Assembly: GCA_036867785.1 (NCBI GenBank)
Contig: CP145412.1
Span: forward strand, 124,001-188,000
Reading direction: 5' to 3'
DNA length: 64,000 nucleotides
Origin: Plasmodiophora brassicae
Lineage: Eukaryota
The number at the start of each line of letters is the position of its first letter. Position 1 is the stretch's first letter. Positions 1 to 64,000 of this stretch are shown one piece after another. The notes below the pieces were generated by a model. It was given only the letters and a program-made list of their open reading frames with translations, ran no database searches and was not told where the DNA came from. Made by a program: the position numbers and the translations under genes.

Positions 1-280
1 GGACCCGTCAGCAATCATCCAGCCGTGCACCAGACGTCAATCCTGGAACTGGCGGGAAGGCATCCCGGCCTGGCAGTGCTTATCACCTTTCGGGCCATAC
101 GGAACGATCGGACGTAGATGTCGGTAGCATGCGCGCCAGAATGAGGTCATATGCGAGGTCGGTCTCGCAACCTGGACGACTCCATCCCAAGTTTCTGACC
201 CCAACCCGGCCAGTTTGCGAATGACAGTCCGCGGTGCCGGGGCATCCACGTCGCCCCCGATGTAGAGAAGCTTAGGGGGT

Positions 281-1616
281 TTATTTGCGTTTCGCGCTTT
301 TCAGGCAGGCGCCTCGGTCTCGGGTCCCCCGGCCTGGCAGTGCCGGCCTACCACCTTGGTGCTGGGATCTAGTACAGTGACCCGCAATGTTCACCCATGT
401 ACGTATCGCGTGTCTGATCATCAAGGACCGCCCATGTACGATAAATCTAAAAGTTGTCCTACTCCCTGTTGGCAACAGAACGAGGCAAGTTGTATTGTTC
501 AAAGTTCTGGGAATGAACCGGCCGGTCACGCTGGTATTTGGCACGCAGACGTCCATGTTAGCTCGAACGGAAGTAGTACTGTTGATCAACTTCTTCAGCG
601 GTCAAACGGTGGTCATCGCGTAAGTGGATACGAAGGTCGTTCGCATTCATATGGGTCACGGGCAAACGGCAAATAGGGCACATCATCTCGACAGAAAGAG
701 CAGAAGGTTGCTGATTTAAGTCAGGAGTTTCAAAGACCAGTGGGTCCTGGCAGACAAGGTATTGAAAACTTGTGCCCATGGCAGTGACGGCCGGGCGCTG
801 CGAAATAGCACACCCTGGACACTCACTCAGGTGTCCCCGGAGACCGGCTTTCGATGCAAACACCATGTGGCACGACTGGCATTGATAACCGAGGCGGTTA
901 AGTTTAAGAGATTCGCAGCGCTTCTCGTGTCCTCTACGTTTTGCGGGATTGACGAGCATTATTTGACAATGCCGGCATTGGTTGCCATGGATCACTGCTG
1001 ACGGAGCGCACCCGGTGCCGCACTCTGGATTCGATGCCTGGTGCTGGCGAAATCCGTATCTGCTTCTGAATCCGTGTCTACAAGCTAGGCATTGTACGGC
1101 TAGGCGCCCTGCTTCGATGACCAATTTTGTGCCAGGGATTGGTTCACTCGCTATACAGCTGTGCGTCTCGTGTGACACGCGACTGTGGCGAGTGGAGAAT
1201 GTTGTCCCGCAATACTGGCACTGCAAAGAATTGACGTTTCCAGAAAGCGGGGACAACGAAGTTGCTTGATGGCCATTACCGAGATCCACCCTGTCGTCGC
1301 TGGGGCATAGGCCGAGCGTGCGGGCATCGGAAGGACCAGATTGGCCACACGGGCCATCCGCGCCAGGATGATCAGCGGCGTAGCTGAAGTTGGGGTCGGG
1401 GCGGGGGTCGTCCATGCGGGGAAAGGAAGACGCGGGTTGGTCCAATATGGCGGCACCACCTGCGCCAGCAAGATTATGGGCGTCGAACGCGTCGAAGTCG
1501 AAGAAGGTAACGGCCTCGGCCCAGGCGTCGTCGTCGTCGTGTTCGCAAGCGGCAACGAGGACGCCCGACCGGAACGTTAACAGCAGCGCACACAGCGACA
1601 ATTTCAGGAGGACCAT
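281..1616 (-). CDS. Putative secreted multi-C2H2 zinc-finger protein (spliced; 3' end uncertain, may continue toward the window start)
   Basis: ATG at 1616 opens a hydrophobic signal-like peptide (MVLLKLSLCALLLTFRSGVLVAA). Then an acidic/low-complexity region and about five C2H2/C2HC-like fingers (CQYCGTTFSTRHSRVSHETH, CLACRHGFRSRYGFRQH, CRHCQIML..H, CQSCHMVFASKAGLRGH, CPICRL..HLRDDH). A ~50-nt intron (GTACTAC..GCTAAC..TACCAG, ~579-531) joins it in frame to ORF 281..589. Confidence 0.65.
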
Positions 1617-1650
1617 GGCTGAACTCGGCAATTGCGCGTAGAGATGGCAG

Positions 1651-1781
1651 CGGGTCGACCCGACCCGAGTCGACCCGGGTCGACCCGACCCGACCCGATC
1701 ACCCGTTGGGGTTCCCAGTCGACCCGGGTCAGACCCGCCGCGCCCGCCCATGACCCGGGTCGACCCGGGTCGACCCGGGTC
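1651..1781. repeat. Palindromic decamer (GACCCGGGTC) repeat cluster, left
   Basis: Three perfect tandem GACCCGGGTC at 1752-1781 plus GGGTCGACCCGACCCG variants. Confidence 0.9.
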
Positions 1782-2423
1782 CTGGACCTGCAGATGGTAT
1801 AGCGGACTTGGGGGTGGCAGACACTGATCTCGACTCTCGGCCCTCGGGTGCCGGGACTTGCTGATGGCCGGCCCGCCGTCCCTGGCCGCAGATTGAGCTT
1901 CGAGCACCTTCATGTTGTGTTAACGTACACTCGTCGTCGAGTTTACTTGGCACTAGAGTATTCGCAAGAATGCCAAGATTGCAAGTCACTCAGTCGCAGA
2001 CGGCGCCACTGCAAATTCCGAATCTTCATCGTTGGATGCGACGACAGCGATAAACAGCCTGCGAACTTTGCTAAAGTCGAAGGAAAAGCACTCAGACCAC
2101 CTAGAGAAGTGAATCTTCCAGCGAGTCCTTCGAGAACGAACTGCAGCGGTGGTTCTCCCACCGGAAATGTCAGGAGAGCAAAGCTCCCGTGACGTTCGCA
2201 CGTGGTTCAAGGTTAGTTAGCAACTGTTTCCACGGGTCGCGATGAGGGCACGTGACTTCATGGGCTTCAACCTCGGTTACGCCGCACGCGCCTGTGCGAC
2301 CGGCCAGCGGACCAGCAGCGAGTGCCATATGCGAATTACAGTCCTTCAGACGTCGTATTCTATTAAACCGTCGACCGTCATGTCTTATGGAGGTGTTTCC
2401 CGGCCAGTGGCTTGACATTCATT

Positions 2424-2508
2424 CCGACCCGGGTCGACCCGGGTCTGACCCGGGTCTGACCCGGGTCCGACCCGTTGGCCTCAGGACTCGACCCGGGTCA
2501 GACCCGAC
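2424..2508. repeat. Palindromic decamer (GACCCGGGTC) repeat cluster, right
   Basis: GACCCGGGTC GACCCGGGTC T GACCCGGGTC T GACCCGGGTC C GACCCG.. and a further GACCCGGGTCAGACCCG. Confidence 0.9.
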
Positions 2509-2682
2509 TCGGCTGTTCACCGACGTCGAGTGGTACAGTGCTGGAGCGGTTTGACACGACGATTTCTGGGTTCGACGGGCGACAAGCGCAACAACGGGTT
2601 AGAAATTGTCGGTCTAGTCGCGAACGTGACATTGAGATGGACAAGATCGTCTCAGCGGTTGCGTACGTCGAGTCCTCCTGGC

Positions 2683-2815
2683 CAGATCTTGCAATCGCAT
2701 CGCATTTCGTAGCTGGCACTGGGCGCCCACGCGTATTGTGTCCAGTCGACGAAGTACCACACCCGTATCTGCAGGTCCAGGCCTCGAAGCGCCCGCATGC
2801 CAGCTACTCTGCGGG
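2683..2815 (-). pseudogene. Decayed fragment of the Sfi1-like gene 3' end (copy A)
   Basis: Reverse strand aligns by eye with ~23825-23957: GCATGCGGGCGC..CTGGACCTGC..TGGTACTTCG..GCGCCCAGTGCCAGCTACG..CGATTGCAAGATCTG. Confidence 0.75.
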
Positions 2816-3064
2816 ACGCCAGCAGTACGCGTTGGCGTCGCATTCGTCGCCGAACATGCATGCTTCCGACCAGTAGATCGAAGCTACCTAGCTACCGTCA
2901 CCAGCGAATTCCCTGACAGCTCTGTAATTAACTGCCCTGAAAGCCGGTGCACGAAGATGTTTCGAGTACAACGCCAGTTGGCGTAGAGAGGCGCAAATCG
3001 ACTTGCATCATCAGGACCATGGACTGGTGGTCGAGCGTTTCACTGCAAGTGGCTGTCGGTGCCG

Positions 3065-3495
3065 TGTCCGCCCGACGGATGTCGTCCTCATCAGGTACCA
3101 GGTGCATCGCACGGCGCAACACATGAGTGACCATTCGTTTGCGATTGACAAATGGGTTCCTGCCCCTGTCCAGCTCATTTCCAGACATAGGCTCTACCGT
3201 GTGCCACTGTGTGCCTTGGCACATTTCCCACCAGGCGCGTCGGTTCGGAAAGCGTTCACCGTCGAACCACGACGATAATGCCATCAGCGCAACGAGGCGT
3301 GTGTGGCAGGACGTCCTCTTGCTGTCGTGGCGTCAGCGGCACTTGGCGAAAACAGTACGTGTTCTGCACGCATCGAACGGTCTTCGCCGAAAATCTGATA
3401 CCTCGCTGGTTCAGACAATTCATGATCGCGCCATGATATGCACGAGACGATGTCGAGCGTGCTGCGGCGCGCCATCATCGCCTGAACTTGCAGTG
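3065..3495 (+). pseudogene. Decayed fragment of the Sfi1-like gene 3' region (copy B, retains intron)
   Basis: Aligns with ~23360-23780, including the intron start GTGACCATTCGTTTG, GTGTGGCAGGACG and CGCTGGTTCAGACAATTC. Frameshifted. Confidence 0.85.
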
Positions 3496-3811
3496 TCGCC
3501 CCTGCGGCGCTGAAGAACGTCAACGTCCGAAGAAAGGGTACACACCGATTCCGACTGAGCGTACGTTACGCCTACCCAGCTGGGAAAGCGTTCAACGAGG
3601 CTTCCTGTGTACGTCTCTCCATCCAAACTAACCTGCACCATTTGCGTTCGGCAATGCTAAAGGCCTCAGATTGTTGCCTACAGCGAGGAGTCATTTGGTA
3701 ACCAATCCACGATCGATGTCTATAGAGAAGGCGTGTGATCTGCTGGTATACAAGCAGTATTCTAGTGAGCCTTATGGCTCGCTAATGGTTTACCATTTGC
3801 ACCCGCCCCTT

Positions 3812-4018
3812 ATCAGTCCAGGAATATTGTCCTTCGTGACGTCCATCGTGTACACCGCGTCGGGTGGACGTACAGGCGCCCGTCGCTGGACATGTCTCTG
3901 CGCACCTTCAGGCTCAGCTCCTGCAATCGGATCGGCGCGTGCCTACTGCATTTAGAAGTCAAAGCACCATGGCCATAGCCGCTGGCACAGACGTTGACGC
4001 GCCCGCGCGCCAACGTAT
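3812..4018 (-). pseudogene. Decayed fragment of the Sfi1-like gene 3' end (copy C)
   Basis: Translates IRLQELSLKVRRDMSSDGRLYV versus IRLQELSLMVRKDVFSAWRLYV at ~23940-24005. Similarity spans ~23838-24055. Confidence 0.85.
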
Positions 4019-4221
4019 ATTTCCCGTGTACAGAACGTAGGCAGTGCAACACCTCTCGTGTGATACGGCTGAAATTACCCCACGATACTTCATTCAGAAA
4101 GGTGGCGACGCCCGAACTGACATTGGCGCACGCCACACCAGATTCGGTCGACATTCTGAGCTCGTCTTGGCGCACAACGGTGAATAGAGTTTGACACGCT
4201 ACAGGTGGCGCTGGCAACCCT

Positions 4222-5564
4222 CTAGGGCTGAGGAGACGATGAGGCCGGGACCCAGGGCGCCGGTAGGCGCTTTGCAGCAAGGGCGCCCCAGTCCATTTGA
4301 CTGAACATCCGGTGCCGTCGAATGTCGTCGGCCCCGAACCGCTTCTTCGGCGATTTCTGCAGAAGACCTCGCAGCAGGCTGGCGGCCGTCGACGACACCG
4401 TTATTGGAATGTCGACCTGTGTCCTTGGATCCGCCATGCGCTTGGCGAAGTCCTCGGCGGATTCCGTCTTCGCGTCGAAGACAAACGGCGCCCTGCCGAC
4501 CAGCATCTCGTAGAGCAGAACGCCGAGCGACCAGTACTCGGACGGGTACCCGTACCCACCCCCGAATTCCTCCTGGATCTCATCGCACAGCGCCTCCGGC
4601 GCCAGGCACTGCATCGTCCCACACTTCATGGCGCATAGCGCACCCGGTGCGAGTCTGGTCGCACAGCCGAAATCCACGAGGCGGATGTACCCCTGTTAAT
4701 ACGTGGGCGCGTCAGTACCACGTGTTCTGCGTGCACTCGGCGCCGTGCGTAACGAACCTTCGCGTCCAGGACAATGTTCTCCGATTTGATGTCGCGGTAG
4801 ATGATGGATTTCTTCGTGTGCAGGTAGTCCAGGGCGAGCACGAGCTGCCCGATGTAGAACACGGCGTCCTGCTCCGGCATGGGCGCTCGACCGCGCTCGT
4901 ACATCAGCGTCCACAGGTCCTGACCAGGCACTGAACATTCTAATCAGCGCTCCCGGTGTTGACCTGAAACGGTGCCCGTACCGTATTCCATGCCGAGAAA
5001 CATGGACCGCGGGCCGCTGAACACGTATCGAAGCTCGACAATGAACGGGTGCGATACGTCCTCCATCAACGTCGCCTCCTGCAGCACCATTCGACGAAGT
5101 CGGTTCAGTCGTCCAGGGACGGCTTCGATCTCCTTCCTGTTTGGGCTGTTCGTGTCGGATGACACACATCGATGGAGGCGGACGTACAATGCAACGAAGG
5201 TGTACGTGGCCCTGTGTCTCGCAAGGTACACCTTGCCGAATGACCCACTACCAATCAGGCGAATTCTTCGGAAATCCGCCAGGGTGCAACCCAGGTCCAG
5301 CGGGTGACGACGTTGTTCCGCTGAAGGTTTAGTGGTCTGGGTTGGTGTCGCAACGGGTGCCACCTGGGGAATGGGACCCTTCGCAGGCGGCGGTGATTTC
5401 GAGGATCGCTTGCGAAGCCAGTCTTTGAGCCTAGCGCCGAGGCCGGGTTTACGAGCGGCGACGTTTCTTCGGCGTGCGTCGTCCTCCAGACGGTCGTATC
5501 CGGGTAGAATTCGTGCCTACGTTGGGTCAGCGCCGGTTCGTGATGGTGACGCGACGCCTACCAT
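4222..5564 (-). CDS. AGC-family (PKA/PKG/RSK-like) Ser/Thr protein kinase, multi-exon
   Basis: GSGSFGKV, VAL|K, HPFIVEL, YRDIKSEN, DFG, CGT..LAPE, YWSLGVLLYEMLVGRAPF and AGC tail PAPWVP, spread over ORFs 4944..5363, 4626..4931 and 4222..4677. ATG at 5564 is directly followed by a GT-AG intron. Confidence 0.9.
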
Positions 5565-5945
5565 GGCGGCGGATGGCGCCAGGCGAGGATCCGTCTGTGC
5601 TCGTCGCCTCTGCCTGACCGTGTAGCATAGCTGACGATTCACCCACTGGGCCACAATATCTTCCTCCAACTGAATCAGTCACAGAGGCCAGCCCGCAGTT
5701 GGCATCCAGTCGACAATGGTACGATCAGATCGGCAAGCCTCCACAGCTCTCGATCAGCGGCATTTGAATCTGGCAAATCGTACAGGAACTATCTGAACGC
5801 CGATACGGCGAAGAGGTCGATATAATGTTAGCGAGGCACGCAACCCGATCCTGTATTCACAAGGGTGAACGCATGGATGGCAGTGCCGACCCTACGGATG
5901 GATAGCCGCCCGCAACTGGCTGATGCGGAACAACGTCTGTCTTCG

Positions 5946-5969
5946 CGGACACCGTGGCGGACTCCGTGA
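5946..5969 (+). promoter_or_regulatory. Tandem 12-bp-periodic CGGACWCCG motif upstream of RIT1
   Basis: CGGACACCGTGG CGGACTCCGTGA; the same pattern occurs upstream of IMP4, DDX21 and RPS14. Confidence 0.45.
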
Positions 5970-6039
5970 CAGGCCCAACATTGGTCACACCGGTCACGCC
6001 GCCGTAGCATGACTTAGGTCGACGCTACTGTAAGGGGCG

Positions 6040-7581
6040 ATGGGCATCATGTCTGATGTGCGGCGTGTGCGCCGTCAGCAGCATTCCCTGCTGAACCGGT
6101 TGCGATCCTGTGCGTCCGACGCCGATTTCGTGTCGGAATTTCACGCGGGGCACCTCAGTGGCCTGACGGTGTTCGCCAACCTGCGCCAGGGGCAATGGTA
6201 CACGCCGCCAGATGCGATGACATGTCACTTCAAATCCAGCGATGGGCACTGTGGTGCATGGAAGTTCAACCCACGTCGGGTTAACGTGCACCTTGTCGCC
6301 GAAGCTATTCGCGGAGGCGGGCTGATCATCGTGGACTCTACACGGAAAGGCAAACGCGTCCCTGACAGCTTCTCGAGAACAATTCCCATCTGGGCGACTG
6401 TTCTGAATCGCATCGCGCAACGGTACATTGCATATCTTTGTCGTTTGCTAGTTTGGACGTCCTTAACGAGTCGCGTAGGCGGACTGGCCGGGAATTCGAT
6501 ACTGGCCTGCATATGCACGGCTCTGTTTCTGAACGGGAGAAGGTCCTGGTCGAGGATCACATTGAGGAGTTCATATCTGTGGTCGTCAACAGCTGCTGCG
6601 ACCTGTCGGTTCTCGACCTGCTCACACGGCCGCTTCGTTGCATTTGGGTCGACCGATCTTCTGTATGGACAGATGTTCAGCATCGCGCGTTCAGCGAACG
6701 TTACCTGGCCGTTATCTGTGTCCGTACGTCAATTCCTGATCCGTGCAACTGAGCTGAGTGTCACGTGCTCATAGCTGACAACAAGTTTCTGCGAGAGTGA
6801 GGTGGCCCAACATGATCGTCAAGGTTGGCATTATATCCAAGGTGTGGTCTCGCCATAATGAGCCTTTGCTTGCTCAGTAACGTTGAACAGGTGCGGGGGA
6901 TGACCACGAGAACTGGTCAGGCAAGCTGACACCTTCCACGTTTGCGCGTCATCGTGGCTGGATCCTGTCCGCCGATTCCGATGAAGAATGCTTGCGACGG
7001 ATTGATGCTCTTGCCACTGAGGGCAATGGTCGTTCACTTGCCGGTACCAGCCTGGTGTCGATCGGTTCGACCGAGATCACCATTCGTCTCCATGTCGCGT
7101 TGTCGGTATTACCCACCGACGGCGCGACGGTGTTCATCTCAACGGGTGCTCTTTCGGATCCAGACGTCAGGTAATCGGCTAGCAACAAACCAAAGCTGGT
7201 CGTTGCTGAAGCGGTTGACATGGCAGACCGGACGTGTACGCTGTACACGTTTCTGACGTGAAAGGACGCCGCCCGTCCCTTGAGACTGCCCTGGGTGGCA
7301 TTCTGGACTTTTGCCTGCAATGGCCGACCGTTACCATCGCGTCTGATCGTGATGCTGTCCTCCCTGGGTGCGTTGCTGTTGCTATCCTGTCCCGTTACTT
7401 CACCGGGCTGGGTGACGAACTAAAGCGCGGCGCTCGTGGCGATGGTCCAGCACTCTCCAAGGAGCGCATCCGGCGTCATATCGAGTACGTGCAGAGGTTC
7501 ATTCCCGGGTGGAACCCGCCTCGATTCCTCGTCCAGCAACTGAATCGATTCTTCCTCGGGGATCCTGCTTTTCGTCACTGA
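6040..7581 (+). CDS. RIT1: tRNA A64-2'-O-ribosylphosphate transferase (initiator tRNA modification), multi-exon
   Basis: ANLRQGQWY..HFKSSDGH..W.FNPRRVN.H..GG.IIVDSTRKGKRVPDSFSRTIPIW is the Rit1 signature. C-terminal DUSP-like part ends NPPRFLVQQLNRFF. Start is ATG 6040 or 6049. Confidence 0.9.
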
Positions 7582-8108
7582 CAAGAGGACAGCGTTCCTC
7601 CCATCGGCATATTCGTCACACGTTGTGTCATCGTGACGGGCGCCTTGCGTCAGAAGCTTCCGGATACATGGCGACGAACAGAATCGCTGCAGACGCCCCT
7701 ATCGTCTTCACGAACTCCCTCCCCAACGGCGGACCGATTTGCTCTCTACACCCATGAAGAATTTCGCCAGAACTATTAGTAGATATATCGATGGCCATGC
7801 AACAGTTCTGTGTAGGATGTTGGCAAGTACGGAGAGTGCATAGAACGGGACGGAACGAAATGTGGTCGCGAATGACTTGTCGAGACGGCGTTGTAGCAGA
7901 AACCTGTCAGGTTGAAGGCAATACGCGGCGCTAACGACGGTTCAGTCGCTTCGGCACCCTAAATATGATTCAGGGAAGTTCGTCAAAGGTCAACTCTGCG
8001 GCCAGTCCTTTGGCTGATCAATGTAACGTCCTTTGCATGTCATCATCCGTCACTGAACGTCGATATAAAGTATCCACATGGCCAGAAAACAGTCATTTAC
8101 AAAGACGA

Positions 8109-8520
8109 TCAGCTGCTGGGAACGTAATCCGGGAAACAGTCCTCGAATCTGAGCTTGCCGTGCTTGTTCTGCTGGTGAATCTGCAAATCGCCCAGTTTGG
8201 TCGTGCACATGAAGACTTGGAGGCAGATCTATAAACAGTGTGACGCATCTCTAACTGGTGGATGCATAATTCGTTGGACCTTGCATTTGATGTTCATCAT
8301 CTTGGCCTTGTCTGCGAGCTGGCTGGAGCCACCCTTCTTGGCTTTTGCCTAACGATACGTCGTGAGAACGTGAACGAGCGGAACCATGCAACCCCATCAT
8401 ACAGCTTTTTCCTGGTTCCTTTGCCTCGACATCATTGTCTTGTTCGCATCTACACGGTCATGCCCAATGAGATTCACCGATTAGGGCGTCGCCACAGGAC
8501 GTCTTACTTCCACCACCCAT
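8109..8520 (-). CDS. Small At2g23090/ZNF706-like zinc-binding protein, 4 exons (absent from the ORF track)
   Basis: Splicing three GT-AG introns gives MGGGNANKTMMSRQRNQEKAAKAKKGGSSQLADKAKMMNIKCKICLQVFMCTTKLGDLQIHQQNKHGKLRFEDCFPDYVPSS*, with the family MGGGN start and C..C..F..H...KH..CFP pattern. Confidence 0.88.
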
Positions 8521-8594
8521 GGCGTCAATCGTAGGGCGCGGTTTGTCGCACTCGAGATCGCCACCGTTACGTCCGGAAGGATTGCCAGTTGCCA

Positions 8595-8618
8595 CGGAGT
8601 CCGCCGCGGAGTCCGTGA
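8595..8618 (+). promoter_or_regulatory. Tandem CGGAGTCCG motif in the ~133-bp bidirectional promoter of the ZNF706-like gene and IMP4
   Basis: CGGAGTCCGCCG CGGAGTCCGTGA, 12-bp period. Confidence 0.45.
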
Positions 8619-8653
8619 CGTCGTCGCGTCAGATCCTGGACGTCATCAGCACC

Positions 8654-9581
8654 ATGATTCGCCGGAATGCACGCCTGCGCCGCGAATATATGTACAGGAA
8701 GAGCCTCGAAGGCAAGGAGCGTGCTCTATACGAGAGGAAGAAGCAGGTCAGGAAAGCGCTAGAGGAGGGCACACGCATTCCTACGGAACTGCGCGGCGAG
8801 GAGGCCGACCTTCGTGCCGATCTGCAATTCGACGACGCTCTCACGGAAGGTTGTTGTCTCTTGCTGGATCAACACGTGCTCATCTGCTTATCAATTTGTT
8901 GTAGCCCCTGCGTCGAGTATTGATGACGAATACCGTCACGCGGGAATTCGTGACCCGAAGGTTCTCGTGACGACGTCGCGGAACCCTTCGTCTCGGTTAA
9001 CGCAATTCGCCAGCGAGATGCGATTAATGTTCCCGAACGCGCAGCGTATCAATCGTGGTGCCACGGTCGTAAAAGAGCTGGTTGACGCGTGTCGCTCTAA
9101 TGATGTCACCGACCTGGTGATCGTCCACGAGCATCGCGGTGAGCCGGATGGCCTAATCATATCGCATATGCCGTATGGGCCAACGGCCTACTTCAACATG
9201 ACCGGATGCGTCCTGCGACACGACATCAAGGACGCGAACCTGGGCACCATGTCAGAGGCGTATCCTCACCTGATCTTCGACCGGTTCGACACGCCGCTCG
9301 GCAAGCGTGTGCAGACCATCTTGAAGTACCTGTTCCCTGTACCCAAGCCGGACACCAAACGTGTCCTGTCGTTCGTCAACCGGAACGATTTCATTTCATT
9401 CCGACACCATGTCTACGAACGCCCACACGGCAAGGACGTCGAACTCAGGGAGGTTGGCCCCAGGTTCGAGCTACGCCTCTACCAGATCAAACTCGGAACG
9501 GTCGATATGAAAGAGGCCGAAGACGAATGGGTTCTGCGCCCGTACATGACCACCGCACACAAACGCAAAGCAATTGGATAG
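8654..9581 (+). CDS. IMP4: U3 snoRNP protein Imp4 (Brix domain), one intron at ~8850-8904
   Basis: MIRRNARLRREYMYRKS; DDEY..AG..DPKVLVTTSRNPSSRL; HEHRGEPDGL; ELREVGPRFELRLYQIKLGT. Confidence 0.96.
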
Positions 9582-9627
9582 TCTGCCGAATACACATCTC
9601 ACATCTGCGTAATTGTACATTCGTCTA

Positions 9628-10305
9628 TCAGTGGCGACGCAGGTGGAACACGTCGTTAGCGAGCTTGTTCGAGCATGCAGCGATCATGCAACGCCAGTTC
9701 AGGTCGTACGGGACGTCATCGTGAAGGTCACAAACGGCACCGTCTGCTTCAGTGATGATGAGAGCCGATGCCGCTTGATCCCAGGCACAGAGTCCATCCT
9801 CGAAATACACGCCAGAGAAGCCATTGGCGACTTGGACCAAGTTCATCGTCCCGATTTCTTCAGATCAGAGACGCGCGAAACTCGTAAGGGCGTTGGATTG
9901 CCCTGGCCGAATTGGACAAAGGCGCCTTGGCCTTTGACTGCCCAAACGAGTTTGTCCTGTGCAGGAGTGGCGACAACGATAAGCAATGGAACGCCGTCTT
10001 CGACCAACCCGACGCTGACGCCGAAATCGACAGGCCGTGCATGAAGTTCGTCATACTGTCGATGGCATCCACAACCTAAACGCGTCCAACGCGGCACTTC
10101 ATCGTAATCGGTCGAGGCAATCGGGACGGCTTTCTCCAACTAGCGAGTCATCCGGGTAATGATTCTGGGTGACATCGCGTATGGCATTCTCGTTCAGCAA
10201 GTCCCATTCGGTGGCGAGGTTATCCGATGCGGCCAGCTTCAGCTTCACATCTTGGACGTGTCGGCACCCTTGCAAGACAGTGTCACTTGCCACGCGAAAC
10301 GGCAC
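9628..10305 (-). pseudogene. Inositol monophosphatase family pseudogene
   Basis: HYPDDSLVGES, DAIDSMTNFMHG (canonical DPIDGTTNF), a 1-nt frameshift before FGVSVGL, AVKGQGAF, then a stop/frame change with the central segment apparently missing, then AWDQAAS (WD.AAG). Confidence 0.75.
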
Positions 10306-10740
10306 TGATGGCGACAGTCAGCCGATCATCAAGATCGTCCGCAATTGTTTGTGGCCACGAAACAATACTGATAACGGAGAAGGCGGCAATCGCCCTACCG
10401 GTATTGGACAAGGGCCCCATCACAAAATGGTTGACCAAGAGACTCGCTATGGCCACTGGTCACCCGGTGACTCGCAATATGGCAATGCGAAACAAACTAC
10501 GGGTCGTGATCGCGCCCTCCAAATAGGAGACAGCGCGGCGGCACACGGCTATAACCGGGCACGTAGCAAGCATGGGATAACAGCCGAGCTCGCAACCTCG
10601 CACATACCTGTACCGTCGTCCGTCCTGACACCACCGGCTGCCAAACGAACATCGCTTGATGCTGTTTTTAGATTACGAACAGCTGGCAGGACCACAAACT
10701 CCGCTGATCACTGGTGGCGCAACGTCGTCATTACGCCCAG

Positions 10741-12315
10741 ATGCTGCCCAGGCTGCAGTTGCTCTTCGTGCTGCTCTGGACGATAGGTTTGTGCACGTGC
10801 GATGACGTGAAGGAATCATTAACGGGAGCATTGATCCGGGCAACCTACAACGGCAATCTGCAAGCGGTAGCAGACTTGCTGAAGCGCGGAGCGCCTGCGA
10901 ACGGCAAAGACAATGCGGCGGTGATCTTGGCGTGCACGGCAGGGCACAAGGGCATTGTCGCACTACTTGTTGAGCATGGAGCCGACATAAGGGTTCATGA
11001 TGACGAATGTCTGGTCCGGGCCGCGGGCGCACCGTCCCTCGACCTGGTCAAGTACCTCGTCGAAACATTACGAGTGCCTGTCTCCGCCCAGTGCGACGAT
11101 CCGCTTATCGCCGCCACGGCCGGATCCCGCAGCCATATCGTCGAATATCTTCTTGACAATCGGGCCAACCCGGATGCGCGTAACGGCCTACCCTTGCGTA
11201 TTGCGAGCAGGTTCAAGCTGGCGCCTGTCTCCACATTACTCCTGAAGGCTGGCGCGACCCTGAACGAACACATCCTGGCCGAAGCTGTCGAAACCAACGA
11301 TATTCCCTTGGTCCGCCTTGCGCTTCAACATGGCGTGTTCGGTGGCGCTCTAGATGGGTCCCTTATGGTTGAAGCGTACCACTTGAACCATGACATCGTC
11401 TTGAATATGCTCGTCGAGAATGTGGCACCAACCGACGCCTGGGGACTGCCGGGTTTCCTGGAAAATGTCGGGCACCCTGATCCAGTCGTCCTAGTCCGGA
11501 TTCTGAAGCACGACAAAGTCTCGAGAGGCGGCGTGATCCGAGCCATGGAATGGGCGGTTTTGCTGCAGAACCTCGAACTGCTTCGTGTGGTTCTGGACAA
11601 CATCAACGACAATTTTCGATGCGATATCGCGCGTGACATCGCGCTCCTTAATGTCGATAACGTATTAGACGGGGGCACTAACGATGACGTATCCGCTGTT
11701 CTCCGTCATCACCTTCTGTTGCCTGTGGTCAAGACAGCTTGCACGAGTACCGGCGACCTGACGGATGTCATCACAGCAGTGGCCGCCTTCGAATCAAGGC
11801 GAGCTTCTGCTGAGCACGTCCTCGCAACGGCACAAAAGGCGGCCAGTTTGCAACAGGTCGACCGCAACATTGACAGTCAGAGCTCCAGTAGCATCGGGGA
11901 CGTACTCGCCAATATTCGGAAGCCGGATGCGATCCAAGACTTGACAGTGGTCCATAGAGAACCAGCAATACGAACGGAATGCCATTGTTCTGATCCGCTT
12001 TCACCTGTCAAACGAAGCCAAATTGTACATGCGAATCCACCCTCTGACGCATCCCCACCTGCTGACCATCTCGATTCCCTATCACCGGTTGTACTGATGG
12101 GAGGTACCGACCATGAAGAGAAATTACCGGATCCCTGGAGAAAAACGACCCGGTCGCGTCGCTGGAAACCGTATCCACCGAACGATTTATTACGATCCAG
12201 ATGCTTATGTCAGGGGACACCTGTGTCGCCTAGTGCCTCCATACCTGAAAAGGGCGTCCAGAGCAGAGATCCGCGACGACGTCGCGAAAAGAATAACATA
12301 CGGCCGTCTGTCTGA
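10741..12315 (+). CDS. Secreted ankyrin-repeat protein (candidate effector), single exon
   Basis: Signal-like MLPRLQLLFVLLWTIGLCTC. Ankyrin repeats (ALIRATYNGNLQAVADLLKRGA, LACTAGHKGIVALLVEHGAD, etc.). Basic disordered tail (RSRRWK, RRRREK). Confidence 0.85.
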   Translation: MLPRLQLLFVLLWTIGLCTCDDVKESLTGALIRATYNGNLQAVADLLKRGAPANGKDNAAVILACTAGHKGIVALLVEHGADIRVHDDECLVRAAGAPSLDLVKYLVETLRVPVSAQCDDPLIAATAGSRSHIVEYLLDNRANPDARNGLPLRIASRFKLAPVSTLLLKAGATLNEHILAEAVETNDIPLVRLALQHGVFGGALDGSLMVEAYHLNHDIVLNMLVENVAPTDAWGLPGFLENVGHPDPVVLVRILKHDKVSRGGVIRAMEWAVLLQNLELLRVVLDNINDNFRCDIARDIALLNVDNVLDGGTNDDVSAVLRHHLLLPVVKTACTSTGDLTDVITAVAAFESRRASAEHVLATAQKAASLQQVDRNIDSQSSSSIGDVLANIRKPDAIQDLTVVHREPAIRTECHCSDPLSPVKRSQIVHANPPSDASPPADHLDSLSPVVLMGGTDHEEKLPDPWRKTTRSRRWKPYPPNDLLRSRCLCQGTPVSPSASIPEKGVQSRDPRRRREKNNIRPSV

Positions 12316-12469
12316 TTCGTTTACTGGTCGGCAAAGGCTGCACGATGTACAGTGCATCAAATACAGCGAATCCCCTTTGAATAACGATTAACTGTTTGTA
12401 ACTGGCAACTGATAACGGCGCGATAAACCAGATGATGAGTGATCATCATGCAAGCTCGGACAATCTTAT

Positions 12470-12826
12470 CGTGGTGCTTTGGTGGCACCCGCTGGATGTC
12501 TATCAAGTTCTCAATCTGCCAGCATTTCGGTGAACATGTTTGAGTAAATGCCACAGACGCGGTAGTGCATGGCTCTCAGCTACCGCGTTAACAATTCCAG
12601 CGACCCTATCTGCGATATCATCCCGCCGATCGAATACGAGCACATCGGCCACCAAATCCACCTGGGACAGAAAGACTGGTTCCCTGACGTCCCGATGCGC
12701 TTCGATATCTGGGCCCACGCCCACTGGAACTACGTCAAGAACCTCATCGTCCCTGATTCGGTCAAGCGCGGAGCAACAGATGCTGGTGCTGACTTTCGTT
12801 CATGCGGCAGCGACGAAACTCGATGA
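12470..12826 (+). pseudogene. Possible class-3 lipase C-terminal remnant
   Basis: YRVNNSSDPICDIIPPIEYEHIGHQIHL..H..NY resembles the lipase_3 RV.N..D.V..LPP..Y.H.G..H..Y segment. No GHSLG half or start codon found. Confidence 0.4.
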
Positions 12827-13194
12827 CACCGCGTTAAGGATTGCCTCTGGTGTTTGAGTTTCGACGTCGACGCCGACGTACGTTTTCGACGTCATGATGC
12901 TTGTGTTCAACGGCTATTTGTTGCGTGTTGGGGATTACAGAAGGGACTTATATGGCCTGTATTAACGTGGAAACAGCGATTAGCTCACTGATCCGGTAGT
13001 TGGAGCAGCGTTTGGCTGCTCCAGCAAATGATTCCACCTATAACGTTATAAGGCAGGGGGTATGGTCACAGCGGGGCCGAAGCTAGCGGGTGCCTTCGTG
13101 ACTTCGGCGATGTGGCGTGTCCGTGCTCGTATTGGGTGTTGCCGGAGGCTGCAGGGACGCTGATGCACTCAGCACGACATGGAGGATACTGTGG

Positions 13195-13500
13195 CGATCA
13201 TCCCGGCTTGGACCAGAAACACGACTACCTGTTCACGTCATGATGTCACTAGACTCATGAACTGCGTCGTTCCACGTCTGCTGAATCGCTACAACACGTC
13301 CAGTGACCGCGTGAACACCATGAACAGGCCTCCCCGGATCCAGCGTCGATCCACGCCTCCCGACCAAGTGCAAACGTCTTGCAAGAGCGGATTCAAACGA
13401 CGCGCTCAGCTCAGCCCGTGCTCGACGAGCCATCTCACGAAATCCCCTCGCCGCATCGTTAAAGGCAAGCTGTTGCATCGGAAGCCCCCGCATCGCGGCG
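13195..13500 (-). pseudogene. Possible decayed ankyrin-repeat fragment
   Basis: Stop-interrupted frame GDFVRWLVEHGLS*..PLL and GTTQFMSLVTS*REQVVVFLVQAG resembles ankyrin repeats. Confidence 0.3.
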
Positions 13501-13867
13501 TCATTTGTACGCTCGACAAAGATATTCCTGGAAGAATCCACACAGGAATCTGACCGTCTCGCATCAACGTGGAACCGGGTGGACGAACCACGCCTTGCGC
13601 CTGCAATTGCGGCTGCGACCTTACTCTGCTCCCGCTCGCCATCTCTATGTACGATCCCCGCCTTGCGATCCAAATATAAGATCGCGCTCTGGCATATTCT
13701 ATTCCTGGGTGGGGCGGTTGTCGGGGCCCCAAATTCCCACGATGGCCCCAGTCCGTCTGACTGGGCACTGTGGGCAGCGCACGGAGTCCGTGAGCCCAAT
13801 CTAGCGCCCAAACGGCCCGGGGTTGCAGCGATGAAGCCATTGCGTTAATTGTCGTTTGCTGGCAACG

Positions 13868-14527
13868 ATGACGTTCCAGCTGAACGGTTGTGCACTTCTG
13901 CTGGCCGTGGTCGCATCGACGCTCCTGGTTATCGATGCATGTGGTGGGGTTGCGCCCGATACCGCGTGTGACGATAATCGAGCTGACCCCAACGTTACCG
14001 CGTCTGACGATGGTGCTGGCCCCAGTACCGCGCGTAGCGATGAAGTTGACCCGAGCGTCCCCCGTCAGCCTGCACGTCCCCGCATGAAGATCGCATCCTA
14101 TATGGATCTTCCCCCTGGCGTGTGTCACTATGCCCAGGACGACCTATATCTATGCCTGGAACATCCGAACGGCCATGGTTTTTTCAAAGACCTGTGGAAC
14201 TCGGTCGATCGCATACTCGGTCGAGATCCTGAATGGGTCCGCGAGATACATGAGCGTCGCCGACCGGATCCGACACCGACTGCTCGTTATGAACCTGAAT
14301 TGGTAACTGGCTATAAGCCGTCACCCTACGCCCGTAGTGGTGAGTCGTTTCTTTCGCGCCTGCCGGTGGTTGGCACCTTGCTGCAACGGCCCCCTGAGGT
14401 CCTGAGGTGCGCCCACTGCTTGTTCTCGTGTGCGACCCCGCAGTGTTTTCGCAGACACATAATAAGGAGCCACCCCGACAAGATAAACGACGCCAAAGCT
14501 TGCCAGCCCATCGCCTCCCGTACGTAG
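13868..14527 (+). CDS. Small secreted protein with C-terminal C2H2 zinc finger (candidate effector)
   Basis: Signal-like MTFQLNGCALLLAVVASTLLVIDA; C-terminal CAHCLFSCATPQCFRRHIIRSH. Confidence 0.7.
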   Translation: MTFQLNGCALLLAVVASTLLVIDACGGVAPDTACDDNRADPNVTASDDGAGPSTARSDEVDPSVPRQPARPRMKIASYMDLPPGVCHYAQDDLYLCLEHPNGHGFFKDLWNSVDRILGRDPEWVREIHERRRPDPTPTARYEPELVTGYKPSPYARSGESFLSRLPVVGTLLQRPPEVLRCAHCLFSCATPQCFRRHIIRSHPDKINDAKACQPIASRT

Positions 14528-14696
14528 ACTTCGCGTTTCGTCCATGCGTCGTTTTCCGGTTTGCTAAAGTGCCCAGAATAAATCCCACCCCACGTTTCCC
14601 CAACACTAGCCGGATTGGCAGCCACAACCAGAGGCCTATTGTCGAGTAGAAATACGATATGTACGCTTTGTAGTTGAGCGATTCAGAGCTACCTGG

Positions 14697-16475
14697 CTAT
14701 GCAGGGCCGGATTGGCGGAGACTAAGCTGCGACTCGAACAGGGACGCCACGGGCGGGACCTCGCCCACGTACTCCAGGACGTCCAGCACGCTGTCGTTCA
14801 CGAACCGCATAGGCGAACCCTGAACGCCGACGATGATTGGCAACGCAAATGCAGACTGGGACCCTAGAGAATCATATTGATAACGGACAATGTCAACCCA
14901 GGACGACGCGCCAGACGTACCTTTTCCTGCTGGCCAGACGTCGTACTTTCGTTTGCGATGGCCTTGATCGTGGACGCAATTCCATATCGTCAACCATCGG
15001 CCGTGATTCGGGTAGGCGATCAGCTTGCCGCCGTTGCCCGTCCATTTCCCACCGCGAACCTGCGAGAATGTACTGTCATCGTCACGATTCAAACACAAGG
15101 ACGCGCGCATGACGAGCCTGTTCGTGCAGCGTCGCGTATGGCAAGCCACCGTGCATGTCGAGGGTCTGGCCAGGGTACGCGTCCGAGTCGCGAATAACAG
15201 TGCCGGCCGACGAGAAACCGACCCCGAACCCATGCAGGTGGTTGGCATGATCCGCCAGGCGCTGCATGAGGACACCGTACGACCCCATCGCGATGATGCC
15301 GAGATGCGCTCGCTTGCCGGTGAAGGCGACATCTTCGACGGTCACCGCGATGGACTTGTCGATCGTGATGCCTTCGTTGCAGTTGACGATGTCGATGCGA
15401 CGCAACCAGGAATCTCTAACGCCTTGCACCTGGACCGCCGCCCACCCGCTATCGTGCAGGTCGCTGGCGTGATGGATAAACTCCTCGCTGACACTGTCCC
15501 ATCGTCCCGTGATCGTCAGGTCCTCTAGTCCGATCTCTCGATCGACCGACATCGCTCGCAACACGAAAGGGCACGCGTCAACGTTGGCGTCGACGTGCAA
15601 CGGCTCCTGGAACCACACAGTGCCAGTCGTTGCGTCCACTGCCAAACATGTCAACGACGCGATCATTGGCACGAGACGAAGCCTTACGATCCGCGATCGT
15701 ATGCAATTCGTATACGCGCATGCCCTGCGTGACCAAACGTGTCCACGAGGGGGAGATCGTCAGCGGGTAGACGTGGGCAGCCGCGAGAACGGGTGACTGG
15801 CACGTTAGTGCCACAGTCTGTCCGACATGCAGACGGCGAGCGTTGTCGACCGATACGTTGAAGGTTTCCCGACGGGACGAACGGGTTACGCTCGCCAGGT
15901 GCCTGTGGTCGCTGGCCTTGCTGGACCCGACCCTGATGGCATAGGTCCGGTTGACCTGCATTGCACGCATGAGCGCTCGCCCAGGCGCCTTTGCGTATTG
16001 TCCGAACAGAAACGTATACCTTATGATGCTGGATGACGATGTTCGTCAGGTTACGGGCCACGCCACGTAGGACGCAATGGGACCCGTGCAGCACAAGTTC
16101 TGGCAGGGTTCCTCGATCTGCATTCGACGATACCGTATACCGACCAACGTTCAGCTGGATGACCCCTCCCGCATCGGACCGTGCGCAGGCGTCGATGGCG
16201 CTCTGAATGCCCGCTGCATCATCGACGTCGTCGTCAGCAACGGCCCCGTAGTCGGCCACGTTGAAAACGGGCCTGCCCGCAATCGGCGTGCTCGGTATGG
16301 GCCGATCGCTATACCGGTACCCGGCGTACGAATAGTCCGGCAGGGTCGCCTCCAGAGGCGGGGCGCGCTGCCTGGATTCGTAGAACTCGTCCCAAACCCG
16401 TTGCCCGCGCAACGGTCGGGCCACGCTCGCCGCAACGAGACACAGCAGGAGCACCCGAGCGGCCGACGTGGACAT
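14697..16475 (-). CDS. Secreted DUF4955 / pectate-lyase-3-like beta-helix protein, multi-exon
   Basis: Signal peptide; LPDYSYAGY; VFNVADYGAVADDDVDDAAGIQSAIDA..GGVIQL..GRY; LVLHGSHCVLRG; F.HH....DSGW; HGFGV; D.HGGLPYATL; PNHGRWLTIWN; PIIVGVQG; C-terminal SLFESQLSLR. These match the bacterial DUF4955 motifs as recalled. Introns at ~16019-15957 and near 15120-15060. Confidence 0.75.
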
Positions 16476-16773
16476 TATGTGTGACACACGGGCCTCGGTC
16501 GCGCGAATCGCACACATGTGCCCATCACATCCACCAGCGCAGCGACGCACTCCCCGTTGACACAATGCCCGTGACAACTCATGAATCACGAGGCGTCACG
16601 ATCAGCAGCTCCCCGCGGTTTTTGTCGTCTGCAGTCTCTGGCGTTACGTGACGCGTGGCGCAGTGCAATACACCGCGCGCGGACGTCCGTGCCGACTGCC
16701 GCGGGGGGCAAGTCCGTGGCGCGGCTGGCGCCGGGAAAGGCCGTGGGCGGCGGCGTCAATTCGGTCGATCGCG

Positions 16774-17943
16774 ATGGCGTCGACGCGCGTCGAATTCAAG
16801 GTCGGGCCGGCGGCGGCGTCGTCGTCGACGGCGGCGCGGCCGGCGGTGCCGATCGCCGCGTTCGCCGGTGCGGCGTCGGATGTGGGGCCGCCGCCGGAGC
16901 CGACCGTCGTGAAGGCGATCCCGATGCCGGCGCTGGCCGATGGGGTCACGACGGATACGCCGATCCTGCTGCGGAACCGGGTGGCCGGCGTGTCCGACGC
17001 GGTCGGCGACGACGAGAAGTACCGGGTGGATGTCGCGCAGAGGCCGACGAGCGCCTCGCTGACCGATTACGAACGCGTGCCCGTCGACCAGTTCGGCGAG
17101 GCGCTGCTCCGCGGGATGGGCTGGTCGGAAGGGTGCCCGATCGGCCTGACGAACGCCGCCGTCATCCAGCCGACAGAGTATATCCGTCGCGGCGACCTGC
17201 TCGGCCTGGGTGCTGACCCGTCCATTCAGGCCCTGAACCTGCCCTCGATGACGAACAAGAAACGCGCGCGCGCCCGCCCCGAACAACAATTCGACCCGGT
17301 CGACGGGCGCGTCCGCCACGTCAAGGGCATCGACGAGCGGCTCGCCACAGCCGCCGACCTGGCCGTCGCCGTCGGCAGCGACGTCGTCATTACGTCCGGG
17401 GCGCACCAGGGCCAGACCGGCATCGTCACGATGCTGTCGTCGACGACGGCGACCGTGCGCCTCGACGTCAGCGAGAGCATCGTTCAGGTCCGCCCCGAGG
17501 ACGTTCGTCGGGCGACGGGTCGCGACCGCGAGCAGCAAGAACGGCCGGCGGCGGCCATGAAGCGCCCGCGCGAGATCCGCTGGGTCGTGCCCGGCCTGCG
17601 CCTGCGCGTCGTCGACAAGCGCCACCGGATGTACAACCGGAAGGGGCGCGTCCTGGACGTGCCGACGGCGACGTCGTTCACGATGGTGGTGGACGACGGC
17701 AACGTGCTCGTCGAGGACCTGTCCGAGCGCGACGTCGAGACGCTCGTCCCGGAGGCGCAGGGCGCCTTCCCGATGATGGTCGTCGCCGGGCGCCATCGCG
17801 GGCGCACCGGGCGCCTCCTGGAACGCAGGACCGACAAGGATTACGCGCGCGTCCGCCTCGACGCGACCGATGCGCTCGCCTGCGACGACGTCAAGGTCAA
17901 GCTGGACTACGTGAGCGAGTTCGTCCCGGACGATGGCAAATGA
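16774..17943 (+). CDS. GPKOW: G-patch and KOW domain splicing factor (GPKOW/Spp2/MOS2), single exon
   Basis: DYERVPVDQFGEALLRGMGW..G..IG..LLGLGA G-patch, followed by KOW motifs (GAHQGQTG, YNRKGRV, GRHRGRTGRL). Confidence 0.9.
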   Translation: MASTRVEFKVGPAAASSSTAARPAVPIAAFAGAASDVGPPPEPTVVKAIPMPALADGVTTDTPILLRNRVAGVSDAVGDDEKYRVDVAQRPTSASLTDYERVPVDQFGEALLRGMGWSEGCPIGLTNAAVIQPTEYIRRGDLLGLGADPSIQALNLPSMTNKKRARARPEQQFDPVDGRVRHVKGIDERLATAADLAVAVGSDVVITSGAHQGQTGIVTMLSSTTATVRLDVSESIVQVRPEDVRRATGRDREQQERPAAAMKRPREIRWVVPGLRLRVVDKRHRMYNRKGRVLDVPTATSFTMVVDDGNVLVEDLSERDVETLVPEAQGAFPMMVVAGRHRGRTGRLLERRTDKDYARVRLDATDALACDDVKVKLDYVSEFVPDDGK

Positions 17944-17983
17944 ACCGTCGCCCGCTGCTGCTGGTTATTTATACACGACGTCG

Positions 17984-18175
17984 TCAGTCGATGTGGTAGT
18001 CGTCCTCGTTCAGGTACTGCCGATGGTACTGCAGGTCGCGACACCGTTTCTCGCATTGCCGGACGGCGCTCCTCTGCGACAGGGCGGAGCGGACGCCGAG
18101 CAGGAGGACGCCGGCGACGACGACCAGCACGACGATCGCCGTCAGCTGCGATGCGACCGTGCTGCCTGGGTCCAT
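17984..18175 (-). CDS. Small single-pass membrane protein (63 aa), hypothetical
   Basis: ATG-initiated ORF with a TM stretch (LTAIVVLVVVAGVLLLGV). It fills the gap between GPKOW and SFI1. Confidence 0.45.
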   Translation of the reverse strand: MDPGSTVASQLTAIVVLVVVAGVLLLGVRSALSQRSAVRQCEKRCRDLQYHRQYLNEDDYHID

Positions 18176-18255
18176 ACCTGCAGCAAGGCGTCCTCGTCGT
18201 CTGTGACCGCTTGGCGCGAAGCGGGCTGCGACAGCGACGTTCGCCGCCCGCCAGG

Positions 18256-21200
18256 ATGCAACATGTCGTCGACGACGGCCCGCTGCCAGCCGGCGTCGAC
18301 GTCGGCGTCGTCCGCGACATTCTGCACGACGCCGACGCGCTCGAGCGCGACGCGACGCTGGTCGACGTGCTCGACGCGTACGAACGGGTGCTGCCGGGGC
18401 GCGGCATCGCGATCGGCACCGACCTGACCTACTACGAGGCGCTCCTGACCCTGCACCTGCGCCCCGAGCGCGGATGGCACGCCAAGTTGCAATCGTTGCT
18501 CGACGACGGGCGCCATGCGGCGCGCTCGACGGCGCAGCGCCGCGCCGAATGCGATACGGGCGCAGCTGCCACGTCGGAGGCGCCGGCTCCGGAGCCCGCA
18601 GCGGCAGCAGCAGCAGCAGCGCACGAGTTGTACGACGACGGGTTCCCGGCCGGGCAGGACAGCGCGGACGAGCCGGAGAGGGTCGAGCAGTACATCGCGA
18701 GGATGGAGCTCTCCGTCAAGGTCGACGTGTTCGCCGCCTGGAAACGGTATATGCGACGCGCCGTTGCATCGGGCGTGCATCTGAGGAGAGCGCGCGCGCG
18801 CGTGCCCGGTTAGACATACAGCTGAGAACCGGTCCTCATCTGTCGCCAAACGGGCCGTGCTCGTCAAGGCGGACGCGTTTCGCGAGGAGCATGCGTTGCA
18901 GGCGTGCGTTCAGCGCTGGCGCATGCGAACGACGCGTAAGCTCGCGGCGGTGGTACACGTGCGCGCTGATCTCACTGCCTGTGGCCAGGTTCCGCTGCAA
19001 TGCGGCACGCAGCGGCAGCGTTGACGCGTGCCCAGCGCCTGCTGTACGCGAGGAAATTGTGTGGCCGGCTCCTGTCTGCGATCCAGCAGCGAAAGCGCAT
19101 CCGGAACCTGCAGGTCGTCGTCACCAGCCGCAGCGTCACGTGTCGCATCAGGCATGCCGTCTCCAGCTGGGCGCGTTTCGTTCGTGATGGTCGCCGGCGC
19201 CGGATGGCGCAGATGGTGAGGCAAGCCGTTGTCGCCCGCTTAGTAAGACTGACGTGTGTCGCGATGCAGGACGCGTTGCGGTTGGCCCGGGTTCGCGCGC
19301 TGTGGACCGCCTGGCGGGACGCAGCATGGCACCACGTTGACGTTCGTCGATGCCGCCTGCGATGCGCGCTGCAGCGATGGGCACAGTGGCGAAACCGTCG
19401 CCGACCTGGTCTGCACCCGCGCCTCGTGCCCTGCCTGCTGACCTGGATCGAAGCGTCCACCGGCGTCGACCTGTGTCGCGCCGTTCACCACGGGTACCTT
19501 GGCCATTCCGCGCTCAGCGACCGCGTTCACCCTGGGCGTACAGGTGCGCCGAGACGGCGCTGGCAAGGATGAACGGCGCCGCGCCGATCCGTTGGCGCAA
19601 AGGGTCCCACAGGGTCGTCTGCCAGCAGATCGTGCGCGTCATGCGCCCGCGCCTCGTCGAATGCGTCACCGCCTGGCGCACCTGGACGCGCCGCTGCCGC
19701 GGCGTTAAGCGCGCCGCCCTGGCCCGCTGGCGCGCCGCCCTGTCACGCGTCCTCGACCTGCAACGCGCCGCCGACAACGTCGTCGACAACCTCGTCCGAC
19801 GACGCGCGACTCGCGTAAGCCTCTGCGGTGTGGTTTTTAATGATTGACGGTGACCGGACGCCCCCAGGCCTGGCGCCGGCTCTGCGCGTACCAGCGCGCC
19901 TGTCGAGCGCTGCTCCCCCGGTACGACGAGATCCGGCGGCGCGCGCTCGGCGCACGTCACCTGCGCGCCTGGCGGCAACGCTGCCAGGCGATCGCGATGT
20001 CGCGCGCCTCGGCACGCTCGTCCCGGTTCCGGCAGTGGCGGGCGCGGTACGCGCGCCGTCGCCTGCACCAGGGGCGGAACCGGCATGCGCACCAGCAGGC
20101 CGGTCGCGCGCGTCGACAACGCGCCTGGACGACCTGGCGCGCCGCGTGCCAGGCGGTGCGACGCGTGCGCCAGGGGCGGGCCGTCGCCGATCGGTTCCGC
20201 CTCCGGCGCCTGCTCCGACGCTGGTGCGACGCGCGGCACTGTTCCTGTCGCGTGAGCGCCGACCTCGCCGCAGCTGCCGCACGGCACGCTCGGCACCGTC
20301 GCCTGCTGGCGTTCACCGAATGGCGGCGCGTGACGCTCGCGACGCAACGGCACCGCCGGATGGTGCACGTCGTCGAGCGGCACGCGTGCCGGCGTGCGAT
20401 CCGCGCGCTTCGTCGTCATGTCGACGCGCGGGCCCGCGAGCGCCAGGCGGTGCAGGCCGCGGCTCGGCATCGACGCGTCGCGCGCTGTCGTGCCGGCGTG
20501 CGCGCCCTGCGCGTCCACGTGCGCGAGCGCCGCACCGCTCGGCAGGTCGACGAGCGCGCTCGCCGGATCCACGTGTCGCACCGGTGGAACGACTGGCGCG
20601 CGTACGTGCGCGGACGCGCCCTGCGACGCGTCGCCGAGCGGCACGTGCTCCAGCGATGGGTGCGGCGGTTCCGGGGGGCGGTGCGCGCGCAGGCGACCCT
20701 GGACGCCGGCGTCGTGGCCGACTTCCAACGGGACGGCGCTCGCCGGAGACGCCATCACGTCGTGCGGTGCTGGATCGCGTCGCTGACGCTGCGGGTCGCG
20801 ATTCGCCGCCTGCGATGCGCGTCGACGCTGGCGCTGTCGGTGCGGAGGATCCGCGCGTCCTGGTGCGCCTGGCGCCGGACGTTCCTGGCCCGGCGGGAGC
20901 GGGACGAGCACGCGCGACGTGTCGCTGCTTGTCTGCTGACCCACCGGAAGCGGCGGTTGCTGGCGGCCTGGTTCGTCCTTGGCGACAGGCGCCGGCACGC
21001 ACGGCACGTCGAGGGCGAGGTCCGCTCGCGCTCCACGCTACGCACCCTGCACCGCGCCTGGCACGTCTGGCGCGACGCGCAGGCGTACCGACTGTCTGCG
21101 GCTGCCAAGCACGACGTCCTTCTCCGTTCCTACCGGGTTGGTTTCGCTCGGCGCGTGCTCCATCGCTGGCGCGTTTGGTGCCGCGCGCGTTCGTGCCGAG

Positions 21201-24107
21201 CGCGGTGCGCTGCCACAACGCTTCGCCGTGCCGCCCGCGTGTGGGTGCGCGCTGCTCGTGCACGACGACGTGCCCGACAGGCCGCACAGCAGTTCCGGGC
21301 CCGCGTCAACCGGGTGCACATGCGCCGGGCGTTCACGCGCATCCTGGCCGTGTCGACGTCGCTCCTGTCCCGACAGGTCGCCCTGCTTCGGTGCGCCGAC
21401 CTGCACGAACGAGCCGCGCTCCGGTGCGACCTCCGCGTCTGGCTCGCGAACGCGCGCCTCGTCGCTGTCGGCGTCGCCGTCGAGCGCGATCACGCCGAAC
21501 GCACCCGACGGCGCGTCCTGGACGCGTGGCACGACGAGCTCGGTCAGCGCCGGCAACGCTGTCGCGTCGTGCAACGGTCCGTCCTGCGTTGCTGGGCGGC
21601 GCACGCCCGGTGCCGGCGCGCGGTCCACGCCCTGCAGGTGCGGGCGATGCGGAACCGCGCGGGGCGCACGCGCCACTGCGTCTGGGCGACCTGGACGCGG
21701 CGTTGCGCCGACGCCCGCCAGGCCGACCGCCTCCAGCGCCACCTTCGCCGACGGCGCACGCTGTCGGCATGGCGGTCCCGCCTGGCCGCCGTCCTCCAGC
21801 AGCAACGCCTCGCTGAACGCACCTACGCGCTGACGCTGTACCGGCGCGGGTTCGCGCGAATGCGCGCCCGGGTCGTCCTTGTGGGCGCGTTTCGCGCGCG
21901 CCAACGCCTCCGCGTCCTGCGCCGGTGGCGGATGGCGCGCGTCGAACGCGTCGCCGACCGTCACCTGCGTCGCGACGCGTGGCGACAGTGGCGCCAGGCG
22001 CATCGCGTCGCGTTGCAGAACGTGCACCGGCGCCGCGCCGCGCGCCGCGCCGCCTGGGGTGCCTGGCGTCACGCGCTGGGCATTCGCCGGCGCGTGCGCG
22101 CGTTCCGCCTGCAACGCGCGATCCGGTCCTGGCGCCGCTACTGCCTGGCGCATCGCGACCTGGTCCGGGTGCGGTTGCTGGCGACCCGGGTGCGGTCGCG
22201 GCGCGCCATCGCGTTCTGGATGCGGGCGGCGGCACGTCAGCGCCGGTCGTCGGCGATCGCGGACCGGATCCGGAAGTGGGTCCTGCTTCGGCGCTGGCAC
22301 CGGTACCTCGCCCGGCGTCGCCGTCTCGTCCAATGTCGCCGAGCGGCGACGCTGCGTCGTTGGCGCCGGCGAACCCGGACGCGCCTGCGTTTGAGGCAGT
22401 GCGCGCGCGTTCTTCGTGCCGCCAAGGTGTTCAACGCCTGGTCGGCCTGGGCGCGGCACCGCCAAGATTTGGCGAACGCAATGGCGCGGGTCACCCGCGG
22501 GCGCGTGCGACCCGCCTGGGCGGTCTGGCGGGCGCAGTACGAGCAACGGGCGCGCGCCGACAGGCTGGGCGCGCGACTCGGCGCGTTGCGGGTGCGTCGT
22601 GTGCAGAAGGCCGCCTGGACGTCGTGGGTCACGCTGGTGAAGGAGCGCCGTCGCGAACGGCACCTGGACGCCGTTGCCGAGTACGGCACCGTTCGACTGC
22701 GCCTGGTGCGTGGCTACACCGCGCTGCTGGGCGCGTACCGGTCGGCATGCCGGGTGCGGGCGTTCGCTGCGGCACGGCAGCGCCGTCGCCAACGTGCCGC
22801 GTTCGTGGTCTGGCGCGCCGCGTACGCCCGGCAGTGCGTTCGGCACCAGCAGGAGGCATCAGCGGTCCACTTCGGGCGGTTGTGCCTGTTCCGGCGCGTA
22901 CGCGCCGCGCTCCGCCTCTGCCAACTGGGCAGCCTGTTCCAGCGCCGGCACGAATTGGCGATATCGCGGCACGCCTGGCGGGCCTGGCAACGGTCGCTGC
23001 AGGCGGTTCGCCGCGTGGCATTGCACCGGCGGCGTCGCCTCCAGTCCTCGTTAGCGAACGCCGTCGGCGCGTTCCGCGACAACGCGCGCCGGCGTCGCCG
23101 ATGCCGTTCCGAGCTAGCCCGGATGACGCAGCAATTCGCGACCCGGTGCCCATGGATGCACAACGCGTTCGCGTGCGTCACCACACCGCTGACCGTCGCG
23201 TTCCGCGCCTGGCTCGTCGTTGTCCTGCAGCGGCGCCGTCTCGATCGCCTCCTGGAGCAGTACAGGAACAGTGGACCCAGGTGCGTCGCCGCGCCCGCCT
23301 CGCACCTCCCACCATGTTGTAACACATCCGGGCAGGTGGCACCACCTCACACGCCGGGTCCTGTCCGCCTGGACTCAGGCGTTCGTGGACCGACGGTACC
23401 GGGTGCGATTCGCGGCGCTGCACACAGGTGACCATTCGTTTGTCGGGGCCAATGGGTGCCACCCGTTCTCAATGGCAGGTGCAGGGTCTGCGATTCGCCA
23501 CTGGGTGCGCTGGTACAGGTCCCGCCAGGCGCGCCGGTCGTGCAAGCGTTTAGCGTTCGGTCACTACGATAGCGTCGTCAGGGCGCGGTGCTGGCGCGTG
23601 TGGCAGGACGCGCTCCTGCTATCGTGGCGTCTGTCGCACTTGGCGAGGAGTGTGACCCGCGCACATGAGCGCTCCTCGCTGAAGACCTGCTTCCTGCGCT
23701 GGTTCAGACAATTCCTGATCGCAAGACATGCACGAGACGCTGTCGAGCGCGCGGCGCGTCATCACCGCCTCACCTTGCAGCGGGGCGCGTTCAAGGCGTT
23801 GCAGGCGAAGTGGCTGTTCAGCAAGCGTCGCGCCGAGTACGTTGTCATGCGGGCGCGTCGTCTGGACCTGCTACTACAGGCATGGTGCTTCGACGCCTGG
23901 ATGCAGTATGGACGCGCCCAGCGACAGCTACGCGACGCGATCCGATTGCAGGAGCTGAGCCTGATGGTGCGCAAGGACGTGTTCAGCGCCTGGCGCCTGT
24001 ACGTCCGACGGATACGATGGACGCGCGAGCGTCTCGAAGGGCAATCCTGGACTGACGAGGGGCAACCACCACCGGGTGAACGTGCTCGCCGACCGATTGT
24101 ATCATAA
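18256..24107 (+). CDS. SFI1: Sfi1-like centrin-binding centrosomal protein, multi-exon
   Basis: N-terminal LDAYERVL..GI...D.TYY..LL.L.L..W motif, then dozens of Arg-rich repeats with spaced Trp (F.AWR, L.RWR, W..WR) over ~5.5 kb. Confidence 0.8.
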
Positions 24108-24206
24108 AGCGGTACGTTGACCACGTTAGGCGGAGGCGTAGTTTGACGAGAGGGAAGGGGGTCGGCGTTCGGAGTTCATTCGTTACCTGCGTCGCCGTTC
24201 ATAGAT

Positions 24207-25061
24207 ATGGTTGGTGCAGCGCCTCCCATTGCGATCTCGTCGTCCGGTGGGTGGCCTCAGGTGCAGCCCTTTCAGGACGAGGTGGCGCGCCTAGTCGCCG
24301 AGGCAGTCAATGGGCCCGAGTTCCCGGACCTTCTCCTCGATCTGGTGCACGCCTTTGCCAACGCAATCGACGCTGGTCTGCCATGGAATTCGGAGGCGGC
24401 TCGCGACGCTTTTGACGCAGACCATAGCTGGCGTGACGACCTGCCGTCAACCATCAACTGGTACCCGCTACGCGGGAGGTTCGGTTCATTCGAGATCGTG
24501 TCGCGCTCCATCACCATCGACAACTCCATGGCTTCCACTGCGATCCTGGTAGAAGACAAGCACGCTCTGGACTGTTTGACTGGCCTGCTCTTCATCAAGG
24601 CGCTGCACGAGATTGGCCACTCGCTGACCAGGTACTGCCTGCGCCTGCTGCGGCAGATCTACCCGGTCGGGACTCGCGGACGGAATCGCATCCCGACACG
24701 ACACACCCCGGTCAAGGTCGGCACGATGAAGATTGGAAACAAGAGAGTTGGGGATGCCGGCAACGGAATCGAAGAGCTCCTGTCGAATGGAATGCGCGTG
24801 ACCTATCGACAGGACGCTGTCAGTGGCCGCCTAGAGTACCTGACGCTTGTTGACGGGCCTGGGCGGCGTGGATATCAGGTGCCGGACGCGTGCATTGACC
24901 GTGTTCGAATGCGACCGGACCTGTTCTATTCGACCTTTACCGCCATGCTGGGCAACCACGATCAGCTGAACGGAATTCCAGAGAATATCATGGCGAACTG
25001 TGTCGTTAAGAACGCGCACGGGGCGGCTTGGGACCCCGTGCCCAAGAACATTAAGCATTAG
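24207..25061 (+). CDS. Hypothetical protein with HExxH (zincin-like) motif, single exon
   Basis: 284-aa ATG ORF; LFIKALHEIGHSL followed by TP..GDAGNGIEELL. Confidence 0.65.
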   Translation: MVGAAPPIAISSSGGWPQVQPFQDEVARLVAEAVNGPEFPDLLLDLVHAFANAIDAGLPWNSEAARDAFDADHSWRDDLPSTINWYPLRGRFGSFEIVSRSITIDNSMASTAILVEDKHALDCLTGLLFIKALHEIGHSLTRYCLRLLRQIYPVGTRGRNRIPTRHTPVKVGTMKIGNKRVGDAGNGIEELLSNGMRVTYRQDAVSGRLEYLTLVDGPGRRGYQVPDACIDRVRMRPDLFYSTFTAMLGNHDQLNGIPENIMANCVVKNAHGAAWDPVPKNIKH

Positions 25062-25733
25062 GGTGAATCGGGTAACCGCAAATACACCCGACACTGCCTC
25101 AAGCGCATCCTACTGGCGGAGCGCTTCGCGCCGGCTATGCACATGACGTCGGCCCCGACCAGGTCGCTGGGGATGCTTGCGAAGTTCTGTGCCCGATAGC
25201 AATCTGCACGTGGACGATAAAACGAAACACGACACCTGTGGAGGTTACGCTACGTGCGCCCGTGTGGCAACCCATACGTTCAACGCTGCAGTGCACTTCC
25301 ACAGGACATGCACGTTATGCCAACCGGATATGCAGTATGAACACGCCAACCCGACTCGGTTTTCTGATCCCGATTGTGCATGCGACCCGCGCCCACAGCA
25401 CAACGTGGACGGCAGCATTGAGGAGGAGCATTTTTATGTTACCCAGGCCTAAGTTGAGAACACTGCATATAGGCGACGGCCGTCGAAAGCCTTGTCCTGG
25501 ATGTTACGACGTGCGATCATCCTGAACAGAACAGCGGGGGGTATCCATGCCACGTTACAGAATGGTCACAGAAGCTGGCCGCGCGTCCTTCCTAGTCAGT
25601 GATCAACGGCGACAACATTTCAATACGAATCCGTGCGGAGGTTGCTTTGTCTCACAACGGGGGAGATACTACCGGCCAAGATCAAGATATCGTACTCGCA
25701 TTGGATCCAACACGCCACCGCTAGTCGTTCGTC

Positions 25734-28700
25734 ATGTCCTTGTCGCTCAGCGCGACCGATGATACCGCTGCCCCGGATCGTCTCAGCGCCGAACCCATTT
25801 GGGAAGGATACCTTATGAAGCAGGTGCGGTCGGTCCCCGCCGTGAACGTCGCAACGGTGTCCTCATTCCACGTAGGGCGGTGCTCGCGGTGGGTTCAAGA
25901 ACTGGAAGAAGCGCTGGTTCCGCTTAGACGCCGAGAACCTGTGCTACTACAAGGAGCGACCGCGAGCGCCGACCGACGCCAAATCCAACGATGCCGACAC
26001 GTCGAGCAGCATTGCCGAACCCGCCGTCCTGGGCGTCCTCCCGATTCGCAACGCGACCATCGTCGACCTGCGTAGGACGGCAGGGAACCACCTCCGGCCC
26101 GCGGCCATTGATAAATGCTTCCACAGAGGGCGCCGACGATGTCGCCGTGAAGGCGGTCGAACTGCCACCGGCGTGGGACGTCGGCGCGACCGCCTGCCAT
26201 GACTGCAAGAAGGAGTTCAGCGGTAGCGTTCGCCGCCGGTTCTGCCGGGCGTGCGGCCTGGCGCACTGTTCGCCGTGCTCGCCGCGGTCCGTGTTGCAGT
26301 CGCGGATCGGGTTCGCCGAGCCGGTCCGCGTCTGCAACTCGTGCTTCAACGGCATCACGTCCGCCGGCGGCTTCAAGAACGCCGATGGCGGCAGCCGGCT
26401 CGACGACGGCATCATCATCGTCCAGACCGAGCAGAAGAAGAGCAAAGGTGGCGCGTCTCGGCGTCCTGCGTTTCGGGGGCCGTTGACGAACGCGTTGCAG
26501 GGTTCGAGTGGCGGTCGAAGAAGCACCTGTTCATACTGAATTCGGCCGAGCTGCAGATGTACCTGCAGGCGGAGACGAGCACGGTCAAGCTAGAGGTGAT
26601 GACGGCGATCCGGAGCGTCGTCCTGTACCATCAGCGCAAGGCGCAACGGGCGACGACCGGGTCGGCCGTCACCGTCGCGGAACCGGAATCCAGCAACAAC
26701 CGCCCGCATAAGCTCGACAGGCAGATGTCCGCCTCCAGCCAATGGAACATCGACTTCAAGGCCATCAAGATCCTCCATGAAATCGGGGAAGGGTACCGGA
26801 TTCGGGTATGTCCCCTGACACGCATCGGCGTTCTAAGAACGTAACGCACAGGTCGACCGGGATGGTCTACAAAGGTCGCCTGTGGGGGACCGATGTCGCC
26901 GTGAAAACGATCAGGAACGCCACCATGGCGGATGACCTTCAGAAAGAGGTGGCCATCTTAAGCCAGTTGCGGCACCCGAACGTTGTCCTTTACATTGGGG
27001 CGTGCCTGGAGAAGCCGAACGTCGCCGTTGTCACCGAATGGTGCGATCGAGGGTCGCTCTTCGACCTGCTCTACGACGATTCCCCGGGCTGCTGCAACCT
27101 CGACTTCCAATCGATCATCACGATCGCTATCGGGATAGCGCAGGGCATGAACTACCTGCACAGCCTGAACCAGAAGATCATCCACCGCGACCTGAAGTCG
27201 CACAACATCCTCATCGATTCGCATTTCACGCCCAAGGTCGCCGACTTTGGCCTGTCCAAGGTCAAAGAGCCGACGCGCCTGGGCGACAACATCGACCCGC
27301 AGATCGTCACCGAATCGCTGGCGATCGGCCACCAGAAAGCGCTGCGAGCGCACGCCGCCGCCAAGAAGAAGGCGGCAGAGGATTCGAAAGAGGCCCAGAG
27401 CGAGGTCGGCGCGATATGCGATTCGCCTGCGCGTTGGCACTGACACCACAGCAGGTCCCTGGTGGCACGGCGGAATGGATGGCCCCCGAGGTGATGGAAG
27501 GGGCCCCGTACAACCAATCCGTCGACGTGTACTCGTACGGGATCGTACTGTCAGAGTAGGACGCATGCGGGCGCGCGCGACGAAACACGAACCGGGGCTG
27601 ACCGCCCCATGATCGTGCACAGGTTGCTGTCGCGACGGTTGCCGTTCCGCGACAAGTACACGATAACGGGCTACGCCGACGTCGTCGAGGCCGTGCTCGA
27701 CGACGGCGCCACGCCGACGATCCCGGAATGGTGTGGCGCCAAGATGCAGAAGCTCGTCGCCGACTGCCTCAGCAGGAACGCGGAGGCGCGCCCGACCTTC
27801 AACGAGATCATCCTTCGCCTGCGCAGGTTGGGCGGCGCGTCGTCCCGCCCGCCCGCCTAATCGTGATGATGACGCGCCTGGCAGTTTCTACCCGCTGGAC
27901 CCGGCCGACGTGTTCCAGAAGTTCGACATCCCCCGGCTGCTGTCCATGCTGGACAGCCCGGATCGTACCGAACAGTTCCGAGCCGTTCGCGAGCTATCAG
28001 GTGACGCGGACGCACACGGTGCTGCCAGGAACGCTGACCTAACGACCACCTGGGCAGACATGGCCGTCGACCTGACCGACCTCTGCCACGTGTGCGGGCA
28101 CACGCCGCTGAAGTACGCGCAGATGGGCGAGGCGACCGTCGTCAAGTTCGTCGCCCGCCTGACGACAATGTTGCTGTCCCCGCATGCCGACATCGTCAGT
28201 GCGATCCGCTGTCGCGTCGTCGCTGTGCAACTGACCGGGGGCGACCCTGAAGATCCAGCATGCGATGCTGGCGCTGCGTGCCATGATCGACGAGAGCGAG
28301 GCGGCGCTGCGCCCGACGCTCTTCGGCGCCATTCGGGAGTCGGGCGGCGTCCAGCGGATCGCGCTGCACCTGAAGTCGGACAAGGAGGACATGGCGAACG
28401 CGGCCGCGCTGCTGCTGTCTCGTATCATCGCTGACCCCGGCACGGTCGACAACCCGGCGACGCTGATGGGCCTGTCCCCCGAGGTCATGGCCGAACTGCT
28501 GGCCATTGCCAAACAGGAGGTGGGGCCGGCAACCCGTTCGCGCGTAGTAAAGCAGACGACTGACGCAACCGGCCGTGTTCAGGTATCGACGCTGAAGAAG
28601 AAGATCGAGGGCAACGAGGGGTCGCTGTCCAGGAAAGTGGAACTGTCGACCTGGATATCGAACCGGCTGCGCCAGGCCGAGTTCGGCCTGAGCGACGCGC

Positions 28701-29344
28701 AGACGGCGCTGGCGTCGATTGCAACGCCGAGAACCATCATCGCCAACGTGGCGTCCCCGTCACCCGTACGCGCGCGCGCGCTTGGCGTTCCAACCCGCGC
28801 TCCGCACCCTGACAACGTCCTAGGAGGGCGGCTCGTTCGAAGGCAAGGACCTGCCCGTTCAGCTGCGGGCCGAGATGGGCCGCGGCGCCCAGTGCTGGGG
28901 CTGGCTCGGGTTACTGGACCCGGCCGGCGAGCAGTGGATCGACGTCTACGCCGTGCTCCGCAACGCCACCATCTGCATCTTCGACAGCGAGGAGTCGCGA
29001 CCGGAGACCATTCGGTGCGTTTGTTGCCTCGCTGGCTGGGTTCGCCGGCAGCGGGACCCCCGCGTCTAAACTGGACCGGGCACAGGTACATTATTCGGAT
29101 CCGCCTCGGGAACGTGTCCGCCAAGTTTCGTGCCGGGCGGAAGCGCGGCCGGCACAACTGCCTGCAGATCGCCCTGTCCCAGGAGCTGCTGCCGGTGGCC
29201 GTCGACCCGAAGACGCCCCCGATCCGCCGCGTCTTCATCAACGTCGGGTCGCACGAGCGGTTCGCCTTCTGGGTCAGGCACATCAACGAGCACCTGGACA
29301 TACCCGTCCCGCTGGACTTCGCGCCGGACGAGACCATGACCTAA
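25734..29344 (+). CDS. TKL-family protein kinase with N-terminal PH and FYVE domains, ARM-like region and C-terminal PH-like domain, multi-exon
   Basis: WEGYLMKQ..FKNWKKRWF (PH); CHDCKKEF..RRRFCRACG..C..CS..RVCNSC (FYVE); IGEG|STGMVYKG, VAVK, LRHPNVV, HRDLKSHN, DFG, GTAEWMAPE, DVYSYG, RPTFNEI (kinase). Confidence 0.88.
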
Positions 29345-29414
29345 CTGAGCGTGGCTCGCCTCAGTCCCCCATATTACCACTGAAGCGAACGACACTGGAA
29401 CGGGTGTGTAATTA

Positions 29415-30815
29415 TTAGGCCAGGAGATGCAGCGTAACCGCAATGACGACCATCGGGACCCAGTTCGACTGCGGGCCACGGCTCGGCACGGCGTGAGACA
29501 CCTGTTGCTCGCCTGCTGCCGGGGACGTCGTCTCCTCGGCCCCTGCTGCCGGGGACGTCGTCTCCTCGGCCCCTGCTGCCGGGGACGTCGTCTCCTCGGC
29601 CACTGCTGCCGTTGCCGCCCCCTTCCTCGGCTCCCAATCCGCGTCCTGCAGCGTGGCGTCCTTCTTCGAGAAACGGGAGATCGTGCTGGCCAGGTCGCCG
29701 TCGCTGGCCACATCAGCAGCGGTCCTGCCCTGTCGATCCTCCACGTCCACATCGGCGTCCAACGCCAGGAACTGCTCGACGACGACGCCGCGTCCATTGT
29801 TCGCCGCGTAGTGCAGGGCCGTCCATCCCATGTGGTCGCCGAACTCGATGAGGGCGCCCGCGTCCAGCAACGCGACCAGGACGTCGACATGACCGTGGCC
29901 GGCGGCCAGATGCAATGGCGTCTGCCCGCGCTCGTTGGTCGCATCGACCTGAGCACCCGCCGCCAGCAGCCGCTGTACGACGGGCACACAGTTGACGCGG
30001 GCGCTCTCGTGCAAGGCGGTGTACCCGTCGGGGTCGGCCCCGTCGATGGCACCGGCGGGGACCGCGTCCAGAAGCACGGCAGCGGCCTCGTCGTGGCACA
30101 TCATCGCCGACAGGTGCAACGGCGACGCCGTGAACCCTCTCACGTACGTCGTTGCGGTGTCGCCATCCAGATCGGTGACGGTCAGCGTCGTGAACCCGAC
30201 GGGCCATTCCGTCGTCGGCGAGCGCCTGCGCAGGATCAGGCGAAGCAGGTCGGGGGACTGCCGGTTCCAGATCGCTAATAGGAGGAGGGTGTCGAGGTCC
30301 CCGGCGCCGGCGTCCAGCAGGATGCCAACCACGTCCGCGTGACCGCGCCAAACGGCCAGATGGGCGGCCGTGTTCCCGTACACGCAGACGAGGTCGATGG
30401 AGGCGCGGGCGTCGACCAGGAGGGCGACGATGTCGGCGTGGCCGCCCGCGGCAGCGTAGTGCAGAGCGGTGTACCCGTGGCGGTCCTTGGCATCGAGGGC
30501 GGCGCCCTTGTCGATGAGGACGGCGCACGCGTCGACGTGACCGTTGCCGGCCGCGAAATGCAGCGGCGTGAGGTTATCGCTGTCGCGGTCGTTGATGTTG
30601 GCGCCGTTCCCAATCATCATCTCGATGGTCTCGACGCGTCCCAGCTCCGCCGCTAGGTGTAGGTGTAGGCCTCGCAGGTTGCGGGCGGGGATCGACTGCA
30701 ACCTCTGCTCCTGCCTGTCGACCCGAGCGGCATGGTCGTCGTCCAGCACGGTGCCGACCGCGACGCTAATCACCAGCACGGACAGCCATAACGCCGACGC
30801 CTTCATCATCGTCAT
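29415..30815 (-). CDS. Secreted/surface ankyrin-repeat protein with hydrophobic C-terminus, single exon
   Basis: Signal-like MKASALWLSVLVISVAVG; about 9-10 ankyrin repeats (TPLHFAA, TALHYAA, TPLHLAA); AEETTSPAAG x3; C-terminal WVPMVVIAVTLHLLA. Confidence 0.9.
   Translation of the reverse strand: MTMMKASALWLSVLVISVAVGTVLDDDHAARVDRQEQRLQSIPARNLRGLHLHLAAELGRVETIEMMIGNGANINDRDSDNLTPLHFAAGNGHVDACAVLIDKGAALDAKDRHGYTALHYAAAGGHADIVALLVDARASIDLVCVYGNTAAHLAVWRGHADVVGILLDAGAGDLDTLLLLAIWNRQSPDLLRLILRRRSPTTEWPVGFTTLTVTDLDGDTATTYVRGFTASPLHLSAMMCHDEAAAVLLDAVPAGAIDGADPDGYTALHESARVNCVPVVQRLLAAGAQVDATNERGQTPLHLAAGHGHVDVLVALLDAGALIEFGDHMGWTALHYAANNGRGVVVEQFLALDADVDVEDRQGRTAADVASDGDLASTISRFSKKDATLQDADWEPRKGAATAAVAEETTSPAAGAEETTSPAAGAEETTSPAAGEQQVSHAVPSRGPQSNWVPMVVIAVTLHLLA
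29512..29611. repeat. 30-bp coding tandem repeat, 3 perfect copies plus a partial
   Basis: Unit CCTGCTGCCGGGGACGTCGTCTCCTCGGCC, encoding AEETTSPAAG. Confidence 0.95.
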
Positions 30816-31085
30816 GGCGATCGGATACCAGATTGCGCTTCGTTACGCGCCTGGGGGGACGGGACAGGGCGCGCGCGCGTCCGCCACTGTGGCGGGCCGA
30901 GCGCCGACACAGCCGCAGGCGACGTCACCCGGTAACGTCGCCCGCCCGCGGAAATCATCGCCGCGTCGTTCAGGCGCAACCGTCGACAGTCGCAGCCGCC
31001 TGCAGTTGCGCGACTGGGCCGCGACAATTGCGCCAGTCGAGGCGCTGCACTGGGGCGCTGCAGTTCATTTTGCCCAATCCGCATC

Positions 31086-33294
31086 ATGGCACGGTCCATA
31101 CGTCATCGTCATGCAGCGGGCGCGGTCGGGGCGGTCGTCGTCGCAAGCCGCGCCACAACGAAGGCGACGGCGGCGGTGGCGGGCGGCGTTGCCGTGGCGT
31201 GGCGCCCGGCGCTGATATGCTTCGCGTCGGTGCTGGCGTTGTACATGGCGACGATGTCGCCGACGATCACGGGCGGCGATGCCGGCGAGCTGGCTGCGGC
31301 CGCATGCGGGTCGTCGGTGCCGCACCCGCCCGGGTACCCCACGTTCGTTGTCCTGTACGGCTCGGCGTTCAGGCTGTTGCAGAACGCCAAACCTGCATTG
31401 CTGTTCAATGCGTTGTCTTCTCTGATCAGCGCGTCTGCCGCTGCGATCCTTTTTATTGCCGTCCAACAGGCGTCCGGATCGACGGACTGGAAAGGGCCCA
31501 TGACGGCCACCTTCATGTTCGCGTTTTCGCCGACGGTCTGGACGTATGCTACGCAAACGGAAGTCTTCCCGTTGAACAATTTCTTCCTTGCAGTGCTTCT
31601 CTTGGCCACCGTATGGCTGTCATCGGTAAGGGTGACCGTTGATGACGACGTGGTCCCTTGCTGACTGTGTACCACTATTGCGTTACAGGATCCGAGCCCG
31701 CGAAACGTTGTGCTATGCGCTTTCGTGTGTGGACTAGCGTCCACGAACCAACACACGATTGTTTTATATATTCTTCCGACTGCGCTGGCATTTATTTGCC
31801 TGGAGCGTCGTCTTCGGTGGCCACTCACGCTAACGAGCATTGCGGCCGCGTTCCTTCTTGGCCTACTGCCGTATGCCTTTCTGGTTGCGGCGGCTGGGAG
31901 ATATCGCTCATGGGGTGACACAAGCAGCCTGGCTGGAGTGATGACGCACGTTTTCAGGGAGGAGGTAAAGTCATGCCTATGTAGCGTTCCTGACGTGTTC
32001 TGATCAGTTTCGGCAGTATGGCACGTTTCGCCTTGCAAATGAAAACGTTGACGCTGGAGTTCCATTCCTGGCCCGCCTCACGTTTTACTTTAGCGACTTG
32101 CTGACGCAGTCGTCTTTGGTGGCGCTGCCGCTGGCACTGTACTGCATCCTTGTCGATAGGCGGCGCCTGATTCGGATCGTGGTTGCGGCGTTTGCGTTTT
32201 ACGTCGTCTTATTTACCATGTTGAACAACATGGCCGTTCAGTCTCCGCTTCTTCTGGGCGTTCAGCAACGATTCTTCATGCAGCCGTTTGCCCTGGTTTG
32301 TTTCCTTGTCGGCGTTGGAATTCACCATATTCGCAATCGAAACGTATTATCGCCGTTCCTCGTGGACAACTTGATAGTTGCTTTCCTCCTTGCGCACGTC
32401 GGTCGTCCGTTCCTGCAGCAGATTGCAATTCGCACCGCTCCTGCCGTCGTCGACATCCATGCGCGATCCGCCCTGACAAGCATGCCTGAGGGCAGCATTG
32501 TTCTGGCCACCGGGGACCTCATCGTTCACCCAATGCTCTACCTACAAGCCTGTGAACGCGTTCGCCCCGACGTGCGCGTCATCGCTGTTCCAAACATGAT
32601 CTCCACCTGGTTTGTTGAACAGCAGTCGCGGTACTTCCCTGGGGTCGTGTTCCCCGGTCTGTATATGCATGGCGGCTTCCCGGGAGGATTTACTGCACGG
32701 GATTTCCTTGACAGTAACGTTGACCGGGCCCCTGTGTTTACCTGTGGAGGATTGCCACCGGCCCCTGGCGAGGACCAAAGCGCACTGAAGCGCGATTTCC
32801 TGGCATGGCCGATCGGCATTTGCTCTCGGATACTGCGTCCAACAGAGAAGCCGGCGAATTTGACAGCATATTTGGGGACGGCTCTGAGCCTGCTCGATGT
32901 CGCACTATTTGGCATGGGATCCTCACAACTGTACGATGCCACCTCCTGGGAGTACGATGCGTTCAGACATGTTTGGCTACGTCGTGCACTGCTGTTTGAA
33001 CACGCGTACAACATCATCTTCCCAAACTATCTCGAGGAATCGTTGTTGCGGATTGCTGCTGACCTCGCCGACCGCATCGTCGACGGATGGCGCGCGAAGG
33101 AACGCTTTGCCAGACCCGATTCCAACTTCTGGAAACAGGCAGCCGACGTGTACGGGCACCTTAGCGTGATACAACGCCATCCGTACGAAGATCGAATGTT
33201 CGTAATGTTTGAGTCTGCCCTAGATGCGGACCCGAACGACCACGTCATCGCCGAGGTCGTTCGAGGTCGGCACAACCCGTACCGTAATCGGTAA
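31086..33294 (+). CDS. TMEM260: TMEM260 / DUF2723 protein O-mannosyltransferase-like membrane protein, multi-exon
   Basis: PTITGGDAGEL..A...VPHPPGYP; FAFSPTVWTYATQTEVFPLNN; GLASTNQHT; SWGDT..HVFREE|YGTF.L; YLQACERVRPDV. Confidence 0.9.
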
Positions 33295-34067
33295 AGGTAA
33301 TGTTCAAATAAACGTGCCTCGTCATAGCTGCCATTGTGCGATGAACCGAAGTTGCCCAAGCGGTCGTGCCTCAATAGACATTCACGCCACAAACGAAAGT
33401 AAACATCCCTATGCTAGCAAGCCCTGGCGTCGGGGTGCCTGGCTGTCCGGCCACGACGTCCTTCCTGCTTGCGTCGTGATGACGTAATTCTGCCTGCGTC
33501 GCTGGACTTCATGGACGAGCTCAGCGACGCCGAGCGCGAAACGGTGATCGCGGTCGCGCGCGCAGCGTTCGCCGGGGAACAGACGCGCAGACACTGTATT
33601 CGACCAAATTGCTCCATTGTCAGGTTCGGGCCCCCCTGAACGTGTGTTCCCAAGTCAGGCCCTCACAGGATCATCAGTTTGATTAAGGAGCCAGCGAATG
33701 CGAGAACGCAATGGGTCTGAACGTCGTTCTTCCCCGGCAACAGCCAACCCCGAAGGTCTCGATTGACGATACCCCAGCCGCGACGACAACAAAGCCCATT
33801 ACTCTCGATCTCAAATAATTGGACAGACCCGGTTTGCCGGTCAGGCGCCAGCTGGTGCGTGGTGGCGTTTCAGCCCGAAGAAGTCGAGCTGCCGCCCAAG
33901 CTCCAAGATCAGATGTGTCTTGGCGAATGGAAGCAGTAGTGGGCCCGATACTTCCAAGAGGTGGCGGTGACGCGCATCGACGCTTCCGTATAGCTGATGA
34001 CAATCGCGTAAAGCTGCCGCAGCTTCTGCGGCGCGGTGTCCCGCTTCTGCGGGGTCCGGCCGCTGCG

Positions 34068-34112
34068 CGGACAGCGTAGCGGATTGCGCCACGGACACCG
34101 TGACGGACCCCG
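34068..34112 (+). promoter_or_regulatory. Four 12-bp-periodic CGGA-NN-SCG units upstream of the DDX21-like gene
   Basis: CGGACAGCGTAG CGGATTGCGCCA CGGACACCGTGA CGGACCCCG, ending 10 nt before the ATG. Confidence 0.45.
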
Positions 34113-34122
34113 GATTCCACTA

Positions 34123-36306
34123 ATGGCGGGCGTTCGTAAATCTGATGACGGCAAGGTCTCGACTAAGAAATCGAAGAAGTCGTCCAAGACGTCTGAACAT
34201 GACCCGTCGCTGACGAACGGAACCAGCTTGACGGCGACGAAACCGTCGAAGGAAAAATCGCGCAAGTCGGAGTCCGACTCTGACAAGAAGGCGAAGAAGA
34301 AGAAGCGGTCGCGCGAGAACGACGACGAATCCAAGGCTGTTGACGCGGACGCGCCAAAGAAGAAGACGAAGAAGGAGAAGAGCGCACCCAAAGAAGACGC
34401 CGGTGATGCTGTTCCGGAGAACGCCGTCTCCCGGTTCCGGATCAGTCCGGCCAACGTGAAGACGCTGGCTGCCCAGGGCATCACGTGTACGTCGCCCCAT
34501 TGCCCTGCATGACTGCCGCTTATTCCTCGCCCTCTTAGCGCTGTTCCCTATCCAAACGAACACGTTCGACATCATTTACGACGGTAACGACATCATCGCG
34601 CGCGTATGTCCCTGAAGTTCCTTGCGTGCTTTCACAATCGCTTATGGTTGTGTTTCAGGCCAAGACGGGGTCAGGAAAGACGCTTGCCTTCGCGTTGCCT
34701 GTCGTGGAGCGAATCCTGGCGAACGATGACGGGGGTAGGCGCCGTCCGGGCCGCGGTCCCCAAGTCCTGGTCGTTGCACCGACACGCGAACTCGCCAAGC
34801 AGGTCGCCACCGTTTTCGAATCCGTCGGCCAGGGCCTGCAGACCCTCACCGTCTACGGCGGTGCACCGTACCAGCCACAAGAGAACGCCATGCGACGCGG
34901 CATTGACGTCCTGGTCGGAACGCCCGGCCGGATCAATGACTTTCTCAACAAGCGCCAGTTCCTGCGATTCGACAACCTCGACTACGTCATCCTCGACGAG
35001 GCCGATGAGATGCTCAACGACGGCTTCGCCAAGGACATTGAAGCGATCCTGTCGGCCATCGGCGATCGCCCCACCCAGAAGCTGCTCTTCTCGGCCACCA
35101 TCCCCGACTGTAAGTCGGGTCCCATTCGCCGTACCGTCTAGGGTTCTGATCAATCGCCGTCCCCCAGGGGTGGAGAAGGTCGCCAAGAAGTACCTGTCGC
35201 CGGACAAGGTCGTCGTCGACCTGATCCAGGCGAAGATCTCGACGAACCCGGACATCACGCATTACCAGATGCCGGTCTACTGGACCGAGAAGCACAAGGT
35301 CATCGGCGACTGCGTTCGCCTGTATGCCAAGGACGGGCGCACGATCGTCTTCGCGCCGACGAAGAAGGAGTGCAACGAGATGGTGGTCGACACGCGTTTC
35401 GCCCTCGAAGCGCAGGTCCTCCATGGCGACATCTCGCAGGCGCAGCGCGAATCGACGCTGAAAGGGTTCCGCGACGGCAAGTTTAAGGTGCTGGTCGCCA
35501 CCGACGTCGCCGCTCGCGGCCTGGACATCACCGGCGTCGACCTGGTCGTCCAGTCGGAGCCGCCGCCCGACCACGAGACGTACGTGCACCGGTCAGGGCG
35601 CACGGGGCGGGCCGGCGCCAAGGGCATCTCGATCACGCTGTACACGCCCAGGCACGTGTTCTGGCTGCAGCAGATCACCAGGAAGGCCAGGGTCGACTTC
35701 AAGATCCTCGGGTGCCCGCAGCAATCCGACCTGATCGGGGCGGCCGTCGGCGCGTCCGTCGAGGCCGCCCGCGCCGTCCTGCAGTCGAAGCACACGATCC
35801 ATCGCGACTGGCGCGCCGCCGCCCGCGACCTGGTCTCCGCGTTCGACAACGACGCGGAGAAGGTCGTCGCCGCCTGCCTCATGGCCGCCAACGGCGGGGT
35901 CACCGCCAGCGGTTCCATGCCGTCGTCGCTGCTGACCGGCCAGTCGCAGTACGTGACGGTGTCGGTGACGTCGCAGCGCGGGCGTGTCTTCGGCTCCGGA
36001 CAAATCTTCAACCAGTTGCGGCAGCACTTTGACGCCTCCGTCGTCGACGCCGTCAAGAACATGCGCATGCGCGCCGACCAGGCCGGCGCCGTCTGCGACC
36101 TGCCCGTCGAGTGCTACGCCGAGGTGGCGGCCCTGCCGGAATCCACCGGCATCGCCCTGGCCACCACCCTGCCCGATATCGTCGAGAAGGCCGACATGCC
36201 GCCGCCGGCCCGGGGTGGTGCCGGACGGTACAGCCGGGGATCCGGCGGCCAGTCCAACGGGAACGGCCGGTACGGGCAGCGGAATCAGTGGAACGGTCGC
36301 CGATGA
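34123..36306 (+). CDS. DDX21: Nucleolar DEAD-box RNA helicase, DDX21/RH7 type (GUCT domain), multi-exon
   Basis: Lys-rich N-terminus; LFPIQ, AKTGSGKT, PTRELA, GTPGR, DEAD, SAT, LHGDISQAQRE..L..FR, YVHRSGRTGRAG; GUCT-like region and RG tail. Confidence 0.9.
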
Positions 36307-36456
36307 TTTCGATCCCAGTACAATACATTGTCAGAGCTTGTCCCGAAACTGGATACACAACCTATACGTTGCTACGACAGGACCAGCAACACGACGTGGC
36401 GTTAGTGGGTAGACAGGTAGTATGTATGGATTGCAGTGACGACGTGTTTGAGGAAT

Positions 36457-36894
36457 TTAGAGACGGCGACCGCGACGGCCACCCTTGGCGCGGGTGCTGT
36501 CGGTCGGGATCGGCGTGACATCCTCAAGGCGGCCGATCTTCATGCCGTTACGGGCCAGGGCGCGCAGCGCGGACTGTGCGCCCGGGCCGGGCGTCTTCGT
36601 GCGGTTGCCACCCGTGGCGCGAAGCTTGATATGCAGGGCGGTGATACCGCGCTCCTTGCACTTGGCGGCGACGTCCTGGGCGGCAAGCATGGCGGCGTAC
36701 GGCGACGCCTCGTCACGGTCGGCCTTGACCTTCATGCCGCCCGTAATGCGGATGATGGTCTCCTTGCCCGACAAGTCGGTCACGTGGACGAACGTGTCGT
36801 TGAACGACGCATAGATGTGCGCCACGCCGAAGATCTCCTCGCCATCGCGCTTCGTCGGGCCGTAGTAGACGGCCTCTTCCTCCCGCTTCGACAT
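36457..36894 (-). CDS. RPS14: 40S ribosomal protein S14 (uS11), intronless
   Basis: [57 protein letters not shown]. Confidence 0.98.
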
Positions 36895-36910
36895 GATTGC
36901 GGCACTGACC

Positions 36911-36934
36911 ACGACGGGTCCGCCGCGGACTCCG
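36911..36934 (-). promoter_or_regulatory. Tandem 12-bp-periodic CGGA motif upstream of RPS14
   Basis: Minus strand reads CGGAGTCCGCGG CGGACCCGTCGT. Confidence 0.4.
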
Positions 36935-37054
36935 TAGCTCCGCAGCGTATACGTCCTGCGCCCTAATATAAGTCTGCGTCCCCCGCAGTCGTTGTTGCCC
37001 CGCAACCACAACGTCCTATCGACACCTATGGCGGTATAGAATAATGCACGGCGA

Positions 37055-37456
37055 TCACGACGGTCGCTTCGGTTTCGTCGGCAAACGATCGCGGTCGATG
37101 CTGTCGATGATCTCCTCCAGCGACGCGTACCGTCTGCCCTGGATGAAGACGACGCCGTCGTCGGCGTCGTCCTTCGCGCGGCGTTCTGCTTCGAGCTGCT
37201 TGACGCGATCGCGAATGGCGCCCTCGTTGTCGTCGTTCTGCTGCATTTCCTGACGCGTCGGCGGGTGGTCGCGATCGCCACGCAACCATCGGCTCCATGG
37301 CGCCGGGATCGACCTCGGGTCCGGCAACCGGGACGCGTAGTCGACCATGCGTTTGCCGCCCTCGACAAAGTACTCGTTGCCGGCGCCGTCGACGCCGACG
37401 CGTTCGCGCCTGAGGAACAGCCGGGCGGACGCCTGCCGGAACCGTCGCCACCACAT
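37055..37456 (-). CDS. NDUFA12-family protein (probably NDUFAF2/mimitin-like complex I assembly factor)
   Basis: [31 protein letters not shown]. Confidence 0.8.
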
Positions 37457-37511
37457 GATCGGACTCCGGCCCAGGCGGCCGCGCGACCTGCCATTTCTCA
37501 ACCCCATCTCT

Positions 37512-39149
37512 TTATACAGCCGCCGACACGGCGTCCTTCCGCCGCTCGAGGAGCTGGTACGGGCGGAACGTCGTGAAGCGCGTCGGGACGCCGGGAAGAG
37601 CGAACGCGCGTGCCATGAAATTCGAGTGCTCAGCGTCCAGGAAGGGCGCGCTGTAGCGCACGTGCCAGTCGGGCTGGGCGCTGTAGTGGGGCTCGTTCTG
37701 GTGCTCGAGGTCGAGGTCGACGATGTAGTCGCAGGCGGACGCGCTGACGTACCGGCTGGGTTCCTCGCGGTTGTCCTCGTTCATCTCGGTGGGGATGATC
37801 CACGTGCCATTGGCGGACCGTTCGAACGGCTTCGGCAGGAGGCCTGTAAACCCAGACCGAAGGAACAGCAGGTGGGAGTCGGCGGTTGGCAGGAAGAAAC
37901 TCGACGGGAAGCGGTACCACTCCTTGCCAACGCAGACGCGCGCTGGGACGCCGGCGGGAACACGCCGGTAGACATTGAAGGGCGCCGAGTAGTTTCTCCA
38001 CATCGAGACTGTCCTGGACAGGGACAGGACGGCGAACGCGATCAGGACGAGCGACCGCATGCGACGGCGGACGCGGGACAGGGTGACGGCGGCCGCAACG
38101 GCGATCAGCGGATATACGGGATACAGAAAGCGTTCCTCCTTGTGCGCCAGGCTGCTGAAGACGAGGACGAACGCGGCCACCGGCGTCAGGAACCGAAGCG
38201 ACGAACGCACCTTCCGTGAAACGAGGCTGGAGGGAACAGCGGCAAGCGCAGCGAACAGGGCGACGTTGAAGTTCAACGCCAGGTTGCGGAGCAGGAAATG
38301 CCATGGCTCGACGCCGTACAGGTTCGCGCCGTGCGACGTGAACACATTGTACCGAACGATGTTGGCCACAGCGACAAACGCCGTCCGGTAGTAGTAGAGA
38401 TCGACGGCCACCGATGGGACGACGCAGGCGATCGCCGTCAGGATGGCAGCGCGCAGGGCGACGAAGAGGCGGCCGCGTGCGACCATGTCGATCGCCATCG
38501 GAATCGCGGCGAGCACGACGAACGGCCATCCAATCAGGCCGGCCACGCCCATGAAGAAGACGGCAGCGGCCGTCCGGGACGACATCCACGCCGCCACTGA
38601 TAGGGTGACGGCGTACATCGCGAACGACTGGGGAAGGTAGGCCGACGAGGCCGCCAGGATCCCGGGGCTGAGAGCCATGACCACAGCGGACAGGACGGCG
38701 ACGGTGCGACCGAATCGTCTGGCGACGGCCCCGACGAGGACCGTCTGCGAGAAGGCGCCGATCAGCGCCAGGGCGGCGCGGACGCCGAAGAAGACGACGA
38801 CGCGGTCGCGGGACGGGATCGCGAGCGCGATCAGCGCGTGCAGGGCAATGTAGGCGTACGAACGCAGGCCGTACGCCGGCGAGTACTCCCAGGTTTGCAG
38901 GCCGGACCCATACAGGACGTAATGCGTCGGCTCCCAGTAGTTGAACACCTCGTCGCAGTCGCCGATCGGCAGCACGAGCGCGCCGGCGACCATGCACGTC
39001 GCCAGCGCGGGGAACACGCCCGCCCATAACCCGCTTCCCGACAGGCCTGCGTCCGCGTGCCGCTCCCGACGCGACTCCTTCGCGTCCGCCGCATCTGGAT
39101 CGGCCGTCGGCGCCGGCCCCCGCCGACGCTGACGGATCGTCGGCGCCAT
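37512..39149 (-). CDS. ALG9: Alpha-1,2-mannosyltransferase ALG9 (GT22), single exon
   Basis: IGDCDEVFNYWEPTHY..G.QTWEYSPAYGLRSY; HKEERFLYPVYP; CVGKEWYRFPSSFFLP; MNEDNREEPSRY. Confidence 0.95.
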   Translation of the reverse strand: MAPTIRQRRRGPAPTADPDAADAKESRRERHADAGLSGSGLWAGVFPALATCMVAGALVLPIGDCDEVFNYWEPTHYVLYGSGLQTWEYSPAYGLRSYAYIALHALIALAIPSRDRVVVFFGVRAALALIGAFSQTVLVGAVARRFGRTVAVLSAVVMALSPGILAASSAYLPQSFAMYAVTLSVAAWMSSRTAAAVFFMGVAGLIGWPFVVLAAIPMAIDMVARGRLFVALRAAILTAIACVVPSVAVDLYYYRTAFVAVANIVRYNVFTSHGANLYGVEPWHFLLRNLALNFNVALFAALAAVPSSLVSRKVRSSLRFLTPVAAFVLVFSSLAHKEERFLYPVYPLIAVAAAVTLSRVRRRMRSLVLIAFAVLSLSRTVSMWRNYSAPFNVYRRVPAGVPARVCVGKEWYRFPSSFFLPTADSHLLFLRSGFTGLLPKPFERSANGTWIIPTEMNEDNREEPSRYVSASACDYIVDLDLEHQNEPHYSAQPDWHVRYSAPFLDAEHSNFMARAFALPGVPTRFTTFRPYQLLERRKDAVSAAV

Positions 39150-39736
39150 ATTCGCCCGCCGAACGGGTCGATTGGGCAAAATGGGCGACAACAACAGGCT
39201 GCAGACGTTCGTCGCCCTGCCCTGCCCTGCTCACGAACGGCCGCAATTCAGCGGGTGCACGTCCCCAGCCGGTTCGAAAATACGACGCGCGCAGCAGCAC
39301 TGTGTCTGCGTTACTGCCGCAGTATCGCCGGGTGCAGTTCTTGGCAGTTCGTACAGCGCGACGGAGCAGACGCACCACCAGCCGATGCGTGTTGGCCGGC
39401 GGGCTCACGCGTTTGATTCGTCGGAAACCGTCGACCCTACCGAGCACAGTCGTTCCCGGTCGGACGTCCCAAGTCGCTGCAGTATCAAGAGCAGCATCTG
39501 CAGTATCAGGGGCATCTACCTACTGCATTGTGTCCATCATTTTCCTGACAACTGCGGTAGAGACGGCCGTACATCGCGGAGGCGCACTGGTGACGGGCGT
39601 TGGAATAGTGGAGACGGGTTGCACATGCAAGTTTGTGCTAGCCTGAGAGAGGAGCTCGGATTGTGCAGCGGTCGCCACAATTGCGCGGCGGACGGGTCAG
39701 TTCGGAGCATCGGAGTCGACAGAGGGGCGCCACTGA

Positions 39737-40390
39737 ATGCTGCCGCTCTGCCGTTCTCGGGGCACGCGGGCCTGCGCCACCATGCGCGCCTGCTCGGCAG
39801 TGGCGAGCGTCCATGTAGACGCAATGGGCGGTTCTGTTTGTGACGTCGTCGTTTGATGTCAGAGCGTGCAGGCGAAGGTTGTCCGCGGGGTGAAGGTTCC
39901 CCGAAGCGACGGCGTGGTGTCGACGACAGGGTTCCGGATAGGCGAGCTTCCTCGTGAGTATGTGAATATGCGGCACCCAGACGATTTCGTAATCGTGGGG
40001 GAATTCCACCCGGAGACGTGGGTCGTCGACACGTATCGTGGTCCTCGAGCCGTCGGCCGCCTGGCGTGGAAGATCGACGATAAGTTCCTGCCGGTGACGT
40101 TCCTGCTCTGTACGGGCGCTCCCAGTGCATTGTACTTCAGCGACGAAGCGCTGGTCTGTTTCGCAGGCAACGGTCTGCTTAACAGCGACGGCGACGGACT
40201 CGGGTACGTTCCCGTTCGGCATCGCGACCCGATGCTGCGCGTTGCAACAACGTACCGCGCACCCGTCGCCACGTCTCCGCCGTCGCATGCGCCCGTGAAC
40301 ATCGTCGGCCTCGACCTGCTCGTCAAGATGGGCTTCATCATGATGCGCAATGGGCGCGTCGAATTCCGATATTCCGATGGCATCTTGTAA
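39737..40390 (+). CDS. Hypothetical protein with retropepsin (clan AA)-like fold, catalytic Asp replaced by Cys
   Basis: Exon 1 (MLPLCRSRGTRACATMRACSAVASVH, Arg-rich presequence-like) is joined by a GT-AG intron (~39815-39861) to the ORF containing VTFLLCTGAPSALY and VNIVGLDLL (cf. F..DTGA and .LG.D.L). Confidence 0.55.
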
Positions 40391-40595
40391 CGTATTCTAT
40401 GTATATATATAGACGGTCGTCATGTATTCCTCGCTGGGCCCACTGTCCTGAACCAAAGCGCCTGCAGAAGGGGAACTGTACGGTAGGTAGCTGCACTGCA
40501 GACAGTCGACTGCGACGTGTGCAGTCGCGGGGCAGCGCCGGGCGCGGTCATTCGGGGAATTGTTGCGCGTGCAGTTCGTACGCGGAGGGGCGGGG

Positions 40596-42004
40596 ATGCC
40601 GGGCGACGACGCCACGTCGGCGATCTCCGAGCACGACCGGCGGCTGTTCGCGTTCAACCGCGACGCCGAGGAGAGGATCGACCGCGACCTGCGGGCGGCG
40701 ACGCCGGCGCAGCCGTTCACGTCGTGCCGCATCGCGGCGCTGGCCACGATGAAGATGGTGTCGATCGTTGGGCGCCCGCGTCCCGGTTCGGCCCCTTACC
40801 GTGTGACGTCGTCTAGATGCAGCACGCGCTCGAGGGCGTCGAAACGGGCGTGAAACGCGGATCGAAACCGCTCGAGATTATGGGGTTGCTCCTTGGCAAG
40901 TGCGACGGATCGTCAATCGTTGGTAGGCCTATCGTCACGTCCAACGTTATGCAGCTCGACTGACGTTGGGTCTAGTGACGGACTGTTTCGCATTGCCTGT
41001 GGAAGGAACCGAGTCGCGTGTCGTGGCCGATGACGAGAGCGTCATGGCGCACATGGTGAAGCTCAGCGAACAGTTGCAGAAGACGCGCAATGAGCGGTTC
41101 ATCGGGTGGTACCACAGTCACCCGTTCGACGTCGAAGCCCACTCGCATTGCTTTCTTTCAGCGACCGACGTTTCCACTCAATGGCAAACCGCCGTTACGT
41201 CATGTACGAACACCTGACATGGTCTAACCATTCTGTTTTAGGTCATGGCAGCACACGCTGACACCGAAATGGGTGGCCATCGTTGTCGACCCATTACGTT
41301 CGCTAGCAAAGCAACGCCCTGAGCTGGGAGTGTTCCGTTGCTATCCCCCCACGTACAAGCCAGCGGAGAACCTATGCCCTGATGGGGCCCTTTGCGATGA
41401 TGATCAAGGCAGGCAGATCCGCTGGGGCAAGCTGTATCATAGGTCAGGTCCCCGACAAAATCAGCGCTACGTTTCTGAAATCAGCGCTGGTGTTAGGTAC
41501 TACGAACTGAAAGTCGAGAACGTGCTCAGCTCGACAGGCGCCAAGATCCTTGACGTACTGTCCCGGAAGCATTTGTGGATGAAGGTTCTTCTTGTCGTTA
41601 GTGAGGTCTGCTTGCGTTTCTTAATGTCCTTGCAGGTGCTTTCGTCGTCATCAATAATGGACCCTGAGAACCGACAGCGTTTCCCGGATCGTATTGCTGT
41701 AATCAACGCAAAGCTGGAGTCAGTCGATCTGCAGACGATTGCGGGCCGACCGCGTAAGGGCAAATCGTCATCGAAAGATCATACGGGGCACCTGGTGCAG
41801 GCCGTCGAATCAGCGTACGAACATCCGGCTCCAGCACGCTGTGGTTGCTGAGATGAGGGCAGATCTGAATTGTCGTTCGAGCATTGTCATGGACATTGCT
41901 CCCAGATCATGAAGGCGCTGCTCTTCAACCGGCACCGAAGCGACAATGATGACCCATGCTGTGTCGACAGCGGCGGGTGCTTGCAACCGTTCTATCACGA
42001 GTAA
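40596..42004 (+). CDS. COPS5: COP9 signalosome subunit 5 (JAMM/MPN+), multi-exon
   Basis: ALATMKM|MQHA..EIMGLLLGK; DCFALPVEGTESRV; IGWYHSHP..CFLSATDVSTQ; AIVVDPLRS; YYELKV; C-terminal E..HG..SQIMKALLFN. Confidence 0.85.
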
Positions 42005-42078
42005 ATGATTACAAGGCATCTATTGACTGTTCATGACGCGTGTAGACGGTGACGATGCGACGCAGAAACGACCAACTC

Positions 42079-43786
42079 TTAAGGCTTCCACAGTTTAACA
42101 GTGCTGTCGGAGGAGAACGTCGCCAGCGTGTTGACGAATGGGTGATGGACCACACCGAGGACGTCGGCGTTGTGCGCCTTGATGACTTTGGCGACATCGC
42201 CGGATTGCATATCGAACATGTAGAGAATCGAGTCAGCTCCACATGCGTACAGATAACGGCCGCGACCGCTGACGCAGGCGTTCACGAACTGGCTGTCAAT
42301 GCCCGTCTTCCCATGCGTCAGCGTTCGGATGGTATCGCCCGACGTCGCGTTGAGTATCAGGATTTCGTTAGATCGCGTGACGACGACAAGCTGGTCGTGT
42401 ACGCCGGTCATCCAGAGCAGTTGCAGTACGGGGACATCAATGGCTGACTGCGGGTACGGCTTCCAGGTGGCAATCACGTCGGTGGACCTAGCGTCGAACA
42501 CGAGAACGCACCCATCGCTGCTGCCACTGTACACGCGCGAACAGTCCTCGCTGAACGTCACCGAGTTCACGAACGAGCGATGCCCTCGAAACTCTTTCAG
42601 CGTCCGCCCTGATCGCAGGCCGTGTACCCTCACCGAACCATCATACGAGCCAGTCAGAACCTGGCCAGCCATCAACAGTCAGCGAGGCGAATGCGAAACA
42701 ATCGAGGACTCCAAACCTGAGTGGAATCGCGAGAGAACTGAAGCGAGGTGACCCCTTTGACATGAGCGGCAGGGAATCGTTTGACGCAGGCGCCAGTTCG
42801 AACGCGCCAGACCTTCACCTGGCCGTCCTTGCTTCCCGTTGCCAGCAGGTCGCCATCGCGGGCGAAATCCATGCACAGGACAGCATCGTCATGCATCATG
42901 AAATGCTCATCAGCCTGGAACTTCAAGTCCTTTCGCAGGCGCCCGGTCTCGCTGTCGTAGACCTCGACGAACCCGTCGGCGCTGCCGACGACGAGGAACG
43001 CGCCGTCGCGACTGAACGCCACACATTCGGCGTGGTTCATCTTCCCGAGCTTGATGACGCGATCGTTCCTGATGACCAGCTGATCGGCGGCCGCCTGCGC
43101 CGCCGACTGTGCGGCGCCACGAAACAGGTCCACCTGCGACGCTCCCCCAGACAGCATGCCCTGGTGTTGCTGCCACTGAGGAGGAGGTATCAGAACGCGG
43201 CGCGATGTGCATTCTGTTACAGGCAAACCTTCAGAGCCTGCATTAGCAGGGAGAGTAGACGGGAGGGTGGCACGACGCACAGCTCCCGCTGTAAGGCGGA
43301 CGCTATAGACGCGCGCCTGGATTCGCGGGATTCGCCACCTGGATACAGGTCCGATGGGTTCGGGTCGGCAACAATCCGTTCCAGACGACGATAACGGGTT
43401 GCCTCAGATGCTCTCAGAGACAGGAGCGCAGGGGCATTGGACAACAGCGCACGGGCGGTGTCGGCGTCACCGAGCTCGGCGAGTTCAACGACGATCTGTT
43501 CGTAGAGGTCATGCGCGGCAGGTGCCGGCAGGGTTGCGGGGATCAGGTCGAGCGCCTGATCCCATCGCCCATGCTGGACGTGGCCAACGATCTGCTTGAC
43601 GTTATCAACGGCGTTCAGCGCGACTTGCGACTCGCGCTCCAGGCAGGCCTGCGTCGCAGTCAGCCTGTTCTCCTTGAGGAACTGCAGGATCAGGCGTATG
43701 ACACTGTTGGAGTAAACTCAGCACAGATGCGGTGCCGCGTAGCGCAAGCACAGGGCGTACTCGCTCGATCCGATCTCCACGTTCAT
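42079..43786 (-). CDS. SMU1: WD40 splicing factor SMU1, multi-exon
   Basis: [21 protein letters not shown] (LisH); [61 protein letters not shown]. Confidence 0.95.
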
Positions 43787-43919
43787 CGTCCGCGTTTGCA
43801 GTCGCGGACTGCGTAAGTACCGGTGACGCCGCCGGTACCACCAGGCCTGCGGCGTCCTCTGGAGCGATTCGATGCGCTATTCGAGAGACAGAGTAAACAA
43901 CAACAACAGGTAGTAGCGT

Positions 43920-44144
43920 TCATTGAGAATCCGGCCGGTAGGTCTTCCCAGTCTGGACGGTCAGTTTCTTGACGGTGACGACCTGGACGACATCGTTGAC
44001 CAGGGCGGTCCTGTGCAGCTGAACGGACGTCACCCTCTCTTCAATAGCACTCGTTGTCTGCGCCACCGAGTCCGACAGGCCAACCGCAGCCGCGGTCACC
44101 GTCAGCAGCAGAGGCAGCCAGGTTGCCGATGCGCTTTTCGTCAT
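43920..44144 (-). CDS. Small putative secreted peptide (74 aa)
   Basis: ATG ORF with signal-like MTKSASATWLPLLLTVTAAAVG; no recognisable domain. Confidence 0.4.
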   Translation of the reverse strand: MTKSASATWLPLLLTVTAAAVGLSDSVAQTTSAIEERVTSVQLHRTALVNDVVQVVTVKKLTVQTGKTYRPDSQ

Positions 44145-44472
44145 CGTCGACCCTCCACACGAATGTCGACCATCGACCGAATTGGTGCGTGACCATTTGT
44201 GGTGCCTACCCTGAAACGGAGGCTACGCCATGAACGAACAGGAACAGTTGTAGCCGCCGGCCGTACAGTGAGCGTGCAGCAACAGCGGACTGCAGTTTGC
44301 GCAAAGGCGGCAGCAAAAAAGTGAGTCCGGCGGGTGCACCTTTTTTTGCGAGTGAACGGCGACCTGCATTCGGGGGCCTGGGGACACGCAGCGCCAGTTG
44401 TCGGAACGGGTGCACTTGGACCGGGCCAGCGTTCCTGTATGGGTGGGCCCGTCGCCCGCTGACCGACGGACC

Positions 44473-47400
44473 ATGCTGGGCGATGCGCTGGCGGTCGTGG
44501 CGACCCTGCTCCTGCTCGTTTTCGGCTTCATCTACGTGCTCCTGCCCAGGTCCGCCTTGTGGGTCCGTTGCCAGTCGTCGCTTCTGACGTTCCGCCAGGC
44601 TCCTGACGACGTTCCTCAATGGCGTATCCAGGGATGTTGGTGCATTTCATGTCGCGGTTTCGCTTCGCAGTCAGATACGTATTCGTCTGATCGCCGAACG
44701 CCTGGTCTGCATCGACTTCAACAACGTCATCATTGACGTTACGAAGCGGTCGATAGCGTACGACGATATCCGAGCGAATGACGACGTCGCACATGCCGAC
44801 ACCGACCCGCACGCTCGATCTGCCACAGCTCTGCATGAACTGATCGCCGGCATCGTCTGCGTTCGCCTGCTCAGTGTCGCTGTCGTTGTCCACCATGGGT
44901 CGAGCTCTGCGACTATCGACGTCGCCGCGTTCTCCATCATGGGCGCCCCGCAGACACGGTCGGTATGGCGTGCGTTCCTCCTGGCCAGTGGCGCTAGGGT
45001 CGACCTCCGTCGTGGGATCGAATCCGGTCTGGCTGTCAACGCCGACACGATCGGGTTGGAACTCGATGTTGATCTAGCATCACGATCACGGGAGCCGTCT
45101 CGCGTTGGCGTCCACCTCTCCGGGGTCGGCTGTCGAGCATCGTTCGACCGCGTCGCTCTGATCGAATCAGCGATCAATGAGCTGCGACCAGATCGTCCCT
45201 CAACCGCTTTGTTCGCCAAGCCCTCTGCGTCGAGGGGACCGCAGTTAATGCCAAAGTTTCGAATCCATGCGGGGTCGTTCAGTGTCGACATCGGCGATGT
45301 TGCCGACAGCAATGTCGCTAACCGGCTGCGTCTGTGCTGGGAGAGATTCGACGTTCGCCTGGACGCACAAGAGGTCGTATTGCCTGGGGAGCCCGTTCCT
45401 GTTCGCTGCATTGCGACAGGCGTCTCGATAAGCAACACGTATCTGGAAATCGTCGGGTCGCAGCGGTTCCTGTCGCTTTCGACCGCAACCGCTGAATGGG
45501 GCCATCCGATTGACGGTAGTGTACTGCCAGCATGCGATGACGGTCGTATCTCCCTGTCTGGATTGACACTGTGCATTGCCCCGGATCGGGGACTTCTTGC
45601 TTGGGTCGTTGCCGCGCTTGCCAGGAAGCCTGCGACGGCCGTTGGGGCTCCATCACCCCGACAACCAGATCGTTCCCTATTCATGAGGCCCCTTCGCCTG
45701 AAGCTGACTGCCATCGGCAGTGTTATCGACGTCGTCGACGCATTCAGGTCGTCGATCGGGCGCTGTGTCCTCGATGTCGACAACGTTGTCGTGTTCGACG
45801 GGACCACATCGCGGCAAATTGAGTGCCGAATCACTTCTGTTCGGAGCGCGCTTACAACGCCGCGTTCCGGTAATCTACTGATCGACGTCGCTTGCCGTGG
45901 GGATCCTAACGCGATCATGCTTCTGGACGATTGTCGGGTCGTGGCCAAGTTCGCGTCTAACCCGGCCCTACATCGCACTGCTGTCGTTACCCTTAACCGA
46001 CTCTCGGCCCATGTCCCTGATCAGCTTCTCGATCGCCTTGTGGAGTTGCGCCATGATTTCGCTCCTCTCGTGAATGCGACTCCGTCTGGTCCTCAGACCC
46101 GGCCTGCAACTTGGAAAACGTCTGCATCTGTAACGTTGGCCGACGTCGACCTTGTCGCGTCAACGTTCGATTCGTCAGCGGATCTCCTCCGTTCGGTGAC
46201 GTCAGCGGTCAACTCCTGTCAAGTCAGACTCGACAATGGGATAGCGGACGTTGCAATCGATGATATCGATGTGCATTCGTTTGCAACGCTATCGCACGAC
46301 GTGAACGAGTTCGCCTATTCGAGATCGCGGGCGTGCCCGGATGACCGCATCAGGGCCATCGGTTTCTCTTTTCGGACCGATAACCCCAAAGTTCGCGTTC
46401 GCCACCTTGACCTTTCATGGTCGATTCCGTTCCACACGTCGATAATGGTTCTTCAACGGGAACTCGTGTCCCGTTTGTCGAAGCTAACGCAGACATCTAA
46501 AACGAACGCGGCTTCGTCTGGGCCTCGTCCCCTATCAGTGGTGTTTGAGCAGATTTCGCTGCTGGCGCAGTTCAACAACACTACCGCCATTGCCCTCGAT
46601 GCCGATGAGTTCACCGCCGAACGGTCCGTTGATCGTGATGACGGTTCAGATTCGGTTGAGGTGACCACCAAGCCTGGTGTCGTTGCCGTCAACGGATACG
46701 AGCTATTGACATTCGATTCGTCGCGCTTGTCACGGCTTTCGACGACGTCGTCAGAACTCCCCGACTACGATGCTGAGTTCTCAAACCTCACGATGACGGT
46801 TGCAGATCGTCTCGCGCTCGGGCGTGTCATTGAAGTCATCCGGCGGAAATGGAAGGCGCTCAAGAAGTGGTCCCGTTCCGCTGCGCGTGAAACGCGAGGA
46901 CCAGCAGGCCTGGATTTCCGTTGCATGTGCTTGAAGGCCGACGTCTTCGAGATCGCGTTCGAAGAGAACCAGTTCGAACGGTTGTACTCGATGAGGAGAT
47001 GGATTGCGCTTGAGACGAGTGGCCGTCGTGCTCATCGCAAGCTCGTCGAGCGGTTCCTCGGGCATCGCCACCAAGGAGCGGGTGTTGCTCGAGATTCGTC
47101 CCGTAGCGCGTCCCATCATCGCCTTTCAAGGTCGGCGGTGTCGCGGTCGCGTTCACGGTCTCGCTCGCCAGGACGACCTCCTTTCGACCTTCTGGATTCG
47201 ATAATCCAGGAGAGGATGAACCCGGATCCACTCGACGACCCGTTTGTGGATCGTTTCGACCAGCTGAAATTCCTGTCTGGTGAACCTTCTGTAACGACGC
47301 TAGGATGCATTAAGACAAGTCGGTGTACCATTGCATTGGACAATTGCTGGACGTTTAAACCGATCTGTGCCAGACAATTTCTGCTTCACTTTGTCGCCCG

Positions 47401-50400
47401 ATGACTCGGTCTCCAGTTTGCAAGAGATTGCTGCCAAGTTGGCTTCTCTGGATTCCGCAACAACCCAGCCCTTCTCAGTGAGCTGCCGTCTGCCATTGTC
47501 TTCTTGTTCGTCGACTGAATGGCCTCCATAGGTGTCGGATATCGAGAATTCGTTCGCCGATTTGTGGGCAAGGTGATCTCGTTTTGACTGGGTTTCACTG
47601 GCAAGTTTAACAATGTGCTCGTAGGACTATTCGGTTTTCGACGACGGATCTAGCGGTTCTGCTAAGAGATTACCCGATTCCACTGATGTGTGCCAAGCGG
47701 TTTTCTTTGAAAGGATTGCTGATTGTCGCGTGCCTGTCGAGCCCCCAATTGTTCACCCTGCCGCGATTGGTGTTCGTCCCTCTAAGCGGCAACGGGCGCA
47801 CGTTCGTGCCTGTTGACCTTCCTGGAGGTAGCTCCATTCCGAACAAGGCCTACGTCAACTGGCGTATCGACTGCGTTGGATTTGAACTCAGCTATGGCGT
47901 TTGCCAGCGTGGTGCGATTAGCGCCCTGAGCAAGGCTGTCGCCAAGGTATCATCGCGAATGCCTACACACGGGAACACATTCTTATGCCTCGCCAGCTAA
48001 CGGACACCGGATCTGGACCATCATCTAACGTCGGAGGAGCACTCGCTTGGTGGGACAACTTGCGTTACAAGATCCATGGACGAATTCGCTTCAACGCGAC
48101 AAGATCATCGTTTCGTCTACTGTCGTCTGCGTCTCCGTACGATGTCGAGTATGTCGAATTGCACGCCGACCAAGTCTCAATTGTCAGCGTGAAACGCCGA
48201 TTCTCATGCGATTTCAAGGACCTACAAGTTGATCTGGTCGATGGGGGCGGCACCTCCTCAACCGCCGACGAGCCAGATGGTTTGATCCGTCCAGGGCTGC
48301 TGCTTGCAGCGCCCCGGCTTCACGCCATCGTCATTCTTCGGTGGCAATGCCGTTCTGCAGATTCCTCTCAGCATTACGTCCACCACTCGCACTGGGATAC
48401 GCCGGGATACGAGTTTTCCTCCTTGACGGATCGTGATTTGTTCGATGGATTCCGTGCAACCGCCGTCTCTTTCAAAGTGCATATCGATGCGACCCCGGAA
48501 CGCCCTGCTGACGGGTCTGCTGCCAGCGATTGGATAATCGGGCCTTTCATTGCGTTCTGGTTCAACAACCTACCATGGTTCCGTGCTATCAACACGCTCT
48601 TTTCCTACCCTCCCATTGTTGTGAAAGTGCAACCAAAGACTATCTTGCCGAATGGTCGCGTACGGTCTGCTGTCGCATCGGAAGCAGCGTTTTCCAGTTT
48701 GTTCAAGAAGTTGAACCTTCAGGTTCGTGATAACTCGTCTGATGTCGACCTGTCTAATCGCCGCTATGCAGATCACTCTCGAGTCCACGATCATGGAGCT
48801 GATCGCCTTGCCACGTTCGTACCAGTCGTCGTCAGACAACGACATATTAGGGGCGCAGGGTTTCGTCCAGGTCTGCTTCCCACCGCGGGTTGGCCCTGGC
48901 GGTATGAGTTTTGACATGGCAGCTATAGACCTTCCAGCTCCTGGCAGAGCTGAACGTGGAGCCCAAATCGCCACGTGGGTCAGATGGAGATGCCACGCAG
49001 TCAACAGGGACGAGGTCAGTTGCTCTATCTGAAACCGTTTGGACTTGCTCTGAGTCACGACAGACTGTGGAAGTGGTCTCGGCAAGCCGTTTCTGTCGCA
49101 TATCCGGCAATCGAGTTGCTGGTGCCAGTTGTCGTTTCATCTGGCGACCCCGAGTCCGCCGTCGAGGAACGACTTGCACACCCGATGTCCCAAACGCCTT
49201 TCGCTACCGGTACGGTATTAAGTATTACCTTACGTATGACATTCCGGTTGAACGTATACCGTTACAGGCGAGGGGGAAACCGGCCCAGCTTTCTTCGTCT
49301 CAGCGGACTCATTGGAGTATACATCCCCGTCGGCCCGAGGACGTAGTCCACCTCCTTCCGTTACTGCTCTTCAGCCCGGGCATTCGTCTCTGGTGTCGCC
49401 TGCGTGGTCTGAACCTCCCCCTAGCATGACTACGTCACCCAAGGTCCCTGTAAACGAGGCCGAGCCGCCAGCGACTGCTCCAACAGTTGCCGCCGATGAT
49501 CGACACAGCGTCCGACAGTTCCTCCTGGAGCATTTCGGCGATGCAGAAATGTCTTGTCTTGTATCAGATGAAAGTGTGATCCATTTGGAAAACGGTAATA
49601 CGACGCCTGCGCTGCTAGAGACTGCTTTGACACTGACAGTTGGATGACACTTCAGTTGTTGAGGACAGTGAATTTGACACCGAGTTCACGTTCGGGGACT
49701 TCCAAGAGCCGCCCATTCAGCATGACCCTGGCAATCACGAACACTACGTGCTTCTTTCCGGAGCCCGAATCCTATGGAACAACACGATTCGGTCCTCGTT
49801 CAACTCGTGGTGGACGTACATGTCGTCGTTCGGCCATACGAGGCATGACGATGACATCGTTGCGGAATCAATGCCTCCCGACGCTGAAGACGATGACGAT
49901 GCCGAGAAATCGTCAAAGAGCGGCATCCGGCACTATGCAACGTGGTCTGGGTCCAATCCAACGGAGAGACTCACTGATGGCTCCGATATGGTGATTTTGT
50001 CGCTTGTACACCCGATGTCTATTTATTGTACCCTGCTTAGACCGTCGCGACCCTTCCTCCTAAGCGGTTATCTAGTCCACAGCGCGTGACATCGTTTGAA
50101 ATGTTTAGGCAACTGGATCTTCGTGGCAACAAGGTCTCGTAGGCCACATAGCAATTAGGCATCGTTTCTGATGAAGGCCTTGTTGCAGAGCCCCGGAGAG
50201 ACGGCGTCTGTCAACCCCCCAGCTGCTGACGTTGTTCCCGACACTGCGCCTGAAGTCGTGCACACTCGGTTTGTCATGCGCCTGGAGAAGCCACAGATCA
50301 TATTGCAGAGCCTGGAAGTCGGATGCTCTGTCGTCGTATCTGCCCATGAGGCGAAGGTCGACGTCATCGCATATCCGTTCACGTTCCCGCAGGTTCAAGA

Positions 50401-52771
50401 CGCCCCTTCCCCACTTTCTCCTGTCGACGAGCAACAGTCTCCGCCTACAGACGCGAGATTTGTTCTCAACCGGAAGCTGTCCTCGTACTTTGCAAGGAAG
50501 AAGGTCGCGTCGAGGAATACGTCTCCTGCCGTCCTGACTCCTCGTCATGGGACTCCTGCTGCCCTTCACGTGGACATTGCCCCGACGCCAGACTTCCTGT
50601 ACTTCAAGAAGACTATTCGCTCTCGACTGGACCACGCCCAACTTCATGTTCTTGCAAGCGACGTTGACGTCGACGCAAACGCGTTGGAATGGATACCGCT
50701 TGGTAGTTAGCTCGTCGTTGCGCGCATTCGTGGCTGACAGCCTGTACTGCTCCAGACCAGTTCCCAAAGATCACTTCCGGCGACAGGCAGAATCATAACG
50801 ATTCCGATGACGAGGAGACACTAACTGCCGACGAGTACAGGTTTGTGCCCGCCTCCGTCACCAGACTTCCTCATGGTATAATGCGCGTATCACGTAGGGA
50901 GCAGTACTTCAAGTCCAACGGGATCTTCCAGCAGATCACCAGGCCGACATCGCTTGTGTTCGACTATTCGTACGATGTTAACATGGACACAAAGGACCCA
51001 ATCGCGCTGACGTACCAGTTCCTGCATCGCGCGACGGCTGGTGAAGTGCCGCATAATACGAACGAGGAGCTCGTCGACGACGAGGATTCCGCAACGGCCT
51101 CCAAGTTCAACTTCGGCGCTGATTCCACGTTCAGCGCGGCGAAACTCCCCATGCTCTCGAGCGCCTCGCATTTCTACATCCACAACGTCCACCTTGTTAT
51201 GGATTCGGTCCAGTACAAAGTGCTCATTGGCGTCATCGACAAGCTCGTCCTTTCGCCTGTCCAGCGGGTCTGGGCGGAAGCTCGGCGCGTCGAGGCTCGT
51301 CGGAAAACGCAGATCGCCGGAATGCCCTCCAACGCAATCCACGAACTCCAGATCGCGAAGGTGATCTCTGAAGCATTATTGGCAGGCCTGTACCAAGTAC
51401 TGTATTCGTTGCGCCTCTGCTTCCCTGCGCTGGTTAAACGTTTCGCGCAGGACATGTCCGCTGGGTTTCGCCGCTGCATCTCATACGAAGTTCGTCGTGC
51501 AACCTGGACAATGATAACCAAGAGCCCGGATGTGTTCCTGCACGTGCAATTGTCGTCGCTGAAGGGCCTTCATCGGTAACGCATGGCGGTGGGTTGTCCA
51601 CGAGCGCGCCCGACTGACGGGTGTCCTTCAAGGTACGGATTCGGGGAAGGGCGAGACCTGGAGGTCGGCGTCAAGGAGTTTCGCGTCCGTAATCTGGCCC
51701 CGAACGCGCCCTGGCCGGACGTGCTCGTCCCGCATTCGCGATGGGAAATGGCGAAAGACAGTCTGGAGCTCATGGTTCGTGTGCGTGCCCAGGTGATCGG
51801 TATGTGCAGAGTTACCCGCGCGCCAGGCCCAGCATTCATGCATGATCGTGTAGGGTTCCCTGCGAACGTCTCCAAGAAACTCGTCGACGTGACGACCTGG
51901 GACCACTTCGAGGTCAAGGTAGGCCGCCGTCCGAGTTGACCGGTCTGGCCCGTTGCACTCACGCCGCGGTCAGGTGTTCCCCCTGATCATCAAGGTGCAC
52001 GCCCAGCACTACGCCTGGATGCGGGATTACTTCTTCCCCAGCGCCGACCCGGCTGTCAAGCGTGCCGGCGCCGACCCGAAGTCGCTGCTCGCCAAGGACT
52101 TCAACGTCGACGACAGTGTCTCCAGCACCCCGGGCCCTTCGGTCGCTTCCAGCTATAGCAGCGCCCAACAGAAGGCCGTCATGCGCCCGAGGCGCCCTGC
52201 CATGATCCTGCACAGCGCACGAAACGGCGGCCCACGAGGCAAAGACCTATCCAGGCACTCGACGGAAGCATCGGTCTTCGATTTCAGGCAGCCTCCGTCG
52301 AACGATCCCGCGTCGTCGGCAGCGCTGGGACAGGACCCGTCTCCGGCCCAGCCTGTGACGCAGAACTATTTCAAGTACCTGCACATTGGCGAGCTCGAGT
52401 TCTTCATCTCGTTCCGGGGCAGTTTCTTCGACCTGGGTCGGTGCGATACGCGTGGCTTGGTTGGATGTCGCTGACGGTTGCCGTTTGCAGACGACCTGAA
52501 CGTCGTGATCGACGCGTTCTCGTGCAACCACGAGCTGTGGACGTGGGACAAGCTCGTCGGCAAGATCGAATCGCACGTGCAGAGCAGCGTGCTGAAGCAG
52601 TCGCGGTCGCTGATCAAGCAGAAGTTCTCGTCGTCCGTCAAGAGCCTCGCCGAGAAGGAGCACAAGATGCGCGATCGGTTCACGGCCAAGTTCGGCCTGA
52701 ACAGGCCGAAGCCGAGCGATGCCAGCGGGAACGATCCGCAGCAGCAGCCGCCGCGGTCCAGCAACGAGTAG
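44473..52771 (+). CDS. Bridge-like lipid transfer protein BLTP2 / KIAA0100 / Hobbit / FMP27 / SABRE family, multi-exon
   Basis: N-terminal TM anchor; LLRDYP; LAWWDNLRYKIHG (GFWDK-type motif); C-terminal Apt1-like DHFEV..PL.I..YFFP, YFKYLHIGELEFFISFRG, WTWDKL. Confidence 0.8.
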
Positions 52772-53436
52772 CGCTCCGGCCGTTCCGTCTATCTACCATT
52801 GTATTCTGCAGCCAGCTCTAACCTATTACGGTGCCCGGTCTATGGACTATAGTTTATCAGTAAACGGGGCGCTCGGTCGGGCAACCGATCTTCCCAGACG
52901 CAACGCTCGGATTCTGGTGATACCTGCAGCAAACCCCTGGCAGCATGGCACAGATTCGCGTCGTCCACTTCTGAGCCACGACTTGATGTGTCGAGCTTGA
53001 ATCGGAAATGCCAGCGCCTGGACCACCTACCAGGATCTTGGGATGGGATGGACACCAACGCCGCCGTGCCAGATTCTGCCCTGTACATGGCTAAGAACGT
53101 TGCCCTTCGGCGTGGCTGGTGGTCGGCAGCGGACTGATCTGGTTTTCAGGCCAGCCGTTCAGAGCATTGTCGGTCAGGGCGTCTCCGTCGACGTCCAGGT
53201 ACTGGTGATTCTCGGATCAGTTGGACGCCGTACAGTACAACCTTATGCCTTGTGGGCGTAGTCGACGCCCTCGCGGCAGCTGAGCTTCACGGTTCATCGA
53301 CGATCGCCGCGTAGCGGTTGTACGCTTCGCGCAGCGTCTGGATCGACGTCGAATCCAGCTACCGGTAGGTTGGTCGCCTGCGGTAGGATGCACCCATCGA
53401 TGGTCGTAGCGCTCGTAACGTTCTTCGTGCGATGTA

Positions 53437-53645
53437 TTACTGGTTTGTCGAAATAAAGTTCTCAATGTCCGTCATCCCTTGGTACGGGTTCTGGCCTGCG
53501 GCATGGGTGCTCAGGGATACCCGAACGAGGTGGCCAGGCTCTCAAAGGCGCAGGACACGGTCTTGGAGGCGCTGTTTGGCTGTGTCGTTCCTGCATTTGA
53601 GCACGACGGCGACCATCGCAGCAATCCCGCCGAGCAGGACCGCGG
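53437..53645 (-). pseudogene. Left-arm paralogue of a small TM-protein C-terminus, premature stop at 53542-53544
   Basis: VLLGGIAAMVAVVLKCRNDTAKQRLQDRVLRL*EPGHLVRVSLSTHAAGQNPYQGMTDIENFISTNQ*. Confidence 0.6.
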
Positions 53646-53654
53646 CAGCCGGAG

Positions 53655-53914
53655 GTGCACAATCCCGTGCAGCGACGACGAACATCGTTCTCATTGTTGT
53701 ATCCGTTGCAGTCCTGCTGGGCGGGATGGCGGCAATGGTCGCGGTCATCCTCAAGTGCAAGAACGACAAAGCGAAACAACGCCTCCAAGAACATGACCTG
53801 CGCCTTCACGAGCGTGACCACCTCGTCCGGGTATACCTGAGCGCCCATGCCGCTGGCCAGAATCCGTACGACGTGATGAGGGACCTTGAGAACTTTATTT
53901 CCAGTCATGAGTAA
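53655..53914 (+). CDS. C-terminal part of a single-pass membrane protein in the right arm (start unresolved; may be a pseudogene)
   Basis: NIVLIVVSVAVLLGGMAAMVAVILKCKNDKAKQRLQEHDLRLHERDHLVRVYLSAHAAGQNPYDVMRDLENFISSHE*. Many differences from the left arm are at third codon positions. Confidence 0.45.
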
Positions 53915-54472
53915 TACATCGGAGAACGTTACAGGCGCTACGACCATCGACGGGTGCATCCTACCACAGGCGACCAACCTAGCTGGAGTCGACGTCGATC
54001 CAGACGCTGCGTGAAGGCGTACAACCGCCACACGACAATCGTCGATGACCCGTGAAGCTCGGCTGCCGCGAGGGCGTCGACTACGCCCACAAGGCGTAGG
54101 GTTGTACTGGACGGCGTCCATCTGATCCGAGATCACCGAGAATCGCCAGTACCTGGACGGCGACAGAAATGACGGTGGGCGCCGCGACGGCGCAGGTCCC
54201 CGTCGGGCAGGCGCCCAAGAGGCCAGGACCCTAAATAGGGGCCCGATTGAGCAACAGGGCTCCCGTTAGGTGACAGGGCTATGGGAGGGCGTCGTGACGG
54301 CGCTGGTCGCCAGTTGACAGGCGTCCATGACAACACACAAAGGGTGGCCCGATTGCACCACAGGGGTCTCCAAACCAGAGTCGTTGATCGTGTGGACCTG
54401 TATTCGACAACCCCGGAGCCCTTCGAGGGTAGGTTCTTGAGCATCATCACATACCCGTCGCCGCAGGTGCTG

Positions 54473-57400
54473 CTAGACGAACGGGCGCCATCCCTGCCAT
54501 GAGCGGCCGAGCAAGGCGGGATCGGACGCGTGTTCCAGGAGGCACGCCACCTGGTCGTCGACACTCAACGGGTCGGCACCGTAGTCGGGGCGCCCTCCTG
54601 CCCCAGTAATCAGGTCCTTCATTCGACCAGCGTACCTCGACGTCGCATGCTTCGTCCTGGCGAACTCCCCCAGCATCACCTGGACGGACGACCGCCCCTC
54701 CAGCTTCGACCGGGCCGTCGCGATACGACTACTGGCGGCTAGACTTGCCGATCCGGACGACGCGACCGCTTGGGGGGATGTCGCGCCCCCATCCTGTTCG
54801 AATCGGAGGTCCTCGGCCTGCCAGTCGACATGCGGCTCGCGAACGAACACGGACATCACGCTGACCAGATGCGAACGGTGTGCCCGGAACGCCTACCAGC
54901 CACACCTGAACCTGTGGATGACATTCCGCGATGCGTTCTGGCCTTACCCGAAGTGCATGCGCCATCGTCTGGTGCATCAAGGCGTACGACAGGTGCAGCG
55001 GGTACATTGCCGACTGGAACATGGGCGTGAACCGTATCGGCACCAGTTCGGGAACGGCCAGGTCGAGGCCGGCACCAAACGCAACGCCGAAATCGATCTG
55101 CACGATGCGGCCGGTCCTCTCGCCAACAAGGAAGTTATCCTGAGGGGCCGCGCACGTCAGGCATACCGATCGACACGTTGACAGGAGGTGGTCGACCTAC
55201 CAGGTGTCGGTCCCCGATTCCAACGATGTAGCTGGCGATGCTGCCGACGGCAAACGATGTCACCAGTGCCGTGCGAATCGTCAGGAACGCTTCCGGGGAG
55301 TTGCACAGCGAGGTCGCAATACGCGAGAGCAGATCCCGAGGTATCCCCGAATGCGTGTTGTGAAACGCGGCGACAACGTCGTCGTCGGGGAGGCCGGACT
55401 CGAACAGGTCCATGTACGTCTGTAGCAGCGGCGTCGGTTTCTTGGACTTTCGCCGCGTGCGCTCCGACAATGCGGTCAGCGCCTTCGAGTAGGCATCCGA
55501 GCAATCGTGCAGAACCTTCTGACCAACCCGGTTCTCCACGACGGATCCCAGAGGCATCTAGTTGGGCCGTCAGCACCTATTCATTGACCTGACCGTTCAA
55601 CTGACCGTGTCGGGTATCCATTCGATGAGGCCCAGGGATCTGGTCATGGGGATCACCGAGTACGTCCCAATCGCGAGATTGCGTCGAGCGCACGCAGGGT
55701 CGCTGTCTAGACTGGCATTCATCTCTCGGAAGAGAAGCTGGATACGTTCGTCCAGACGAAGGTCCTCGCCGCATTTGACAAGCCACGCGTACGCACGCTC
55801 GTCGCTGCCGAAGATGACGGCACGAACGGGACGACGAATGGAATGCATCACGTGCACAGAAGAGTCAAAGCTCACAACCCGCACGTGCTCATCAGCATTG
55901 GGCCGGCTTCGCCCGTCATACTGGCCCGGCATCTCAACGTAACTGTCGAGCACGTGTCAGAATAACGCTTCTCCAGAACGCATCGGTGAACATACTCGTT
56001 GGTAGCGGAAAAACTCTCACTGAAACTGGCCAAGAATGGACTGAAGCTTCGCAGGGGCAGGTAACCATCAGGCAGGTCCCCCACCTTCATCGATGATAGG
56101 ATCGTCGCACACTTCAGGTCAAAGTCTTTCGACGTCATGTCTTGCAGCGACTGCCCGTCTTCACCGAAAGCGGTGACGAGTGCCTTCTCGTACTTCTCCA
56201 GGAACGTTCTGGCAATGTCTGGCACACCGACGCCTCTGGAACGAAGCCATTTTGACGAGAACAGGCGGTACAGCCTGAGCGCCGAGTCATAAGATCCATG
56301 GCGCACCAGCAGACAAGCAGCCTGCACGAAATCCTTGAACTGCAACTCTGGGAATGTTACGCGCGAGAGCTCATCGACGACTCGACGAGTCATTGGCAGA
56401 TCGATCAGGCCTCCAAGGCGCTGCAAAGCAAGGCTATCGGCGTGACGTTCATCTTGGGACGCGACTTCGAGTGGATAAATTAAGGCGTGGGGATAATCCT
56501 TCGCGATTCGCTCGAGGATGTCCATAACGGCATCCGAATCGTCAACGGCAACCTGTGATATTAGCTGCGCCCGCCAGTACAAGAACATCCACGACGGAAC
56601 GGCAGCGCATTGACGTCGAAAGTTGTCAATAGCCCCAGACTTTGACGATATCTCAAACGCTGCCGGGAACGCGCCAAAGGCTTTAACGGAACCAAGTTTC
56701 ATCGCCTCGAGGATCATTGATGCAACAGCATCCGACGACGACTCGTCGTCCAGGAAGCAATTCGCGAGCGTCACGAGGCAATCGGCAATCTTGATAGCAT
56801 TGGCACCCCCGTTTCGCGGTCGTCGAACGAGCTCCAATGCGCTGTGCATGAACTGCCGCGCCGTAGCAACATCGTCCAGCGACAGGAGGCCCGAAGCAAC
56901 AATGCGCAGTGCCTCCAGCTGATCAAGTAGGTTCGAAAAGGACCGTCGGCCAAGTTGCATCAGGGCAAACCGGGTCGGATCCGATTGTGAAGGCGACGTC
57001 AAGGCACGGGTCACCTCCAAGAATTCAATTCGACTAAAGGGTACGAAACGTTAGGAAAGAGCCGCATTCGTTTCAGACAGCGTTTTGTACAGACCTGTCA
57101 TCAGGACGCACTTGACGGCTGATATCGAGGAAGTGCATTGATAACTCAGCATTGCCAGCAGCAATGCAGAGCTGGGCCGCATCCGCGCCAAGATTGAACA
57201 CAAACTCCTGACCTGATGCATCGTTTGTCAGGAACTGCATGCGATTGTGGACGATTTCGTCCAGCAGCATAGACTCAGAAGGATCGATTGACGCTGGGAA
57301 CCGTTGGCCTACAAAGCAACACTGAGGATACCATTATATCCAAGTCAAAAGCCTGACCCCATAGGCGACGAAGTTTGTCGGCATCGAAATGGCCATTGGA

Positions 57401-60400
57401 GACGTCAAGCCATTCTTTGACTTCAGCGCACACCTGCAATTTGCGCAATAGGACTGCCCTGGCCGTCATGGCCACTGGAGGCAACGAGCACCAATCGGAA
57501 AGGATCTGGCCGATCGAGTTGCTGAACAGCAACCTCACCACAGCGGTATCCCCAAGCTCAACGAAGGCAGACATCAAGTCAAAGGCAACAGAAGGAAGAG
57601 TGTCAATCCTATAGATTCCCGATAAGTCATCCGAATGCCCAGCAACGGTACAGACGTACTTTGAGAGTGAAAGCTGTGCAAACTCTGATAATGCGTGCCG
57701 CTCTCCAGGAAGGTGCCGAGTACAGTGTAAGAAATTCGTGATAAATCGACTTCGAACACTGGGGTCTGCGAAGTACGGCACATCGGGTAGCCACAAATCG
57801 GAAGGGTCCCGGCCAGCATGCTCAAAGGCAAGCGACGCATCGTGCAGATCTTCCCACGCACCAAGGTGGGCTTGAGCATCAAGTTGTATATCTTCACATA
57901 ACTGGACCTCAAGATCCGTCAAGGCATCAGCCTCGTCGCTTGAAAACAGTTTGTCCACGTGCGATAACGCATCTGCAAACCTACCGGCAAGCACAGCCGC
58001 CAACGCATGATGCGATTCGGCATTAGCAACGAGGGTATTCGCAAGCCCATTGACCATGTCGGAATCGCGCAAGGTGCCGTATAACGCAAGGAGACCAGCG
58101 CGAAGTTCAAGAGACGCATCGAGATCTGGCATGTCGCCCACAATACGCGTCGTCTTAGCATAACCACCAGAAAGACGGCCGCGCTTTGTCGCGCGGACAT
58201 CATCCGAAGCGCTAGGCACTGGAGCAGTAAGCTGATGCTCTAGGAAGAGAATGCCGCTCTCGACACACGTTGTTCGTTGTGCGAGTCGGCAGATGCTTTG
58301 CGAGTCCACAGCATCAAGTGGTGGAACGCATCCCTGACACGCTAGAAGGATCGTCGAGACAAATACCGACGAAGGAGCTGACGCCATCGCTGGCATACGC
58401 TGAAGGATCCGTCCTAATTGCAGGCGTACCGAATCCTGTTCCGGGATAGACGCCGCGGTAACAATGGCTTGGAACAGAATGATAAACAGCTGCCGCGATA
58501 TGGACTGATCAGACGCTAAAGCACGGAGTGGAACGATAAGGTCACTGAGAGGGCTGAGGCAAGAACATGTTAATGTAGTGCGCCACGTGACAACCTGTCC
58601 GAACAATCTTACAACTGAATATCAGGAAACTCCCCATCGCGGTACGTTCGAAGGATTGTGACGCTATTTTGACGCAAGCTCTTCAACTTCTCCTGAACGG
58701 CACTCGCCTCTCTTGACTTGCGGTCATATGCCTGGATAGCCGCGCTCTGAATCCGTCTGGCCTCGCGCTTACCAAATCGTTGTCTACGCCGATACAGAGG
58801 AGCGGCAGGGGCTTCTGACGAATCAGCAGATAATCCGACACCGGTCGCAGCACCCAGAGTGTAGCCCGCAATGAGAGAAGGCCCTGACGGAAGAAGTGGG
58901 GAAACGCTGCGAGCTACTAGGGTCGGAGTGAAGAGAGGTCGAGGCCCACGTTTGGAAGCACTGTAGAACTTGTCGCTGACCGACTGCGAAAACATTGGCA
59001 AGCTCGAGGAATCAGTCGCAGGAAGCCAGGATCCGTCTAGTTGCAGAGTTGAGAAGCTGGCACTGTCATCCAGAGGAAATTCGGACACGGACGAAGAATA
59101 CTGAAGGGAGAGTTCACAGGGCTGGAGCAACGAGCTAACAGCGAATCCCAGCCAAAGTTTAGAAGATCCCGAGTCCTCGACGTCTGCCAGTTCGAGTAGA
59201 GTAGCCAGCCTGAGAGGTGGCTCAGGAGGCAGTCCCGAATTTGGCGAAATCCAGAAAGATGCAGCAATGGAGCGCACTTCATCGGATTCGTCAGAGGCGA
59301 ATATGATAAGCGCACGACGCATCATTAACGAAAGCTGCTCGCTGCATTCGACCATTTCAAGGACAGATACAACAGCCTTGCAGAGACTGGAGCGGCACTC
59401 CAAATCAGGATGATGAACATACCTGGACAGACGTTTCAGTGTGACAGCGTTGGAGATCTCGTCCCCACTTACTGCTTAATAAGAGGCCAGACACTGTTTG
59501 ACATGTCGTCGGATGTCATACGCGGAATGATAAAGCGAACGAGATCAATAACTATTCGATCGACATCGACCGACTGTTGCAGAACGGCATCACGAATAAC
59601 CGGAAGAACTTTCGCCACAGGTTCCTATAGCAATGAGTTAGTTCAAAGTTCGAACATGAATATGTCAAGTTCTCCCGACAGTGAGCTCTTTTGCAGAGTC
59701 ACATATCAGTTTCAGAGCAGCCAGCTGCATTTGTCCGCGAGCTGATCTTGCCCAGCCAGTACACTTGGCAAATGTCATGTCATCTAGCTTGTTGACGAAG
59801 CCGGGGTACTGCTGCATGATCCCCCGAACAATCGATATGGCTCGCACGAACTGGTTCTGGTTTATGGCCGTGGTGGTCTCAACAACGACATCCTGCATGA
59901 ATTCGGTCTGGGCTTGATCCATTTGACCGTGGTCCAGTGACCGAAGAGTGTGGCCAATCAGCTGGGCAGCGTTCGAGAACACGCTCTTAGAACTCGCAGA
60001 AAGGCACGTTTGAATATCATGCATAGTGTCGCGCGACAAATGCGGGTCCCATCCGACTTCGTACGGAATCTGCAACAATTGCAACCCGCAGGACACCGAA
60101 CGTGATCCAACGTTGCCGAACCCGTCCTCCGTTGCATTGCTATCGATGCTCCCTTTGATCAGCGCATGAGCTGCGGCGGTGTTAAAACGGACACGAAGAC
60201 CGCCCGATGCCCATTTCTTCGACAACAGACGAATCATTGAAATGTTGTGGCGCAATTTGGCTTCCGGTTGGAGCGAACGCGAATCCAAGGAGCCACTCCC
60301 GATGTCGTCGGCAACCAAAACCAAGTATGAAAGGAAATGGGTAGCACTTTCGATGTTCTTTCCAGACGGGACATATTCTGCGAAATCGTCCAGGAACAAG

Positions 60401-63400
60401 CTTGCCACATCCCGCCTGATAGAAGAGTCAGGAAAACATCGGGATATTGATAGAACATCGTTACAGGAGATAATGAAATCCAACACCACCGATCTTGTCT
60501 CCCGCCGTCACCAATTCGACAACTGGGGTAAACCAGATATCGGCAAAAGGCTCAAACGGTGCTGGACAGTTGAGAATCACCTTGAGAATGAATAGGCGCG
60601 TCTGCATCATACGTCAGAGCATGCAACTCATACTGAAACTGTGTCGACTACCTGCACCAGGCATGTAACGTCTGAAAGGGTTTGGCACAAACATCGCATC
60701 CAGTCGGGTGGGTTGTCGGGCGGCTTCCCTTTGAACTGAGTCGCCAGCCAAGTGACCTGAATGCACATTATTTACCATGTCGTGGACAGATGAGCTCAGC
60801 CGTACCAGCTTAATGACCGTAGGCATGGCATCCAATGAATTAATTGGATCAAGCTCAAGAACAGGAGCCGCTGCCAATGATTCCGAATCGTCGGCGTCAA
60901 CATCATCTTGTTCATCGGCGGCTGTTTCGTTTTCAGACATGAAGAGAATGCCATCGATAGACGCAAACTGTTGACTAAGAGATGAAGACGAAAGTACAGA
61001 ATTGCGAACTGGATCGGCCAATGCTTGCCCGCTGCGTGCGCCATTACTTCCTTTCCGCAACGATGACATGGCGAAATCGGTTTCAATTCGGAACACAGGC
61101 TTCCAGTCGGAATCCACAACCCCACTCAACTTCGCCTTGTCCAAGCAGAGCTGGACGAAAAAGCGCTCCTGAGGCATTTGGATTGCGATCATGGTCTCGA
61201 CTTGTAAGGTAAATGCGGCAGCCCGGATTGGTCGACCAGCAGGCGTTGTACAAAGAGAGAACGAATCGGAGCACGTTTTAACGAGTTGCTGGACCTGAGT
61301 AAGTCCTAGCTTGGGAACGAGTGTCTTAACGGCTTCGGCATCCGGTAGACGTTTGACAACCGTTGACAGGACCTTGAACGCCATTTGTGCTCCAAGCATA
61401 TCAGATCGAGCATTGGCGATCATGCCCCATATGCTTTGCGCATGAGCAGCAATTACGCTTTCAATCGGCAGAACACTAGCAAGAGGGCAAACAATGCATT
61501 CAGCTAAGAATACTCGGGCGTTAATTGCAGACGACGGGGCCGAATCAGTGGAGGGAGACAATAACAATGCTACTGAGCGATCAAGCCAATGCATGCCTTC
61601 GCTCCGAGCTAACGATACCCTTGCGACATCGGCAGTAATGGCTTCAACCGTGCTCGAAATTGAATTTCGAACCCGCATGTTGTTGCCATCACGCCTTCGC
61701 AATATAATCAGCATGGATTCGAAGAGTTCGAATCGGCGGGTGTACTGCAGCACTTCGAGAAGCCTGGTAAGGCAAACAGAAACTGTGGAGTGCCGTTGAA
61801 CTGAATCCCAGTGGAAGACTTCCTGCCACTGGCTCGTGCTGACCATGTCGTGAACAGCGGCACAAAGACGCAACTCAACTCCATCGGCAGGCCCGGAGAA
61901 CCCAGGGCGAATAGCGCAGCGTAGCAGACCTGCGGCATCAACCTGAGCTGGGGACGAAGGTCCCTTCAAGCACCGCTCAATGAGCGTGCAGACAGGTTCG
62001 ACCCACCGGGCGGTTCTGTCGCCAGAAAAGAAGACTGTTGACCAGGCGCCTATTCGACGAAGAATTCGAAGATGCGCGCGCGTTAACAATGAATTGCCGT
62101 CATTATCAAAGCGTGGTGATATTTCGGTCAACACAATGGCTAGAAACTGCCTGGGTTTGTCTTCAAACGGCTTGAACTGACGAACGGTTGCATCGACGAT
62201 TGCGGAGACAGCGGTGTGTCCAGATCCTTCGTTAGCGCCATAAAGGCGCTTGATGAATGATGACACAGATGACATGTCTCGATTAACAAGATAGCGAGCA
62301 ATTACTGTGGAAAACACTGCTTGAAACTGTTCGCCACAAGTCAGAGTCGACGATGACGACAAAGGTTTGTTGTCGGTCAACAAAGCAACCAAGTCAACGT
62401 CAGACAGCCCGATAAGAAGAGCAAGATTCATGACAGAGCGAGCCTCTTCGAATTGACTTGAAAGTAGAACCATCGAGGCCAGCTCGTGAGCAAGCCGCTG
62501 GTAAGGGAAGTCAGATGCGATTTCGAATCCAGCTGCGAAGCAGAACATATACCTTGGCAATGGCCCTTTGAGTTTGCAAACGTCCTGCTTCCATGAGACA
62601 CGAAATAAATTCGGTACGACGTCGCGACTGGAGCAGGGCTCGAGCGCTCAGTGATTGTAAGTGCAAACTGGTCTCAAGTATCGACGAAAAGGGTCCTGGT
62701 TTCGAGGTGATAAAGGAAGAGATGATCGATTTACATTCTTTGGAAGAAGGAAGATCGCCAGCAAGAGCATCGACGCAAACCTTAGGAAAAGTATCGTCTT
62801 GGAAGAGACAGTTGAACCCAAACAATTCACCGTGGTTAGAGTGCAAGATATTTAGAAGGTGCAACAGATCCAACAACATCGTGCCCGTTAGTTCCTTGTC
62901 TTTCATCTCACGAATCTGTCCAAGAAACCAGGTGACCGAGTGGACGAGCTTTACACTGAGACGCGGAATGATGTCGTTTCCAGGAATCACACGACTGATC
63001 CACGCGTATACATGGAGCGTGCGTGCCAAGGATTGGAGGTTATTGTCAATGTTCTGTTCGGCATCCAGTGCATCGTCGATCAATGAGACAGACCCAGAAA
63101 CGTACGGCATGCATGCAGCAAAGGTCGACATGCAAAGATCCCTGAACGATCGCTCATTCCGCTGGACGATTTCGGTTATTAACCATGACAGAAACGAGTG
63201 GAGATCTTTGAAACCAACGTCGACTCCATCATCGATGTGCCGACGATTAGAAAGCAACTGCACCTTTGAGTGCTTCGGATCAGTTATTGCTCTTAAGTAC
63301 TGGTCAATAGCACGGCGGGCGACGTCGACGCAGACGCGATGAAGAGGCAGAGGATCGCGAACGGCAGATTCCGCGACACTGAGTAACAAGCACCCAAGGA

Positions 63401-64000
63401 TTTGCAGCAGGTATCGCACCACCAGATCGTCATGTTCTCGCAGGTCGCGACCCAAATGTGCAAGCGCCAGACACGCTCCCAACCGCTGATTTCGTTTAGG
63501 GCGCCGTGAAAGGCGGAGAAGAAGATGGACAACGGAATCTAGGCTGACAGGAGAATCTTCACTGGTAGCCTTCGAAGGGTTCTGAAGAGGCCATCGGCAA
63601 AACTCGCGAAGACACATCGAGCAGAGATCGCGAAGAGCGCTATCCTTGTCAGCCAGCCCGTCAACCATAGCATCGACAAAGCATATGGCCTCCCGTTGCT
63701 CGTAACGGCTGTTCTGAGAAAACCATCGGCACAGTTGAAAGGCCAATGCCCGAAAAATTCGCGAAACAACAGGATCAGCATCAACAGCGAGGCGAAGAAC
63801 ATTCGGGAAAATGTGGCGGTATAAGCGGTAGAAAGGTGTGGCCTTGCGCTGATCGACGTCTCGCAAGCGTTGTCGAGGATCGCGGGCATTGTCAGCGATA
63901 CATTTACCAATAACAGCATGAAGCATCTCTGCTGCAGCGATCTTCAGCCTGCGATTCGGCGACTTCTGTGCCACGCTGCAAATATATGGAAGAAGCGAAT
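54473..64000 (-). CDS. PRKDC: DNA-dependent protein kinase catalytic subunit, 3' portion (5' end beyond window), multi-exon
   Basis: KIAAAEMLHA; RTYRDGEFPDIQ; VPSWMF..W; YPHALIYP; LVKCGEDLRLDERIQLLF; GIGDRHL; IDFGVAFG..L.VPELVPIRFT; FATC LSVDDQVACLLEHASDPALLGRSWQGWRPFV*. Confidence 0.95.

Follow-up and report, generated by a model that had tools for sequence, protein, structure and literature searches.

An alternating CGG half-site array upstream of ribosome-biogenesis and ribosomal protein genes in Plasmodiophora brassicae: a candidate promoter element of a growth regulon

Plasmodiophora brassicae, which causes clubroot, is an obligate intracellular parasite, and a sequence handle is therefore valuable. 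The stretch of 64,000 nucleotides considered here (contig CP145412.1, positions 124,001 to 188,000; below, the window) holds four genes of translation or ribosome biogenesis, each preceded by a 12-bp-periodic CGG motif. A sequence-only reading of the window proposed this motif as a regulon element of ribosome-biogenesis (RiBi) and ribosomal protein (RP) genes. Is the motif real, which genes carry it across the genome, and what kind of site might it be?

Every motif string quoted in that reading is found where it had been placed. The RIT1-family gene (tRNA ribosyltransferase; first open frame 6040..6774, + strand; Pfam Rit1_C, E=2e-45) is preceded by a two-unit RCGGA/TCCGY array at 5945..5967 (quoted strings 5946-5969; 21.5 bits), 73 nt from its ATG at 6040. 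A perfect two-unit array at 8594..8616 (quoted strings 8595-8618; 24.9 bits) lies 38 nt before the ATG (8654) of a Brix-domain gene (8654..9581, + strand; Pfam Brix, E=3e-25), presumably IMP4 to judge by its N-terminus. The DDX21-like helicase gene (34123..36306, + strand; Pfam Helicase_C and GUCT; introns 34487-34538, 34604-34658 and 35110-35167, with GT..AG joints in 4/4 runs) begins 10 nt after a four-unit array in 12-bp register whose first two units are degenerate (34067..34112; 22.5 bits). On the minus strand, three half-sites at 36915..36935 (24.9 bits) stand 20 nt before the ATG (36894) of RPS14 (uS11), whose 5' coding stretch spans 36700..36894 (Pfam Ribosomal_S11, E=5e-14). Two single copies had been reported as well, and both are present at scores under the 8-bit level used below. 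One, at 13781..13791 (quoted 13782-13793), stands 75 nt before a zinc-finger open frame at 13868 and reaches 2.2 bits with the three-half-site matrix; as an exact 11-mer unit it is retained as an uncertain member. The other, equally uncertain, is a one-mismatch unit (43804..43813; 7.8 bits) directly before the minus-strand ATG of a gene that we take from its N-terminus to be SMU1-like.

Across the genome, RCGGA half-sites form arrays in which the direction alternates every 6 bp; this gives the unit RCGGASTCCGY, a period of 12 bp and, by column counts, the consensus RCGGASTCCGYSRCGGASTCCGY. The tandem pattern CGGANNCCGNNNCGGANNCCG has 99+105 = 204 strand-matches, and its reversed control 0+0. 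For the single unit the figures are 612 against 114 (25 Mb), and further counts against reversed controls are 58 versus 2 and 76 versus 6. Within the window, CGGANNCCGNNNCGGANNCC at up to 2 mismatches matches 20 times, a number reached in 0/100 shuffles (5.2 +/- 2.2). A hit in the window at 4445 is kinase coding sequence. The CGG triplets stand in fixed inverted and everted spacing: the site had been described as an inverted CGG-N3-CCG, and that unit is indeed present, but TCCGYSRCGGA, the everted register, shows enrichment as well (359 versus 119 for the reversed control), which makes the element an alternating half-site array rather than the inverted pair alone. The statement that the units lie in gene orientation needs correction. 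In this quasi-palindromic unit, 39/68 oriented sites have YGR as the spacer and 29/68 have YCR (p=0.27), hence orientation is largely free and the phrase says little; at the central S, nevertheless, G outnumbers C in gene orientation (89 versus 48, p=6e-4).

For the analysis of neighbouring genes we used 135 tandem sites, a part of all tandems: 104 of the 204 strand-matches were unlisted, and those among them with other spacers on C9-C20 lie outside the set. Twelve of the 135 lie in one LTR family, and one further site, also an array, lies close to a gag frame. These sites, together with the kinase match in the window, would suit a reading in which the copies are dispersed repeats, coding repeats (the string can arise from repeats of four residues) or a promoter word common to GC-rich DNA in general. 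A pattern scan of metagenomes points the same way: it gave 106 matches, and the 80 listed all fall within open frames of at least 151 aa, mostly on GC-rich contigs, with no evident relative among them. However, the other 122 sites share no flanks by eye, blastn of the LTR locus against all genome loci of the analysis matches the LTR set only, no tandem occurs in 310 kb of unselected DNA, and the target genes fall into one class (below). We regard the probability of this explanation as negligible.

Removal of the 12 LTR sites and 3 window sites left 120 tandem sites. A Pfam family specific to ribosome, tRNA or translation lies beside 55/120 of them compared with 5/93 random anchors (p=7e-12); the second-pass labels Ipi1, RPB12, CBF and Sas10 are excluded from the 55 because the control anchors had no second pass. 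Looser labelling, with generic helicases and architecture-based calls added, gives 73/120 against 7/93. The self-trained coding models, weak for gene calling, served only to rank open frames. The reverse comparison used a matrix trained without RP genes and a cut-off of 8 bits, the level reached by 1% of background windows. It scored 12/13 RP/snoRNP promoters and 21/2046 background windows (p=4e-22). The promoters had been picked through family searches, irrespective of the motif, save that of RPS14, which came from the finding itself; without it the count is 11/12. Of the search matches, a weak L7Ae match with no motif seen (L288) and the non-RP KOW rows L291, L292, L294, L295 and L296 were left out of the 13. 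RPL26 scored 3.7 bits although an exact unit is present. As a test of prediction, the strong background matches themselves were followed up and lie before Noc2, RNase_PH, a TFIIB-repeat gene, RPL37, a DEAD helicase and a GTP_EFTU gene that is EFL1-like by eye; likewise, a unit beside a Zn-cluster locus lies before RPB5. About one third of the tandem sites carry no ribosome-linked label, and non-ribosomal targets include a glutamate 5-kinase-like gene (by eye), AdoHcyase, a Ras-family gene and DDX23. The IPPT gene of the background set shows no unit by eye, and no strong site was found at U3 (3/4 copies read) or in ~3 kb upstream of the SSU rRNA. With no tandem in 310 kb, 21/2046 windows at 8 bits or more and 612 units in 25 Mb, the array is not a general core element. 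The two outcomes by which the sequence-only reading could have failed on its own terms, no excess at RP/RiBi genes and equal presence at all promoters, are both contradicted, and the reading as a RiBi/RP regulon element is supported.

Perfect tandems occur mainly at RiBi genes; RP genes mostly have 2-3 half-sites together with a second site, TTAGGGC-N7-10-TATA, which is flippable and also found at some C/D-snoRNA hosts (L003, L039, L128). At RPS14 it lies upstream of the array as TTAGGGC-N8-TATA (36948..36966, minus strand; G000:C4:160948-160966). The pattern has 166 matches compared with 11 for its control. TTAGGGC or a one-base variant is present in 10/10 tabulated RP promoters, as well as at RPS14, and in 0/2 snoRNP-protein promoters; the second element is missing from 68/71 typed sites, only the 3 RP genes having it. 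At four loci with RP-type promoters (L005, L020, L133, L147), neither a snoRNA nor a protein was identified. The GCCCTAA of the second element fits the Tbf1 core RCCCTAA. RP and snoRNA-host genes may gain output through a second, Tbf1/telo-box-like factor.

The position of the array bears on the level at which it would act. At the 71 typed sites the array is followed by the first ATG after 2-103 nt (median 28), and at about one site in four the distance is within 20 nt, so near that some arrays may be transcribed. Of the 135 sites, 33 were flagged inside long ATG-started frames, many of which are antisense shadow frames. Four runs of presumed RNA, read as assembled contigs, give a weak hint on starts and no ranking of expression. 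At DDX21 the transcript-like contigs start 15-23 nt past the array and leave it uncovered in 3/4 runs, while run X4 spans it. The short distances and run X4 would fit an array that works as RNA in the 5' UTR, as a hairpin or a protein site co-regulating translation or decay. Yet both orientations occur, arrays also precede non-coding snoRNA hosts, the DDX21 array is mostly uncovered, and the central bases are complementary in only 21/66 tandems, so that hairpin selection is absent. An RNA-level role therefore seems very improbable to us, and the array more plausibly acts as double-stranded DNA near the transcription start.

Homol-D, TCT and M1BP sites are class-specific core-promoter elements, and the array might likewise set the transcription start of constitutive growth genes and not relay a growth signal. 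The tight position, the G-lean of the central S and the DDX21 contig starts agree with such a role, as does Homol-D itself, which mediates initiation from a place less than 100 bp before the ATG (PMC4138321). On the other hand, the free spacer orientation, the varying number of half-sites and the sharing by divergent genes (several arrays sit between such genes) suit an upstream factor site. We consider the core-promoter role improbable as the explanation, and it is compatible with, not exclusive of, a co-activator site.

Thus, we favour, with good confidence, a reading in which the array just before the start codon of RiBi, RP, tRNA-maturation and some snoRNA-host genes is a double-stranded DNA site where one factor, in our prediction a Zn2Cys6 protein that reads CGG, would bind cooperatively and co-activate the growth regulon. 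The sign of the effect is less firm, and we lean towards activation over repression. A repressor site that silences the regulon in resting spores or starvation would resemble yeast PAC and RRPE, which repress via Dot6/Tod6 and Stb3 (PMC5416754) and have the same target set. But nearly all RP promoters tested have the array too, and so does an LTR family, which would be expected to profit from an activator site; moreover, RiBi promoters share no other motif by eye. All in all, we judge repression rather unlikely.

As to the co-activator, zinc clusters favour inverted, direct or everted CGG pairs (PMC10954478). The genome has 31 Zn_clus matches, with two clusters within one open frame at 10/15 loci. 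Lys is kept in 24/27 clusters at what we take to be the CGG-contact position of Gal4. If each CGG triplet were read by one cluster, an 11-bp unit would be filled by a single two-cluster protein and the 12-bp tandem by a pair of them. The best predicted binder candidates are the Zn2Cys6 proteins of this genome, often with two clusters; they number about two dozen, none of them singled out by the evidence. CGGA is also read by other protein classes, and to our knowledge no zinc-cluster master regulator of ribosome genes has been described. We put the prospect that the binder is any Zn2Cys6 protein slightly below even. One two-cluster gene, L067, is preceded at 130 nt by a unit of 10.7 bits. A link between the Zn-cluster genes at C6:107-109 kb and the site at C6:111114 was rejected, as the site belongs to a Sas10/Utp3 gene and is separated from the Zn-cluster genes by a further gene. 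Homolog searches with two Zn-cluster proteins returned only self-matches; Atlas gave fungal Zn_clus clusters, under 0.9, and the PDB Pho7, Hap1, Gal4, Put3 and Cep3, which speaks at family level only. More speculatively, a two-cluster single-chain protein of this family, commonly regarded as fungal, might be the master switch of the whole ribosome programme (RiBi, RP, tRNA maturation and snoRNA hosts) in a rhizarian. A Tbf1/telo-box-like partner would then mark the subset of RP and snoRNA genes, and an LTR retrotransposon family would have captured the site, so tying its own transcription to growth; we hold this full scheme to be possible and rather doubtful.

If true, plasmodiophorids would thereby have their first promoter code at the level of a regulon, as far as literature searches show: they gave no description of the array, and the literal-motif matches listed concern unrelated topics. 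It would add Rhizaria to a comparison of RiBi promoters hitherto drawn from yeasts, animals and plants, with the same gene set wired to yet another word and a telomere-like second site recurring at RP and snoRNA genes. In practice, in vitro binding tests now have a defined probe and a shortlist of factors to try. The array also points to likely ribosome factors among unannotated genes, leads to snoRNA hosts and pins start codons, and the gene set that it defines could read growth versus dormancy in existing RNA-seq.

How does the array compare with known systems? Yeast PAC (GCGATGAGMT, bound by Dot6/Tod6) and RRPE (TGAAAAWTTTY, bound by Stb3) likewise mark the genes of a RiBi regulon, at most ~150 nt or so from the ATG; this regulon numbers a few hundred genes, for Pol I subunits, the processome, helicases, the exosome and tRNA enzymes (PMC5416754). 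The array consensus matches neither; moreover, it is one arrayed element instead of two, is on RP genes too and lies nearer the ATG. The holozoan E(CG)/Myc core-promoter signature is also a single motif tied closely to the gene start, with nearly the same gene list: BYSL, ESF1, IMP4, NAT10, PNO1, RCL1, RRP12, SDAD1, PRMT3, CEBPZ and MYBBP1A (PMC2570694). It is, however, a bHLH E-box, while the P. brassicae array consists of CGG triplets in alternating 6-bp steps and its consensus is not a CG-core E-box. The Homol-D box of S. pombe (core AGTCAC) is common to RP and box C/D snoRNA genes and lies <100 bp from the ATG (PMC4138321), but its core is absent from the array consensus, and it controls U3, which in P. 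brassicae is without the array in the 3/4 copies read. Fixed-spacing inverted and everted CGG pairs are known from fungal Zn2Cys6 sites, such as those of Gal4 (CGG-N11-CCG), Hap1 (CGG-N6-CGG), Leu3 (CCG-N4-CGG) and Pdr3 (CCGCGG) (PMC10954478); the array differs in having N3 in both registers, chained, and the candidate proteins in often having two clusters per chain. A two-element code at RP and snoRNA promoters, as in P. brassicae, is formed by the plant telo-box AAACCCTA, which accompanies site II/TEF (PMC3022908), and is known for fungal Tbf1 with its site ARCCCTAA (PMC5416754, PMC4138321). In P. brassicae, by contrast, the telomere-like word is coupled to a TATA 7-10 bp off and flips jointly with it, and the partner array is neither site II nor TEF. 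The array would thus do work like that of PAC/RRPE, E(CG) or site II/telo-box while matching none of the three in sequence.

The array consists of RCGGA half-sites that point right and left alternately every 6 bp and thus has a 12-bp period, the consensus from column counts over 71 oriented sites being R-CGGA-S-TCCG-Y-S-R-CGGA-S-TCCG-Y. Across the genome (25.3 Mb, 20 contigs), the tandem form CGGANNCCGNNNCGGANNCCG gave 204 strand-matches versus 0 for the same pattern reversed, and looser tandem patterns, with each site listed once, gave 58 versus 2 and 76 versus 6. Each register is also enriched on its own against its reversed control, RCGGASTCCGY with 612 versus 114 matches and TCCGYSRCGGA with 359 versus 119. 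Arrays mostly contain two to four half-sites, and exact in-register extension past four is rare (9 and 7 of 122). From about 500 excess units, some of them paired, we infer that a few hundred promoters carry the array. Exact units also occur in twos with a distance of about 21 bp (P. brassicae genome, G000:C1:963026/963047 and C1:1154969/1154990; loci L310 and L324), which may represent a second preferred spacing, of two helical turns.

In the window (G000:C4:124001-188000), whose GC content is 59.8%, 20 tandem near-matches were counted versus 5.2 expected. Every motif string quoted by the sequence-only reading was found where that reading had placed it, and its four translation and ribosome genes carry the Pfam domains Rit1_C, Brix, Helicase_C with GUCT, and Ribosomal_S11. 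On a matrix of the array, these four sites and three weaker ones (4445, 15338 and 36463) reach at least 10 bits; the site at 4445 lies inside a kinase coding sequence. A single copy had also been proposed before a zinc-finger gene. The unit is indeed present upstream of the ORF at 13868-14527 (+), while membership of this gene in the regulon is uncertain. The N-terminus of the ORF is hydrophobic, a CxxC..H..H finger lies at its C-terminus, and Pfam gave no hit.

The first ATG downstream of the array is 2-103 nt away (median 28). The sites had been described as lying in gene orientation; this description says little, as spacer orientation is free (39 versus 29, p=0.27). The central S favours G when read in gene orientation (89 versus 48, p=6e-4). 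Just 21 of 66 tandems have two central bases that could pair with each other, and for this reason an RNA hairpin reading is disfavoured. Four contig sets, presumed to be RNA, were aligned to window positions 33600-37600. In three runs the DDX21 contigs start at 34127, 34129 and 34135 and the contigs to the left of the array stop at 34041, 34072 and 34030, so that the array is essentially uncovered in these three, and it is spanned in the fourth. This weakly suggests that the transcription start follows shortly after the array. An early P. brassicae gene-structure paper reportedly discusses initiator elements.

What do the tandem sites precede? We examined 135 of them, a part of the full set, and typed 120 with Pfam after excluding 12 LTR sites and 3 window sites. 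The two best open frames on either side of each site were scanned, and the same was done for 93 fixed anchors within 310 kb of unselected DNA. By our own assignment of families to the ribosome/translation class, ribosome biogenesis, tRNA maturation, translation or Pol I-specific families were found at 55/120 sites versus 5/93 anchors (p=7e-12), which supports the proposed regulon of ribosomal protein (RP) and ribosome biogenesis (RiBi) genes; adding generic DEAD/DEAH helicases and architecture-based calls gives 73/120 versus 7/93 (p=1e-16). The families include POP1, Bystin, Rio2, Utp10, Rpp40, Krr1, Rrp12, Nmd3, AARP2CN, Esf1, Nrap, eIF6, Brix, Csl4, CBF/Mak21, Nog1, Grn1, Gcd10, Gcd14, Utp14, Dis3, Nol10, TmcA/Nat10, Thg1, Bop1, RsmB/F, Sda1, DNA_pol_phi, Slx9, Nopchap1, Prmt3, Fcf1, Fcf2, Tsr1, PDCD2, AATF, SBDS and Pol I A49. 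A second Pfam pass added Ipi1 (E=2e-4), RPB12, CBF, Sas10 and, weakly, Elp5, and the N-termini of other targets are ones we take to resemble RRP9, SQT1, RSA4, YTM1, NSA1, SYO1, ACL4, UTP20, PRP43 and RAN. About a third of the sites have no label, and the degenerate matches at L110, L123 and L136 look like chance coding hits. The array also stands before AdoHcyase (L277:4469), a glutamate 5-kinase-like gene (L276:8946) and a Ran-like GTPase (L098:1501), suggesting that growth-support genes belong to the regulon.

The reverse test started from RP and snoRNP genes chosen by family, to which RPL18A (background) and RPS14 (window) were added. Scored with a 17-mer matrix whose training set was 68 non-RP sites, 12/13 promoters reached at least 8 bits no further than 150 nt from the ATG, versus 21/2046 background windows (p=4e-22); RPL26 alone stayed below the threshold, yet it has an exact unit. 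The 310-kb background contains no tandem match. A general core element, equally present at all promoters, is contradicted by this absence and by the 21/2046 count. The top-scoring background sites sit before Noc2, an EFL1-like GTPase, RNase_PH, a TFIIB-repeat gene, RPL37 and a DEAD helicase, with one more before a glutamate 5-kinase-like gene and one unlabelled. A unit or a site of at least 8 bits was found at 4/5 ribosome-linked background anchors; the IPPT gene has neither.

RP promoters carry a second element. TTAGGGC or a one-base variant is present in 10/10 tabulated RP promoters and in RPS14 (window 36948-36966, minus strand), usually with TATA 7-10 bp away and in either orientation, and is absent from the SNU13 and NHP2 promoters. 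Genome-wide, TTAGGGC-N7-10-TATA has 166 matches versus 11, a few sites being counted twice. Only 3/71 typed tandem sites have TTAGGGC nearby, all three at RP genes. Among 20 further TTAGGGC/TATA sites, the first listed on contigs C1-C3, 10 have an array of at least 8 bits, including, by Pfam, a ubiquitin fusion, RPL24, RPL35 and RPL19 and, by eye, RPL34, RPS5 and RPL6. One of the other ten has two exact units and was identified by eye as RPS20; the others had no Pfam hit within about 300 nt. Since about half of the sample is without the array, the second element can stand by itself as well, and it is the two together that mark RP genes. An identical 20-mer version recurs at at least five places (G000:C3:500913, C5:566882, C5:778434, C6:1262152 and C7:535537), which suggests a repeat carrying the composite.

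Both elements also precede the non-coding hosts L003, L039 and L128, whose candidate box C/D snoRNAs (L003 1327-1403, minus; L039 ~1990-2060, plus; L128 ~1650-1720, plus) have perfect 13-14 nt guides to the SSU or LSU rRNA of the same genome. Guide matches were seen for 3/10 candidates versus 1/186 background segments with at least 11 nt. The L003 candidate matches Rfam snoR38 (E=0.0045), and another candidate that follows an RP-type promoter, L311 107-183 (minus), matches a C/D family (E=0.029); neither match reaches the gathering score. At L005 (+), L020 (+), L133 (-), L147:9556 (+), L319 and L322, both elements form an RP-type promoter after which no protein or RNA family was called, and these loci are possible further non-coding hosts; L147 has a near-perfect hairpin at 9663-9750. 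The genome has four U3 genes, and the array is absent from the three that were read (L326, L327 and L328 on G000:C10). Their upstream ~80 nt are common to all three, include a conserved block at about -70 and, at about -35, an AT-rich box, and form an snRNA-type promoter free of the CGGA array. The ~3 kb before the SSU rRNA contain only sites of 8.0 and 8.9 bits. The array-free U3 copies and these weak rDNA sites argue against a universal role.

Twelve array sites fall within a ~343-bp repeat with TG...CA ends and 5-bp flanking duplications. The family is recorded at L077:1337-1679, L078:1337-1679, L022, L032, L048, L095, L096, L102, L109, L129 and L132, as well as at L305. The L077 and L078 repeats have the same sequence and flank a single element, and a frame adjacent to L077 has integrase and chromo domains, so the repeat is probably a Ty3/gypsy-like LTR. 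The same region holds a gag-pol frame of copia type and an inverted repeat of 1.2 kb. LTR flanks are not shared by the host copies, so these do not evidently stem from the LTR; a simpler view is that the LTR captured a site of the host. At L114:1490-1560, an array of at least five units lies near a Ty3-type gag frame and resembles a stretch in L032.

Grammar, enrichment, position, target class and second element are established, and a ribosome-regulon promoter element with a two-part code is strongly supported as real. We regard the array as very probably a functional regulon element. A DNA-binding factor would read its CGG triplets, and in growth-regulon promoters the array is likely the site of one factor, predicted to be a CGG-reading Zn2Cys6 protein, that would co-activate these genes. 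Taken separately, activation is somewhat favoured, and Zn2Cys6 identity of the binder is tentative, its chance falling a little short of even. The genome has 31 Zn_clus matches, and 10 of the 15 loci read (L062-L076) have two clusters ~20 residues apart in a single open frame. This Zn2Cys6 set is expanded and several members have a common downstream motif; homolog searches with two of the proteins returned no close relatives. Gal4 contacts CGG through a lysine, and this lysine is kept in 24/27 P. brassicae clusters. A two-cluster chain would fit a single 11-bp unit, and the tandem would take two such chains. A unit also lies 130 nt before one of the two-cluster genes (G000:C11:593038), which is a lead, no more, towards feedback regulation. 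Zinc-cluster proteins favour CGG pairs, inverted, direct or everted (PMC10954478).

Among the open-access papers listed by literature searches, we found no description of the array or of any plasmodiophorid RiBi motif. The Tbf1 core is matched by the second element only, not by the array. PAC/RRPE (PMC5416754) acts alike but does not match the array in sequence, and the Myc E(CG) signature (PMC2570694), Homol-D (PMC4138321) and the telo-box with site II (PMC3022908) similarly differ from it in sequence while resembling it in the way they work.
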